From contig NC_047066.1 of assembly GCF_902459465.1 (NCBI RefSeq), positions 14,384,001 through 14,448,000 on the forward strand: 64,000 bases of DNA. The letters run 5' to 3'. Numbering within the stretch: the first letter of the stretch is position 1; the number at the start of each line of letters is the position of its first letter. The notes beneath the pieces are model-generated. The model did no database searches and was not told where the DNA came from. It was given only the letters and a program-made list of their open reading frames with translations. Position numbers and translations under genes: made by a program. Origin of the DNA: Asterias rubens (lineage: Eukaryota). Of the stretch, positions 1 to 64,000 are shown in pieces.

Positions 1-1023
1 TATACTGAGGTCAAATAGTTTGCATGTGATTGTTGGCCAGGCATACCTGCATGCATGCATGGAAAGTAGAGTTTAACTATACATGAAGTTACATAATACT
101 CACAGAACCCCTTTCACACTAAAATGAAAATCCCACAATATATTCCCTACACTGTAGATACATGCAGCAGATTTATTTGACTTCAAGGGAACATGTACCC
201 TACATGTACTTCTTAAACTACAGTTTTCACATGGTATAAATATATTTTAAAGGTTTTATTGACGCAAGGCGGTGTAATGTATGTAAGAGCCTAATTGTGA
301 CACCCTGTTCCCAGAATGGTCAGTCCAATTCTCACCCCCCCCCCCCCCCCCCCCCCCGCACACACAATGAATTAATTAGGGAATAACAGTGCGAGGACCC
401 GGTCTTCACTGCTTGGTAATGAACGACCTGGTGGCTGGGCCGCTGTTAACGGACCATTGATAAATACTTCTTTAAAGAAATAAACGGCTACAATTTTCAA
501 AATTTTGTGACTCTTCTCGTGTAGAAACTTCCAGACATGTTGAGGGGGCATATTTTAGCTTTTGATGGCTCCCGCCTCTTTCATGTGCTAATCACATTAC
601 TGAGAATTTGAGACAGGTGACTTTGTATAAGAATGGTTTGTTAAACGCCCTCAGTGGGGTCAAAGGAGGCAGACGATTGGACGATAGCTGTTCTTTGCGC
701 GTTAAAAACATGCGCAGCAGTGTAGCGTCCCTGTCGTAGCAAGTTGCGTAAATGCAAGGGGTAATACATTTCAGATACGTACGCACATGTGCCAATAAAA
801 TAAGATGAATAACCTAACCCTGTGATTTGCCAAAAGCACAGACACTAGTTGTACACAATGTATGCTGGTGTAGTGGCCATTTATTCAAAATTTCCAGAGC
901 CATTCATTTATCAATGCGTAAATTATGCACTAAATGTGTAAGAATACTGTATCTTGTGCAACAGTCACCTGAAGTCATTTTGATAGTGATAAATACAACA
1001 TCAGATAATATGAGTAGATTTAA

Positions 1024-1057
1024 TACTAACAATGAACTGACCCTTTTGTATTAACAG
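1024..1057 (+). promoter_or_regulatory. Branch point and 3' splice acceptor in front of the TRIM coding exon (present in all copies)
   Basis: TACTAAC at 1024-1030, then ccttttgtattaacAG|ggaaagatcg, 21 nt before the ATG. Equivalent TACTAAC/AACTAAC plus caacAG|ggaaagatcg precedes the other copies even where the rest of the intron differs. Confidence 0.8.
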
Positions 1058-1078
1058 GGAAAGATCGTAAAATCAAAG

Positions 1079-3067
1079 ATGGCTGCCAGTATCACAGTCC
1101 ATTCAGTGCTTGATAAGATCAGTAAGGATCATCTAGAATGTCCAATATGCACCAATCGCTTCATCAATCCAACAATGCTAGACTGTCTACACAGCTTCTG
1201 CTTCACATGCCTCAAGGAGCTTCACCAACAAGATCCTAACAACTCCATCCTACTGTGTCCTCTGTGCAGAAAGAAAACAACACTAGAAGACAACAAGGTT
1301 GAAAGTCTACCTAAGGACTTTAAACTCAATGCCCTGGTGGATGAGTTTACTGTTCAGGAGCAACTCATGGAGGGTCATGGGTCAGAGGTCAAATGTCAAG
1401 CCTGTGAAAGAGATCATATGGCTGTTTCCAGATGTATTGACTGTGACAATTTTATTTGTCAAGAATGTCAACAGGCACATCAGCATTTTGCTATTTTGAA
1501 ATCACATCAAATCTATGCACTTGCTCAACTGCAATCAGGTGTAGTAACCTACCGCAGTAAGATCAGGGAGTACATTCCAAAGTGTGGCAAGCACAGTGAT
1601 CAGACTCTGAACATCTACTGCAACACATGCCAGAAGTTAGAATGCACAACATGTACTGTTCTTGATCATGGAAATCCAAAGCATGACCTTATTGGCATAC
1701 CTGAGGCTTTAGACAAATGCAAACAGGAAGTCGCAGAGCTGGTTGCAAAAGCTGAGAAGTGCAAGGTGGATATTCAAACTGCCATGGAACAAGCCAGTGA
1801 GTCTCGCAAGAAACTGGAATCTTCATATGCTGAAACCAATATGAAAATCTCCCAGAAGGCTGCCAAGGAGAGAGCAAAGATCACAGAAGAGGAAAAGCAG
1901 CTGAAGCAAGAGGCAGAGAGTGTTTACAAAGACAGAGTCCAGACATTTGAAACTGCAGAGGCAACCAATACAAAAGAAGTGACCCAGGTAGAGCACAAGC
2001 TGGGTGAAGTGAATCAGTTCATGACCCAAGCAAGCTCTCATGAGATTATGGATTTCAAGCTGAAACTTATAAACAATCTCGATGAACTAACTAAGAAACA
2101 AGGTGAGATTGTGTCTGACAGGTTTTCCTTTCTTGAGTTTGAAGAAGGTGAAAGGTCAGTGGGAAGACTGGTGCTGGAAGATGAGCAACAAGCTAAAGCA
2201 GAGGCTCAGGCCAAGGAACATGAAACAATCCATACAAAACAGGAGTGGAAACTGAAGGAAAGTGTTAGTAAAATTGGGAACACAATATTTAAGTTGGCGA
2301 AATCGGTTGCAGCTTTCTCCGACAATGAAATAGTAGTACTAGATACAACACACAATGCATTGTTTTCATTAAAACCTCAATTAGCAGCAGACAAATCACA
2401 ATCTACTCACTGCCTACAAAGATTAAAAGTCACAGGACTTACTAAACCAACAGCACTCACTGTGGACAATAATGATCACCTGTATGTGATTGACAATAGA
2501 GAAGTCAAGGTTTTTAACAGGAAATATATGCTCCATCATCAGTTCCAGCTAAGTGGGAGAAAGCTCTCCCCATCATGCCTTGCAGTGGATGAAAACAATC
2601 TCATAGCAGTGGGTTATTCACAAGGGCTAATCTCACTCTACAACCCTGATGGATCACTCATCAGAACATTCTCTACTCCAGTAAATGTAGAATATTGTAC
2701 TTTATACAATGAGAGGATTATCTTCAACAGTAGAACAGATGATCCAGATTTACACTTAGTTGATTATCAGGGTGGAAAGGTGTTCTCAGTAGATATTTTT
2801 CAGTCTGAAGAATCCTATGGTTTGTGCTGTGATAAAGATGGATGTATCTTTGTTGCTCAATTTAATGAGACAACAGAAAACAATAGAATATGGCAGTACA
2901 GTCCCGATGGCAAGTACATTGGATGTGTCATTGAGGATTGTGGTTATGCCTTTGACATCACATTCACACCATCTGGCAATCTTGTAGTGGCAGCAAAAAC
3001 ATCAGTAAACATCTTCCAAGTTGTTTCCCGGTACAGTAAGACCTCACATTGTAACATGCTAAAGTGA
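1079..3067 (+). CDS. TRIM-NHL-like E3 ubiquitin ligase, copy 1 (662 aa)
   Basis: C3HC4 RING CPIC..CLHSFCFTC..CPLC; B-box1 CQAC..CIDC..CQEC..H..H; B-box2 CGKH..CNTC..CTTC..H..H; coiled coil; C-terminal repeats such as PTALTVDNNDHLYVID, PSCLAVDENNLIAV and AFDITFTPSGNLVV, typical of NHL/beta-propeller blades. Confidence 0.93.
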   Translation: MAASITVHSVLDKISKDHLECPICTNRFINPTMLDCLHSFCFTCLKELHQQDPNNSILLCPLCRKKTTLEDNKVESLPKDFKLNALVDEFTVQEQLMEGHGSEVKCQACERDHMAVSRCIDCDNFICQECQQAHQHFAILKSHQIYALAQLQSGVVTYRSKIREYIPKCGKHSDQTLNIYCNTCQKLECTTCTVLDHGNPKHDLIGIPEALDKCKQEVAELVAKAEKCKVDIQTAMEQASESRKKLESSYAETNMKISQKAAKERAKITEEEKQLKQEAESVYKDRVQTFETAEATNTKEVTQVEHKLGEVNQFMTQASSHEIMDFKLKLINNLDELTKKQGEIVSDRFSFLEFEEGERSVGRLVLEDEQQAKAEAQAKEHETIHTKQEWKLKESVSKIGNTIFKLAKSVAAFSDNEIVVLDTTHNALFSLKPQLAADKSQSTHCLQRLKVTGLTKPTALTVDNNDHLYVIDNREVKVFNRKYMLHHQFQLSGRKLSPSCLAVDENNLIAVGYSQGLISLYNPDGSLIRTFSTPVNVEYCTLYNERIIFNSRTDDPDLHLVDYQGGKVFSVDIFQSEESYGLCCDKDGCIFVAQFNETTENNRIWQYSPDGKYIGCVIEDCGYAFDITFTPSGNLVVAAKTSVNIFQVVSRYSKTSHCNMLK

Positions 3068-4559
3068 ACACACCAAAGCAACTGAACCATTAATATCATA
3101 GCATGCACATTATGCTAGTTCATGTTGTAGCTTTGGTGTTACCAGTAGTGAACACTTTAGATTCATCAGAGAATCTGGACAATTAATTTTCTAATCCTGA
3201 ATACAACCTTGAAGAGCATCCACAATCTCAAATGTCCAGCCAAAGGCAAAGGAGGCAATATGGCATGATGTACATTACGTTGTTTCAAAACAAAAAGGTT
3301 GTAAATCTCCTAATTTACTGTTAACGTTAACCGCTTGCGAAAATGTTTTTACAAAATCAATGGAGGTTGAAGGAACACGTTGCCTTGGATCGGACGAGTT
3401 GGTCTATAAAAAGCGATTGTATCCGTTTGTTATAGAAATGCATATGGTTGGAAAGATGTTTTAAAAGTAGAATACAATGATCCACATAACTTTGCCTAGA
3501 AATCGCATGGTTTTGCTTTGCGAACTAACACGGTCAGCTATTTATGGGAGTCAACAAAATTTTGACTCCCATTAATGGCTGATGGTGTTAGTCGACGAAG
3601 TTTGTGTGGATCATTGTATTCTACCTTTACAACATCTTTCTACCCATGCATTTCATAACAAACCGTTACAAACGCTTTTCAAAGACCAACTCAACCGCTC
3701 AAAGGCAGCGTGTAAGATATTATGTTGTTCCACTTTTATGCCAGACAGAAATTTGTTGAGGAATCACGTTGAGATACAAGATGAACTGTAGAAATAAAAT
3801 CAATAACCAAAAATGACCTTGTTGCACCATGGTCGCACGGACACAAACAATTTCATCAGTGGACCATACTTCAAATACATGTAGCAAGAGTTATTGCTTC
3901 TTATTCATTTATTCACACTTTGCAGATATGTTCTTTTATATTACATCTCTTGCTTGTTCTGTTTTCTGGTTGGCTGAAACACGCTCACGTGCATGAGATT
4001 TACTCCACCAGGAACTAGACCCGCATTGAGACATCGTGTGCGTACGTTTTGCAGGAAATAGTTCCATGAGTGGGCAATAGACTTATAATTTTTGACTGGT
4101 TACAGCGCCCTCTCTTGACATGAACCATGGACTAGCATCTAAAAAACTGAATGTGGGGAAATTAATGCATTCCTTTTATTGCGGAATGGCCTTTGATTTA
4201 ATTGCCCATGTATTAATCAGGAATTAAAACAGTTTCGTAAGCCCTTGACAAGTTTTAGACCTAAGGTGTTATAAAACACGTATGAACTGGCATAAATCGG
4301 TAAATAGTGCAAATCCATCTCACCTTGGATGATTGACCAGAAGAGGAACCGTCTCAGGAACAAAGTCCCTCGTCTGGTCAGAGTCCCTTGGAGGAACAGG
4401 CAGTTTGCACTACATGTATTTACCTCATTGCCAGACATGTATAATAACACAATAAATGGCTTCTAATGCCCACACTTTATCTTAACAACACTGTATAATG
4501 TAAATCAACATGCATTAAATGGCACTGATGTTCAATAAGGTCACATTTATTCAAATTAA

Positions 4560-4880
4560 TATAGGTTTTCGTTTTAGGATTATGTCAAATGTAATGTTGC
4601 GTCATACGATTTAGCAAACTAATCAGTCAATTTATCAATTCATCAAAGCAGCATTCAAATTTGCAGACGCTTCTTGAGGCGTGTGTGTCACGCAAAAGAA
4701 TGACGATACGCTAATTTGAACAGAGTGCTAAAGGAATTTGACTCGACTCAAAACAAAATTGAATGGCCAACTTCTGAATTTGTAACGCAGTAACAACCGG
4801 AGAGGCAAAACAGCTTTAATTCAAACGCATGAAAATGAAATTGATTGCTCATTTGCCGAATTTGACCAAGAAAACCTATA
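4560..4880. mobile_element. ~320-bp MITE specific to spacer type A (second copy ~24520-24840)
   Basis: Inverted termini tataggttttc / gaaaacctata. Absent from the equivalent site of the type B spacers. Confidence 0.65.
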
Positions 4881-6449
4881 GTAATTTCTTTTTTTCTACA
4901 CTGTATGCCTGTTAATGGAAATCAAAAAATGTACTCGCTCACTGTTTAAATAAACTGATGATCATTGTTATTTTATTTTACTACTATAGTTTTTATATTT
5001 TCCATTTGCTTGTACAATAAATTAAGACTGAACACACTTCACCTCTATCATCTGCACTCACAGGCCTGTTTGTTTCGTTTTTGAAAGGGCAAGGGCACCA
5101 AGGCATTTTCTCCTTGGTAAAGGGAACCCGTCTCATCATTAGCCAGGAGAAATTTGAGGTCATGCACAGTGTGTACTTTGTATGTAAACAAAGCCTGGCT
5201 CTTACTTCCTGTGAATGCGAATGAGAAGCGACTTTTGACGACACAGGCTGTTTTCCCAGCGAATGTTTCGCAGGAGTTGAGCACAAATCAACTGACTCAA
5301 ATTATCCGTTGCGAATTCGTGACGTCAAAAATTGTATCGCATTCGCAGGAAGAATACTGTGAAACGGTTTGGAATAGTGCAAGCTGCGTACAGGTGCAGA
5401 AAGTTGTGCAGGTGGAAATGTAACGCATCACGGTGACGTGTGATAAGCGTGTCCATCCGTACCCCAATTAACACACCTGATGGAGGGCAAGGGGGGGGGG
5501 GGTCGCTTTGAGGCAATCTGCCACGTCTTAGGGCCTTGTCGTATGAGGCAACTTTAACAGGCAACTTGGAGGCAGCCAACAAAGGAGGGTGCACCAACTT
5601 AATAAACTCCCAAAGCGACCAATGCTAAAAGCGACCAATATTCAAAAATATTCACAAAATATATATAGTCTCTCAGACTCTTGAAAACATACATTTCCAG
5701 ACAACTAAGCTTTGTGATTTTTGATGGAAATGATGCTGAGTTCCCTTGATGGGAAGATTATCTAAGCAAACTAAACAACAAACAAACAAACAAACAAGTA
5801 AACAAGCCTACAAACAACAAACCCTTTTTATTTTACTATCACTATATCAGCAATATTCTAGACCACAAAACTGTATAATTACTACTGGACATAAAGTGTA
5901 CAATAAGTGCATAAATTCCTTGATTCTTTATTCTTGATGGCACCATGCAGCATGAGATCATTTGTATGTCACAATAAATGTTAAAATCGTTTTTTTTTGC
6001 AATATCTGACAACAGACGGCTTAAGAAAGATTTTGTTTGGTTTATAGTAATGTAACAACGCACAATGAGTTGTCAGTGGTCACTGATCCATTTAAACACT
6101 AAAGGAAACCCAACACAAACACACATTGTACTTTGTACACTCACTTGTAAAACAGTTGTCATGGTTATGGGCTACTATAAATACAGGCCTGGAATGTCAT
6201 CTTTGAGAGGGCAAGGCAGTTTTCATTTTGCAAAAGGCATTCCATTGAAAAGTTTACGGGTGAACCTACATGTATTGAAGAGGCACCAAGGCCAACAACA
6301 GAGGCAATACATACATGTATATAGATGCTACATTATGTATGGCCTCTGCAGCCTCCCTGGTGTATTTCAGGTCTGTGTATGTGTACACAATAGGTGTAAT
6401 TGTACTGTATACATGTAGAAAGTGACACTTGAAGGTGACATCATGGATC

Positions 6450-6696
6450 TATAAATAGAAAAGGGGATTTTTTTTTCCAGGGAGTGATGAGCAATATAAT
6501 GCCAACTTTACAGTGTACATGGTACTACACGTACAGACTATGCATCACAAAGCACAGGACCAGCACATACAAGGAACAGTGTAGAAGGGTGTGGATAAAA
6601 CACCTGACAGAAGTCACAGCTTTTGGGTGAAAACTGATGGAGAAAGACCTCCAACAACACCAAGAAATTGCTTGTAAACTGTATACAATCGTAAGT
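6450..6696 (+). promoter_or_regulatory. Putative TATA box, upstream exon and 5' splice donor of TRIM copy 2
   Basis: TATAAATA at 6450-6457 (also 19198, 33454, 39057). Donor AATC|GTAAGT at 6691 is conserved at 12178, 19434, 33660 and 39263. The transcription start is inferred, not observed. Confidence 0.6.
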
Positions 6697-7595
6697 ACTT
6701 GTTAGTCCATGAACTGTAGGGACAATTATTTAGACTGAGGTCAAATAGTTTGCATGTGATTGTTGGCCAGGCATACCTGCATGCATACATAAAAAGTAGA
6801 GTTTATTTATACATGAAGTTACATAATACTCACAGAACCCCTTTCACACTAAAATGAAAATCCCACAATATATTCCCTACACTGTAAATACATGTAGCAG
6901 ATTTATTTGACTTCAAGGGAACATGTACCCTACATGTACTTCTTAAACTACAGTTTTCACATGGTATAAATATATTTTAAAGGCTTTACTGACGCAAGGC
7001 GGTGTAATCTACATGTAAGAGCCTAATTGTGACACCCTGTTCCCAGAATGGTCAGTCCAATTCTCACCCTCACCCCCCCCCCCCACACGCACAATGAATT
7101 AATTAGGGAATAACAGTGCAAGGACCCTGTCTTCACTGCTTGGTAATGAACGACCTGGTGGCTGGGCCGCTGTTAACGGACCATTGATAAATACTTCTTT
7201 AAAGAAATAAACGGCTACAATTTTCAAAATTTTGTGACTCTTCTCGTGTAGAAACTTCCAGACATGTTGAGGGGGCATATTTTAGCTTTTGATGGCTCCC
7301 GCCTCTTTCATGCGCTTATCACATTACTGAAAATTTGAGACAGGTGACTTTGTATAAGAATGTTTTGTTAAACGCCCTCAGTGGGGTCAAAGGAGGCAGA
7401 CGATTGGACGATAGCTGTTCTTTGCACGTTAAAAACATGCGCAGCAGTGTAGCGTCCCTGTCGTAGCAAGTTGCGTAAATGCAAGGGGTAATACATTTCA
7501 GATACGTACGCACATGTGCCAATAAAATAAGATGAATAACCTAACCCTGTGATTTGCCAAAAGCACAGACACTAGTTGTACACAATGTATGCTGG

Positions 7596-8496
7596 CAGCC
7601 CTGATACTTCACGATGGCAACGACGGCAATTGCCGTCGTTGCCCCTACCGATTGCCGCAATGCCCTTCAAAAACCCAATTTTTCACGGCAATGATTGCCG
7701 TGCCCTTTTCTCATCACTGCCGCCGTGCCCTTCCTCCCGAAAACAAATTATATTCAACGTTGTCAAAGTTCGAAAATAAGCCAAAAAGTCCCGATGTCTG
7801 TGTAAATTTCACGCAACGAAATAGACCCCAATTTCACGCACGTAAGGCATAGGAGCAGATTTCAGGCCCGTTAGTCGTTGTTCTTTGCGTGCGACAAAAA
7901 AATACTCGAAACATCGAACGCTAGAGGGCGTTTCAGAACAGAGCAATAGCGTGAGACTAAACGCCCTCTACTGGTAAAATTATGCGAACCAGCGCTAAAC
8001 GCCTTGAGAAAAAGACTCGACGTGTCTTTGCATGCTGGGATAGTGGTTTTCCCCATGCTTGGTACATGTGATGTACCATCATGTACAGCATAGGCGTCGC
8101 GCACCGCATGCATTTATTCTGTCAACATCGTGTCAAAATGGAGCAGTTACGTGGGAATTTTAGCGTCTCTACGAAAAACCACACAACGTGCATGACCAAT
8201 AGTAGGATTACGTAGGATCAAACATTATTTATTGTGTATTGTAAGTAGTTGTTCTTTATTTTGTTGAATTAGATGAATGCTTTCTTTTTTCATTGGGTAA
8301 AATGGAAAAATTGGAAGAACTATTTTTTACAGGCAACTCGGAGGTTTTTTTTCAAACTGCCGTCGTGCCCTTCGCAACTTTTTATGATTGCCGTGATGCC
8401 CTTCCAAATTTTTGAAAATTGCCTTGGTGCCCTAAATTTTTACAAAAAGTCAAGGCAAAACTGCCGTGCCCCTTAAAAGCCGAAGTATCAGGGCTG
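7596..8496. mobile_element. 901-bp non-autonomous DNA transposon, 15-bp TIR, 6-bp TSD (in intron of copy 2)
   Basis: TIR cagccctgatacttc / gaagtatcagggctg; TSD tgctgg at 7590-7595 and 8497-8502. The empty site (aatgtatgctggtgtagtgg) is seen in the copy 1 and copy 5 introns. Confidence 0.92.
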
Positions 8497-8712
8497 TGCT
8501 GGTGTAGTGGCCATTTATTCAAAATTTCCAGATCCATTCATTTATCAATGCGTAAATTATGCACTAAATGTGTAAGAATACTGTATCTTGTGCAACAGTC
8601 ACCTGAAGTCATTTTGATAGTGATAAATACAACATCAGATAATATGAGTAGATTTAATACTAACAATGAACTGACCCTTTTGTATTAACAGGGAAAGATC
8701 GTAAAATCAAAG

Positions 8713-10647
8713 ATGGCTGCCAGTATCACAGTCCATTCAGTGCTTGATAAGATCAGTAAGGATCATCTAGAATGTCCAATATGCACCAATCGCTTCATCA
8801 ATCCAACAATGCTAGACTGTCTACACAGCTTCTGCTTCACATGCCTCAAGGAGCTTCACCAACAAGATCCTAACAACTCCATCCTACTGTGTCCTCTGTG
8901 CAGAAAGAAAACAACACTAGAAGACAACAAGGTTGAAAGTCTACCTAAGGACTTTAAACTCAATGCCCTGGTGGATGAGTTTACTGTTCAGGAGCAACTC
9001 ATGGAGGGTCATGGGTCAGAGGTCAAATGTCAAGCCTGTGAAAGGGATCATATGGCTGTTTCCAGATGTATTGACTGTGACAATTTTATTTGTCAAGAAT
9101 GTCAACAGGCACATCAGCATTTTGCTATTTTGAAATCACATCAAATCTATGCACTTGCTCAACTGCAATCAGGTGTAGTAACCTATCGCAGTAAGATCAG
9201 GGAGTACATTCCAAAGTGTGGCAAGCACAGTGATCAGACTCTGAACATCTACTGCAACACATGCCAGAAGTTAGAATGCACAACATGTACTGTTCTTGAT
9301 CATGGAAATCCAAAGCATGACCTTATTGGCATACCTGAGGCTTTAGACAAATGCAAACAGGAAGTCGCAGAGCTGGTTGCAAAAGCTGAGAAGTGCAAGG
9401 TGGATATTCAAACTGCCATGGAACAAGCCAGTGAGTCTCGCAAGAAACTGGAATCTTCATATGCTGAAACCAATATGAAAATCTCCCAGAAGGCTGCCAA
9501 GGAGAGAGCAAAGATCACTGAAGAGGAAAATCAGCTGAAGCAAGAGGCAGAGAGTGTTTACAAAGACAGAGTCCAGACATTTGAAACTGTAGAGGCAACC
9601 AACACAAAAGAAGTGACCCAGGTAGAGCACAAGCTGGGTGAAGTGAATCAGTTCATGACCCAAGCAAGCTCTCATGAGATTCTGGATTTCAAGCTGAAAC
9701 TTATAAACAATCTTGAGGAACTGACTAAGAATCAAGGTGAGATTGTGTCTGACAGGTTTTCCTTTCTTGAGTTTGAAGAAGGTGAAAGGTCAGTGGGAAG
9801 ACTGGTGCTGGAAGATAAGCAACAAGCTAAAGCAGAGGCTCAGGCCAAGGAACATGAAACAATCCATACAAAACAGGAGTGGAAACTGAAGGAAAGTGTT
9901 TTTAAGTGGGCGAATTCGGTTGCAGCTTTCTCCGACAATGAATTAGTAGTACAAGATACAACACACAATTCATTGTTTGCATTAAAACCTCAATTAGCAG
10001 CAGACAAATCACAATCTGCTCACTGCCCACAAAGATTAAAAGTCACAGGACTTACTAAACCAACAGCACTCACTGTGGACAATAATGATCACCTGTATGT
10101 GATTGAAGATCTAGAAGTCAAGGTTTTTAACAGGAAATATATGCTCCATCATCAGTTCCAGCTAAGTGAGAGAATGCTCTCCCCATCATGCCTTGCAGTG
10201 GATGAAAACAATCTCATAGCAGTGGGTTATTTACCAGGGCTAATCTCACTCTACAACCCTGATGGATCACTCATCAGAACATTCTCTACTCCAGTACAGG
10301 TAGACTATTTGACTTTATACAAGGAGAGGATTATCTACAGCAGTAGATATGATACACATTTACACTCAGTTGAATATAAGGGTGTAAAGGTGTTCTCAGT
10401 AGATACTGATCAGTCTGAAAAATCCTATGGTTTGTGCTGTGATAAAGATGGAAGTATCTTTGTTGCTCAATATAATGGGACAACAGAAAACAATAGAATA
10501 TGTCAGTACAGTCCTGATGGCAAGTACATTGGATGTGTCATTGAGGATTGTGGTAATGCCTATGACATCACATTCACACCATCTGGCAACCTTGTAGTAG
10601 CAGCATACACATCAGTAAAAATCTACCAAGTTGTTTCCCCAGTATAG
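8713..10647 (+). CDS. TRIM-NHL-like protein, copy 2 (644 aa)
   Basis: Same architecture. Has a 21-nt in-frame deletion at the start of the propeller and a short VVSPV* tail. Confidence 0.93.
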   Translation: MAASITVHSVLDKISKDHLECPICTNRFINPTMLDCLHSFCFTCLKELHQQDPNNSILLCPLCRKKTTLEDNKVESLPKDFKLNALVDEFTVQEQLMEGHGSEVKCQACERDHMAVSRCIDCDNFICQECQQAHQHFAILKSHQIYALAQLQSGVVTYRSKIREYIPKCGKHSDQTLNIYCNTCQKLECTTCTVLDHGNPKHDLIGIPEALDKCKQEVAELVAKAEKCKVDIQTAMEQASESRKKLESSYAETNMKISQKAAKERAKITEEENQLKQEAESVYKDRVQTFETVEATNTKEVTQVEHKLGEVNQFMTQASSHEILDFKLKLINNLEELTKNQGEIVSDRFSFLEFEEGERSVGRLVLEDKQQAKAEAQAKEHETIHTKQEWKLKESVFKWANSVAAFSDNELVVQDTTHNSLFALKPQLAADKSQSAHCPQRLKVTGLTKPTALTVDNNDHLYVIEDLEVKVFNRKYMLHHQFQLSERMLSPSCLAVDENNLIAVGYLPGLISLYNPDGSLIRTFSTPVQVDYLTLYKERIIYSSRYDTHLHSVEYKGVKVFSVDTDQSEKSYGLCCDKDGSIFVAQYNGTTENNRICQYSPDGKYIGCVIEDCGNAYDITFTPSGNLVVAAYTSVKIYQVVSPV

Positions 10648-11003
10648 TAAGACCTCACCTTGTAACATGCTAAAGTGAACGAACCAAAACAACTAAAACA
10701 ATAATATCATAGCAAGCACATTACCCTAGTTCATGTACATTGTACCTTTGGTTTTGCTGGAAGTAACGGTTTGAATACCTTGTATTTGATTTATTAAAGA
10801 ATCTGGACAATTAATTTCCTAATCCTGAATACAACCTTGAAGAGCATCCACAATCTCAGATGTCTGAAGCCAAAGGCAAAGGAGGCAATATGGCTCTATG
10901 TACATAAACGTTGTTTCAGAACAAAAATGGTGTAAATCTCCTAAATTACTGTTTACGTGAAATGCTTGTGAAGATATTTTTTTAAAAAATCAATGGAGGT
11001 TGA

Positions 11004-11371
11004 AGGAACACGTTGCCTTGGATCGGACGAGTTGGTCTATAAAAAGCGTTTGTAACTGTTTGTTATAAAATGCATTTGGTTGGAAAGATGTTTTAAAGGT
11101 AGAATACAATGATCCACACAAATTTGCCTCGAAATTGCGTGGTTTTCCTTTTACTTTGCGAACTAACACGGTCGGCCATTTATGGGAGTAAATATTTGAC
11201 TCCCATTGGCCGACCGTGTTAGTCGTCGAGGTAAAAGGAAAACTGGCAATTTCGTGGCATGTTTGTGTGGATCATTGTATTCTACTTTTACAACATCTTA
11301 TGCTTTTTATAACAAATGGTTACAAACGCTTTTCAAAGACCAACTCGACCGCTCAAAGGCAACGTGTTCCT
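11004..11371. mobile_element. Old Kolobok-like MITE in the TRIM 3' flank (homologues near 3372, 16492, 23328, 30765, 36386, 42925)
   Basis: Termini aggaacacgttgccttggatcggacgagttggtct / agaccaactcgaccgctcaaaggcaacgtgttcct with degenerate TTAA-like flanks and an internal palindrome (ggtcggcc...tgggagt...actccca...ggccgacc). Confidence 0.65.
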
Positions 11372-11876
11372 ATAAGATATTATGTTGTTCCACTGTGACT
11401 TTTATGACAGATACAAATTTGTTGAGGAATCACGATTAGATACAAGATGAACTGTACAAATATACTCAATAACCCAAAATTACCTTGTTGCACCATGGTC
11501 GCATGGACACAACAATTTCATCAGTGAAGCAGATTATTATGTACTTTTATATTACACCTCTTGCTAGTTCTGTTTTCTGTTTGGCTGAAACACGGTCACA
11601 TGCATGAGATTTACGCCACCAGGAACTAGACCCACATTGAGACATCGTGTGTACGCTTTGCAGGAAATAGTTCCATGTGTGGGCAATAGACTTATAATTT
11701 TTGACTGGTTACAGCGCCCTCTCTTGACATGAACCATGGACTAGCAACTAAAAAGTTTCTTTCTTATTTCACATTTTTGACCCAAGGTGTTATAAAACAA
11801 ATTATGGACTGGCACATTATGGACTGGCACATTATGGACTGGCCTTATTCAGTAAATAGTGTACGTCTATTCCTGT

Positions 11877-11947
11877 GAGTGACCAGAGGAGGGACCTATT
11901 TCCCTCAGCCTTCAGCCTTAGGAAATAGGTCCCTCTCATGGTCACTC
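11877..11947. repeat. Hairpin with ~27-bp stem in type B spacers (also 17365, 31633, 37245; truncated at 43787)
   Basis: gagtgaccagaggagggacctatttcc-loop-ggaaataggtccctctcctggtcactc, preceded by a 15-bp tandem repeat (attatggactggcac) in 3 or 2 copies. Confidence 0.8.
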
Positions 11948-13083
11948 AAAGTCCCTTGGAGGAATAGACATGCAATATTTACCTCATTGCCAGTCAACAA
12001 GTGTTCAATAACATGTGAATGGCTTATAATGTAGCACATACAAGGACCAGCACATACAAGGAACAGTGTAGAAGGGTGTGGATAAAACACCTGACAGAAG
12101 TCACAGCTTTTGGGTGAAAACTGATGGAGAAAGACCTCCAACAACACCAAGAAATTGCTTGTAAACTGTATACAATCGTAAGTACTTGTTAGTCCATGAA
12201 CTGTAGGGACAATTATTTAGACTGAGGTCAAATAGTTTGCATGTGATTGTTGGCCAGGCATACCTGCATGCATACATAAAAAGTAGAGTTTAATTATACA
12301 TGAAGTTACATAATACTCACAGAACCCCTTTCACACTAAAATGAAAATCCCACAATATATTCCCTACACTGTAAATACATGTAGCAGATTTATTTGACTT
12401 CAAGGGAACATGTACCCTACATGTACTTCTTAAACTACAGTTTTCACATGGTATAAATATATTTTAAAGGCTTTACTGACGCAAGGCGGTGTAATCTACA
12501 TGTAAGAGCCTAATTGTGACACCCTGTTCCCAGAATGGTCAGTCCAATTCTCACCCTCACCCCCCCCCCCCCACACGCACAATGAATTAATTAGGGAATA
12601 ACAGTGCAAGGACCCGGTCTTCACTGCTTGGTAATGAACGACCTGGTGGCTGGGCCGCTGTTAACGGACCATTGATAAATACTTCTTTAAAGAAATAAAC
12701 GGCTACAATTTTCAAAATTTTGTGACTCTTCTCGTGTAGAAACTTCCAGACATGTTGAGGGGGCATATTTTAGCTTTTGATGGCTCCCGCCTCTTTCATG
12801 CGCTTATCACATTACTGAAAATTTGAGACAGGTGACTTTGTATAAGAATGTTTTGTTAAACGCCCTCAGTGGGGTCAAAGGAGGCAGACGATTGGACGAT
12901 AGCTGTTCTTTGCACGTTAAAAACATGCGCAGCAGTGTAGCGTCCCTGTCGTAGCAAGTTGCGTAAATGCAAGGGGTAATACATTTCAGATACGTACGCA
13001 CATGTGCCAATAAAATAAGATGAATAACCTAACCCTGTGATTTGCCAAAAGCACAGACACTAGTTGTACACAATGTATGCTGG

Positions 13084-13984
13084 CAGCCCTGATACTTCAC
13101 GATGGCAACGACGGCAATTGCCGTCGTTGCCCCTACCGATTGCCGCAATGCCCTTCAAAAACCCAATTTTTCACGGCAATGATTGCCGTGCCCTTTTCTC
13201 ATCACTGCCGCCGTGCCCTTCCTCCCGAAAACAAATTATATTCAACGTTGTCAAAGTTCGAAAATAAGCCAAAAAGTCCCGATGTCTGTGTAAATTTCAC
13301 GCAACGAAATAGACCCCAATTTCACGCACGTAAGGCATAGGAGCAGATTTCAGGCCCGTTAGTCGTTGTTCTTTGCGTGCGACAAAAAAATACTCGAAAC
13401 ATCGAACGCTAGAGGGCGTTTCAGAACAGAGCAATAGCGTGAGACTAAACGCCCTCTAGTGGTAAAATTATGCGAACCAGCGCTAAACGCCTTGAGAAAA
13501 AGACTCGACGTGTCTTTGCATGCTGGGATAGTGGTTTTCCCCATGCTTGGTACATGTGATGTACCATCATGTACAGCATAGGCGTCGCGCACCGCATGCA
13601 TTTATTCTGTCAACATCGTGTCAAAATGGAGCAGTTACGTGGGAATTTTAGCGTCTCTACGAAAAACCACACAACGTGCATGACCAATAGTAGGATTACG
13701 TAGGATCAAACATTATTTATTGTGTATTGTAAGTAGTTGTTCTTTATTTTGTTGAATTAGATGAATGCTTTCTTTTTTCATTGGGTAAAATGGAAAAATT
13801 GGAAGAACTATTTTTTACAGGCAACTCGGAGGTTTTTTTTCAAACTGCCGTCGTGCCCTTCGCAACTTTTTATGATTGCCGTGATGCCCTTCCAAATTTT
13901 TGAAAATTGCCTTGGTGCCCTAAATTTTTACAAAAAGTCAAGGCAAAACTGCCGTGCCCCTTAAAAGCCGAAGTATCAGGGCTG
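13084..13984. mobile_element. Second copy of the 901-bp element (carried along by the 5,488-bp duplication)
   Basis: Same TIRs, TSD and position relative to the CDS. Confidence 0.9.
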
Positions 13985-14200
13985 TGCTGGTGTAGTGGCC
14001 ATTTATTCAAAATTTCCAGAGCCATTCATTTATCAATGCGTAAATTATGCACTAAATGTGTAAGAATACTGTATCTTGTGCAACAGTCACCTGAAGTCAT
14101 TTTGATAGTGATAAATACAACATCAGATAATATGAGTAGATTTAATACTAACAATGAACTGACCCTTTTGTATTAACAGGGAAAGATCGTAAAATCAAAG

Positions 14201-16135
14201 ATGGCTGCCAGTATCACAGACCATTCAGTGCTTGATAAGATCAGTAAGGATCATCTAGAATGTCCAATATGCACCAATCGCTTCATCAATCCAACAATGC
14301 TAGACTGTCTACACAGCTTCTGCTTCACATGCCTCAAGGAGCTTCACCAACAAGATCCTAACAACTCCATCCTACTGTGTCCTCTGTGCAGAAAGAAAAC
14401 AACACTAGAAGACAACAAGGTTGAAAGTCTACCTAAGGACTTTAAACTCAATGCCCTGGTGGATGAGTTTACTGTTCAGGAGCAACTCATGGAGGGTCAT
14501 GGGTCAGAGGTCAAATGTCAAGCCTGTGAAAGGGATCATATGGCTGTTTCCAGATGTATTGACTGTGACAATTTTATTTGTCAAGAATGTCAACAGGCAC
14601 ATCAGCATTTTGCTATTTTGAAATCACATCAAATCTATGCACTTGCTCAACTGCAATCAGGTGTAGTAACCTATCGCAGTAAGATCAGGGAGTACATTCC
14701 AAAGTGTGGCAAGCACAGTGATCAGACTCTGAACATCTACTGCAACACATGCCAGAAGTTAGAATGCACAACATGTACTGTTCTTGATCATGGAAATCCA
14801 AAGCATGACCTTATTGGCATACCTGAGGCTTTAGACAAATGCAAACAGGAAGTCGCAGAGCTGGTTGCAAAAGCTGAGAAGTGCAAGGTGGATATTCAAA
14901 CTGCCATGGAACAAGCCAGTGAGTCTCGCAAGAAACTGGAATCTTCATATGCTGAAACCAATATGAAAATCTCCCAGAAGGCTGCCAAGGAGAGAGCAAA
15001 GATCACTGAAGAGGAAAATCAGCTGAAGCAAGAGGCAGAGAGTGTTTACAAAGACAGAGTCCAGACATTTGAAACTGTAGAGGCAACCAACACAAAAGAA
15101 GTGACCCAGGTAGAGCACAAGCTGGGTGAAGTGAATCAGTTCATGACCCAAGCAAGCTCTCATGAGATTCTGGATTTCAAGCTGAAACTTATAAACAATC
15201 TTGAGGAACTGACTAAGAATCAAGGTGAGATTGTGTCTGACAGGTTTTCCTTTCTTGAGTTTGAAGAAGGTGAAAGGTCAGTGGGAAGACTGGTGCTGGA
15301 AGATAAGCAACAAGCTAAAGCAGAGGCTCAGGCCAAGGAACATGAAACAATCCATACAAAACAGGAGTGGAAACTGAAGGAAAGTGTTTTTAAGTGGGCG
15401 AATTCGGTTGCAGCTTTCTCCGACAATGAATTAGTAGTACAAGATACAACACACAATTCATTGTTTGCATTAAAACCTCAATTAGCAGCAGACAAATCAC
15501 AATCTGCTCACTGCCCACAAAGATTAAAAGTCACAGGACTTACTAAACCAACAGCACTCACTGTGGACAATAATGATCACCTGTATGTGATTGAAGATCT
15601 AGAAGTCAAGGTTTTTAACAGGAAATATATGCTCCATCATCAGTTCCAGCTAAGTGAGAGAATGCTCTCCCCATCATGCCTTGCAGTGGATGAAAACAAT
15701 CTCATAGCAGTGGGTTATTTACCAGGGCTAATCTCACTCTACAACCCTGATGGATCACTCATCAGAACATTCTCTACTCCAGTACAGGTAGACTATTTGA
15801 CTTTATACAAGGAGAGGATTATCTACAGCAGTAGATATGATACACATTTACACTCAGTTGAATATAAGGGTGTAAAGGTGTTCTCAGTAGATACTGATCA
15901 GTCTGAAAAATCCTATGGTTTGTGCTGTGATAAAGATGGAAGTATCTTTGTTGCTCAATATAATGGGACAACAGAAAACAATAGAATATGTCAGTACAGT
16001 CCTGATGGCAAGTACATTGGATGTGTCATTGAGGATTGTGGTAATGCCTATGACATCACATTCACACCATCTGGCAACCTTGTAGTAGCAGCATACACAT
16101 CAGTAAAAATCTACCAAGTTGTTTCCCCAGTATAG
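14201..16135 (+). CDS. TRIM-NHL-like protein, copy 3 (644 aa)
   Basis: Protein identical to copy 2 except V7D (t8732 vs a14220). Part of a 5,488-bp tandem duplication. Confidence 0.88.
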   Translation: MAASITDHSVLDKISKDHLECPICTNRFINPTMLDCLHSFCFTCLKELHQQDPNNSILLCPLCRKKTTLEDNKVESLPKDFKLNALVDEFTVQEQLMEGHGSEVKCQACERDHMAVSRCIDCDNFICQECQQAHQHFAILKSHQIYALAQLQSGVVTYRSKIREYIPKCGKHSDQTLNIYCNTCQKLECTTCTVLDHGNPKHDLIGIPEALDKCKQEVAELVAKAEKCKVDIQTAMEQASESRKKLESSYAETNMKISQKAAKERAKITEEENQLKQEAESVYKDRVQTFETVEATNTKEVTQVEHKLGEVNQFMTQASSHEILDFKLKLINNLEELTKNQGEIVSDRFSFLEFEEGERSVGRLVLEDKQQAKAEAQAKEHETIHTKQEWKLKESVFKWANSVAAFSDNELVVQDTTHNSLFALKPQLAADKSQSAHCPQRLKVTGLTKPTALTVDNNDHLYVIEDLEVKVFNRKYMLHHQFQLSERMLSPSCLAVDENNLIAVGYLPGLISLYNPDGSLIRTFSTPVQVDYLTLYKERIIYSSRYDTHLHSVEYKGVKVFSVDTDQSEKSYGLCCDKDGSIFVAQYNGTTENNRICQYSPDGKYIGCVIEDCGNAYDITFTPSGNLVVAAYTSVKIYQVVSPV

Positions 16136-19100
16136 TAAGACCTCACCTTGTAACATGCTAAAGTGAACGAACCAAAACAACTAAAACAATAATATCATAG
16201 CAAGCACATTACCCTAGTTCATGTACATTGTACCTTTGGTTTTGCTGGAAGTAACGGTTTGAATACCTTGTATTTGATTTATTAAAGAATCTGGACAATT
16301 AATTTCCTAATCCTGAATACAACCTTGAAGAGCATCCACAATCTCAGATGTCTGAAGCCAAAGGCAAAGGAGGCAATATGGCTCTATGTACATAAACGTT
16401 GTTTCAGAACAAAAATGGTGTAAATCTCCTAAATTACTGTTTACGTGAAATGCTTGTGAAGATATTTTTTTAAAAAATCAATGGAGGTTGAAGGAACACG
16501 TTGCCTTGGATCGGACGAGTTGGTCTATAAAAAGCGTTTGTAACTGTTTGTTATAAAATGCATTTGGTTGGAAAGATGTTTTAAAGGTAGAATACAATGA
16601 TCCACACAAATTTGCCTCGAAATTGCGTGGTTTTCCTTTTACTTTGCGAACTAACACGGTCGGCCATTTATGGGAGTAAATATTTGACTCCCATTGGCCG
16701 ACCGTGTTAGTCGTCGAGGTAAAAGGAAAACTGGCAATTTCGTGGCATGTTTGTGTGGATCATTGTATTCTACTTTTACAACATCTTATGCTTTTTATAA
16801 CAAATGGTTACAAACGCTTTTCAAAGACCAACTCGACCGCTCAAAGGCAACGTGTTCCTATAAGATATTATGTTGTTCCACTGTGACTTTTATGACAGAT
16901 ACAAATTTGTTGAGGAATCACGATTAGATACAAGATGAACTGTACAAATATACTCAATAACCCAAAATTACCTTGTTGCACCATGGTCGCATGGACACAA
17001 CAATTTCATCAGTGAAGCAGATTATTATGTACTTTTATATTACACCTCTTGCTAGTTCTGTTTTCTGGTTGGCTGAAACACGGTCACATGCATGAGATTT
17101 ACGCCACCAGGAACTAGACCCACATTGAGACATCGTGTGTACGCTTTGCAGGAAATAGTTCCATGTGTGGGCAATAGACTTATAATTTTTGACTGGTTAC
17201 AGCGCCCTCTCTTGACATGAACCATGGACTAGCAACTAAAAAGTTTCTTTCTTATTTCACATTTTTGACCCAAGGTGTTATAAAACAAATTATGGACTGG
17301 CACATTATGGACTGGCACATTATGGACTGGCCTTATTCAGTAAATAGTGTACGTCTATTCCTGTGAGTGACCAGAGGAGGGACCTATTTCCCTCAGCCTT
17401 CAGCCTTAGGAAATAGGTCCCTCTCCTGGTCACTCAAAGTCCCTTGGAGGAATAGACATGCAATATTTACCTCATTGCCAGTCAACAAGTGTTCAATAAC
17501 ATGTGAATGGCTTATAATGTACAATATAGTTCAACATGCACTAAAAGGCATGGTTGGTCAATAAGGTCACTTTCATATTAATAGTTATTTTTTATTTTTA
17601 ATGCCTGTAAATGGGAATCAGAATGTACTAAAACTACTGTTTACATAAACTGATGATTATTGTAAATTTTCTTTTACTACTATTATTATATTAAAACATT
17701 CTATTTTGCTTGTACAATAAATTGTGACTAAAACACAATTCATCTCTATAATCTGCTCTCACAGACCTGTTCACTTCGTTTTTGAAAAGGGCAAGGGCAC
17801 CAAGGCATTTCTCCTTGGTAAGGGCACCATTAGCCAGGAGAAATTTTAGGTCATGCACAGTGTGGGATGTACTTTGTGTATGAAAAGCCCGGCTCGTATA
17901 TTGTACTTTCTGCGAATGTGAAGCGAATTTTGACGTCGCAAGCTGTTTTCATGTTTTCATATTATTATGTTTCGCGTTGAGCAGGCGTTTCGGAGGCAAC
18001 TGACACAAAATTACTCGTTGTGAATTTGTGACGTCAAAATTTGTATCGCATTCACAGGAATGTACATATGTATGAACCGGGCTTTATACCACAGAATACT
18101 GTGAAACGGTTAGGGATAGTGCAAGCTGCTCACATCTGTGCAGAAATTGTGCAGGTGAAAATGTCATGCATCACGGTGATGTGTGATGAGCGTGTCCATC
18201 CGCACCCAAATTAACACACCAGAGGGAGGGCAAGGGGGGGGGGGGGGCACTTTGAGGCAATCTGACACGTCTTACGACCTTGTCGCACGAGGCAACTTTT
18301 ACAGGCAATTATAGATGGAGACCAAGGACAAAACAGACACGGGAAAGTAAAAGGTCTTCACAGGGGAATTCTAAAGACTGGGCCCGTGCTCTACACAAGA
18401 AATTTTTTATGTAAAATGTATGGGAAACTTGTGCAGGGACAAAGGATAGAACAAAAGCACGCTCTTGAAAACAAACATTTCAAGACGATTAAGCTTACAG
18501 AATTTTGGTGGGAATAGAATATGCTGAGTTCCCTTGATGGGAAAATTATCTATAGCAAACTAAACAACAAATAAACAAGTAAACAAGCCTACAAACACCA
18601 AACCCTTTTTATTTTACTATCACTACATCAGCAATATTCTAGACCACAAAACTGTCTAATTACATACAGACAAAAAGTGTTGGACATAAAGTGTACAATA
18701 AGTGCATAAATTCCTTGATTTTATATTCTTGATGGCACCATGCAGCATGAGATCATTTGTATGTCACAATAAATGTTTATTAATCGTAAAACAAAAAAAT
18801 ATCTGACAACAGAAAGATTTTGTTTTGTTTATAGTAATGTACCAACGCACAATGAGTTGTCAGTAGTCACTTATCCATTAAAACACTAATGGAAACCCAA
18901 CACAAACACACATTGTACTTTGTACACTCACTTGTAAAACAGTTGTCATGGTTATGGGTTACTATAAATACAGGCCTGGAATGTCATCTTTGAGAGGGCA
19001 AGGCCCTTTTCATTTTGTAAAAGTCACTTCCATTCCATTCCACAGGAACCTTTTATTTGAAAGGGGCACCAAGGCTAAGACTAGAGAGCAGTAGATGCTA

Positions 19101-19619
19101 TGGCCTCCATAGCCCTTCCAGGTCTGTGTACACGATAGGCGTAATTGTATTGTATACTGTACATGTATACTACACTTGACGGTGACATCATTGGATCTAT
19201 AAATAGAAAGGGGAATTTTCTTTCAGGGAGTGATGAGCAATAATGCCAACTACACGTACAGTGTACATGGTACTATGGACTAGTGCATCACACAGACCCA
19301 GCATTAACAGTGTGTACAGTAAGCCATAGGAGGTTGTGGATAAAACACCAGACAGAAGTCACAGCTTATTTGTTTGGTGATGAAGAAAGACCTCAAGGAA
19401 CACCAAGAAATTGCTTGTAAACTGTATACAATCGTAAGTACTTGTTAGTCCATGAACTGTAGGGACAATTATTTATACTGAGGTCAAAATGGTTTGCATG
19501 TGATTGACAAAGGTACAATCACACTGACTGCTACATGCATGAAAAGTATAATTGTGGATTTTCTGTTCAACTTTAGTTATCTTTAGAACCCTTTACACAT
19601 GTATAAGCCCCTCTCACAC

Positions 19620-20377
19620 AGGTTGTTCTAAAAAACCCCTCGACCCACGACCCTCCGACGTCCGCCCCGTGTTCGAAGAATGTCCCAATTCCAAATTCAT
19701 AAAATTTCGCTTTACGGCCGAGAAAGAATTAAGTCCCCGATTTAGAATTCACAGTGTGTGATCCGCGGCGCCACTTCCTTCCACGACTAGGCTTGACTTC
19801 AAGTCTGAGACTGCGGTTATATTTATCTGCATCAGCTACACAGTATTGGGAGTATTTACTCTCCGCTTCCGCACGACAAGTGCACACCGATTGGGGACCC
19901 CAAACACATCCGTGTGGCCATTCGGTCGGTCGGGTCTACAACCTTGAGCTCCACTTAGAGCAACTAGTAGTACCATAGTACACAGGACGGGAGCGATCGG
20001 CCGGAAATGGGTCCGCCTGATCATCACGTAATGAGTTGGCCGTAATCGTACTCGGGTGGTAATTGCAGGTTTCCAGTTGGGATAATAATCTCGGATCGGC
20101 CAAGAGATACACGTGGAAATGCCGCAGTTTTTTATCTGTACATCATAATTGCCACAGGCCCGATCTCGGCAGCCAATCACGCGAAGTTTGCTTCGTGCAT
20201 ACTACGTGTCTCGTACGCTGTGTAGTTGTGATGTGCGAGGCATGGTAGTCGACGTCAGCATACAAAATTGTGTGCGTGATTGGCTGAGGTTGTGAACTGT
20301 GGCAATTTCGGTGTACAGAAAAAAAGATCGCACAAAAGTCGAAGGTCGAGGGGGTCGAGGGTTTTTTAGAACAACCC
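19620..20377. mobile_element. 758-bp non-autonomous DNA transposon with 9-bp TSD (MULE-like) in intron of copy 4
   Basis: TIR ggttgttctaaaaaacccctcgaccc / gggtcgagggttttttagaacaacc; TSD ctctcacac at 19611-19619 and 20378-20386. A 9-bp TSD is typical of Mutator-like elements. Confidence 0.85.
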
Positions 20378-20689
20378 CTCTCACACGAAATGAATTTCCC
20401 AGAAAATTCCCTAGAAGATTTATTTGACCTTTTCACTCTTCAATTTCTAACCTGTGCAAGTCCCAGAACTGTTAGTCCGACCCCCCACCCCCCCCCCACA
20501 CACACACCCCCACACACCGTATGTATAGATATGACATACTTAATGTGTAAGAACATGGTTGCATCACATTGTCTTTTGCAAAAGTACAGTCACCTGAGGT
20601 CAATTGACACGATGAAAGATACAAAATAAGTAGTCCTGGCGGCCTTACACTTTCGTAATGTACCTGTACTACAGTGACGCCCTTGATAT

Positions 20690-20883
20690 CAGGGTCCATA
20701 TCTGGGGGCGGAAATTTTTTAGAGCTTCATAATTCAAATCTTACCTGCAAGAAGCCACCAATTTCAACAGATTCACATTCCATAGCAGCATGCATTTTTC
20801 TGCGGTGGGTTTTGGTTGTCATACTGTATATTCTTCACAAGTTATGAAGCTTTGATAACTTTCCGCCCCAGAAACTGGCCCTA
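20690..20883. mobile_element. ~190-bp MITE (Harbinger-like termini)
   Basis: agggtccatatctgggggcggaaa ... tttccgccccagaaactggccct imperfect inverted termini. Confidence 0.55.
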
Positions 20884-21032
20884 ATATTTAGGTCTCTTTT
20901 TCTGTGTACAGAGCACAGTGGAAGAGTCCTATATAGGGCTACAATATGAGTAAATTACTAACAATACAATGAATTGACCTTTTTGTACCAACAGGCACGG
21001 CAGGGAAAGATCGTAACAAGCTAAAGTCAAAG

Positions 21033-23024
21033 ATGGCTGCCAGTACCACAGTCCATTCAGTGCTTGATAAGATCAGTAAGGATCATCTAGAATGTCCAAT
21101 ATGCACCAATCGCTTCATCAACCCAACAATGCTAGACTGTCTACACAGCTTCTGCTTCACATGCCTCAAGGAGCTTCACCAACAAGATCCTAACAACTCC
21201 ATCCTACTGTGTCCTCTGTGCAGAAAGAAAACAACACTAGAAGACAACAAGGTTGAAAGTCTACCTAAGGACTTTAAACTCAATGCCCTGGTGGATGAGT
21301 TTACTGTTCAGGAGCAACTCATGGAGGGTCATGGGTCAGAGGTCAAATGTCAAGCTTGTGAAAGAGATCATATGGCTGTTTCCAGATGTATTGACTGTGA
21401 CAATTTTATTTGTCAAGAATGTCAACAGGCACATCAGCATTTTGCTATTTTGAAATCACATCAAATCTATGCACTTGCTCAACTGCAATCAGGTGTAGTA
21501 ACCTATCGCAGTAAGATCAGGGAGTACATTCCAAAGTGTGGCAAGCACAGTGATCAGACTCTGAACATCTACTGCAACACATGCCAGAAGTTAGAATGCA
21601 CAACATGTACTGTTCTTGATCATGGAAATCCAAAGCATGACCTTATTGGCATACCTGAGGCTTTAGACAAATGCAAACAGGAAGTCGCAGAGCTGGTTGC
21701 AAAAGCTGAGAAGTGCAAGGTGGATATTCAAACTGCCATGGAACAAGCCAGTGAGTCTCGCAAGAAACTGGAATCTTCATATGCTGAAACCAATATGAAA
21801 ATCTCCCAGAAGGCTGCCAAGGAGAGAGCAAAGATCACAGAAGAGGAAAAGCAGCTGAAGCAAGAGGCAGAGAGTGTTTACAAAGACAGAGTCCAGACAT
21901 TTGAAACTGCAGAGGCAACCAATACAAAAGAAGTGACCCAGGTAGAGCACAAGCTGGGTGAAGTGAATCAGTTCATGACCCAAGCAAGCTCTCATGAGAT
22001 TATGGATTTCAAGCTGAAACTTATAAACAATCTCGATGAACTAACTAAGAAACAAGGTGAGATTGTGTCTGACAGGTTTTCCTTTCTTGAGTTTGAAGAA
22101 GGTGAAAGGTCAGTGGGAAGACTGGTGCTGGAAGATGAGCAACAAGCTAAAGCAGAGGCTCAGGCCAAGGAACATGAAACAATCCATACAAAACAAAAGT
22201 GGAAACTGAAAGAAAGTTTCAGTCAACTTGGCTTCACACAATTTGCTATGAAAAGGTTTGTTGCAGCTTTCTCCGACAGTGAAATAGTAGTATTACATGT
22301 AGATATAGACCACAATTCATTGTTTGCATTGAAACCTCAAGTAGCAGCAGACACATCCCAGTCTACTCACTGCCCACAAAGATTAAAACTAAAAGGTCTT
22401 TCTGAACCATCAGCACTCACTGTGGACAATAATGATCACCTGTATGTAATTGACAATCTAGAAGTCAAGGTCTTTAACAGGAAATATATGCTCATTCATC
22501 AGTTTCAACTAAGTGAGAGAAAGTTCTCCCCATCATGCCTTGCAGTGGATGAAAACAATCTCATAGCAGTGGGTTATTCACAAGGGCTAATCTCACTCTA
22601 CAACCCTGATGGATCACTCATCAGAACATTCTCTACTCCAGTAAAGGTATACTATTTGACTTTATACAATGAGAGGATTATCAACAGTAGTACAGATGAT
22701 CGACATTTACACTTAGTTGATTATCAGGGTGGAAAGGTGTTCTCAGTAGATATTGATCAGTCTGAAGAATCCTTTGGTTTGTGCTGTGATAAAGATGGAT
22801 GTATCTTTGTTGCTCAATATAATGAGACAACACATAACAATAGAATAAGTCAGTACAGTCCCGATGGCAAGTACATTGGATGTGTCATTGAGGATTGTGG
22901 TGATGCCTATGACATCACATTCACACCATCTGGCAATCTTGTAGTGGCAGCAAAAACATCAGTAAACATCTTCCAAGTTGTTTCCCGGTACAGTAAGACC
23001 TCACATTGTAACATGCTAAAGTGA
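21033..23024 (+). CDS. TRIM-NHL-like protein, copy 4 (663 aa)
   Basis: RING/B-box/coiled-coil part essentially identical to copy 1; first propeller blades are distinct (FSQLGFTQFAMKRF). Confidence 0.93.
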   Translation: MAASTTVHSVLDKISKDHLECPICTNRFINPTMLDCLHSFCFTCLKELHQQDPNNSILLCPLCRKKTTLEDNKVESLPKDFKLNALVDEFTVQEQLMEGHGSEVKCQACERDHMAVSRCIDCDNFICQECQQAHQHFAILKSHQIYALAQLQSGVVTYRSKIREYIPKCGKHSDQTLNIYCNTCQKLECTTCTVLDHGNPKHDLIGIPEALDKCKQEVAELVAKAEKCKVDIQTAMEQASESRKKLESSYAETNMKISQKAAKERAKITEEEKQLKQEAESVYKDRVQTFETAEATNTKEVTQVEHKLGEVNQFMTQASSHEIMDFKLKLINNLDELTKKQGEIVSDRFSFLEFEEGERSVGRLVLEDEQQAKAEAQAKEHETIHTKQKWKLKESFSQLGFTQFAMKRFVAAFSDSEIVVLHVDIDHNSLFALKPQVAADTSQSTHCPQRLKLKGLSEPSALTVDNNDHLYVIDNLEVKVFNRKYMLIHQFQLSERKFSPSCLAVDENNLIAVGYSQGLISLYNPDGSLIRTFSTPVKVYYLTLYNERIINSSTDDRHLHLVDYQGGKVFSVDIDQSEESFGLCCDKDGCIFVAQYNETTHNNRISQYSPDGKYIGCVIEDCGDAYDITFTPSGNLVVAAKTSVNIFQVVSRYSKTSHCNMLK

Positions 23025-26000
23025 ACACACCAAAGCAACTGAACCATTAATATCATAGCATGCCAATTATGCTAGTTCATGTTGTAGCTTTGGTGTTACC
23101 AGAAGTGAACACTTTAGATTTATCAGAGAATCTGGACAATTAATTTTCTAATCCTGAATACAACCTTGAAGAGCATCCACAATCTCAAATGTCCAGCCAA
23201 AGGCAAAGGAGGCAATATGGCATTATGTACATTACGTTGTTTCAAAACAAAAAGGTTGTAAATCTCCTAATTTACTGTTAACGTTAACCGCTTGCGAAAA
23301 TGTTTTTACAAAATCAATGGAGGTTGAAGGAACACGTTGCCTTGGATCGGACGAGTTGGTCTATAAAAAGCGATTGTATCCGTTTGTTATAGAAATGCAT
23401 GTGGTTGGAAAGATGTTTTAAAAGTAGAATGCAATGATCCACATAAATTTGCCTAGAAATTGCATGGTTTTGCTTTTACTTTGCGAACTAACACGGTCAG
23501 CTATTTATGGGAGTCAACAAAATTTTGACTCCCATTAATGGCTGATGGTGTTAGTCGACGAAGTTTGTGTGGATCATTGTATTCTACTTTTACAACATCT
23601 TTCTACCCATGCATTTCATAACAAACCGTTACAAACGCTTTTCAAAGACCAACTCAACCGCTCAAAGGCAGCGTGTAAGATATTATGTTGTTCCACTTTT
23701 ATGCCAGACAGAAATTTGTTGAGGAATCACGTTGAGATACAAGATGAACTGTAGAAATAAAATCAATAACCAAAAATGACCTTGTTGCACCATGGTCGCA
23801 CGGACACAAACAATTTCATCAGTGGACCATACTTCAAATACATGTAGCAAGAGTTATTGCTTCTAATTCATTTATTCACACTTTGCAGATATGTACTTTT
23901 ATATTACATCTCTTGCTTGTTCTGTTTTCTGGTTGGCTGAAACACGCTCACGTGCATGAGATTTACTCCACCAGGAACTAGACCCGCATTGAGACATCGT
24001 GTGCGTACGTTTTGCAGGAAATAGTTCCATGAGTGGGCAATAGACTTATAATTTTTTACTGGTTACAGCGCCTTCACTTGACATGAACCATGGACTAGCA
24101 TCTAAAAAACTGAATGCGGGGAAATGCATTCCTTTTATTGCGGAATGGCCTTTGATTTAATTGCCCATGTGTTAATCAGGAGTTAAAACAGTTTCGTAAG
24201 CCCTTGACAAGTTTTAGACCTAAGGTGTTATAAAACACATATGAACTGGCATAAATCGGTAAATAGTGCAAATCCATCTCACCTTGGATGATTGACCAGA
24301 AGAGGAACCGTCTCAGGAACAAAGTCCCTCGTCTGGTCAGAGTCCCTTGGAGGAACAGGCAGTTTGCACTACATGTATTTACCTCATTGCCAGACATGTA
24401 TAATAACACAATAAATGGCTTCTAATGCCCACACTTTATCTTAACAACACTGTATAATGTAAATCAACATGCATTAAATGGCACTGATGTTCAATAAGGT
24501 CACATTTATTCAAATTAATATAGGTTTTCTTTTTAAGATTATGTCAAATGTAATGTTGCGTCATTCGATTTAGCAAAATAATAAGTCAATTTATCAATTC
24601 ATTAAAGTAGCATTCAAATTTGCAGACGCTTCTTGAGGCGTGTGTGTCATGCAAAAGAATGACGATACGCTAAATTGAACAGAGTGCTAAAGGAATTTGA
24701 CTCGACTCAAAACGAAATTGAACGGCCAACTTCTGAATTTGAAACGCAGTAACAACCGGAGAGGCAAAATAGCTTTAATTCAAACGCATGAAAATGAAAT
24801 TGATTCCTCATTTGCCGAATTTGACCAAGAAAACCTATAGTAATTTCTTTTTTTCTACACTGTATGCCTGTTAATGGAAATCAGAAAATGTACTCGCTCA
24901 TTGTTTAAATAAACTGATGATTATTGTTATTTTATTTTACTACTATAGTTTTTATATTTTCCATTTTGCTTGTAAAATAAATTAAGACTGAACACACTTC
25001 ACCTCTATCATCTGCACTCACAGGCCTGTTTGTTTGGTTTTTGAAAGGACAAGGGCACCAAGGCATTTTCTTCGTGGTAAAGGGAACCCATCTCATCATT
25101 AGCCAGGAGAAATTTGAGGTTATGCACAGTGTGTACTTTGTATAAACAAAGCCTGGCTCTTACTTCCTGTGAATGCAAATGAGAAGCGAATTTTGACGAC
25201 ACAGGCTGTTTTCCCAGCGAATGTTTCGCAGGAGTTGAGCACAAATCAACTGACTCAAATTATCCGTTGCGAATTCGTGACGTCAAAAATTGTATCGCAT
25301 TCGCAGGAAGAATACTGTGAAACGGTATGGAATAGTGCAAGCTGCGTACAGGTGCAGAAAGTTGTGCAGGTGGAAATGTAACGCATCACGGTCACGTGTG
25401 ATAAGCGTGTCCATCCGTACCCCAATTAACACACCTGATGGAGGGCAAGGGGGGGGGGGGTCGCTTTGAGGCAATCTGCCACGTCTTAGGGCCTTGTCGT
25501 ATGAGGCAACTTTAACAGGCAACTTGGAGGCAGCCAACAAAGGAGGGTGCACCAACTTAATAAACTCCCAAAGCGACCAATGCTAAAAGCAACCAATATT
25601 CAAAAATATTCACAAAATATATATAGTCTCTCAGACTCTTGAAAACATACATTTCCAGACAACTAAGCTTTGTGATTTTTGATGGAAATGATGCTGAGTT
25701 CCCTTGATGGGAAGATTATCTAAGCAAACAAAACAACAAACAAACAAACAAACAAGTTAACAAGCCTACAAACAACAAACCCTTTTTATTTTACTATCAC
25801 TATATCAGCAATATTCTAGACCACAAAACTGTATAATTACTACTGGACATAAAGTGTACAATAAGTGCATAAATTCCTTGATTCTTTATTCTTGATGGCA
25901 CCATGCAGCATGAGATCATTTGTATGTCACAATAAATGTTAAAATCGTTTTTTTTTTTTGCAATATCTGACAACAGACGGCTTAAGAAAGATTTTGTTTG

Positions 26001-27481
26001 GTTTATAGTAATGTAACAACGCACAATGAGTTGTCAGTGGTCACTGATCCATTTAAACACTAAAGGAAACCCAACACAAACACACATTGTACTTTGTACA
26101 CTCACTTGTAAAACAGTTGTCATGGTTATGGGCTACTATAAATACAGGCCTGGAATGTCATCTTTGAGAGGGCAAGGCAGTTTTCATTTTGCAAAAGGCA
26201 TTCCATTGAAAAGTTTACGGGTGAACCTACATGTATTGAAGAGGCACCAAGGCCAACAACAGAGGCAATACATATATGTATATAGATGCTACATTATGTA
26301 TGGCCTCTGCAGCCTCCCTGGTGTATTTCAGGTCTGTGTATGTGTACACAATAGGTGTAATTGTACTGTATACAAGTCTGTATACATGTAGAAAGTGACA
26401 CTTGAAGGTGACATCATGGATAGTTTGCATTAGATTGTTGGCCAGGCATACCTGCATGCATGCATGGAAAGTAGAGTTTAACTATACATGAAGTTACATA
26501 ATACTCACAGAACCCCTTTCACACTAAAATGAAAATCCCACAATATATTCCCTACACTGTAAATACATGTAGCAGATTTATTTGACTTCAAGGGAACATG
26601 TACCCTACATGTACTTCTTAAACTACAGTTTTCACATGGTATAAATATATTTTAAAGGTTTTATTGACGCAAGGCGGTGTAATGTATGTAAGAGCCTAAT
26701 TGTGACACCCTGTTCCCAGAATGGTCAGTCCAATTCTCACCCCCCCCCCCCCCCCCCCCCGCACACACAATGAATTAATTAGGGAATAACAGTGCGAGGA
26801 CCCGGTCTTCACTGCTTGGTAATGAACGACCTGGTGGCTGGGCCGCTGTTAACGGACCATTGATAAATACTTCTTTAAAGAAATAAACGGCTACAATTTT
26901 CAAAATTTTGTGACTCTTCTCGTGTAGAAACTTCCAGACATGTTGAGGGGGCATATTTTAGCTTTTGATGGCTCCCGCCTCTTTCATGTGCTAATCACAT
27001 TACTGAGAATTTGAGACAGGTGACTTTGTATAAGAATGGTTTGTTAAACGCCCTCAGTGGGGTCAAAGGAGGCAGACGATTGGACGATAGCTGTTCTTTG
27101 CGCGTTAAAAACATGCGCAGCAGTGTAGCGTCCCTGTCGTAGCAAGTTGCGTAAATGCAAGGGGTAATACATTTCAGATACGTACGCACATGTGCCAATA
27201 AAATAAGATGAATAACCTAACCCTGTGATTTGCCAAAAGCACAGACACTAGTTGTACACAATGTATGCTGGTGTAGTGGCCATTTATTCAAAATTTCCAG
27301 AGCCATTCATTTATCAATGCGTAAATTATGCACTAAATGTGTAAGAATACTGTATCTTGTGCAACAGTCACCTGAAGTCATTTTGATAGTGATAAATACA
27401 ACATCAGATAATATGAGTAGATTTAATACTAACAATGAACTGACCCTTTTGTATTAACAGGGAAAGATCGTAAAATCAAAG

Positions 27482-29440
27482 ATGGCTGCCAGTATCACAG
27501 TCACTTCAGTGCTTGATAAGATCAGTAAGGATCATCTAGAATGTCCAATATGCACCAATCGCTTCATCAATCCAACAATGCTAGACTGTCTACACGGCTT
27601 CTGCTTCACATGCCTCAAGGAGCTTCACCAACAAGATCCTAACAACTCCATCCTACTGTGTCCTCTGTGCAGAAAGAAAACAACACTAGAAGACAACAAG
27701 GTTGAAAGTCTACCTAAGGACTTTAAACTCAATGCCCTGGTGGATGAGTTTACTGTTCAGGAGCAACTCATGGAGGGTCATGGGTCAGAGGTCAAATGTC
27801 AAGCCTGTGAAAGAGATCATATGGCTGTTTCCAGATGTATTGACTGTGACAATTTTATTTGTCAAGAATGTCAACAGGCACATCAGCATTTTGCTATTTT
27901 GAAATCACATCAAATCTATGCACTTGCTCAACTGCAATCAGGTGTAGTAACCTATCGCAGTAAGATCAGGGAGTACATTCCAAAGTGTGGCAAGCACAGT
28001 GATCAGACTCTGAACATCTACTGCAACACATGCCAGAAGTTAGAATGCACAACATGTACTGTTCTTGATCATGGAAATCCAAAGCATGACCTTATTGGCA
28101 TACCTGAGGCTTTAGACCAATGCAAACAGGAAGTCGCAGAGCTGGTTGCAAAAGCTGAGAAGTGCAAGGTGGATATTCAAACTGCCATGGAACAAGCCAG
28201 TGAGTCTCGCAAGAAACTGGAATCTTCATATGCTGAAACCAATATGAAAATCTCCCAGAAGGCTGCCAAGGAGAGAGCAAAGATCACAGAAGAGGAAAAG
28301 CAGCTGAAGCAAGAGGCAGAGAGTGTTTACAAAGACAGAGTCCAGACATTTGAAACTGCAGAGGCAACCAATACAAAAGAAGTGACCCAGGTAGAGCACA
28401 AGCTGGGTGAAGTGAATCAGTTCATGACCCAAGCAAGCTCTCATGAGATTATGGATTTCAAGCTGAAACTTACAAACAATCTCGATGAACTAACTAAGAA
28501 ACAAGGTGAGATTGTGTCTGACAGGTTTTCCTTTCTTGAGTTTGAAGAAGGTGAAAGGTCAGTGGGAAGACTGGTGCTGGAAGATGAGCAACAAGCTAAA
28601 GCAGAGGCTCAGGCCAAGGAACATGAAACAATCCATACAAAACAGGAGTGGAAACTGAAGGAAAGTGTTAGTAAAATTGGGAACACAATATTTAAGTGGG
28701 CGAAATCGGTTGCAGCTTTCTCCGACAATGAAATAGTAGTACTAGATACAACACACAATGCATTGTTTTCATTAAAACCTCAATTAGCAGCAGACAAATC
28801 ACAATCTACTCACTGCCTACAAAGATTAAAAGTCACAGGACTTACTAAACCAACAGCACTCACTGTGGACAATAATGATCACCTGTATGTGGTTGACAAT
28901 AGAGAAGTCAAGGTTTTTAACAGGAAATATATGCTCCATCATCAGTTCCAGCTAAGTGGGAGAAAGCTCTCCCCATCATGCCTTGCAGTGGATGAAAACA
29001 ATCTCATAGCAGTGGGTTATTCACAAGGGCTAATCTCACTCTACAACCCTGATGGATCACTCATCAGAACATTCTCTACTCCAGTAAAGGTAGACTATTT
29101 GACTTTATACAATGAGAGGATTATCTTCAACAGTAGTACAGATGATCCAGATTTACACTTAGTTGATTATCAGGGTGGAAAGGTGTTCTCAGTAGATATT
29201 GATCAGTCTGAAGGATCCTTTGGTTTGTGCTGTGGTAAAGATGGAAGTATCTTTGTTGCTCAATATAATGGGACAACACAAAACAATAGAATATGTCAGT
29301 ACAGTCCTGATGGCAAGTACATTGGATGTGTCATTGAGGATTGTGGTAATGCCTATGACATCACATTCACACCATCTGGCAACCTTGTAGTAGCAGCATA
29401 CACATCAGTAAAAATCTACCAAGTTGTTTCCCCAGTATAG
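27482..29440 (+). CDS. TRIM-NHL-like protein, copy 5 (652 aa)
   Basis: Intact ORF. Copy-1-like propeller start and copy-2/3-like C-terminus. Confidence 0.9.
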   Translation: MAASITVTSVLDKISKDHLECPICTNRFINPTMLDCLHGFCFTCLKELHQQDPNNSILLCPLCRKKTTLEDNKVESLPKDFKLNALVDEFTVQEQLMEGHGSEVKCQACERDHMAVSRCIDCDNFICQECQQAHQHFAILKSHQIYALAQLQSGVVTYRSKIREYIPKCGKHSDQTLNIYCNTCQKLECTTCTVLDHGNPKHDLIGIPEALDQCKQEVAELVAKAEKCKVDIQTAMEQASESRKKLESSYAETNMKISQKAAKERAKITEEEKQLKQEAESVYKDRVQTFETAEATNTKEVTQVEHKLGEVNQFMTQASSHEIMDFKLKLTNNLDELTKKQGEIVSDRFSFLEFEEGERSVGRLVLEDEQQAKAEAQAKEHETIHTKQEWKLKESVSKIGNTIFKWAKSVAAFSDNEIVVLDTTHNALFSLKPQLAADKSQSTHCLQRLKVTGLTKPTALTVDNNDHLYVVDNREVKVFNRKYMLHHQFQLSGRKLSPSCLAVDENNLIAVGYSQGLISLYNPDGSLIRTFSTPVKVDYLTLYNERIIFNSSTDDPDLHLVDYQGGKVFSVDIDQSEGSFGLCCGKDGSIFVAQYNGTTQNNRICQYSPDGKYIGCVIEDCGNAYDITFTPSGNLVVAAYTSVKIYQVVSPV

Positions 29441-29490
29441 TAAGACTTCACCTTGTAACATGCTAAAGTGAACGAACCAAAACAACTAAA

Positions 29491-30457
29491 AGCCCTTTTC
29501 ACACGACAAAGTCAAACTAGGGTCCTTGGTCCCCGGTGCCAGTTGTCTTGACCAAGGACGTTAGTCAAACTCAAACAGGACCTTTCACACGGCGCAGAAA
29601 CCAACGTCCCGTGTCTCGGAACATTCGTCTTTTGTGGTGCTAAAGGTCAACATTGTTCATCGCCATTTCACTGATATCCGCATCGCCAACGTATGTACCA
29701 ATCATTTTTCTGCACTGTCGTGAATCGGCGGCCCCTAACAAAGATTTTTGTTTTGGACGAAGAATGAACGTGTAGTTGAGTTGCTCGAACCATTCACTCA
29801 TGCTCCGACCACCAATTCCAAACAGAAAATGTAACAATCGATTATAAACTGGGGAGTGCAGATTCTTACCGATGAATGTTGTCATAAATCTGGCACGCAT
29901 TTTGTTGCACACTGAAGTTTTTTTATATAAATATGTCGTTCTATGCTCGATCATGAAACTTATCGAACGAATGCTACGTAGGCCTACTCCTAGAACTATG
30001 CTGGAATTTCAGGGAAAATCAAATTGATTTTCGAGAGTGAACTTTTTGAAACATGTCTCAACGATCTCATGCTAAACATTGAAAACTTGCTCTCTTGAAG
30101 GAGTCATGCACACGTTCTCATAAACATGCTCAAAGGTTTAACGTTATCGTACAACAGGGTCGAACATCTTGATTTTCTTGCACTATGTGTTTCTTCTTGC
30201 GCGCATGCGTAGTAGCTCCAGCCACACCAGGGTCCTTCGTTACGCAAGCAATGTTCATTCACACAGCACACACGGGCGATCGTGGTATAATTTTCACAAC
30301 GTTGTGTTTTCAAGACGGAGGTCTGGACCTTGGTCTTAAAAAGACCACGGACCCGTGCCTATTTAAGCAGAGGTACCTTTCACACGATGTGGATTAAACA
30401 ACGTTGTGTTCTTAAGACCAAGGACCCCCTGCTTATTTTCCTCGTGTGAAAAGGCCT
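29491..30457. mobile_element. 967-bp non-autonomous DNA transposon (PIF/Harbinger-like) 51 bp after the stop of copy 5
   Basis: TIR agcccttttcacacga / tcgtgtgaaaaggcct; TAA(A) duplication. The empty site caactaaaacaataat is present in copies 2, 3, 6 and 7. Confidence 0.85.
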
Positions 30458-33400
30458 TAAAACAATAATATCATAGCAAGCACATTACCCTAGTTCATGT
30501 ACATTGTACCTTTGGTTTTGCTGGAAGTAACGGTTTGAATACCTTGTGTTTGATTTATTAAAGAATCTGGACAATTAATTTCCTAATCCTGAATACAACC
30601 TTGAAGAGCATCCACAATCTCAGATGTCTGAAGCCAAAGGCAAAGAAGGCAATATGGCTCTATGTACATAAACGTTGTTTCAGAACAAAAATGGTGTAAA
30701 TCTCCTAAATTACTGTTTACGTGAAATGCTTGCGAAGATATTTTTTAAACATCAACGGAGGTTGAAGGAACACGTTGCCTTGGATTGGACGAGTTGGTCT
30801 ATAAAAAGCATTTGTAACTGTTTGTTATAAAATGCATTTGGTTGGAAAGATGTTTTACAGGTAGAATACATACAAATTTGCCTCGAAATTGCGTGGTTTT
30901 CCTTTTACTTTGCGAACTAACACGGTCGGCCATTTATGGGAGTCAATATTTGACTCCCATTGGCCGACCGTGTTAGTCATCGAGGTAAAAGGAAAACTGG
31001 CAATTTCGTGGCATGTTTGTGTGGATCATTGTATTCTACTTTTACAACATCTTATGCTTTTTATAACAAACGGTTACAAACGCTTTTCAAAGACCAACTC
31101 GACCGCTCAAAGGCAGCGTGTTCCTATAAGATATTATGTTGTTCCACTGTGACTTTTATGCCAGATACAAATTTGTTGAGGAATCACGATTAGATACAAG
31201 ACGAACTGTACAAACATACTCAATAACCAAAAATAACCTTGTTGCACCATGGTCGCATGGACACAACAATTTCATCAGTGAAGCAGATTATGATGTACTT
31301 TTATATTACACCTCTTGCTTGTTCTGTTTTCTGGTTGGCTGAAACACGGTCACATGCATGAGATTTACGCCACCAGGAACTAGACCTGCATTGAGACACT
31401 GTGTGTGTACGCTTTGCAGGAAATAGTTCCATGTGTGGGCAATACACTTATAATTTTTGACTGGTTACAGCGCCCTCTCTTGGCATGAATGATAGACTAG
31501 CAACTAAAAAGTTTCTTTCTTATTTCACATTTTTGACCCAAGGTGTTATAAAACAAATTATGGACTGGCACATTATGGACTGGCACATTATGGACTGGCC
31601 TTATTCAGTAAATAGTGTACGTCTATTCCTGTGAGTGACCAGAGGAGGGACCTATTTCCCTCAGCCTTCAGCCTTAGGAAATAGGTCCCTCTCCTGGTCA
31701 CTCAAAGTCCCTTGGAGGAATAGACATGCAATATTTACCTCATTGCCAGTCAACAAGTGTTCAATAACATGTGAATGGCTTATAATGTACAATATAGTTC
31801 AACATGCACTAAAAGGCATGGTTGGTCAATAAGGTCACTTTCATATTAATAGTTATTTTTTATTTTTAATGCCTGTAAATGGGAATCAGAATGTACTAAA
31901 ACTACTGTTTACATAAACTGATGATTATTGTAAATTTTCTTTTACTACTATTATTATATTAAAACATTCTATTTTGCTTGTACAATAAATTGTGACTAAA
32001 ACACAATTCATCTCTATAATCTGCTCTAACAGACCTGTTCACTTCGTTTTTGAAAAGGGCAAGGGCACCAAGGCATTTCTCCTTGGTAAGGGCACCATCA
32101 GCCAGGAGAAATTTTAGGTCATGCACAGTGTGGGATGTACTTTGTGTATGAAAAGCCCGGCTTGTATATTGTACTTCCTGCGAATGTGAAGCGAATTTTG
32201 ACGTCGCAAGCTGTTTTCATGTTTTCATATTATTATGTTTCGCGTTGAGCAGGCGTTGTGGAGGCAACTGACACAAAATTACTCGTTGTGAATTTGTGAC
32301 GTCAAAATTTGTATCGCATTCACAGGAATGTACATGTATGAACCGGGCTTTATACACAGAATACTGTGAAACGGTTAGGGATAGTGCAAGCTGCGCACAG
32401 GTGTGCAGAAATTGTGCAGGTGAAAATGTCAAGCATCACGGTGATGTGTGATGAGCGTGTCCATCCGCGACCCAATTAACACACCAGAGGGTGGGCAAGG
32501 GGGAGGGGGGGCACTTTGAGGCAATCTGACACGTCTTACGACCTTGTCGCACAAGGCAACTTTTACAGGCATCTATAGATGGAGACCAAGGACAAAACAG
32601 ACACAAGAAAGTAAAAGGTCTTTACAGGGGAATTCTAAAGACTGGGCCCGTGCTCTACACAAGGACATTTTTGTGTAAAATGTATGGGAAACTTGTGCAG
32701 GGACAAAGGAAAGAAAAAAAGCACGCTCTTGAAAACATACATTTCAAGACGATTAAGCTTTCAGAGTTTTGGTGGGAATAGAATATGCTGAGTTCCCTTG
32801 ATGGGAAAATTATCTATAGCATACTAAACAACAAATAAACAAGTAAACAAGCCTAAAAACAACAAACCCTTTTTATTTTACTATCACTACATCAGCAATA
32901 TTCTAGACCACAAAACTGTCTAATTACTTACAGACAAAAAGTGTTGGACATAAAGTGAACAATAAGTGCATAAATTCCTTGATTTTATATTCTTGATGGC
33001 ACCATGCAGCATGAGATCATTTGTATGTCACAATAAATGTTTATGGATCGTCAAAAAAAAAATATCTGACAACAGAAAGATTTTGTTTGGTTTAGAGTAA
33101 TGTAACAACGCACAATGAGTTGTCAGTGGTCACTGATCCATTAAAACACTAATGGAAACCCAACACAAACACACATTGTACTTTGTACACTCTCTTGTAA
33201 AACAGTTGTCATGGTTATGGTTTACTATAAATACAGGCCTGGAATGTCATCTTTGAGAGGGCAAGGCCCTTTTCATTTTGTAAAAGTCACTTCCATTCCA
33301 TTCCACAGGAACCTTTTATTTGAAAGGGGCACCAAGGCTAAGACTAGAGAGCAGTAGATGCTATGGCCTCCACAGCCCTTCCAGGTCTGTGTACACGATA

Positions 33401-34049
33401 GGCGTAATTGTATTGTACATGTATACTACACTTGACGGTGACATCATTGGATCTATAAATAGAAAGGGGAATTTTCTTTCAGGGAGTGATGAGCAATAAT
33501 GCCAACTACAGTGTACATGGTACTATGGACTAGTGCATCACACAGACCCAGCACTAACAGTATACAGTAAGCCAAGACAGAAGTCACAGCTTTTGGGTGA
33601 AAACTGATGAAGAAAGACCTCCAACAACACCAAGAAATTGTTTGAAACCATACACAATCGTAAGTACTTGTTAGTCCATGAACTGTAGGGACAATTATTT
33701 AGACTGAGGTCAAATAGTTTGCATGTGATTGTTGGCAAAGGTTCTTTTTCTTGTTTTAACCCAGGGATGCTAAAGCACTCAATATTCAAACTATAATAAC
33801 TGCCTGGCAAGCCGTTTCACAATTAAATGTGTAACTATTGAGAAGATCATAGAGTAAGGACAGAGGTGAGAAGATGAACAATGCAAAATTACGTACAAAA
33901 TGTGTAAGAACATGGTTCCAGCAACTTGTCTTTTGCACAAGTACAATCACCTGAAATCATAACACATTAAAAGATACAATATGAGTAGATTACTAACAGT
34001 ATAGTTAATTGATATTTTTGCACCAACAGGGAAAGATCGTAACAAGCTC

Positions 34050-36059
34050 ATGTCAAAAATGGCTGCCAGTATCACAGTCACTTCAGTGCTTGATAAGATC
34101 AGTAAGGATCATCTAGAATGTCCAATATGCACCAATCGCTTCATCAATCCAACAATGCTAAACTGTCTACACAGCTTCTGCTTCACATGCCTCAAGGAGC
34201 TTCACCAACAAGATCCTAACAACTCCATCCTACTGTGTCCTCTGTGCAGAAAGAAAACAACACTAGAAGACAACAAGGTTGATAGTCTACCTAAGGACTT
34301 TAAACTCAATGCCCTGGTGGATGAGTTTACTGTTCAGGAGCAACTCATGGAGGGTCATGGGTCAGAGGTCAAATGTCAAGCCTGTGAACATGGTGAACGA
34401 GATCATACCGCTGTTTCTAGATGTATTGACTGTGAACATTTTCTTTGTCAAGATTGTCAACAAGCACATCAGCAATTGGCTATTTTGAAATCACATAAAA
34501 TCTACACATTTGCTCAACTGCAATCAGGTGTAGTAACCTACCGCAGTAAAATCAGGGAGTACATTCCAAAGTGTGGCAAGCACAGTGATCAGACTCTGAA
34601 CATCTACTGCAACACATGCCAGAAGTTAGAATGCACAACATGTAGGCCTACTGTTCTTGATCATGGAAATCCAAAACATGACCTTATTGGCATACCTGAG
34701 GCTTTAGACAAATGCAAACAGGAAGTCGCAGAGCTGGTTGCAAAAGCTGAGAAGTGCAAGGTGGATATTCAAACTGCCATGGAACAAGCCAGTGAGTCTC
34801 GCAAGAAACTGGAATCTTCATATGCTGAAACCAATAAGAAAATCTCCAAGAAGGCTGCCAAGGAGAGAGCAAAGATCACCAAAGAGGAAAAGCAGCTGAT
34901 GCAAGAGGCAGAGAGTGTTTACAAAGACAGAGTCCAGACATTTGAAACTGCAGAGGCAACCAACACAAAAGAAGTGACCCAGGTAGAGCACAAGCTGGAT
35001 GAAGTTAATCAGTTCATGACCCAAGCAAGCTCTCATGAGATTCTGGATTTCAAGCTGAAACTTATAAACAATCTTGATGAACTTACTAAGAAACAAGGTG
35101 AGATTGTGTCTGACAGGCTTTCCTTTCTTGAGTTTGAAGAAGGTGAAAGGTCAGTGGGAAGACTGGTGCTGGAAGATGATCAACAAGCTAAAGCAGAGGC
35201 TCAGGCCAAGGAACATGAAACAATCCATACAAAACAAGAGTGGAATCTGAAGGAAAGTTACAGTCAATTTGGCTTCACAAAGTTGAAAAATGCAAGGTCT
35301 GTTACAGCTTTCTCAGATAATGAATTAGTAGTATTAGATACAACACACAAAGCACTGTTTGCATTAAAACCCCAAGTAGCAGCAAACAAATCACAATCTA
35401 CTCACTGCTCACAAAGATTAAATGTCAAAGGTCTTACTAAACCAACAGCACTCACTGTGGACAATAATGATCACCTGTATGTGATTGATGATCTAGAAGT
35501 CAAGGTTTTTAACAGGAAATATATGCCCCTCTATCAGTTCCAAGTAAGTGTAAGAAACTTCTCCCCATCATGCCTTGCAGTGGATGAAAACAATCTCATA
35601 GCAGTGGGTTATTCACAATGGCGGCAGATCTCACTCTACAACCCTTATGGATCACGAATCAGAACATTCTGTACTCCAGCAAATGTAGACTATTTGACTT
35701 CATACAAGGAGAGGATTATCTACAGCAGTCGAATTGATAAACAGTTACACTCAGTTGATTATAAGGGTGGAAAGGTGTTCTCAGTAGATACTGATCAGTC
35801 TGAAATATCCTTTGGTGTGTGCTGTGATAAAGATGGTAGTATCTTTGTTGCTCAATTCCATAGAGGAGCCAGGAGAATATGTCAGTACAGTCCTGATGGC
35901 AAGTACATTGGATGTGTCATTGAGGCTTGTGGTTATGCCTATGACATCACATTCACACCATCTGGCAATATTGTAGTAGCAGCAGACCAATCAGTAAACA
36001 TCTTCAAAGTTGTTTCCCGGTACAACAGTAAGACCTCACCTTGTAACATGCTAAAGTGA
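34050..36059 (+). CDS. TRIM-NHL-like protein, copy 6 (669 aa; start could be 34059)
   Basis: Most divergent copy. In-frame insertions in both B-boxes; propeller loops GYSQWRQ and QFHRGARR. Confidence 0.93.
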   Translation: MSKMAASITVTSVLDKISKDHLECPICTNRFINPTMLNCLHSFCFTCLKELHQQDPNNSILLCPLCRKKTTLEDNKVDSLPKDFKLNALVDEFTVQEQLMEGHGSEVKCQACEHGERDHTAVSRCIDCEHFLCQDCQQAHQQLAILKSHKIYTFAQLQSGVVTYRSKIREYIPKCGKHSDQTLNIYCNTCQKLECTTCRPTVLDHGNPKHDLIGIPEALDKCKQEVAELVAKAEKCKVDIQTAMEQASESRKKLESSYAETNKKISKKAAKERAKITKEEKQLMQEAESVYKDRVQTFETAEATNTKEVTQVEHKLDEVNQFMTQASSHEILDFKLKLINNLDELTKKQGEIVSDRLSFLEFEEGERSVGRLVLEDDQQAKAEAQAKEHETIHTKQEWNLKESYSQFGFTKLKNARSVTAFSDNELVVLDTTHKALFALKPQVAANKSQSTHCSQRLNVKGLTKPTALTVDNNDHLYVIDDLEVKVFNRKYMPLYQFQVSVRNFSPSCLAVDENNLIAVGYSQWRQISLYNPYGSRIRTFCTPANVDYLTSYKERIIYSSRIDKQLHSVDYKGGKVFSVDTDQSEISFGVCCDKDGSIFVAQFHRGARRICQYSPDGKYIGCVIEACGYAYDITFTPSGNIVVAADQSVNIFKVVSRYNSKTSPCNMLK

Positions 36060-39000
36060 ACAAACCAAAACAACTAAAACAATAGTATCATAGCATGCAC
36101 ATTACCCTAGTTCATGTACATTGTAGCTTTGGTTTTACTGGAAGTGAACACTGTAGATGTACCTTGTTTTTGATTTAGCAGAGAATCTGGACAAACAATT
36201 TCCTAATCCTGAATACAACCTTGAAGAGCATCCACAATCTGAAATGTCTGAAGCCAAAGGCAAAGGAGGCAATATGGCATGATGTACATTACGTTGTTTC
36301 AGAACAAAAAGGTTGTAAATCTCCTAAATTACTGTTTACGTGAAACGCTTGTGAAAATGTTTTTAAAAAATCAATGGAGGTTAAAGGAACACGTTGCCTT
36401 GGATCGGACGAGTTGGTCTATAAAAAGCGTTTGTAACTGTTTGTTATAAAATGCATTTGGTTGGAAAGATGTTTTAAAGGTAGAATACATACAAATTTGC
36501 CTCGAAATTGCGTGGTTTTCCTTTTACTTTGCGAACTAACACGGTCGGCCATTTATGGGAGTCAATATTTGACTTCCATTAGCCGACCGTGTTAGTCGAC
36601 GAGGTAAAAGGAAAACTGGCAATTTCGTGGCATGTTTGTGTGGATCATTGTATTCTACTTTTACAATATCTCATGCTTTTTATAACAAATGGTTACAAAT
36701 GCTTTTCAAAGACCAACTCGACCGCTCAAAGGCAACGTGTTCCTATAAGATGTTATGTTGTTCCACTGTGACTTTTATGCCAGATACAAATTTGTTGAGG
36801 AATCACGATTAGATACAAGACGAACTGTACAAATATACTCAATAACCAAAAATTACCTTGTTGCACCATGGTCGCATGGACACAACAATTTCATCAGTGA
36901 AGCAGATTATGATGTACTTTTATATTACACCGCTTGCTAGTTCTGTTTTCTGGTTGGCTGAAACACGGTCACATGCATGAGATTTACGCCACCAGGAACT
37001 AGACCCACATTGAGACATTGTGTGTACGCTTTGCAGGAAATAGTTCCATGTGTGGGCAATAGACTTATAATTTTTGACTGGTTACAGCGCCCTCTCTTGA
37101 CATGAATGATGGACTAGCAACTAAAAAGTTTCTTTCTTATTTCACATTTTTGACCCAAGGTGTTGTAAAACAAATTATGGACTGGCACATTATGGACCGG
37201 CCTAGTTCAGTAAATAGTGTACGTCTATTCCCCCTCGGGCCTGTGAGTGACCAGAGGAGGGACCTTTTTCCCTCAGCCTTCAGCCTTAGGAAATAGGTCC
37301 CTCTCCTGGTCACTCAAAGTCCCTTGGAGGAATAGACATGCAATATTTACCTCATTGCCAGTCAACAAGTGTTCAATAACATGTGAATGGCTTATAATGT
37401 ACAATATAGTTCAACATGCACTAAAAGGCATGGTTGTTCAATAAGGTCACTTTCATATTAATAGTTATTTTTTATTTTTAATGCCTGTAAATGGGAATCA
37501 GAATGTACTAAAACTACTGTTTAAATAAACTGATGATTATTGTAAATTTTCTTTTACTACTATTATTATATTAAAACATTCTATTTTGCTTGTACAATAA
37601 ATTGTGACTAAAACACAATTCATCTCTATCATCTGCTCTCACAGACCTGTTCACTTCGTTTTTGAAAAGGGCAAGGGCACCAAGGCATTTCTCCTTGGTA
37701 AGGGCACCATTAGCCAGGAGAAATTTTAGGTCATGCACAGTGTGGGATGTTCTTTGTGTATGAAAAGCCCGGCTCGTATATTCTGCGAATGTGAAGCGAA
37801 TTTTGACGTCGCAAGCTGTTTTCATGTTTTCATATTATTATGTTTCGCGTTGAGCAGGCGTTGTGGAGGCAAGTAACACAAAATTACTCGTTGTGAATTT
37901 GTGACGTCAAAATTTGTATCGCATTCACAGGAATGTACATGTATGAACCGGGCTTTATACACAGAATACTGTGAAACGGATAGGGATAGTGCAAGCTGCG
38001 CACAGGTGTGCAGAAATTGTGCAGGTGAAAATGTCACGCATCACAGTGATGTGTGATGACCGTGTCCATCCGCGACCCAATTAACACACCAGAGGGTGGG
38101 CAAGGGGGGGGGGGGGGGGCACTTTGAGGCAATCTGACACGTCTTACGACCTTGTCGCACGAGGCAACTATAGATGGAGACCAAGGACAAAACAGACACG
38201 GGAAAGTAAAAGGTCTTCACAGGGGAATTCTAAAGACTGGGCCCATGCTCTACACAAGGAAATTTTTGTGTAAAAATGTATGGGAAACTTGTGCAGGGAC
38301 AAAGGAAAGAACAAAAGCACGCTCTTGAAAACATACACTTCCAGACGATTAAGCTTTCAGAGTTTTGGTGGGAATAGAATATGCTGAGTTCCCTTGATGG
38401 GAAAATTATCTATAGCAAACTAAACAACAAATAAACAAGTAAACAAGCCTACAAACAACAAACCCTTTTTATTTTACTATCACTACATCAGCAATATTCT
38501 AGACCACAAAACTGTCTAATTACTTACAGACAAAAAGTGTTGGGCATAAAGTGTACAATAAGTGCATAAATTCCTTGATTCTATATTCTTGATGGCACCA
38601 TGCAGCATGAGATCATTTGTATGTCACAATAAATGTTTATTTATCGTAAAAAAAAAAATATCTGACAACAGAAAGATTTTGTTTTGTTTATAGTAATGTA
38701 ACAACGCACAATGAGTTGTCAGTAGTCACTGATCCATTAAAACACTAATGGAAACCCAACACAAACACACATTGTACTTTGTACACTCACTTGTAAAACA
38801 GTTGTCATGGTTATGGGTTACTATAAATACAGGCCTGGAATGTCATCTTTGAGAGGGCAAGGCCCTTTTCATTTTGTAAAAGTCACTTCCATTCCATTCC
38901 ATAGGAACCTTTTATTTGAAAGGGGCACCAAGGCTAAGACTAGAGAGCAGTAGATGCTATGGCCTCCACAGCCCTTCCAGGTCTGTGTACACGATAGGCG

Positions 39001-39475
39001 TAATTGTATTGTATACTGTACAGGTATACTACACTTGACAGTGACATCATTGGATCTATAAATAGAAAGGGGAATTTTCTTTCAGGGAGTGATGAGCAAT
39101 AATGCCAACTACAGTGTACATGGTACTATGGACTAGAGCATCACACAGACCCAGCACTAACAGTGTACAGTAAGCCAAGACAGAAGTCACAGCTTTGGGG
39201 TGAAAACTGATGAAGAAAGACCTCCAACAACACCAAGAAATTGCTTGAAACCTTACACAATCGTAAGTACTTGTTAGTCCATGAACTGTAGGGACAATTA
39301 TTTAGACTGAGGTAAAATAGTTTGCATGTGAATGTTGGCAAAGGTATACAATGTCACTGCCTTTGTTATCTTTTGTTATAACTTTTGTTATCTTCAGAAC
39401 CCCTTACGAGCTCCTTCCACACTAAATGAATATCCCAGAAAATTCCCTAGAAGATTTACTTGGCCTTTTCACACA

Positions 39476-39735
39476 CTTGAAATTCCTTGGGAAGGGAAAT
39501 TACTTTGAATTTTCATAACTCAAGCACGGATGACGTCATCATGACGTAACTTCAACGGTTTCTTCTCCTAATGAATTAACTATGTGCGAAGTTTCAAGTT
39601 CATACAACCTTGGGAAAGATGTTTTTGTGAGGGGACAAAGAAGATTCAGAAGAAGAAGAAGAAGAAGAAGTATTAAGAAGTAAAAAACTGAACAAAAATA
39701 AGAGGTGTTCCGGGCTGTTGGCCCGAACACCTAAT
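39476..39735 (+). mobile_element. Probable non-autonomous Helentron/DINE-1-like element in intron of copy 7
   Basis: Internal (gaa)n microsatellite followed by a GC-rich 3' hairpin aggtgttccgggc-tgttg-gcccgaacacct-aat. Absent from the homologous intron of copy 4. Confidence 0.5.
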
Positions 39736-40640
39736 AATAAAAACAAGGCTATAATTTTGACACAACATGGTGTGCTGTAGTACAGTAGCCCCATAACAAG
39801 TCATTCACAGAATGGTTAGTCTGACTACCCCCCCCCCCCCCTAAGTGCAGCAGCAAAACAATTGAGTCGTAGAGAATGTATTTGTTAAAAGATGTTTTTA
39901 TGATTGTAACTCAACAAAAAGGCAATACATACATTATAAATTTATTAAGTGTGTCGGGAAGTTTTTGTTGTGTGCAAAGGAAATTGCAGTTATTGCTGGC
40001 AAACAACTGTAGAAATGTTCACCTCTCAATGGCCATACATGTATTTAACAAGTTTAAGCGTTACATTAGCCCAAAATGTCGGACTCTTGTTTTTAAAAGT
40101 ACACTGTATGCTTGTGGGTGGGGTTAAGCCAACCCCCGGATTTGCATCTTGAGTGTATTTCCCGAGAAAATAGCATCAATTAGGAAAAACAAACATGGGG
40201 AGGTGGTGGGGTTATAAAAAAATTAAGGAATTTCCTTCTGTTTTTTTTTCTGGGAGTTGTTTTTGTAGTTGAAAGGGGCTCATTTAATTAATTAGTCAAA
40301 AGTTCTTGCCTTTTTGTTTTTCTTTCTTTTCTTTTTTCTTGTTTTGACCCTGGGATGCTTAAAGCACTCAATATTCAAACTATAATAACTGCCTGGCAAG
40401 CTGTTTCACAATTAAATGTGTAACTATTGAGAAGATCATAGAGTAAGGACAGAGGTGAGAAGATGAACAATGCAAAATTACGTACAAAATGTGTAAGAAC
40501 ATGGTTCCAGCACCTTGTATTTTGCGCAAGTACAATCACCTGAAATCATAACACATTGAAAGATACAATATGAGTAGATCGAACTAACAGTATAGTTAAT
40601 TGATATTTTTGCACCAACAGGGAAAGATCGTAACAAGCTC

Positions 40641-42635
40641 ATGTCAAAGATGGCTGCCAGTATCACAGTCACTTCAGTGCTTGATAAGATCAGTAAGGAT
40701 CATCTAGAATGTCCAATATGCACCAATCGCTTCATCAATCCAACAATGCTAGACTGTCTACACAGCTTCTGCTTCACATGCCTCAAGGAGCTTCACCAAC
40801 AAGATCCTAAAAACTCCATCCTACTGTGTCCTCTGTGCAGAAAGAAAACAACACTAGAAGACAACAAGGTTGACAGTCTACCTCAGGACTTTAAACTCAA
40901 TGCCCTGGTGGATGAGTTTACTGTTCAGGAGCAACTCATGGAGGGTCATGGGTCAGAGGTCAAATGTCAAGCCTGTGAAAGAGATCATACGGCTGTTTCC
41001 AGATGTATTGACTGTGACAATTTTATTTGCCAAGAATGTCAACAAGCACATCAGCATTTTGCTACCTTGAAATCACATAAGATCTACTCACTTGCTCAAC
41101 TGCAATCAGGTGTAGTAACTTACCGCAGTAAAATCAGGGAATACATTCCAAAGTGTGGCAAGCACAGTGATCAGACTCTCAACATCTACTGCAACACATG
41201 CCAGAAGTTAGAATGCACAACATGTACTGTTCTTGATCATGGAAATCCAAAACATGACCTTATTGGTATACCTGAGGCTTTAGACAAATGCAAACAGGAA
41301 GTCGCAGAGCTGGTTGCAATCGCTGAGAGTTGCAAGGCTGATATTCAAACTGCCATGGAACAAGCCAGTGAGTCTCGCAAGAAACTGGAATCTTCATATG
41401 CTGAAACCAATATGAAAATCTCCCAGAAGGCTGCCAAGGAGAGAGCAAAGATCACCGAAGAGGAAAAGCAGCTGAAGCAAGAGGCAGAGAGTGTTTACAA
41501 AGACAGAGTCCAGACATTTGAAACTGCAGAGGCAACCAACACAAAAGAAGTGACCCAGGTAGAGCACAAGCTGGATGAAGTGAATCAGTTCATGACCCAA
41601 GCAAGCTCTCACGAGATTATGGATTTCAAACTGAAACTTATAAACAATCTTGATGAACTAACTAAGAAACAAGGTGAGATTGTGTCTGACAGGCTTTCCT
41701 TTCTTGAGTTTGAAGAAGGTGAAAGGTCAGTGGGAAGACTGGTGCTGGAAGATGATCAACAAGCTAAAGCAGAGGCTCAGGCCAAGGAACATGAAACAAT
41801 CCATACAAAACAGGAGTGGAAACTGAAGGAAAGTGTTAGTAAAATTGGGAACACAATATTTAAGTGGGCGAAATCGGTTGCAGCTTTCTCCGACAATGAA
41901 ATAGTAGTACTAGATACAACACACAATGCATTGTTTTCATTAAAACCTCAATTAGCAGCAGACAAATCACAATCTACTCACTGCCTACAAAGATTAAAAG
42001 TCACAGGACTTACTAAACCAACAGCACTCACTGTGGACAATAATGATCACCTGTATGTGATTGACAAAAGAGAAGTCAAGGTTTTTAACAGGAAATATAT
42101 GCCCCTCTATCAGTTCCAACTAAGTGTAAGAGACTTCTCCCCATCATGCCTTGCAGTGGATGAAAACAATCTCATAGCAGTGGGTTATAAAGAAGGGCAG
42201 AAGATCTCACTCTACAACCCTGATGGATCACTCAGCAGAACATTCTCTACTAAAGTAAATGTACACTATTTGACTTCATACAAGGAGAGGATTATCTACA
42301 GCAGTAGAGGTGATACACATTTACACTCAGTTGATTATAAGGGTGGAAAGGTGTTCTCAGGAGATACTGATCAGTCTGAATCATCCTATGGTGTGTGCTG
42401 TGATAAAGATGGAAGTATCTTTGTTGCTCAATATAATAGGACAACACAAAACAATAGAATATGTCAGTACAGTCCTGATGGCATTGGATGTGTCATTGAG
42501 GATTGTGGTAACGCCTATGACATCACATTCACACCATCAGGCAATCTTGTAGTGGCAGCAAAAACATCAGTAAACATCTTCCAAGTTGTTTCCCGGTACA
42601 ACAGTAAGACCTCACCTTGGAACATGCTAAAGTGA
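40641..42635 (+). CDS. TRIM-NHL-like protein, copy 7 (664 aa; start could be 40650)
   Basis: Intact ORF with a mosaic propeller and a 2-aa deletion (SPDG--IGCV). Confidence 0.93.
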   Translation: MSKMAASITVTSVLDKISKDHLECPICTNRFINPTMLDCLHSFCFTCLKELHQQDPKNSILLCPLCRKKTTLEDNKVDSLPQDFKLNALVDEFTVQEQLMEGHGSEVKCQACERDHTAVSRCIDCDNFICQECQQAHQHFATLKSHKIYSLAQLQSGVVTYRSKIREYIPKCGKHSDQTLNIYCNTCQKLECTTCTVLDHGNPKHDLIGIPEALDKCKQEVAELVAIAESCKADIQTAMEQASESRKKLESSYAETNMKISQKAAKERAKITEEEKQLKQEAESVYKDRVQTFETAEATNTKEVTQVEHKLDEVNQFMTQASSHEIMDFKLKLINNLDELTKKQGEIVSDRLSFLEFEEGERSVGRLVLEDDQQAKAEAQAKEHETIHTKQEWKLKESVSKIGNTIFKWAKSVAAFSDNEIVVLDTTHNALFSLKPQLAADKSQSTHCLQRLKVTGLTKPTALTVDNNDHLYVIDKREVKVFNRKYMPLYQFQLSVRDFSPSCLAVDENNLIAVGYKEGQKISLYNPDGSLSRTFSTKVNVHYLTSYKERIIYSSRGDTHLHSVDYKGGKVFSGDTDQSESSYGVCCDKDGSIFVAQYNRTTQNNRICQYSPDGIGCVIEDCGNAYDITFTPSGNLVVAAKTSVNIFQVVSRYNSKTSPWNMLK

Positions 42636-45600
42636 ACAAACCAAAACAACTAAAACAATAGTATCATAGCATGCACATTACCCTAGTTCATGTACATTGT
42701 AGCTTTGGTTTTACTGGAAGTGAACACTGTAGATGTACCTTGTTTTTGATTTAGCAGAGAATCTGGACAAACAATTTCCTTATCCTGAATACAACCTTGA
42801 AGAGCATCCACAATCTGAAATGTCTGAAGCCAAAGGCAAAGGAGGCAATATGGCATGATGTACATTACGTTGTTTCAGAACAAAAAGGTTGTAAATCTCC
42901 TAAATTACTGTTTACGTGAAACGCTTGCCTTGGATCGGACGAGTTGGTCTATAAAAAGCGTTTGTAACTGTTTGTTATAAAATGCATTTGGTTGGAAAGA
43001 TGTTTAAAAGGTAGAATACAATGATCCACACAAATTTGCCTCGAAATTGCGTGGTTTTCCTTTTACTTTGCGAACTAACACGGTCGGTCATTTATGGGAG
43101 TCAATATTTGACTTCCATTAGCCGACCGTGTTAGTCGACGAGGTAAAACAAAAACTGGCAATTTCGTGGCATGTTTGTGTGGATCATTGTATTGTACTTT
43201 TACAACATCTTATGCTTTTTATAACAAATGGTTACAAACGCTTTTCAAAGACCAACTCGACCGCTCAAAAGGCAACGTGTTCCTATAAGATATTATGTTG
43301 TTCCACTGTGACTTTTATGCCAGATACAAATTTGTTGAGGAATCACGATTAGATACAAGACGAACTGTACAAATATACTCAATAACCCAAAATAACCTTG
43401 TTGCACCATGGTCGCATGGACACAACAATTTCATCAGTGAAGCAGATTATTATGTACTTTTATATTACACCGCTTGCTAGTTCTGTTTTCTGGTTGGCTG
43501 AAACACGGTCACATGCATGAGATTTACGCCATCAGGAACTAGACCTGCATTGAGACACTGTGTGTGTACGCTTTGCAGGAAATAGTTCCATGTGTGGGCA
43601 ATAGACTTATAATTTTTGACTGGTTACAGCGCCCTCTCTTGACATGAATGATGGACTAGCAACTAAAAAGTTTCTTTCTTATTTCACATTTTTGACCCAA
43701 GGTGTTATAAAACAAATTATGGACTGGCACATTATGGACTGGCCTAATTCAGTAAATAGTGTACGTCTATTCCCCCTCGGGCCTGTGAGTGACCAGAGGA
43801 GGGACCTATTTCCCTCAGCCTTCAGCCTTAGGAAATAGGTCCCTCTCCTGGTCCTGCAGGAATAGACATGCAATATTTACCTCATTGCCAGTCAACAAGT
43901 GTTCAACAACATGTGAATGGCCTATAATGTACAATATGTAGTTCAACATGCACTAAAAGGCACGTTTGTTCAATAAGGTCACATTCATATTAATAATTAT
44001 TTTAAATTTTTAATGCCTGTAAATGGGAATCAGAATGTACTAAAACTAAAATAAACTGATAATTATTGTAAATTTTCTTTTACAACTATTTTTATATTAA
44101 AACATTATATTTTGCTTGTCAAATAAATTGTGACTAAAACACAATTCATCTCTATAATCTGCTCTAACAGACCTGTTCACTTTGTTTTTGAAAGGACAAG
44201 GGCACCAAGGCATAAGGGCACCATTAGCCAGGAGAAATCTTAGGTCATGCACAGTGTGTACTTTGTGTATGAAAAGCCCTGCTCCTATGTACATGTACTT
44301 CCTGCGAATGCGAAGCGAATTTTGAAATCGCAAGCTGTTTTCATGTTTTGCAAATCACTTGTTGTTAATTTGTGACGTCAACAATTTTATTGCATTTGCA
44401 TTCGCAGGAAGTACGAATCTGGCTTTATACCACAGAGTACTGTGAAATGGTTTGGAATAGTGCAATCTGCGTACAGGTGCAGAAAGTTGTGCAGGTGGAA
44501 ATGTCACGCATCACGTTGATGTGTGATGAGCGTGTCCATCCGCACCCCAATTAACACACCTGAGGGTGGGCAAGGGGGGGGGGGGGGTGCACTTTGAGGC
44601 AATCTGACACGTCTTACGACCTTGTCGCACAAGGCAACTTTTACAGGCATCTATAGATGGAGACCAAGGAAAAAACAGACACGGGAAAGTAAAAGGTCTT
44701 CACAGGGGAATTCTAAAGACTGGGCCCGTGCTCTACACAAGGAAATTTTTGTGTAAAATGTATGGGAAACTTGTACAAAGGAAAGAACAAAAGCACGCTC
44801 CACAAGGATGCGTTTTGAGATTGCGTGGTCCTGTCTTCAGCATGCATTTATTGTAACAACCCTGGCTAGCTCAAAACAGCCACATCGACGCACTGAGTCC
44901 ACCATATATCTCACACCATGCATGCATGCACACAGTATAGCCTGGGTGGGTAGCGCAATAGTGCACTTGCAAAACAAACTAAACAAAAACAGATAAATAA
45001 CGGAGAAGAAAAAAAACCCACACCAATGCCTTGGTAAATTCTACTGTAGTGGGTACAGTGAATGGTCCCGCCATGATTTAGCACAAAGCACCCACAACAC
45101 CATCAGTGGGTGCCTCTTAATTTTCAATGATTGTTTATTCAGGCAAAATATCACCATGCACTGCCAGGAAATTATACAAAATCCAAGGCTTGTACATGAT
45201 CTGAGTAAATGTTGAAATGCAGTCAACCATTTTCTCATTGGTAAGAGTGTTTTCTCATTTTCATGCTACTTCGCATGAAAAGCAGTTTCTTTCTTGAGGA
45301 CAACACAAGAAATAATACAAAGAAGCACATTCTTTTGTTTCTATGAAATTTATTAATATTAAAGCATGGGGAAATTGCCGCGAACAAAACCCAATTGACA
45401 TGCTTGATTGATTGGGGGAGTGGAGCAGTAGGGTGGGCGCTGAAGGATGCACCAACTGTATAACAAACTCCAATAGAAACCAATGCTAAATGCTTACAAA
45501 ATACGTAACAAATGTTTAGGCCCTAATGTCTCTCAGCCTCTTAAAAAACAAAAAAAATATTTCCAGAAAAATAAATGAGCTTGATAAGATTTCTGGTGGG

Positions 45601-46069
45601 ACTTAAAACACTTCTGCCGTTGATGGCGCGCGTCACAATGTCAATGCTTTGACATCATGTATGGGAGTTTTCTTTGTTATACCTCTAGCTGCAACAGTTA
45701 CAAAGCGGCTACAAATTGAAGCTCCCAACTATGACGTAACATGAGTGATTTCGTAACGGCGCTTTTTGGGAATCTTTCAGAAAAGCGCTGGTTAAGGGTA
45801 TTCAAAATGATTGTTTTTTTTTACACGATTAAAATCTATTTATAGTCATACAGATATGACTTGATTTCCTTATTGATTGAAACATTTTAAATGAAATTCA
45901 GCAAAGTTCACGACTTGACATTTTCGTTCAACAGGTCTTTAAATTCACTATCAGCATTTCTGGACAAAGTTGCTTCTTAAGTTTCGCGCATTATCGGTCA
46001 CTCAGTGACGCTGTACTGTACAGTTTTTCTTGCAAGGTATCTGTGGGATTACATTTGAATTACATATGG

Positions 46070-46320
46070 TGGTTTACAATGTGCTGTGGTGCAATATGCT
46101 GCTGATCAGACCCTTCTCTTCAGGACTAGTGCCCTGGGTTCTTTTATGTGCATTACACACACACACAAGACCAAGGGCTTTATGTCCCATCCGAAGGACG
46201 CAGCAATAATAGTGTAGTGTCTCGCCAAAGGACACAAGAGTTCCGACTCTCGAACCCACACTCTGATAAACAGAAACACCAGAGCTTGAGTCGGGTGCTC
46301 TTATTTAGACCACGATACAT
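46070..46320 (-). mobile_element. tRNA-derived SINE
   Basis: Reverse complement of a tRNA-Leu-like head (…gagcacccgactcaagctctggtg…gtgggttcgaga…) plus the body catccttcggatgggac shared with the other copies. Confidence 0.8.
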
Positions 46321-46584
46321 CACTACTGTATACATGTGTGCACAATTTCTTTTTTCAAATTCTTCATGGCACCAGCTGAAGATAATCAGTACATGTCATA
46401 ATAAAAGTTTAATAATTAATCCTTTTTTAAATGCAATTCTGTCAACAGATGGCTGAAGAAAGCAGCGTTCTCCCTCAACAGTGGTCCGCTGGTTAAAGTT
46501 AAAACACTAGAGGACCAGTCAGAATTCACGCTATGTGGTCCAGCTGGCTAGCTTAGTTTAAAATGGTTTCAAAAGCTTCTTTAT

Positions 46585-46862
46585 TTCATTTGAAACATGC
46601 TTCCATTTTTTATGGCTACAGATCTTTTTCTTATGCCGCACCGTTTCTTTGGAATAGTCTTCACGTGCATTATCGCCAAGCTAATTCTTTACAATCTTTT
46701 AAGTCCCTGTTGAAAACTCAATTGTTTAAAGCTGCCTTTTTGTAATTTGCTTATTTGTATCTTGTATCTTTTTATCATTGTTTATTTTATTGTTCTCTTT
46801 ATGCGCTTAGAGGCTTTTTGCAATAGGCGCTTTACAAATGTCTTGTTATTATTATTATTAGT
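46585..46862 (+). mobile_element. 3' fragment of an L2/CR1-clade LINE
   Basis: Translation GYRSFSYAAPFLWNSL...SLQSFKSLLKTQLF matches the conserved ORF2 C-terminus of this clade, followed by a short 3' UTR and an (att)n tail. Confidence 0.8.
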
Positions 46863-47801
46863 GTAAAAGGTGATGGACTAGTGAAGTGCCAAGCTAGTAT
46901 AAACTGGTCCTGTTGGCCAATGGCCAGTCACTTCGAAATTTAAGGGATAACTCAGAAAAGATTGTGGTTGCTTGTAACTTCTATGGGAACCTTTTGAAAG
47001 GGCGTGAAGGCCAATACCAGAGGCAACAGAGGCGACGGCATCCGCAGCCTCCATAACTCCAGGCATCTTGTACATTGCACAGTGTTCAGACTTACATACA
47101 TCATGCGCATTACGCATAAGTGCATTACACTAACTGTCATGACTGGTGTACGTATGTACTTTGTTCATGTAAGGGCAAGGAAATTTATCTGTATGTCAAT
47201 ACACTGCATCTGCATAATGACAGAAACCTTGAAGTTGAATTGGAGCATTTCAAGGGGCACCAAGGCAATAACCTGGGGCATGAAGGCAATTGAGTTCATT
47301 GCTTTACTATGTCATGAAACATCATACATAATTTGTACAATGTACAGTATTAACAATGTACAAAATGTAGGTCTAAAATGCACTTTTTGGATGAAAATAT
47401 TGATAATTTTATACAAAGCAGGAAATACAGGAAATCATTTTTCCTCTTTGATCCATTAACATGTAAATCCTCAACTCTTTGGTCCAGCAATTAGCAATGA
47501 AATTAACGAGTATCTTCAGCTATGCATGAACAATACACAGTACCTCCCATTGTTTATACTGTAAATATACGCCATCTGTTCCAGCAGAGTTATCCTAGGC
47601 CTACTGCTTTGTTAACAATAACAGTCTGAATGCACACTCCAACTAATGCACCCCTGCTCCAATCAAAGCATTGTTAAAATTTCATGTCAACATCTTGAAT
47701 GATACGGTTAATGGTGTATCACTTGGTGTCAAGCACAGTGGACTCAAGCAGATTGCTGATCTTGACACTTGTGTCCTTGAGCGAGACACTTAACCATTAT
47801 T

Positions 47802-48103
47802 AAGAGAAACTATGTATAAATATAAATATGAATAGTAAGCTTGCGGGTACAACCATGAGTAAAATCTCTCTTGAAGGAGTGGTGGCTCTGAAAAGAGCCG
47901 GTTTGGTCTCAACAATTTGAACAGTATACTCTGCTCGTCTTCAGGAGCAGAGTATACTGTTCGAAACGTCGAGACCAAACCGGTTCTTTTCAGAGCCACC
48001 ACTCCTTCAAAAGAGATTTTACTCATGGTTGTACCCGCAAGCTCACTATTTATTTTTATAGTTTCTCCTATTCTCCAAACCCATGCAAAGCTTCAAACAC
48101 CAT
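47802..48103. mobile_element. Fold-back Penelope-like terminal-repeat insertion inside a SINE (~47715-48215)
   Basis: Arms ~130 bp (47804-47936 / 47945-48067), 8-nt loop; 12-bp TSD ttaaccattatt at 47790-47801 and 48104-48115; arms contain hammerhead core pieces. Confidence 0.8.
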
Positions 48104-48832
48104 TTAACCATTATTGCTTCATCCTTTGGATCGGGTGTATTGTAGAGCCTTTAGGCCCTCAGTGTTGTGTAAAATGCATTGTAAAAAGAAGAACCAACAT
48201 TGCAAAGAGATGGGCCAACAAAATTGAATCGTATTTATCAGATCCAAAGTAAATGTTTGCACATAATTTTGTTCTGTTCAGAAACAGAGCTACATGTAGG
48301 TATTGTTATTGAATTGTAAAATACAAGACCGTCGGACTTATCCGGGCTTATCCAGGCTTTACACTGTTAGATCAGTAAAAAAACTACGCAATTATTCATA
48401 TTTTAATTACATTTTTAATGTGCTAGGCATACATTGTACATGTTTTGAAGATAATGATAGTAGAAAGCGTCCCTTAAAATATTACTTGTTGAGGTGCTGT
48501 AGTTTTTTAGAAATTAGTAAAACTAAACACATCAACAGAAGTAAGTCCCCCCCCATAAGGTAAAACATTTTCCCAATACAACTATTTAAGAAATAATTCT
48601 ATGACATGTTTCCTAAGTGTTGTGTGAAAATGAAAGATGTGGTGGATTACATAAAGTGCCTACATGTACACTGCCAGCAACTGTTAGCAAAATCCAATTC
48701 TGAAATTTTCCTTTAAAGATGGCAATTTGTCTTTTCTTTTGATATCGTGATTGACTCAACGTCGTCGTTTAGAAGGAAAACTTTTGTAATCTTTCAACAA
48801 AAAACGTCGGAAATGTCACTGTTTTAACTAAG

Positions 48833-48990
48833 GGAATCAATGTGTGAAGAGGTTTTCAACTAGTGGTTTAATCCCAAGAGGCCTGGTTCTTGATAATTTT
48901 ACCGAGACAAAGTCGAGGTAAATTATAAAGAACCAGGCCTCGGCGGGTTAAAACCACTAGTTGAAAACCGATTCAACACACTTTGATTCC
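48833..48990. repeat. ~160-bp imperfect palindrome, probably internal to a DNA transposon
   Basis: gggaatcaa..ggttttcaactagtggttt..gaggcctggttctt..|..aagaaccaggcctc..aaaccactagttgaaaacc..ttgattccc. Confidence 0.75.
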
Positions 48991-50304
48991 CATTCATATA
49001 CCTTTTTCGGTCAAAAACATCATCACTTTTTGGTCAAAAAGTAAAATAAATGCAAAAAATATAATTGTTATAAATGATTTCTTTCAACACAACACCCCTC
49101 CAGCTATGAAATGGTTAAGCCCTCCGCCGCCCTCAGGTAAACAGCTCCTTATAAGGGAATGCTGTGTGCGTCGCGCGTATCGCGTGATGTGGCACAACTG
49201 ATTCAGCCGGTGCTCTCGACCAATAGGAATGAAGAAACTGTCTAATAAGAACAGGTGCAAGGTCGCGTGTCACGCCCATGAATTAACACTTTTTACCGGT
49301 CATAAACAAAGGTTTATACACACCCACGTGACGCGCTCTCCACCAATAGGAATAGCGAAACTGTCTGAGGTATTTATGAATACTTATTTTATGCTGTTTT
49401 ACATGTATGCTGTCTTATTAGAAGTTTCATAAGGATTTAGACAAAACCTTCCTATCGGTCGTCGTCATGACGATCGCGGATAATACTAAATCTGGTTTCT
49501 TGGTTGTAATTAGAGGACTATCCGGTTTATTAAAAGGTATCCGTGCCCCTTGCGGATATCCGGTTAGGTAAAAAACAGTATTCGTGGTTACGGTAAGGAA
49601 AAACTTTTCGCCATTAACCGGCTATTCAAGTTATTCGCCCAGACCTATTGCTGTGTAAACACTGTGCACTGTCCTGAAGCTGTAACTACAGCCCTAATGA
49701 ATAATTCATCCAGTTGCCGATCATGCCCTATGGCAAACACACATGATAGATTCACTCTGTTTCCAATAACCTGCAAAGGGTGCAAAGGGTCGAGTTCAGC
49801 ACCGGCTTTGAATCGATGCGAGATTCTCTTTCTCTGAAAAGACCTTAATTGAATTCTGTATCAAGTTTCATAAAATTATCCGTTTTTGCCAATTTGCTGT
49901 TTTTTCTTCACATACAGTACATGTACGTGTACAAGTAGTTCTGAAAGTAGTTGGTTTTGCAAATAGTTTGTGTAGTTTAGTATATTAAAGGAGTTTGAAT
50001 AAAATTCCTCCTCCACATCAACATTGCTAATATCGCGTAATATAACTGTATGGCACAGTCCAAAATAGTTTATAACCATGGCCTGCGTTGCCACTGGTCT
50101 TGGCCTTTTGCATTGACTTTAACATTTTCCAATGGAAGTGCCCCTTGCAAAATGAAAATGCCCTTGCCCTTTCAACATGTTCATAGACGAAATTCCAGGC
50201 CCCTGCTGGTTTAGTAAAAGAATTGAGCTACATTGTACATGATAAGCCTTGCTGTCTTGAGGATATTCCCCTCAATTTTGAGCCTTGCACTACAAAATCA
50301 TACA

Positions 50305-50347
50305 TTCTCCTGAAGACGAGCAGAGTATACTGTTCGAAACGTCAAGA
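50305..50347 (+). ncRNA. Minimal type I hammerhead ribozyme motif in a solo Penelope-like terminal repeat (~50305-50436)
   Basis: ttctc-CTGAAGA-c-gagcag(agtata)ctgttc-GAAA-cg-TC-aaga. The core is intact; the first helix I pair is a C-A mismatch. Confidence 0.65.
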
Positions 50348-50812
50348 CCAAACCGGCTCTTTTCAGAGCAAACACTCCCTCAAAAGAGATTTTTACACAT
50401 GGTTACCCGCAAGTCTACTATTCATTTTCATATTTAAAATTACAATGTACTCTCATACAATTAGTGTAAAGTAATCGACAGATGCACTCTGCGTTCCATC
50501 ATCCCCCCCCCCCATGGGCTAGTCAATTTGAAAGCTACTCAGCCATAACAACAGGCCACAGTAAAACCAAGAAGTACTCCTGGGGAATCTTGCTATATTA
50601 AGCCAAAAAAAAAAAAAATATGTTTGGCATCCTGCCTTTTTAATAAAAGGAAGGCGGAGGACCTTTTTAATGTTGTTGTTGTTAAATGTCCGGCCGACAC
50701 ATTTGTTAAAGACAACCGTCAAGTAGCAACAAGGCTGTTTTTCAAATTTGCTTTTGTTTTTGTCTGAGATCGCTAAAATGTGTTGTAAAAATAGGGAGAC
50801 TGCCAACGTACA

Positions 50813-51260
50813 GGGCTAGATAGCTCAGTTGGTTAAGTGCCGTCACGTTAAAGATGCTATGTCAGATTTTTGGCCCCAAACATTAAAAAATAGATTTTTT
50901 TGAGTGAATGGTATTTCAAAGAGTATCACCCGCTCTAACGAAAAAAAGTTTAACTTTTACTATTAATGGTCAGGAACCATAACAAAAATTTAAAACGTTT
51001 CTTATAAAACACATAAGAATTGGTCACGTGATATATTGTCGTGATCCTGACAAAATTTTGAGCACTTTATTTCACTGCTACTAATAATTGGTGGACTTTT
51101 TCGAGCAATGACTCAAATGAAAGCTTGTAACTTTCTCTGCCCCCATCAAAATACCTTTTGATATGATTGAATTTTAGATCAAAATTTTGGGGTCAAATCG
51201 GCCAAAAATCTGACATAGCATCTTTAATCCAAAGGTCATTGGTTCGAGTCCCACACTAGT
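50813..51260 (+). mobile_element. tRNA-derived SINE head split by a Kolobok-type MITE
   Basis: gctagatagctcagttggttaag (A box) ... ggttcgagtccc (B box). The two halves rejoin at a TTAA in the anticodon-loop region. Confidence 0.75.
50852..51223. mobile_element. 372-bp Kolobok-type non-autonomous transposon
   Basis: Perfect 24-bp TIR agatgctatgtcagatttttggcc / ggccaaaaatctgacatagcatct; TTAA TSD; 5'-AG terminus. Confidence 0.88.
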
Positions 51261-52330
51261 ACATTTTTCTTTATTCAACTCCCAATTAAAAAAAAAAAAT
51301 TTTTTTTTAAAAAGTAATAAAAAATAAATAACAAAGAAAGCAGCCTCAAACATGTTTTTTTTTGTGGCTTTACTCCACCAGGACAGTCATCCCAATGGGA
51401 CACTCATCACTATACTCTCGCTACAAGCTTCTTTGTGTGTATGGACACACCTGATCACGCTAACTCGGTATGACACAACTTGTCATTAGCTGTGACCGAT
51501 TGCAGAATATCAGATAGCTTTAAAAGAGCCTGAATTTGAAACGAATGTGTTTCGTGCAGATGGAGATGAATCAAATTGTATTTGAAATGTTCTCTCCTGG
51601 AAAGAGATCATCGGGTTGAATTGCCAGGTTAAGTTTATAACTTTAATATCAAAATTATTACTGCATTTCTTTGGGTCTCCGTTGGAAGGCTTGGGAAAGT
51701 TACATTTGTACGTAGACAGATCCATGTACCTGGGCTTGCATTGTGGCAAAAACCCCGCATGACTAGGCCCTACATGCTATTGCTACAGGGCTTGCAGCTT
51801 ATTGTGTTTACAACCAGAATCAAAATGAGGGGAACTTCCTGAGACGGTTTACCATGCAGGAACTGTTTTTTGAATCGCACTGGGTAATGTTTTTTTAAAT
51901 ATAAGATTAATTATGTTCTTCATTAGCCAACAAAAATGAAAGTAGATCATACTAAAGTCAACATTGAAACATTTTTCAATTTATTAACTCACTTCCCCTA
52001 AATATATTAAACAGTAGAGTAGGCCTACATGTACATGTGTACAGTATGTGTATTTTTTATTTAACTGAATAAAAAAAGGCTTCAGGCCTCAAGTCTTTTA
52101 ATATTTGAGCGAGAATTTACCTCTTTTTTCTCTCTACTTCAGAGAGAGCCCTTTCTCACAATGTTTGATAGACAACTCTCAATTGCTCTGTCCCAAGTAA
52201 TTTTTTTGCTAACATTAATAACAATTATTTTTTAGTAATTACAAATAGTGTCCAGTGACCAGGCTGATAAGTGTGTGTTCTTAATTCTTTTGCTACACCA
52301 ACAAAGCTGTAGTAATACACAGTGTGTTAA

Positions 52331-52699
52331 AGGCAGTGGACACTAATGGTAATTACTCAAAATACATGTGGTTATTAGCATAAAACCTGAGGTTATATAA
52401 AACATTGTGAGAAACGGCTCCCTCGGACATGTCTGAAGTGGAGTAGTTTTCGCGAAAAAAAGTAATTTTCCACGAATTTGATTTCAAGACCTCAGATTTA
52501 GAATTTGAGGTCTCGAAATCAAGCATCTGAAAGCACACAACTTCGTGTGACAAGGGTGTTTTTTCTTTCATTGTAATCTCGCACCTTCAGAGACCAATTG
52601 ATCTCAAATTTTCACAGGTTTGTTATTTTATGCATATATTTTAAGGTACACCAAGTGAGACGACCGGTCTTTGACAATTACCAATAGTGTCCAATGTCT
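52331..52699. mobile_element. Kolobok-type MITE (TTAA-flanked)
   Basis: ttaa|aggcagtggacact...agtgtccaatgtct|ttaa. Same family at 60981-61353 (inverted), with partial copies near 52140, 61400 and 63627. Confidence 0.8.
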
Positions 52700-53367
52700 T
52701 TAATGTGTCCTAAAGGTAATGCGGGACGCTGAAGCTACATTACATATTTGTACATTGCCGGTAGCATGTAAGCGCAACCACATGGTCCATGAAGTGTGAC
52801 CGATGACGTAAAAGGATTCAGTCCGACTAATTACTTTTATCACTATCAGGTCTGAAACTCATTCAGAAGATATGTTTTAAAGGATTATAATTTCCCACAG
52901 ATATATTGTCAGCTATTATCTTCCAGTATGCGCTAATCCACCAATCAGATGCTCAAACTTCTAGGGGGATAGAAACATATACTTCCTCTGTTTTATATAC
53001 TACATGTACTTCCTCTGTTTTTATTGAGTGTCAATGCATCACTCTCCGTATACGGACAGTGCAAAAACTTCATTCTAAACTTTGTGTGTGCGAAACAACG
53101 TTCTGAAATTTTAAACTTTGCGCGTTGCACATGAGACTGGAAGATGGGACGCAAAAGCGCTATATTTTTCTGTATTCCAGTCATGCTTGTATGATAACTT
53201 ATAATATAATCAACCTTGCATTGACATCATCTAGGCGCCATCTACATGTAAGAGGTAAAACGATGAAAAAACAATCAAAATGCACAGATTTGTACATGGG
53301 GCACCGAATTTGGCAAATGAACGACCGTCTTTATACTTAGGTGAGTGCACCCTACTGATATGATATC

Positions 53368-53543
53368 CAGGGCTGTATGTTTCGTTTTTGAAAGGGCAAG
53401 GGCACCAAGGCAATTTCTCTTTGTCATAGGGCACCCTATGAGGAAATTGTAAAATTCTACTGGAGCATTTCAAGGGCACCAAGGCAATGACAAGGGGCAA
53501 CGGAGGCAATCGCCTCTGTTGCCTCTGTTAAGTATCAGGCCTG
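53368..53543. mobile_element. 176-bp MITE with 6-bp TSD, related to the 901-bp element
   Basis: Termini cagggctg / aagtatcaggcctg; TSD gatatc at 53362-53367 and 53544-53549; internal gggcaccaaggc motifs. Older relatives occur in every TRIM spacer. Confidence 0.8.
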
Positions 53544-53797
53544 GATATCATGTGCAAGGTCCATTTAACAAACCAAGTAAGGCCAAGTAAATTAAATAAC
53601 ATGTTACTCGTCCCCGCAACCTCCCATTTTGGATGTTGCACCAAATTGTTTAGTTTATTGTTATGTATAAAAAATAAAAAAACAAAATGCTAAATCTATT
53701 TATCGGAGTCTAACAGTCATTTCAAGGGGCACCAAGGCAATGACCAGGGAGCATGGTGGCGATCTCTTTGTTGCCTCTGTGAAGTATCAGGCCTGAG

Positions 53798-54250
53798 GGG
53801 TCCTACTACTTGCCGTCAACTCACTTGTGCCGTCAACTCGCCGTCAACTCCTCCAATATACATTTAAAATCCACAAAAGAAGCATAGAACGGTGATCGTG
53901 AAAGAGAATTTGCGTAAGTTTTAGGTCATATTTCGGAATAAAAATTGAGTTTTTTTTCTTGTGAAAAAATTATCTCGAAGCAGCAAAACCGTCGGCCACC
54001 ATCTTGCTTTTTCGTTGGATTAATCTAGGCCCAAGATGTCAATGATTGGTACTTTTTTTGTCAACACAAAGTCGTTTTTGTGAATGAATTTGTACCGAAA
54101 ACCATGAGAAATATGTAGTTTAGCCCAGACTTAACACTTCCGTGCCCCATTTATAAATTTTTCAAGTAAATTTAATGAGTTGACTGCACGAAAATGATTT
54201 GACGGCGAGTTGACGGCAAGTCGGCGAGTTGACGGCAAGTAGTAGGACCG
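53798..54250. mobile_element. 453-bp non-autonomous DNA transposon, 8-bp TSD
   Basis: TIR ggtcctactacttgccgtcaactc / gagttgacggcaagtagtaggacc; TSD ggcctgag at 53790-53797 and 54251-54258; subterminal gccgtcaactc repeats. Confidence 0.85.
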
Positions 54251-54280
54251 GGCCTGAGTCTACATTAACTTGACTGCAGA

Positions 54281-54434
54281 CCTGGGGCCGATTTCACAAA
54301 GCAATGCAATTCATCGCAAGACAAATTTCAGTATCACCATAGTGATTTGTTTTGTGACATCACACTTTACTTAGCAACTATGATTGATTTGTAGTTGCGA
54401 TCAATCTAAGATCTTTGTTAAATCGGCCCCTGAG
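54281..54434. mobile_element. Harbinger-like MITE (relatives near 59508-59700, 60060-60235, 61431-61571)
   Basis: ggggccgatttcacaaag ... ctttgttaaatcggcccc inverted termini. Confidence 0.65.
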
Positions 54435-54500
54435 CGCTATTGTAGGAAGCCACTGGCACTACAATATTGTTATAGCCATAGGAAGAGTTACATGTAACAT

Positions 54501-55125
54501 GGCGTGTCACGGCCGAGCGGTTAAGAGCACTGGATTCAAGCTCTGGTGTTTGATCAGCAGAGTGTGGGTTCGAATCCCTGTCGTGACACTTGCTATGTAA
54601 AATTGGGGAGGTACATGTAGTGCTTCCTGCTCATCCGTATGGAATACCTGTTTCAGCCCTAGGAGTAAGTGGCAACGGCCTCTGAAATATTTTTTTTGTT
54701 GCCCACACCTTGAAGTGGCCTTCAGGCTAAGCTTGGGCGATATCGATTTATTTTATTCACGATATATCGCCAAAAATATCGCGATATTCGATATAATCGC
54801 GATTAATGAAATTTGTCATCATCAGTCTTAAAACTCCAAGTGAAAGTTGTAGAAGAGACAGTCCTAGCATAAGAGAGGTGTTCTAATGACCTATTCTTCT
54901 GGTTTTACTCCAAACCTATGGGGTGCAAGATGTCTCAGCTAGCAAATACATCGCGATATTTAATCGATATATCGATATATTGCAATTATCGCGATATATC
55001 GCGATATATCGATATTTCGATTAAAACCAAATCCATCCGATATCGAAATCGTGTCCAAATTAATATCGCGATATTCGATAATAATCGTGATATCGCCCAA
55101 GCTTACTTCAGGCCTGGTGTGTCTG
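54501..55125 (+). mobile_element. tRNA-Leu(CAA)-derived SINE, interrupted by a hAT MITE
   Basis: Head gtgtcacggccgagcggttaagagcactggaTTCAAGCtctggtg...gtgggttcgaatccc followed by a SINE body rather than a Pol III terminator. Related copies lie elsewhere in the window. Confidence 0.75.
54728..55105. mobile_element. 378-bp hAT-type MITE
   Basis: TIR taagcttgggcgatatc / gatatcgcccaagctta; 8-bp TSD cttcaggc at 54720-54727 and 55106-55113; many atcgat/atcgcgat motifs. Confidence 0.88.
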
Positions 55126-55158
55126 GCGAATTGCAAAAAAAAAAGAACATGTACATAC

Positions 55159-55338
55159 CTTGACAAATTCCATCAGTAGCTCTCCATCAAAGGTAGACGC
55201 TTCCTTTTGCAGCTTTAGCTTGCCTTTGGTGATTGTGAATGGAATGAGTTCATCATGACCCGTACCCCTACCAGCGATATCGTAGATGTCTAACCCCGAG
55301 ACAACGGTGTGTAGATCATTGAGGACAACATCAAAAAC
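55159..55338 (-). CDS. MLEC: Malectin exon 2
   Basis: AG|[60 protein letters not shown]|GTATGT. 180 nt, phase 0/0, matches the second half of the malectin domain. Confidence 0.92.
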
Positions 55339-55723
55339 CTGTCAAGAGAAGTGAGATATAATAACATTCTTTAGAGTCTAGCCACTGTGAACAACAAGCC
55401 TGGTCAAACTTAAAAGTATATTTCATGAGGGAAATGGTTGAATCTTGTTTGAGACTAAATCATAAAGCAAACGGGCTTGAAAGTGTAAAGCGCTCTATAA
55501 AAAAAAGAAACTTTTGCCAGAATCTACAGGTAAACAAGTAAACAGGTAAAACATAATACAAATGATTGAACCATGAGCAAATTGAGCACTGTTACTGTAT
55601 CCCTCCTCCATCCAGACGGACTTGTTTTATTTTTACGTATGGTATTTTCTGCGGAGAAAATGTTTATTTTTAAGAAACTACCCACTAATTTAAATAAAAG
55701 TTCAATCATGAGCTATTAGAATT

Positions 55724-55885
55724 CGGGTCATCTCGTACCCAAGTCAACTCGTACCCAAGTCAACTCGTACCCAAGTCAACTCGTACCCAAGTCAACTCGT
55801 ACCTAAGTCAACTCGTACCCGAGTCAACTCGTACCCAAGTCAACTCGTACCTGAGTCAACTTGTACTCAAGTCAACTCGCACCCA
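55724..55885 (+). repeat. 16-bp tandem repeat (aactcgtacccaagtc) x ~10
   Basis: Directly visible; no spacers. Confidence 0.95.
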
Positions 55886-56680
55886 AATAAATGTTTACTT
55901 GTACTGATAAATATTGTAGTTTAATTTATTTATTTATATTGTTAATCATACATTTAGCTATTCGTTGTTGCAATGATTTTTGTTTTCTTGTTTTTTTTTC
56001 ATGTTGCAGTTTTTTTTTACTTTTAGGCCTTACGGTGGGGAAAATTAATCAGAGAACTTTTTTTTTAATATAGGCTTGTTAGAATGAATTTTTTTTTTAT
56101 TCAGAAAAAGATAATCAGAACTTACGCAAAGTGTTTTGGTTTGAAAAAGTGGAACAGTATATTTGTTCAAATTTACTTGTTTGAATCGGAAAACGATAAT
56201 CAGAACATAACGCAAATGAATGAATTGAATGAATTTTTACCATGAAATTTTCTTTTGGGAACACTTTAACAGGAAACACACCCAGGTAAACATGAAGGTT
56301 TGCGTTTTATACATAGTATATTTTTTCATTGAAAAGAATTGGTCTCATATGAACATGGAGGTAGAATTATTTATACATCCATGATACGAAGAACTAGGTG
56401 TGCATCTGATCTTCTCAACGCCTTTCACGGCGACCCCGTCAACACAGGAATTTAAAAGAAACCACAATGGATCTGAATATATATTTATTGACCAAACCAA
56501 CAGCGGACGAAAAAGCAAAAGCCTACATTAAATTATAAACAGAATAAACGATAAAAAGACAAGGGAAATAAATAAAATTAAAAAAAAATGAAAAAAAAAT
56601 AATAAACAAATCGATGTAAACAATACCAAATAAAATAAAACAAAACACTGTAAATACATGTATACATTAGTTACTGGAAG

Positions 56681-57084
56681 TCATACCTATTTTTAAAATC
56701 ATCATACCTTTGATCTTGCTATTCTTATTAATTGACCATTGTTAGTTGCATCATGATGCAACTTGCTCTCTAATCCTACCCTTTCATGTCTCCCTCCATT
56801 GTTGTCGAACAATACATTTACCACTTTTATGGTCCAGTAACCCTTCCTTTCATTCTAAACATCCTTTGTCCTCGCCACTTCACTCCTATTGGTTCATAGC
56901 CCCCAATATTGTTTCTGTAATAGGAACTTTGATTGGCTGTTATTTTCCCGCTTCTTTCTGGATCCTTTCCTTAATCCCTTTCCCCCTCTCTTTTTCTATA
57001 AATGGATATGTATTTGTTTGTACTTGTCTTATGCCTCTGAAGAAGGTCCGGATTGGATCGAAAGCTAAGGCCATCTACCCTATT
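56681..57084 (+). mobile_element. 404-bp retro-insertion with 16-bp TSD ending in a hammerhead motif (Penelope-like/retrozyme type)
   Basis: cattagttactggaag duplicated at 56665-56680 and 57085-57100. Confidence 0.8.
57033..57071 (+). ncRNA. Minimal type I hammerhead ribozyme
   Basis: gcct-CTGAAGA-a-ggtcc(ggatt)ggatc-GAAA-gc-TA-aggc: helix I gcct/aggc, helix II 5 bp, palindromic AGCU helix III, cleavage triplet CUA. Confidence 0.8.
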
Positions 57085-57342
57085 CATTAGTTACTGGAAG
57101 AAGATATGATTCAGATTCAGTTATTTGGATAGCAGGCATGGCATTCAAGTTAGCAGAATGAATATCATAGCGGAAAAAAAGCAGAAATGAGATGAACAAA
57201 CATTATTAAAAACAAAATTCGTGAGATTATTATTAATAAAAGTGAGCTCCATATGATGGTAGAACATCATTTTTATTTCCTATCGCTTACAAAATCACGC
57301 CGCACCGAAATTCTCCGTTTCGGCATACAACGTACGTTGTAC

Positions 57343-57500
57343 GGTACGAGTTGACTTGGGTACGAGTTGACCTGGGTACGAGTTGACCTGGGTACGAGTT
57401 GACCTAGGTACGAGTTGACTTTGGTACGAGTTGACTTGGGTACAATATTTTGGGTACGAGTTGACTTGGGTACGAGTTGACTTGGGTACGAGTCGACCTG
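57343..57500 (-). repeat. 16-bp tandem repeat, inverted relative to 55724-55885
   Basis: (gggtacgagttgactt)n with one degenerate unit. Confidence 0.95.
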
Positions 57501-57782
57501 TTTCGATTTTTTATACATGTAAATTTCAATAGCAGTAGGCCTAGCACTGCTAGTTGCGATAACGTAACCCTCCTCCCGCTGTCATCGGGAGGAGGGTTAC
57601 ATGTACGTTATCTCAACTATAAATAATAGCACCTTGCATCAACCCTTTTGTCGTGTTCTGTTTTGTGTTAGTTTGTAAAGCTTTGTTTAACATATTACAT
57701 GTATACTCCTCTATAAAGTTTATAGTTTGTCGTTATAAAAATATTTTTTTCACTCAAGCCAAGACCCCCATGTTTCACAAAC

Positions 57783-58130
57783 CTTTTGCCGGGATGCTGC
57801 AAACCAAACCTCGCAAAATTTCAACACAAGCACATAATCTCCATCTTCTTCGATTGCGGTTGTATAGCCGAAGGTATTCACATCATATCGCTCCGTCTGG
57901 TAGAGGATTGCATCTTGTGGCGGCACACGCCCGATCACAGAAAGACTTTTTCCGAAGTCCGAGGCAACCCCAACCTCCAGCGGGTCACTCTCATATTCCA
58001 CGCCGTACACATCCCGATGCGCGGGGCCGCCACAGTTGACGGCGAACACCACATCGGCAATGGCATTTGACGGTGAAATGCAGTGAAGGAAACATGTCAA
58101 GAGGACCGTGAAATATGTCAGATGTTTCAT
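57783..58130 (-). CDS. MLEC: Malectin exon 1 (signal peptide plus first half of the malectin domain)
   Basis: [73 protein letters not shown]|GT. 348 nt; the start could be a slightly upstream ATG. Confidence 0.92.
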
Positions 58131-58531
58131 GCTGAAATGAAAATTGGAAATTGGTATAAAATTCGGTCTATTTGACATTTTGTGCGGTGAATTAGCAGCA
58201 GTCACTACACACAATTGGTCCCCGAGCGCTGCGTACGCATTGTACACACAGTGTATCGTGTTTGATCGTGGTTGGCCACATGTACAAAACGTTGACTTAC
58301 AAAGACACTACTTTATTCGCGTAGCCGTTTGTTATTTATCTAAAACTCAACTTATTACAAAATGTAATTTTTTTCAATCAGAAACTGCATACAAGTCAAG
58401 TTTTAATTTATTTTTGAACATTTTAAACAATATTCGAAGGCTTTATTATAAAATATTACTAAAAATATAATTTATTAACTGTGATAAATAAACAAACGAC
58501 TTTTTCTTCCCGAAAAGAAGCTCAATCCAAG
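58131..58531. promoter_or_regulatory. Probable bidirectional promoter between MLEC and TYW1
   Basis: Divergent start codons are 401 bp apart. CpG-richer patch, and a YY1-like caagatggc overlaps the TYW1 ATG. Confidence 0.6.
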
Positions 58532-58634
58532 ATGGCAGCCTCCGTAGCAGATATCTGCTTTCTATTTTGGTGTTTTTTAGTTTCCAATTTCTGTGGTTTT
58601 GAAGGAGTTTATGCCATCGATAGTGAAAACGAAG
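58532..58634 (+). CDS. TYW1: TYW1 predicted exon 1 (hydrophobic leader)
   Basis: caagATGGCAGCC...GAAG|gtagat. Phase 1 fits the acceptor at 59900. Confidence 0.6.
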
Positions 58635-59899
58635 GTAGATGAGACATATATACATGCACGGAACTTATCAATTTCAGCTTATTATCTTGAAATTTTGTTT
58701 TAAAACAATTTATTCTGCCGACAATCAGACAATGTATGCCTATGTGATATGACAGTTAAGCAGGCGTAGAGGGCGCTGTTTATATATATTTTGTGTATGT
58801 ATTTATATTATTATTTTTTATTTTTGGGGTACTGGTTATGATTAAGTAAAATAATTATGACAATTAACTGAGTTAATTTATTATGATTGGACCCTCTTGG
58901 AAAAATTGGGCAAATTTCAATCTTTGATTTAGTTTTTGTAAAATAGTTTTTGAAAGTTATGATTTGATTACTTACTTGCTCCACCACCTGTGACCTACAC
59001 GTATGAGTGTTGTGTAATGATTCTCTAATCTAACGCTACTGACCGACTCAGTATAAAGTGACCTACGTCTCGTGCTGCCCACCATCCCATAATTTATTCC
59101 TCCATGATATGTCATATGACTTACTGTTTACAATACAAACATTATAACTACATGTAGTAGTGCACTACATTTTGACACACAGGTAGTCAGGTACCCTCTC
59201 TAATCTTGTAGTCTATTGGTTGCAGCAGACTATTTAACTTTAGTCTGGGTGTCTTTTTAATAAATGTCAGTAACGGAGATCGTCACTTACCCGCTGACCT
59301 ATCTTGTCACTCTGGAACCAAGTTGTCTAACTGATGCCATGGCCTGTCAAGGCCAAGCTGTTGTTTCGCCCGTCCGCTTGTCACTGTCAGATGGACGAGT
59401 TGTCCGACAGCAAGTTATCTGACGGTTGAGTTGTCTGACATTTCAACTGTACATGACTGATAAAGTTGTGATGGTTGATCTTAACCCTAAAATTCTACAA
59501 TAAGTAGAGGGCCCCAATTTCAAGAAGCTGTTTTAAAAGCAGAAAATACTGCTTAGCAAATCTGTTTGGCTAAGCAAAACATGAGTAGAGGACAAGTGGG
59601 GATAATCTGCAGTGCTAGTTATCTGTTTCTTCCAAGCAATGTTTTTCGGCGCTTAGCAAGTTTTTTGTTCTTCTTACCAACCTTTGTAAAACTGGGTTCA
59701 TTTGTTCAGTCCCAATATCGTACTTTGTGAAGAGTGTTGTTACACTTGCAGTTTAATGCAAAAGAAGTTATCCCACAGTATGTGTGACATCTTAGCATGG
59801 AGAATCATGTTTATACTCGTGTGCAGATCATTCGCTGTTTCATTTATCACATTTTAAGCATTCATCGCACTCTTCATAATGTTTTTCTCAAACTTGTAG

Positions 59900-60042
59900 A
59901 TATCGACACATTGCAATTCCACTGGGGTAGTAAGTTAGTGACTACACTATGGACGTCAGTTCCTTGCTGGTACGGTGTGTCCTTTGTGACGGGTGTGGCT
60001 ACTCTCCTTATGGTGATACTTTGGTGGAACAAGAATGATAAT
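59900..60042 (+). CDS. TYW1: TYW1 exon 2 (transmembrane segment)
   Basis: ttgtAG|ATATCGAC...GATAAT|GTAAGT; encodes YGVSFVTGVATLLMVILWW. Confidence 0.75.
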
Positions 60043-60374
60043 GTAAGTAAAACAGGAAAACCAGCAGTCGACTTTATGAACTCTAGGATTTATCCTACCT
60101 TGAGTTAGGACGAGTAACCCGTCCTAACTTTAGGGAGGGTTCAATGCGTCCTAACGTCTATGGATGCAGCTTTTAACTGTCCTTTATCCTAAGATTAATC
60201 CCAAGTTAGGAAGAGTTTGTTGAAATCGACGACCGGCTTCTTAATAATGGCTTCTTGTAGCGCTCATATCCGTCACCCTGTGACTCTCAAGGCGTTTCAA
60301 CATTAGGTACATGTATACCAGGGTATGTGGGGCTAAGACTGAGCCCTACATATACTTAATACTTCATCACAAAG

Positions 60375-60665
60375 CACCATTTAGGGGGCTTACAAGGTGC
60401 TGTGGCTCAATATGCAGCCAATCAAACCAGGAACACCAGGCAGGGTGGACCCCTTGTCCCTTAGATAAGTGCACTTGGGTTCTTTGATGTGCTTTACACA
60501 ACATGGGACCAATGGCTCTACGTCCCATCCGAAGGATGAAGCAATCACGGTTAAGTGTCTTGCTTTTAAAAGTACACAAGTGTCATGACCGGTACTTGAA
60601 CCCACACTCTGTTGATCAGAAATACTAGAGCTTGAGTCCGGTGCTCTTATCCGCTTGGCACGACA
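60375..60665 (-). mobile_element. tRNA-derived SINE
   Basis: Same head and body as the 46070 and 54501 copies. Confidence 0.8.
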
Positions 60666-60760
60666 GTGGAACTTGTAGTTCAATCAGTTCCATGGAACTT
60701 GATATGCTGTTTTTCAAAAAAAGCTCATTGACAAATCTAGGTGTTTTCTTTGTTCTACAG

Positions 60761-60955
60761 GAAGTTGAGAATTTTGTGCCAAATGCTGCCCCGAGGAGGC
60801 CAACAGAGGGCGACAGAGAGCCGACTCAACAGCAGACATCCCGGGCCCAAGCAGCCAACCAGAATGGGCGTTTGCTGAAAAAAAGTTCTGAAATCACTTC
60901 TGAGAAGAAGGGCAGGCTGAGAGTTTTCTATGGCACACAAACTGGGACTGCCAAG
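60761..60955 (+). CDS. TYW1: TYW1 exon 3 (start of flavodoxin domain)
   Basis: …LRVFYGTQTGTAK|gt, flavodoxin FMN-binding loop; 195 nt. Confidence 0.92.
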
Positions 60956-60980
60956 GTTAATACCCCCCCCCCCCTCTTAA

Positions 60981-61353
60981 AGACAGTGGACTCTATTGGT
61001 AATGGTATTGGTCTTCTCACTTGGTGTATCTCAAAATCTGCATAAAATAATGAACCTGTGAAACTTTGAGCTCAATTGGCCGTTGAAGTTGCGAGATAAT
61101 AATGAAAAAAAAAACCACCCTGGTCACACAAAGTTGTGTGCTTTCAGATGTTTGATTTCGAGACCTCAAATTCTAAATCTGAGGCCTCAAAACCAAATTT
61201 GCGGAAAATTAGTTCTTTCTCGAAAACTCATCACTTCAGAAGGAGCCTTTTCTCACAATGTTTTATACTATCAACCTCTCCCAATTACTCGTGACAAAGT
61301 GAGGTTTTATGCTAATCATTATTTTGAGTAATTACCAATAGTGTCCACTACCT
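60981..61353. mobile_element. Kolobok-type MITE
   Basis: ttaa|agacagtggactct...agtgtccactacct|ttaa. Confidence 0.8.
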
Positions 61354-61837
61354 TTAAATCATGTCTTTAGATGGTAGTGGTAGATATCAACTTTTTTTCA
61401 AAAGACACTGGACACATTTGGTAATTGCACCTGGGGTGGATTTCACAAAAAGTGAAGACTAGTCTTATCTCAAGTTAGGACAAGTTACTCGTCCCAACTT
61501 AGGACTAGCCATACGTATTTCATTACTCCTAAGTTAGGACTAGTCCTAACTCTATGTGAAATCGACCCCAGTATTCTCAATTGCGTATCCCAACAAATGC
61601 ATAAAATAACAAATCTGTGGAAATTTGGGCTCAATTGGTCATTGAAGTTGCAAAAGAATAATAAGAAGTTCTTGGTCAAAAAGCCTTTAGTGCAGCTGGG
61701 CCAATAATTTGGAGCAAGCTCTAAAGACTCACCTTTTTCCATGTTAATTGCTTTTATGTGCGCTATGATCTGAACACGGGTAGTGCCTTATAAATTGCGA
61801 TTGTTATGTAATTGGTTTGTTTGTGTTGATCATTCAG

Positions 61838-61939
61838 AGTTTCGCAGAGGATCTCGCAAAGGCAGCAACCGCAAGTGGCATGTCTGCAGAGGTCGTTGAC
61901 CTACTCACCTTTGACCCAGAAAGTCATATTCTTCCAGAG
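61838..61939 (+). CDS. TYW1: TYW1 exon 4
   Basis: AG|SFAEDLAKAATASGMSAEVVDLLTFDPESHILPE|GTAAGG; 102 nt. Confidence 0.88.
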
Positions 61940-62186
61940 GTAAGGTCAAAGGTTGATAAGCAGCTTTATAAAATGGGCCTGGGCTGAAGCTAGCCATTAA
62001 AAGTAGTAGCGATGTACACAGTTTTGATGTTCTGAGTTGATTTTGTTAGTAACAGCTTAATGAAGTTGGGCCCTGATCTTGTTATTACTGATAAAAACAA
62101 ATATTTTTGAAATAATGTATTATAGAATATTTGTTTTCCCCCTAAATTTCCCAATTCAGAGTGTACCTCTTTTGTTTGTTACACAG

Positions 62187-62381
62187 ACTGAGGGACTGGT
62201 CACCTGCGTCTTCATTCTAGCCACATATTCTGAAGGACTGCCAACAAAGAGTGCTACCTGGTTCTGTCAGTGGTTGGAGGAATCAACCACTGATTTCAGG
62301 GTTCACAAGTCCCTCCTCAAGGGACTAAAGTATGCTGTGTTTGGACTCGGAAACTCACTCTATGAAGGCCATTATAATCAG
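62187..62381 (+). CDS. TYW1: TYW1 exon 5
   Basis: CVFILATYSEGLPTKSATWFCQWLEE..DFRV.K..LKGLKYAVFGLGNSLY, highly TYW1-like; 195 nt. Confidence 0.93.
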
Positions 62382-62489
62382 GTAGAATAATACCTAGACC
62401 CAGTTAAACTGGGGCGCTGTACTCCTTTTTTCAAAAATGTCATTATCGTAATGCAAAAAATTTGAAAAAAAGAAGTACAGCACCCCAGT

Positions 62490-62822
62490 TTCTGGGTCTA
62501 AATAATACCAAGTTTTATTAAGCGCTTATCACAACCGAAGAGCGTATCAAAGCGCTTCATTACCCCTGGTCACTGGGCCTTAATCCATTTCTTAAACCAT
62601 CTCGGCTCCCTGGGGAATATAAAGCCTGTGCAAAAAATGTGCCCTATTTGGCTAAATCAAACGCAAGAACCATCTCTGCCCTCACAGGTACCCATTTACC
62701 CCTGGGTGGAATTATAGTCAAGTGTCTTGCTCAGGGACACAGTCGTCACAACCAAGATTCAAACCCACAATCTGCTGAACAGAAACACCAGAGCTTGAGT
62801 TCGGTACTCTTATCTGCTCGAA
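62490..62822 (-). mobile_element. tRNA-derived SINE (different tail)
   Basis: Head reverse complement aaacccacaatctgctgaacagaaacaccagagcttgag as in the other copies. Confidence 0.7.
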
Positions 62823-63421
62823 AAAAAAACACCATTTACACTGTCTTGTCAAAATTAATCCAGGACAGGTAGTTAGATAACAAATATTAGTTTATATGGC
62901 TAAAAATTTTAATTTGAGCTCAGATTAGGGAATATTCTTCCTGCGTTCGGACATATTTGCTACAGATTTTCGCCGATATTTTAAAAACGTGCTCACCATT
63001 TATCATATACATTTACAATTTGTATAAAATTAGAACAAGCGAGCGGTTTCAAAAATCAAAGGTATAGACCGTGTGAACTTTGTTTACAATAGGTGTGACC
63101 TTGTACACTCTTTGGCTTTTCTGGCAGGCAAGATACTACACTGGTCATATGGAAAAGTTTACAATTTGTGTCATAATTTCCACATCAATCCGAGAGTTAT
63201 GAAAGTAAAAGCTGGCGTGCCCCCTTTCATCAAATCAAAAGTTCATAAGAATTAGACAGTGCAATCTCAATTTTATGTTTTCTTCCATCGGGCTGTGTAC
63301 AAATCAAACCTGCTGGAAGTTCAGGCTTGGTGGCTCTTTTATAAACATGTGATGTCACAAGTCACATCGTCTGTACTTTGCCGCTACAATGTTGTTGTTG
63401 TTGTAAATGTGTGTTTTATAG

Positions 63422-63521
63422 GTCGGGAAGAATGTAGATAGCTGGCTCAGCATCCTGAGTGCATCAGCTGTGGTGGAGAGAGGGGAGGGAGATCAGAATG
63501 TTGCTGAGAGCAAACATGGAG
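63422..63521 (+). CDS. TYW1: TYW1 exon 6 (gene continues beyond the window)
   Basis: AG|VGKNVDSWLSILSASAVVERGEGDQNVAESKHG|GT matches the TYW1 VGKNVD..GEGD..SKHG motif. Confidence 0.92.
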
Positions 63522-64000
63522 GTAAATCCCTTTGGAGTTAGTGAAATCAAACAAACGAATACTAAGTATTTATAAAGTGCAAATAGAAAAATTGCTAGTG
63601 GTGTAGTGAATAAGAAGTGGTTTTAAACAGGCACTGAACACTTCTGGTAATTACTCAATATATTTATTAGCATAAAAAGCAATGGAGAGCTGTGGATAGT
63701 ATAAAACATTGTTAGAAACGGCTCCCCCAGAAATAACGTAATTTTTGAGAAAGGGGTAATTTCTCGGTCAAACATTTGCATCTAATAAAAAACTTGAAGC
63801 CATTTTTAGGCATCTGAAAGCACACATTTGTGTGAACGTCAAAACATTTGATCCCAAATGCCCCACCTATTAGTTAAAAATATCCTACAGAGAATTTTGC
63901 GGACTCTATTCAGCAGATAAGTTATTTATCTACCCAATACATTTCATTTCATCATGTGTCACCTCTACAATTTTGCTGTAAAATTTGAACTTTTTGCAGG

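What the first reader, a model, noticed from the sequence alone, without database searches (positions are those of the whole stretch)
1079..42635. Seven intact TRIM genes with a constant RING/B-box/coiled-coil module and a hypervariable beta-propeller: candidate diversified recognition (innate immune) system
Seen: copies 1 and 4 differ by 1 aa over the first ~385 residues (about four nucleotide changes found by eye) but at roughly 40 positions or indels over the last ~280. Variation clusters at the same short loops in all copies (order 1, 2/3, 4, 5, 6, 7): DNRE/EDLE/DNLE/DNRE/DDLE/DKRE; YSQGL/YLPGL/YSQGL/YSQGL/YSQWRQ/YKEGQK; VNVEYC/VQVDYL/VKVYYL/VKVDYL/ANVDYL/VNVHYL; SRTDDPD/SRYDTH/STDDRH/STDDPD/SRIDKQ/SRGDTH; EESY/EKSY/EESF/EGSF/EISF/ESSY; GYAF/GNAY/GDAY/GNAY/GYAY/GNAY; AKT/AYT/AKT/AYT/ADQ/AKT. 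The blade cores between these loops stay fixed and no copy is pseudogenised. Established: NHL propellers of Brat/LIN-41-type proteins bind ligand or RNA through loops on the top face, and variable loops on a constant TRIM scaffold are how TRIM5 and fish finTRIMs (PRY-SPRY) diversify against viruses. Inference: this is an analogous repertoire built on an NHL propeller, coupling variable recognition to one ubiquitin-ligase effector.
Basis: partly seen in the sequence, partly recalled or inferred. Interest (0 to 1): 0.88.

Follow-up and report, generated by a model that had tools for sequence, protein, structure and literature searches.

The report
Starfish TRIM-NHL ligases with diversifying propellers
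Seven neighbouring starfish genes encode ubiquitin ligases with a conserved enzyme part and a binding surface that selection keeps changing, as in vertebrate antiviral TRIM proteins but on a different binding domain; an immune role is likely but untested.

Summary
The window is Asterias rubens chromosome LR699096.1. It holds seven intact single-exon genes for RING/B-box1/B-box2/coiled-coil/NHL-propeller proteins of 644-669 aa. They belong to a cluster of about 140-200 kb that A. amurensis shares.

- **dN/dS by structural class:** loops of the b-c/d-a ("top") face give 2.0 (bootstrap CI 1.2-3.3). Bottom loops give 0.34, strands 0.66 and the RBCC part 0.35.
- **Codon site models:** M1a/M2a 2dlnL is 195, with 12% of sites at omega about 7. 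The signal survives splitting the propeller into three segments with their own trees.
- **Location of selected sites:** of 21 selected sites, 15 lie in top loops and none in bottom loops.

Nuances:
- The "constant" N-terminal module is constant only locally. It is homogenised and swapped between paralogues; trees are discordant and the PHI test is significant.
- Elsewhere in the cluster there are decayed copies.
- g2 and g3 are 99.85% identical and could be an assembly duplicate.
- RNA reads show low expression of the family and of a g6-like propeller. Coverage of g1 is not gene-specific.

The immune function remains an inference. First-stage notes record similar clusters on other pieces of this genome. 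I rate it a new variant of a known kind, interest about 0.6.

The parts
1079..3067 (+). g1: TRIM-NHL gene, 662 aa. RING 21-63, B-box1 about 106-145, B-box2 167-205, coiled-coil helix 207-317, NHL propeller residues about 388-651 (nt 2240-3031), 11-aa tail.
   Evidence: ORF; Pfam; AF2 propeller model; full-length model; NHL fold.
8713..10647 (+). g2: TRIM-NHL gene, 644 aa; propeller from about nt 9874. It lacks 7 residues in the 6d-1a loop and has the short 'PV' C-terminus.
14201..16135 (+). g3: near-identical twin of g2, with 1 aa difference. The whole 5.48-kb unit 12043-17521 is 99.85% identical to 6556-12033.
21033..23024 (+). g4: TRIM-NHL gene, 663 aa; propeller from about nt 22194. The RBCC part is nearly identical to g1. 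Blades 1-2 resemble copies lying outside the window (L1b, L4c).
27482..29440 (+). g5: TRIM-NHL gene, 652 aa; propeller from about nt 28643. It is a chimera: g1-like up to about codon 500, and g2-like from about codon 600 into the 3' flank.
34050..36059 (+). g6: TRIM-NHL gene, 669 aa; propeller from about nt 35235. It is the most divergent copy. Its propeller is orthologous to A. amurensis L002 4812-6797. RNA reads cover the CDS and the 3' UTR at 95% likeness.
40641..42635 (+). g7: TRIM-NHL gene, 664 aa; propeller from about nt 41811.
2240..3031 (+). g1 propeller with 21 codons inferred under positive selection (NEB at least 0.95), in g1 residues: 405-408, 424, 474, 486, 495, 514, 517, 536, 553, 554, 556, 578, 597, 598, 625, 640, 641, 651. 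Every blade contributes.

Best explanation
**Shown.** The window holds part of a starfish-specific, tandemly duplicated family of RING E3 ligases of TRIM architecture. It evolves by birth-and-death plus frequent exchange of segments between paralogues.
- The catalytic and scaffold half (RING, two B-boxes, long coiled coil) is kept by purifying selection and homogenised locally.
- On the C-terminal six-bladed NHL propeller, the loops of one face (b-c and d-a, the canonical ligand-binding top face) are driven and kept apart by diversifying selection.
- The blade cores and the opposite face are conserved.

**Inferred.** Each paralogue presents a different binding surface on the same ubiquitin-ligase chassis. 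The cluster would then be a repertoire of substrate receptors for fast-changing ligands. Pathogen (viral) proteins or nucleic acids are the most likely targets, which would be ubiquitinated or used to trigger signalling, as with TRIM5alpha and fish finTRIMs. Segment shuffling adds combinatorial variety.
For: **Architecture.**

**dN/dS by structural class, defined from the model rather than from variability.**
- Top loops 2.01 in the window and 1.70 across 15 sequences, with bootstrap P(omega<=1) about 0.003.
- Bottom loops 0.34-0.46, strands 0.66-0.71, RBCC 0.31-0.35.

**Pairwise whole-propeller counts.**
- g2 versus g5: Sd 0.5, Nd 33.5, Fisher P 1.6e-4.
- g1 versus g2: omega 2.9, P 0.008.

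**Codon maximum likelihood.**
- Propeller M0 omega is 1.15.
- M1a/M2a 2dlnL is 194.8, with 11.7% of sites at omega 7.3. M7/M8 gives 212 and M8a/M8 gives 194.
- Three segments with their own trees give 47.7, 54.0 and 90.9. The RBCC control gives only 12.6.
- Of the 21 selected sites, 15 are in top loops and 0 in bottom loops, odds ratio 12, P 3e-7.

**Wider family.** The same top-versus-bottom contrast holds in 20 Patiria miniata paralogues (entropy 1.74 versus 1.17 bits, P 6e-5).

**Recombination.** Domain trees conflict with 99-100% bootstrap support, the PHI test gives 0 of 1000 permutations, and chimeras are explicit.

**Age and synteny.** The g6 propeller has an ortholog in A. amurensis, and the cluster is syntenic between the two species.

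**Transcription.**

**Precedent.** Top-face binding in Brat: PMC4015489. Fish TRIM multigene sets under positive selection: PMC3137616.
Against: - No functional or expression-under-challenge data, so the immune role rests on analogy.
- RNA depth is low, the tissues are unknown, and g1's propeller was essentially uncovered at 98% likeness.
- Recombination inflates site-model tests. The recombining RBCC control also reached LRT 12.6. My maximum-likelihood code fixes relative branch lengths and uses NEB rather than BEB.
- Homogenisation of synonymous sites by gene conversion may inflate omega in close pairs.
- 'Top face' is assigned from strand topology, not from model coordinates.
- The neighbouring genes (malectin, sugar transporter) give no immune context.
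Confidence: 0.55

Rival explanations
1. Diversifying selection is real, but the opponents are internal. The propellers would track selfish genetic elements (transposon RNAs or proteins) or other intragenomic or germline conflicts, in the way KRAB zinc fingers track transposons. Canonical TRIM-NHL proteins act on RNA, and C. elegans NHL-2 acts in small-RNA pathways.
For: - NHL top faces bind RNA sequence-specifically in Brat (PMC4015489).
- NHL-2 is a cofactor of germline small-RNA pathways (PMC6351104; title and abstract listed).
- The selection signature is the same as for the best explanation and does not name the opponent.
- The tissues of the RNA runs are unknown.
Against: - Top-loop net charge is mostly neutral to negative (-9 to +5). 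The electropositive top face is said to distinguish RNA-binding TRIM-NHL proteins.
- There is no evidence of germline-restricted expression.
Confidence: 0.2
2. The paralogues have diverged to serve different endogenous substrates or partners (sub- or neo-functionalisation of a housekeeping ligase family). There would be bursts of adaptive change after each duplication but no ongoing arms race.
For: - omega>1 is strongest in the closest pairs, which fits post-duplication bursts.
- The g6 propeller is kept as an ortholog in A. amurensis, with omega about 1.0 between species.
Against: - The same roughly 20 positions are hit again and again in many lineages and in both species, with up to 9 residues at one site.
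- The same face is hypervariable in a distant starfish.
- Segments are continually reshuffled.
- These are features of repertoire families rather than of stable division of labour.
Confidence: 0.15
3. There is no adaptive meaning. The propeller is simply under relaxed constraint, and gene conversion keeps the N-terminal half alike.
For: - Whole-propeller omega is close to 1 (median 1.0; M0 1.15).
- Gene conversion is demonstrably active.
- Decayed copies exist in the wider cluster.
Against: - omega is strongly heterogeneous: 0.34-0.7 in bottom loops and strands versus 1.7-2.0 in top loops.
- M2a and M8 are favoured over their nearly neutral null models, M1a and M8a (M8a has an omega = 1 class), by about 195 log-likelihood-ratio units.
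- All seven ORFs are intact and the blade cores are invariant.
- Synonymous divergence of the N-terminal half equals that of the propeller across the cluster.
Confidence: 0.05
4. Part of the array is an assembly artefact: haplotypes or a falsely duplicated unit laid in tandem.
For: g2 and g3 units differ at 8 positions in 5.48 kb and abut directly. That is less divergence than I would expect between alleles in such an outbreeding marine invertebrate (my own expectation, not measured here).
Against: - The other units differ by 2-13%, with different flanks and insertions.
- A syntenic multi-copy cluster exists in an independent assembly of A. amurensis.
- At most one of the seven copies would be affected.
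Confidence: 0.05

Closest known systems
TRIM5alpha/TRIM22 of primates and the fish multigene TRIM sets finTRIM (ftr), bloodthirsty-like (btr) and trim35-like (hltr)
   Same: - RBCC E3-ligase chassis.
- Lineage-specific tandem multigene clusters.
- Positive selection concentrated in surface loops of the C-terminal recognition domain.
- Recombination among copies.

The fish work (PMC3137616) used the same tests as here: M1a/M2a, M7/M8 and partitioning for recombination.
   Different: - The recognition domain here is a six-bladed NHL beta-propeller, not B30.2/PRY-SPRY.
- The host is an echinoderm.
- The coding region is a single exon.
- No antiviral or inducible function is shown.

Sardiello et al. 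(PMC2533329) described the fast-evolving TRIM group as SPRY-bearing and absent from invertebrates, and the NHL-bearing group as conserved.
Canonical TRIM-NHL proteins (Brat, Mei-P26, LIN-41/TRIM71, TRIM2, TRIM3, TRIM32/Thin, NHL-2)
   Same: - Homologous NHL propeller: Foldseek TM 0.73-0.78 and profile E-values 1e-47 to 1e-22.
- RBCC in front of the propeller.
- The ligand-binding top face is made of b-c and d-a loops.
   Different: - Only 13-19% identity.
- No filamin/Ig domain.
- Not a conserved single-copy developmental regulator but a young multigene family.
- The top face is not consistently electropositive.
- omega>1 rather than strong conservation.
Mammalian TRIM56
   Same: By Foldseek against AlphaFold/Swiss-Prot, its C-terminal region is an NHL-like propeller matching this one (TM 0.74). 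Several starfish relatives are auto-annotated 'TRIM56-like'. From my own knowledge, not tested here: TRIM56 lacks a filamin domain and is an interferon-inducible antiviral ligase.
   Different: TRIM56 is a single-copy gene. I know of no diversified repertoire of it. Orthology was not tested, and identity is about 17%.
RBCC/B-box-NHL protein clusters of molluscs and brachiopods in the ESM Atlas
   Same: The nearest language-model and structure neighbours of this propeller are many clusters of mollusc and brachiopod proteins. They are about 550-670 aa (one is 900 aa), carry B-box and/or RING together with NHL, and have 50-600 members each. This suggests comparable expansions in other marine invertebrates.
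   Different: This is a lead only: there is no alignment, and no test of selection or of tandem arrangement. Relatedness to the starfish family is not shown.

Membership tests
TRIM / RBCC E3 ligases | N-terminal C3HC4 RING with all eight zinc ligands | tested here: met
   Pfam zf-C3HC4 at residues 21-63. C21, C24, C36, H38, C41, C44, C60 and C63 are invariant in all seven copies and in 54 family members.
TRIM / RBCC E3 ligases | One or two B-box zinc fingers after the RING | tested here: met
   ANCHR-like B-box at 106-145 and zf-B_box at 167-205. Their Cys/His ligands are invariant.
TRIM / RBCC E3 ligases | Long coiled coil after B-box 2 | tested here: met
   The full-length AF2 model has one continuous helix over residues 207-317 at pLDDT 88-92. 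Antiparallel dimerisation was not tested.
TRIM-NHL (class VII: Brat, LIN-41/TRIM71, TRIM2/3/32) | C-terminal six-bladed NHL beta-propeller | tested here: met
   - 24 strands forming 6 blades, pLDDT 89.3, pTM 0.88.
- Top PDB folds are TRIM2, Brat, Thin, Mei-P26, TRIM3 and TRIM71 NHL domains.
- Profile hit to TRIM2 NHL at E 1.3e-47.
TRIM-NHL (class VII: Brat, LIN-41/TRIM71, TRIM2/3/32) | Filamin/Ig domain between coiled coil and NHL (present in TRIM2, TRIM3 and TRIM71, but not in all members) | tested here: not met
   No filamin Pfam hit. In the model only short helices and a hairpin lie between residues 318 and 388.
TRIM-NHL (class VII: Brat, LIN-41/TRIM71, TRIM2/3/32) | Electropositive top surface (RNA-binding hallmark according to PMC4015489) | tested here: inconclusive
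   Net charge of top-loop residues ranges from -9 to +5 among 16 copies, and most are negative. This is a residue count, not a surface-potential calculation.
Positively selected multigene TRIMs (TRIM5-like, finTRIM/btr/hltr) | B30.2 (PRY-SPRY) recognition domain | tested here: not met
   No SPRY or PRY hit; the C-terminal domain is NHL.
Positively selected multigene TRIMs (TRIM5-like, finTRIM/btr/hltr) | Lineage-specific tandem multigene cluster | tested here: met
   - Seven copies in 42 kb.
- More copies on the same chromosome, and a syntenic cluster in A. amurensis.
- Close relatives were found only in starfish.
Positively selected multigene TRIMs (TRIM5-like, finTRIM/btr/hltr) | Positive selection focused on ligand-binding loops of the C-terminal domain | tested here: met
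   - Top-loop omega 1.7-2.0.
- Site-model LRTs 195-212, robust to segmentation.
- 15 of 21 selected sites lie in top loops.
Positively selected multigene TRIMs (TRIM5-like, finTRIM/btr/hltr) | Induction by infection, or demonstrated restriction of a pathogen | not testable with these tools
   Only baseline RNA runs of unknown tissue could be laid.

The most novel reading that the evidence does not exclude
Starfish, and perhaps many marine invertebrates with large RBCC-NHL expansions, would use the NHL propeller as the variable recognition module of an intracellular innate-immune receptor or restriction-factor repertoire. Variety would come from positive selection on the top-face loops and from shuffling of blades and of whole propellers between paralogues. 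This would be an invertebrate counterpart, evolved independently, of the vertebrate B30.2 TRIM system.
Probability: 0.4. Interest if true: 0.8.

Novelty: new variant of a known kind. Interest (0 to 1): 0.62.

Why it matters
Fast-evolving, pathogen-facing TRIM families have so far been tied to the B30.2/SPRY domain and to vertebrates. NHL-bearing TRIMs have been treated as conserved developmental RNA regulators (PMC2533329, PMC4015489).

This cluster shows the same evolutionary syndrome built on an NHL propeller in an echinoderm:
- tandem expansion;
- a conserved ligase chassis;
- omega well above 1 on the binding face;
- module shuffling.

It gives a defined set of about 20 surface positions and six natural propeller variants to test for ligands. 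It also offers candidate resistance loci for diseases of sea stars. If the mollusc and brachiopod expansions behave alike, a large class of 'hypothetical' invertebrate genes would gain a working hypothesis.

Tried and rejected
- **Splice junction at 1068.** I first read the loose end at window 1068 in RNA contigs as a splice junction to a shared leader exon. Its 30-nt consensus has no match in the window. The sequence at 1040-1080 suggests instead an acceptor near 1057 plus an 8-nt insertion variant from a paralogue or allele. The 5' exon was not located, and the idea of one shared promoter is untested.
- **Reads on g1.** Laying reads on g1 at 98% likeness could not separate g1 from paralogues with the same N-terminal half. 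It left the propeller almost uncovered, so per-gene expression is unresolved.
- **Busy tool.** The look-up of sequencing runs was busy twice.
- **Literature.** Nine literature searches found no description of a starfish or other invertebrate TRIM-NHL repertoire under positive selection. The library lacks most subscription journals, so absence is weak evidence.
- **Relaxed constraint** was considered and rejected (see rivals).
- **RNA as the generic ligand** was considered, and marked down because of the top-loop charges.
- **Not done:** No PAML or HyPhy was available, so the codon models were my own code with fixed relative branch lengths.


Full report
**What is there.** The window holds seven + strand ORFs of 644-669 aa at the coordinates given. 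tblastn with g1 finds no other fragment. Each ORF has a C3HC4 RING, two B-boxes and weak NHL/SGL hits. All zinc ligands are invariant. The same proteins are on record from Asterias rubens chromosome LR699096.1 (assembly GCA_902459465.3). Relatives at 81-88% identity lie on the same chromosome and in A. amurensis, and relatives at 40-57% identity occur in Patiria miniata and Acanthaster planci. Beyond starfish the hits drop to about 25% identity over the RBCC part only. Fetched loci show that the cluster runs from a sugar-transporter gene to a malectin gene in both Asterias species, with single-exon copies every 5.5-9 kb.

**Checking the observation.**
- g1 and g4 differ by 1 aa and 4 nt in 385 codons, then by 43 aa and 3 indel columns.
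- The repeat is a whole-unit segmental duplication that includes the flanks.
- g2 and g3 are one unit copied, with 8 differences in 5.48 kb.

**What the C-terminal domain is.** An AF2 model of g1 residues 382-662, built on 57 family sequences, has pLDDT 89.3 and pTM 0.88 with 24 strands, which makes six four-stranded blades.
- The best solved folds are the NHL domains of TRIM2, Brat, Thin, Mei-P26, TRIM3 and TRIM71, at TM 0.73-0.78 and 13-19% identity.
- A family profile hits TRIM2 NHL at E 1.3e-47.
- Among reviewed proteins, TRIM3, TRIM2, NCL-1, TRIM56, TRIM71 and TRIM32 lead.
- The full-length model shows a 111-residue helix (207-317) and no filamin domain.

**Where the variation sits.** I labelled residues by strand topology alone: a-b and c-d loops form one face, b-c and d-a loops the other. 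The second is the 'top' face that binds RNA in Brat (PMC4015489).
- Among 15 distinct sequences, sites carry 3.6 (b-c) and 2.7 (d-a) different residues, against 1.5 in a-b and c-d loops and 1.65 in strands.
- In 20 Patiria paralogues the top loops are also more variable than the bottom loops (1.74 versus 1.17 bits, P 6e-5).

**Selection.** Nei-Gojobori estimates by these structural classes do not depend on having picked variable sites.

| Class | omega, window | omega, 15 sequences |
|---|---|---|
| Top loops | 2.01 (bootstrap CI 1.19-3.32; P(omega<=1) 0.0025) | 1.70 (bootstrap CI 1.13-2.44; P(omega<=1) 0.0035) |
| Bottom loops | 0.34 | 0.46 |
| Strands | 0.66 | 0.71 |
| RBCC | 0.35 | 0.31 |

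- Whole-propeller pairwise omega has a median of 1.0. It reaches 2.9 for g1-g2 (P 0.008) and 20 for g2-g5 (Sd 0.5, Nd 33.5, P 1.6e-4). RBCC omega has a median of 0.30.
- My own codon-model code (GY94, F3x4, relative branch lengths fixed from M0) gives a propeller M0 omega of 1.15.
- M1a/M2a 2dlnL is 194.8, with 11.7% of sites at omega 7.3. M7/M8 gives 212.3 and M8a/M8 gives 194.4.
- Because recombination inflates such tests, I split the propeller into three segments with their own trees. The LRTs were 47.7, 54.0 and 90.9. The equally recombining RBCC part gave 12.6, with M0 omega 0.38.
- Twenty-one sites have posterior probability of at least 0.95. Fifteen are in top loops and none in bottom loops. 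Of the six in strands, four sit at strand starts next to top loops. The odds ratio is 12, P 3e-7, and every blade contributes.

**Recombination and the 'constant' module.** Trees of the two halves conflict with 99-100% bootstrap support. PHI is significant in both halves, with 0 of 1000 permutations. Binned differences show plain chimeras:
- g5 is g1-like to about codon 500 and g2-like from about codon 600 into the 3' flank.
- g4 shares g1's RBCC part and tail but has foreign blades 1-2.
- L1a and L3b, about 100 kb apart, share a propeller (dS 0.006) on RBCC halves that differ by dS 0.21.
- B-box 1 occurs in two deeply diverged versions.

Across the cluster, RBCC dS (0.12) equals propeller dS (0.11-0.17). 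The N-terminal half is therefore not immutable. It is constrained at the protein level and locally homogenised. The g6 propeller has a clear A. amurensis ortholog, so some variants predate the species split. In the closest pairs there are very few synonymous differences next to many replacements. This fits gene conversion erasing neutral differences while selection keeps the loop differences, as happens in other repertoire families.

**Expression.** In two raw RNA-seq runs laid on g1, reads at 98% likeness cover the N-terminal half shared by the paralogues (depth 1-17) but hardly cover its propeller. In three raw RNA-seq runs at 95%, reads cover g6 through the propeller and 3' UTR. Combined depth is about 2-30 in two of the runs and lower in the third, and there are fixed differences that suggest alleles. 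The family is transcribed, but per-gene activity and tissue are unknown.

**Mechanism.**
- Shown: a conserved ligase chassis, a variable top face under diversifying selection, and module shuffling.
- Inferred: a repertoire of substrate receptors aimed at fast-changing ligands.
- Most likely ligand: pathogen components (my estimate about 0.5). Selfish elements and diverging endogenous partners are the live rivals.
- Top-loop net charge runs from -9 to +5. Generic RNA binding of the Brat type is therefore doubtful, and protein ligands are more likely.

**Comparison and novelty.** It works like TRIM5 and the fish ftr, btr and hltr sets (PMC3137616). It fails their defining B30.2 feature. It is a structural member of the TRIM-NHL group, but it lacks the filamin domain found in TRIM2, TRIM3 and TRIM71 and the group's conservation. 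PMC2533329 placed fast-evolving TRIMs in a SPRY group absent from invertebrates. ESM Atlas neighbours hint at similar expansions in molluscs and brachiopods. First-stage notes record similar clusters elsewhere in this genome. I found no paper describing this, so I rate it a new variant of a known kind.

Noticed in passing
window 6556-12033 and 12043-17521: Two directly abutting 5.48-kb units, each carrying one TRIM gene (g2, g3), differ at only 8 positions. This is either a very recent tandem duplication or a falsely duplicated stretch of the assembly.
   Followed up: partly
window 3371-3713, 11004-11371, 16492-16859, 23328-23676, 30766-31125, 36381-36744, 42921-43284: Each unit carries an imperfect palindrome of about 350 bp roughly 300 bp downstream of the stop codon. 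RNA runs cover it at depths hundreds to thousands of times above the genes, with many opposite-strand joints. It looks like a very abundant MITE-like repeat of the genome.
   Followed up: partly
window 5028-5224 and 37540-37736: A second short repeat in the intergenic spacers, also with very high depth in RNA runs and many loose ends.
   Followed up: no
codons 100-200 of the TRIM genes (for example L001 10001-11953 versus L003 17492-19453; g6 at window 34350-34650): B-box 1 occurs in two deeply diverged versions, with 40-45 nt differences in 50 codons. These are shuffled independently of the propeller. g6 has 3-aa and 2-aa insertions next to its B-boxes.
   Followed up: partly
3' ends of the seven genes (for example window 3029-3067, 10636-10647): Three alternative C-terminal tails: an 11-12 aa tail ending in NMLK (g1, g4, g6, g7), 'PV' (g2, g3, g5), and 'Q' or 'QLE/QEE' in copies outside the window. 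In the cases checked (g5, g4) the tail goes with the neighbouring 3' segment, which marks recombination breakpoints near the stop codon.
   Followed up: partly
L001 19111-21070 (A. rubens); L005 793-2040 and L006 19698-20945 (A. amurensis): Decayed family members outside the window. One copy is split over two frames. Other copies are 415 aa long and end after the coiled coil, so they lack a propeller. The public gene model for P0004 joins two neighbouring copies.
   Followed up: partly
L002 1-21977 (A. amurensis); window about 44000-64000: In A. amurensis the annotated malectin gene, on the opposite strand, spans at least three TRIM genes, so the end of the cluster may lie inside a malectin intron.
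   Followed up: no
window 1040-1080: A pyrimidine tract followed by AG near 1057, 22 nt before the start codon, together with RNA contigs that diverge upstream of it. This suggests a 5' UTR intron. The leader exon was not found in the window.
   Followed up: partly

Follow-up and report, generated by a model that had tools for sequence, protein, structure and literature searches.

Seven tandem TRIM-NHL genes, each with a single coding exon, lie in the 64,000-nt stretch of Asterias rubens DNA analyzed here (contig C5; hereafter the window), and they are probably a young, still-rearranging E3-ligase array that evolves by non-allelic homologous recombination and whose variable propeller face would serve as a diversifying recognition surface. 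A sequence-only reading of the window had claimed that propeller segments are shuffled among these paralogues. That claim holds up: every motif it quoted is present in the protein alignment, and the recombination statistics go beyond chance.

All seven reading frames are intact where that reading had placed them (Table 1), and the copies are 93-99.9% identical to one another. Their domain order is RING, two B-boxes, helical linker, and six-bladed NHL propeller. A Pfam search of copies 5, 6, and 7, to which copies 1-4 are near-identical in the RING region of the alignment, matched PF00097 (zf-C3HC4) at aa 21-63 in copy 5 and aa 24-66 in copies 6 and 7 (E 3e-8 to 6e-8, above cut-off), PF22586 (ANCHR-like B-box) at aa 106-145, PF00643 (zf-B_box) at aa 167-205, and the NHL family PF01436 (E 1e-8 to 1e-6). 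Visual inspection of the alignment suggests a helical stretch at residues ~210-390, where K, E, Q, and A abound. An AF2 model of copy 1 aa 380-662 folds into six blades made up of 24 strands (pLDDT 88, pTM 0.87), and its best PDB matches by Foldseek are all NHL domains (TRIM2, TRIM3, TRIM71, Brat, and Thin; E 1e-15 to 1e-12, TM 0.72-0.78, sequence identity 12-20%). On one chromosome the family has at least 17 full-length, closely related paralogues, and matches genome-wide number ~70. A second, inverted array lies on the same chromosome (C5 14.54-14.70 Mb), 130-300 kb away. Copy 0, upstream, and several of the second array's genes are broken.

Table 1. Gene copies and associated features, in positions of the whole window
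Feature	Position	Strand	Description	Basis
Copy 1	1079-3067	+	TRIM-NHL gene, 662 aa	ORF, alignment with other copies
Type-A spacer	3068-6448	+	3' of copy 1; 97.7% identical to 23025-26421, 3' of copy 4	
Copy 2 and copy 3 units	6540-17521	+	Two tandem 5.5-kb units; 99.76% identical, 10 mismatches, 3 gaps	
Copy 2 leader exon, 3' end	6661-6690	+	Non-coding; followed by GTAAGT donor	
Copy 2	8713-10647	+	644 aa	ORF, alignment
Copy 3	14201-16135	+	644 aa	ORF, alignment
Copy 4	21033-23024	+	663 aa; copy 1-like RBCC half, distal propeller, and 3' flank	Alignment
Copy 4 patch	22196-22524	+	~330 nt; linker end, blade 1, part of blade 2	
Deletion upstream of copy 5	26410-26430	+	~296 bp; TATA-like box, leader exon, and splice donor gone	
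Copy 5	27482-29440	+	652 aa; hybrid, 5' copy 1 type, 3' copy 2/3 type	Alignment, triplet test
Copy 5 crossover interval	29213-29246	+	Last copy 1/4-type site 29213, first copy 2/3-type site 29246	
MITE-like insertion	29490-30458		969 bp, 17-nt terminal inverted repeats; private to copy 5 3' flank	
Copy 6	34050-36059	+	669 aa	Alignment
Copy 7	40641-42635	+	664 aa, mosaic	Alignment
Copy 7 conversion tract	41757-42059	+	309 nt identical to copy 5; minimum tract 41813-42059, 253 nt	

Recombination detection gave significant results with all four methods. The PHI test shows site patterns changing from one part of the coding sequence to another (z = -9.4; 0 of 2000 permutations as extreme), copy 5 was recovered as a product of copies 1 and 2 in a triplet (3SEQ-like) test (p <= 5e-4), and a permutation test of the longest identical tract was significant for copies 5 and 7 (p <= 2e-4). 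In AU tests of five segments, the boundaries of which were picked after the data had been inspected, each segment rejected at least two of the four other trees (delta lnL 18-41 for the rejected trees), and most cross-comparisons were rejected. No one tree suits all five segments, and the alternative of a single history for the whole gene fails. The phylogenetic incongruence along the gene reaches into the non-coding flanks.

Copy 5 is of copy 1 type and then of copy 2/3 type, as the sequence-only reading had described; the motifs, the triplet test, and a single switch point agree. The protein tracks copy 1 to ~aa 585 and thereafter has the tail of copies 2 and 3 (YNGTT, GNAY, and AYTSVKIYQVVSPV up to the stop). 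Two changes private to copy 5, at 29214 and 29235, fall within the crossover interval. The flanks are parent-specific over kilobases on both sides of the switch, and the spacer type changes together with the coding block: type A follows copies 1 and 4, and type B follows the other copies. Kilobases of flank matching each parent on its own side point to unequal crossing-over. A second, copy 2-like conversion in copy 5 (alignment columns 1641-1653) was considered and rejected, as the columns are a cluster of copy 1-private changes. Copies 1, 2, 4, 6, and 7 retain the elements that the upstream deletion took from copy 5 (Table 1), and the MITE, further copies of which occur elsewhere in the read sets, begins 50 nt past the copy 5 stop. 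Because of this loss and this insertion, the hybrid may be a recombination by-product, perhaps non-functional, rather than a working new receptor.

The units of copies 2 and 3, whose coding sequences differ at 1 nt, either were duplicated very recently by unequal crossing-over or are two haplotypes placed side by side in the assembly. With the switch in copy 5, this tandem duplicate bears out the earlier proposal of unequal crossing-over. The introns that had been read into the 5' regions are genuine 5' UTR introns as well: the leader-exon 30-mer of copy 2 recurs at 12148-12177 (copy 3), 19404-19433 (copy 4), and L001:353-382 (copy 1), a GTAAGT donor lies behind the leader exon, an acceptor (TACTAAC..CAG) precedes the ATG by 21 nt, and one contig spliced across the leader intron was found (run X2). 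An exact protein look-up for independent transcript-derived copies found none.

Copy 7 is the multi-source mosaic that had been listed motif by motif. It has a copy 1/5 propeller start (VSKIGNTIFKWAKS), copy 6-type KYMPLYQFQ.SVR.FS and SYKERIIYSSR, copy 2-type DTHLHSV, copy 5-type TTQNNRICQY, and then a copy 6-type tail. Its layout is one of copy 6-like flanks and tail around a copy 1/5-like blade 1, with more short patches common to the inverted array. Copies 5 and 7 agree at 55 consecutive polymorphic sites, and copies 6 and 7 differ at 39 sites across the conversion tract; a copy 5-identical patch inside an otherwise copy 6-like gene points to gene conversion.

Copies 1 and 4, likewise as first described, are alike in the distal propeller and the 3' flank (3.4 kb, 97.7% identical) and unlike in the first blades (83%). 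The copy 4 patch is preceded by 695 nt identical to copy 1, and it has 83% identity to copy 1 and 94-100% identity in 120-nt windows to inverted-array members (L011, L009/L018, and L013/L019). Bonferroni correction for 72 tests leaves the tracts that copy 4 has in common with that array borderline. Exchange extends past the seven copies to the second array. The patches in copies 4 and 7 are each embedded on both sides in sequence of another type, in keeping with the proposed short conversion tracts. From end to end, copy 6 is the unshuffled orthologue of the A. amurensis gene Aa2, and the 95-99% identity in every segment provides a time scale. A first-blade type common to copies 4 and 6 (site pattern 46|12357) was rejected; the two are 84% identical there and merely retain ancestral states, and in the first blade copy 4 matches the inverted array and copy 6 matches Aa2.

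Variation among the copies is concentrated in one set of loops. B-C and D-A loop residues vary at 46 of 63 positions versus 12 of 57 in the A-B and C-D loops (Fisher 1e-8), which are conserved, as are the strands. By propeller topology, the B-C and D-A loops are predicted to lie on one face. In pairwise Nei-Gojobori comparisons, which are not independent of one another, dN/dS ranges from 1.05 to above 15 for these loops, with marginal single-pair tests of dN>dS (p 0.015-0.05); 0.4-1.6 in the remaining propeller, where synonymous changes permit a ratio; and 0.1-0.8 in the RBCC half, the near-identical pair of copies 1 and 5 excepted. The RBCC half is under purifying selection in the same genes. 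The half with RING, B-boxes, and putative coiled coil is near-identical in copies 1-5, whose dS of 0.004-0.035 is less than that separating the orthologues copy 6 and Aa2 (~0.05). Furthermore, loop variants are common to arrays and species: the D-A(2-3) loop of copy 7 is that of Aa2, and the B-C(5) loops of copies 7 and 5 are those of rL010 and of rL007 and rL009, respectively. The combinatorial binding surfaces of the sequence-only reading are supported indirectly, by loop-clustered variation on one predicted face with dN/dS >1; binding itself is putative.

These observations bear on whether the recombination, though real, is selectively irrelevant, with the mosaics being neutral by-products of an unstable array and the propeller being relaxed. 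The loss of the promoter-proximal region and leader exon from copy 5, the broken state of copy 0 and of several second-array members, and whole-propeller dN/dS near 0.8-1 in the older pairs, the value that relaxed constraint would give, speak for this view. We nevertheless regard neutrality as rather unlikely, given that seven of seven reading frames are intact, that the variation stays within the B-C and D-A loops instead of being even as relaxation predicts, that propeller dN/dS is 2-20 in the youngest pairs, and that the other half of the same genes is under purifying selection.

A diversifying array is also preferred over an artefact of assembly or polishing, in which the switch points would be chimeric consensus of near-identical paralogue reads and copies 2 and 3 a falsely duplicated haplotype. 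The high identity among the copies would favor such errors, and the 0.24% difference between the copy 2 and copy 3 units is within allelic range. In addition, none of the listed short-read contigs (60-490 nt, Logan) bridges the copy 5 crossover interval. A junction search with an 82-nt query, in which every 31-mer covers a copy 5-private base and only 5 words were sampled, did not report the words for the source-like run X1. Against an artefact, the search did find them (share 0.40) in six runs of coded organism D, which come from three studies. X1 and X8, which are independent read sets, contain copy 5-unique pieces (29102-29200 and 29236-29305, respectively), the window is without any N, and the junction is flanked by features private to copy 5, namely, the upstream deletion and the downstream MITE, along with the kilobases of parent-specific flank; an assembly chimera at this junction is unlikely. 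Mis-polishing is unable to produce the patches in copies 4 and 7 because they diverge by 14-17% from the alternative type and include indels, and similar mosaic ties reach to an independent A. amurensis assembly. The artefact as a whole is accordingly improbable. Finally, parallel substitution under similar selection is scarcely credible as a mimic of the mosaic: some homoplasy is expected because the loops are apparently under positive selection and as many as eight states occur at one position, but the blocks in common include synonymous sites, indels, and non-coding flanks, the long run of sites shared by copies 5 and 7 is unbroken, and convergence is excluded because flanks (such as the copy 5 spacer) and indels switch along with the coding blocks.

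In the diversifying array, unequal crossing-over generated the duplicate of copies 2 and 3 and the copy 5 hybrid, and interlocus conversion with tracts of ~250-330 nt placed a copy 1/5-type first blade in copy 7; the first blade of copy 4 is of the type characteristic of the inverted array. The variable B-C/D-A face would then act as a ligand-recognition surface under diversifying selection, and recombination would re-assort loop variants among paralogues into a germline repertoire of E3 ligases with differing specificities. A single fast-changing face suggests a family recognizing changing targets, such as viruses, and by analogy with the B30.2 loops of TRIM5 and the fish finTRIMs, the role would most likely be defense against viruses or mobile elements. 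More tentatively, the normally conserved TRIM-NHL scaffold could in sea stars have become an extensive germline set of E3 ligases for cytosolic recognition, with top-face loop cassettes re-assorted by gene conversion within and between the two inverted arrays and promoter-less intact copies such as copy 5 as donors, an invertebrate counterpart of the TRIM5/finTRIM restriction factors against viruses or mobile elements.

The array follows a known evolutionary pattern. Fish finTRIM (ftr), btr, and hltr genes and primate TRIM5 and TRIM22 are likewise clustered, lineage-specific RBCC E3-ligase genes with hypervariable, positively selected loops in a C-terminal recognition domain, and GARD has found recombination breakpoints inside that domain (PMC3137616; see also PMC3845644). 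Fast-evolving TRIMs have been regarded as a vertebrate B30.2 specialty, with non-SPRY TRIMs placed in the conserved group 1 and group 2 absent from invertebrates (Sardiello et al., PMC2533329). The variable domain differs, being a B30.2/PRY-SPRY beta-sandwich in vertebrate group 2 and an NHL beta-propeller in the sea star. A literature search found nothing on a sea-star TRIM-NHL family or on hypervariable NHL propellers. The genes would be an unrecognized candidate defense family in echinoderms, with a bearing on sea-star disease biology, in which an NHL propeller acts like an immune receptor domain: a hypervariable face with dN/dS >1, lineage-specific tandem expansion, and segment exchange between paralogues and arrays. 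They also offer a natural experiment for studying blade-by-blade re-assortment of beta-propeller specificity.

Another echinoderm clustered mosaic family is sea urchin Sp185/333 (SpTransformer), whose tightly clustered small genes are mosaics of common elements, attributed to recombination and gene conversion and linked to immunity. The products are unrelated, however, Sp185/333 proteins being secreted and intrinsically disordered and the sea-star proteins cytosolic E3 ligases with a folded propeller. Textbooks describe TRIM-NHL proteins as conserved regulators of development, and RNA or protein binding on the top face of the propeller is a trait of the class; in the sea-star copies the variable residues are placed on the B-C and D-A loops. 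The canonical members (TRIM2, TRIM3, TRIM32, TRIM71/LIN-41, Brat, Mei-P26, Thin, and NHL-2) have the same order of RING, B-box, coiled coil (putative in the sea star), and six-bladed NHL propeller and include the best structural matches, yet they are single-copy conserved genes, whereas the sea-star family is multicopy with a fast-evolving propeller face. A filamin (IG-FLMN) domain lies between coiled coil and NHL in TRIM2, TRIM3, TRIM71, and TRIM45, although not in TRIM32. Copies 5, 6, and 7 gave no match to PF00630 at E <= 0.01, and the architecture is therefore RBCC-NHL without filamin. PF00630 is present in distant sponge and metagenomic relatives.

Informative-site partitions of the seven tandem TRIM-NHL genes (c1–c7) shift along the nucleotide alignment (see table), and every motif from which the sequence-only reading had argued for shuffled propeller segments was seen in the protein alignment. 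The pairwise homoplasy index fell well under its permutation distribution (z = -9.4, 0/2000 permutations). A GENECONV-like test picked out c5 and c7, which agree at 55 polymorphic sites in a row, and the pair c1–c7 (p <= 2e-4 each), as well as a c2/3–c5 run at the 3' end (p 0.006-0.01), while a 3SEQ-like test returned c5 as a recombinant of c1 and c2 (p <= 5e-4), with several other triplets likewise. Five segments yielded differing maximum-likelihood trees, none of which fits all five, and in AU tests each segment rejected at least two of the four other trees; the p-values are optimistic, as segment boundaries were picked after inspection of the data, but the likelihood gaps are still large (delta lnL 18-41 for rejected trees). 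Thus, no single tree describes all windows, in keeping with the mosaic structure originally proposed. Furthermore, when the first 47 kb was painted against itself in 250-nt units, non-coding flanks changed type together with the coding blocks, and convergence therefore fails as an explanation.

Positions of features in and around the array, and copy partitions along the coding alignment (C5, contig NC_047066.1; digits in partitions are copy numbers)
Feature	Position	Strand	Detail
Window	C5:14384001-14448000		
Broken copy 0 (L028/L030)	C5:14378832-14380317		about 3.7-5.2 kb before window
Second array (L007, L009-L015, L018, L019, L022)	C5 14.54-14.70 Mb	opposite	
Third group (L016, L017, L021, L025)	C5 12.2 Mb		
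Malectin-domain exon, start of domain	window 57753-58247	-	PF11721, E 4e-22
Deletion upstream of c5	window 26410-26430		about 296 bp; compare 6449-6744 upstream of c2
c5 switch interval	window 29213 to 29246		last c1/c4-type site; first c2/c3-type site
MITE-like insertion	window 29490-30458		969 bp; private to c5 3' flank, 50 nt past stop
c7 patch	window 41757-42059		309 nt identical to c5; c6 differs at 39 sites
Partition	alignment columns 1-1131		67 vs 12345, and 23 vs rest
Partition	alignment columns 1188-1389		46 vs 12357
Partition	alignment columns 1484-1584		67 vs rest
Partition	alignment columns 1665-1751		145 vs 2367
Partition	alignment columns 1798-1860		14 vs rest
Partition	alignment columns 1935-1993		235 vs 1467

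c5 is 99-100% identical to c1 from about 1 kb upstream through CDS nt about 1500, and it matches c2/c3 at 99-100%, starting near CDS nt 1770; past the private 969-bp insertion, the c2/c3 match extends over some 3 kb of spacer of type B, one of two kinds of intergenic 3' flank. With a single switch and parental flanks on both sides, c5 bears the mark that unequal crossing-over leaves; its counterpart, the mark of a tandem duplication of very recent date, is seen in the c2 and c3 units (5,495 nt, 99.76% identity). The segment deleted upstream of c5 held the TATA-like box (TCTATAAATAG), non-coding leader exon and GTAAGT donor that are kept in c1, c2, c4, c6, and c7, leaving an intact ORF without the usual promoter-proximal region. 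c5 may be silent, and may represent a crossover by-product or at most a sequence donor. The insertion in its 3' flank ends in 17-nt terminal inverted repeats (AAGCCCTTTTCACACGA / TCGTGTGAAAAGGCCTT) and is a dispersed repeat, because contigs from several runs extend past its ends into different sequence.

Shorter exchanges were found in c7 and c4. The upstream region, tail, and downstream region of c7 are c6-like, and because its c5-identical stretch lies within these surroundings, the patch is a short conversion tract. c4 is identical to c1 over 695 nt ending at 22195, shows about 60 differences from it up to 22524 (among them a 6-nt indel), and is of c1/c5 type again beyond, with a 3.4-kb 3' spacer common to c1. 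Within this patch, identity to c1 is 83%, and 120-nt windows of it match members of the second, inverted array (L011, L009/L018, and L013/L019) at 94-100%, with tract tests between c4 and that array giving p about 7e-4 to 1e-3, borderline once corrected for 72 tests. Given that the partner array is inverted, conversion accounts for this exchange better than crossover does. Separately, c1 carries four private substitutions within 13 nt (2711-2723, NVEYC codons) in its D-A(3-4) propeller loop, which would reflect either a cluster of adaptive changes or a micro-conversion whose donor is not among the sampled sequences.

Assembly chimeras could in principle produce such switch points in c5, c7, and c4. 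The read evidence consists of contigs from short-read runs, and among those listed none spans the c5 junction: c5-unique pieces flank it (29102-29200 in X1 and 29236-29305 in X8, each occurring only once in the window), and a weak search with five sampled junction-specific words gave matches only in six organism D runs (share 0.40). However, c5 carries both a private deletion and a private insertion, its flanks agree at the kilobase scale, the competing sequence types differ by 14-17% in the patches of c4 and c7, and there are links to the independent A. amurensis assembly, making a chimeric origin unlikely.

Modelled with AlphaFold2 from a 54-sequence alignment, aa 380-662 of c1 adopted a six-bladed propeller of 24 strands (pLDDT 88, pTM 0.87), with best PDB matches to the NHL domains of TRIM2, TRIM3, Brat, Thin, Mei-P26, TRIM71, and NHL-2 (E 1e-15 to 1e-12, TM 0.72-0.78, 12-20% identity). 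With strands assigned to blades on this model, residues variable among c1–c7 made up 18/21 of the B-C and 28/42 of the D-A loops versus 4/28 of the A-B and 8/29 of the C-D loops (Fisher p = 1e-8), and 46/148 in strands. The topology of the propeller predicts that B-C and D-A loops share one face, conventionally called the "top", which is the RNA-binding side of Brat and LIN-41. Nei-Gojobori dN/dS was 0.1-0.8 in the N-terminal RING/B-box/linker (RBCC) half (the near-identical pair c1–c5 gives 1.3 from 6 changes), 1.05 to above 15 in the B-C plus D-A loop set, and 0.4-1.6 in the rest of the propeller where synonymous changes permit a ratio. The youngest pairs were extreme over the whole propeller (synonymous versus non-synonymous, 3.5 versus 44.5 for c1–c2 and 0.5 versus 33.5 for c2–c5), with single-pair selection tests marginal (p 0.015-0.05). 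Because loop variants are common to different arrays and species in a reticulate pattern, and some single hypervariable positions show up to eight states, point change and exchange both contribute to loop variation.

c6 is the unshuffled orthologue of the A. amurensis gene Aa2 (L034:10001-11986), with 95-99% identity in all segments, membership in one 90% protein cluster, and dS of about 0.05. Against this value, the dS of 0.004-0.035 among the RBCC halves of c1–c5 places their amplification or homogenisation after the A. rubens/A. amurensis split. The evolutionary pattern is already known from fish and primate B30.2 TRIMs, a clustered RBCC family whose recognition domain is hypervariable, shows positive selection, and contains breakpoints of recombination (PMC3137616); what differs in the sea star is the NHL domain and the echinoderm lineage. 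Sardiello et al. placed TRIMs with a non-SPRY C-terminus in conserved group 1 and described dynamic group 2 TRIMs as absent from invertebrates (PMC2533329). A literature search found no paper on the A. rubens TRIM-NHL array family.

A six-frame search of the genome gave 70 family matches, among them broken copy 0, the second array, and the 12.2 Mb group. Broken copy 0 is 99% identical to c1 over residues 1-220, lacks the middle, and is 79% identical in its propeller part, where the MPLYQF motif is c6/c7-type and the tail c1-type. Members of the second array and the 12.2 Mb group are 82-86% identical to c1, some being split or truncated. In A. amurensis, the counterpart of the 14.5-14.7 Mb array sits within a sugar-transporter gene, and the array orthologous to c1–c7 is annotated within a gene that encodes a Malectin domain and runs on the other strand. 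As the window also has a Malectin-domain exon, the c1–c7 array is probably nested in an intron of that gene.

The seven ORFs (644-669 aa) run head to tail on the plus strand at a spacing of about 5.5-7.6 kb, each with a single coding exon. In c5, c6, and c7, the copies searched with Pfam, a RING of the C3HC4 type, a pair of B-boxes, and NHL repeats were recognised, but no filamin domain. The introns noted previously proved to be real 5'UTR introns, as a non-coding leader exon ending in ...TACAATC precedes a GTAAGT donor, an acceptor (TACTAAC...CAG) lies 21 nt upstream of the ATG, and one contig of run X2 has the leader exon spliced to this acceptor. In the c4 and c7 introns, stretches of about 1.0-1.5 kb (window 19500-20990 and 39250-40250) have no counterpart in the rest of the first 47 kb and are probably private insertions.
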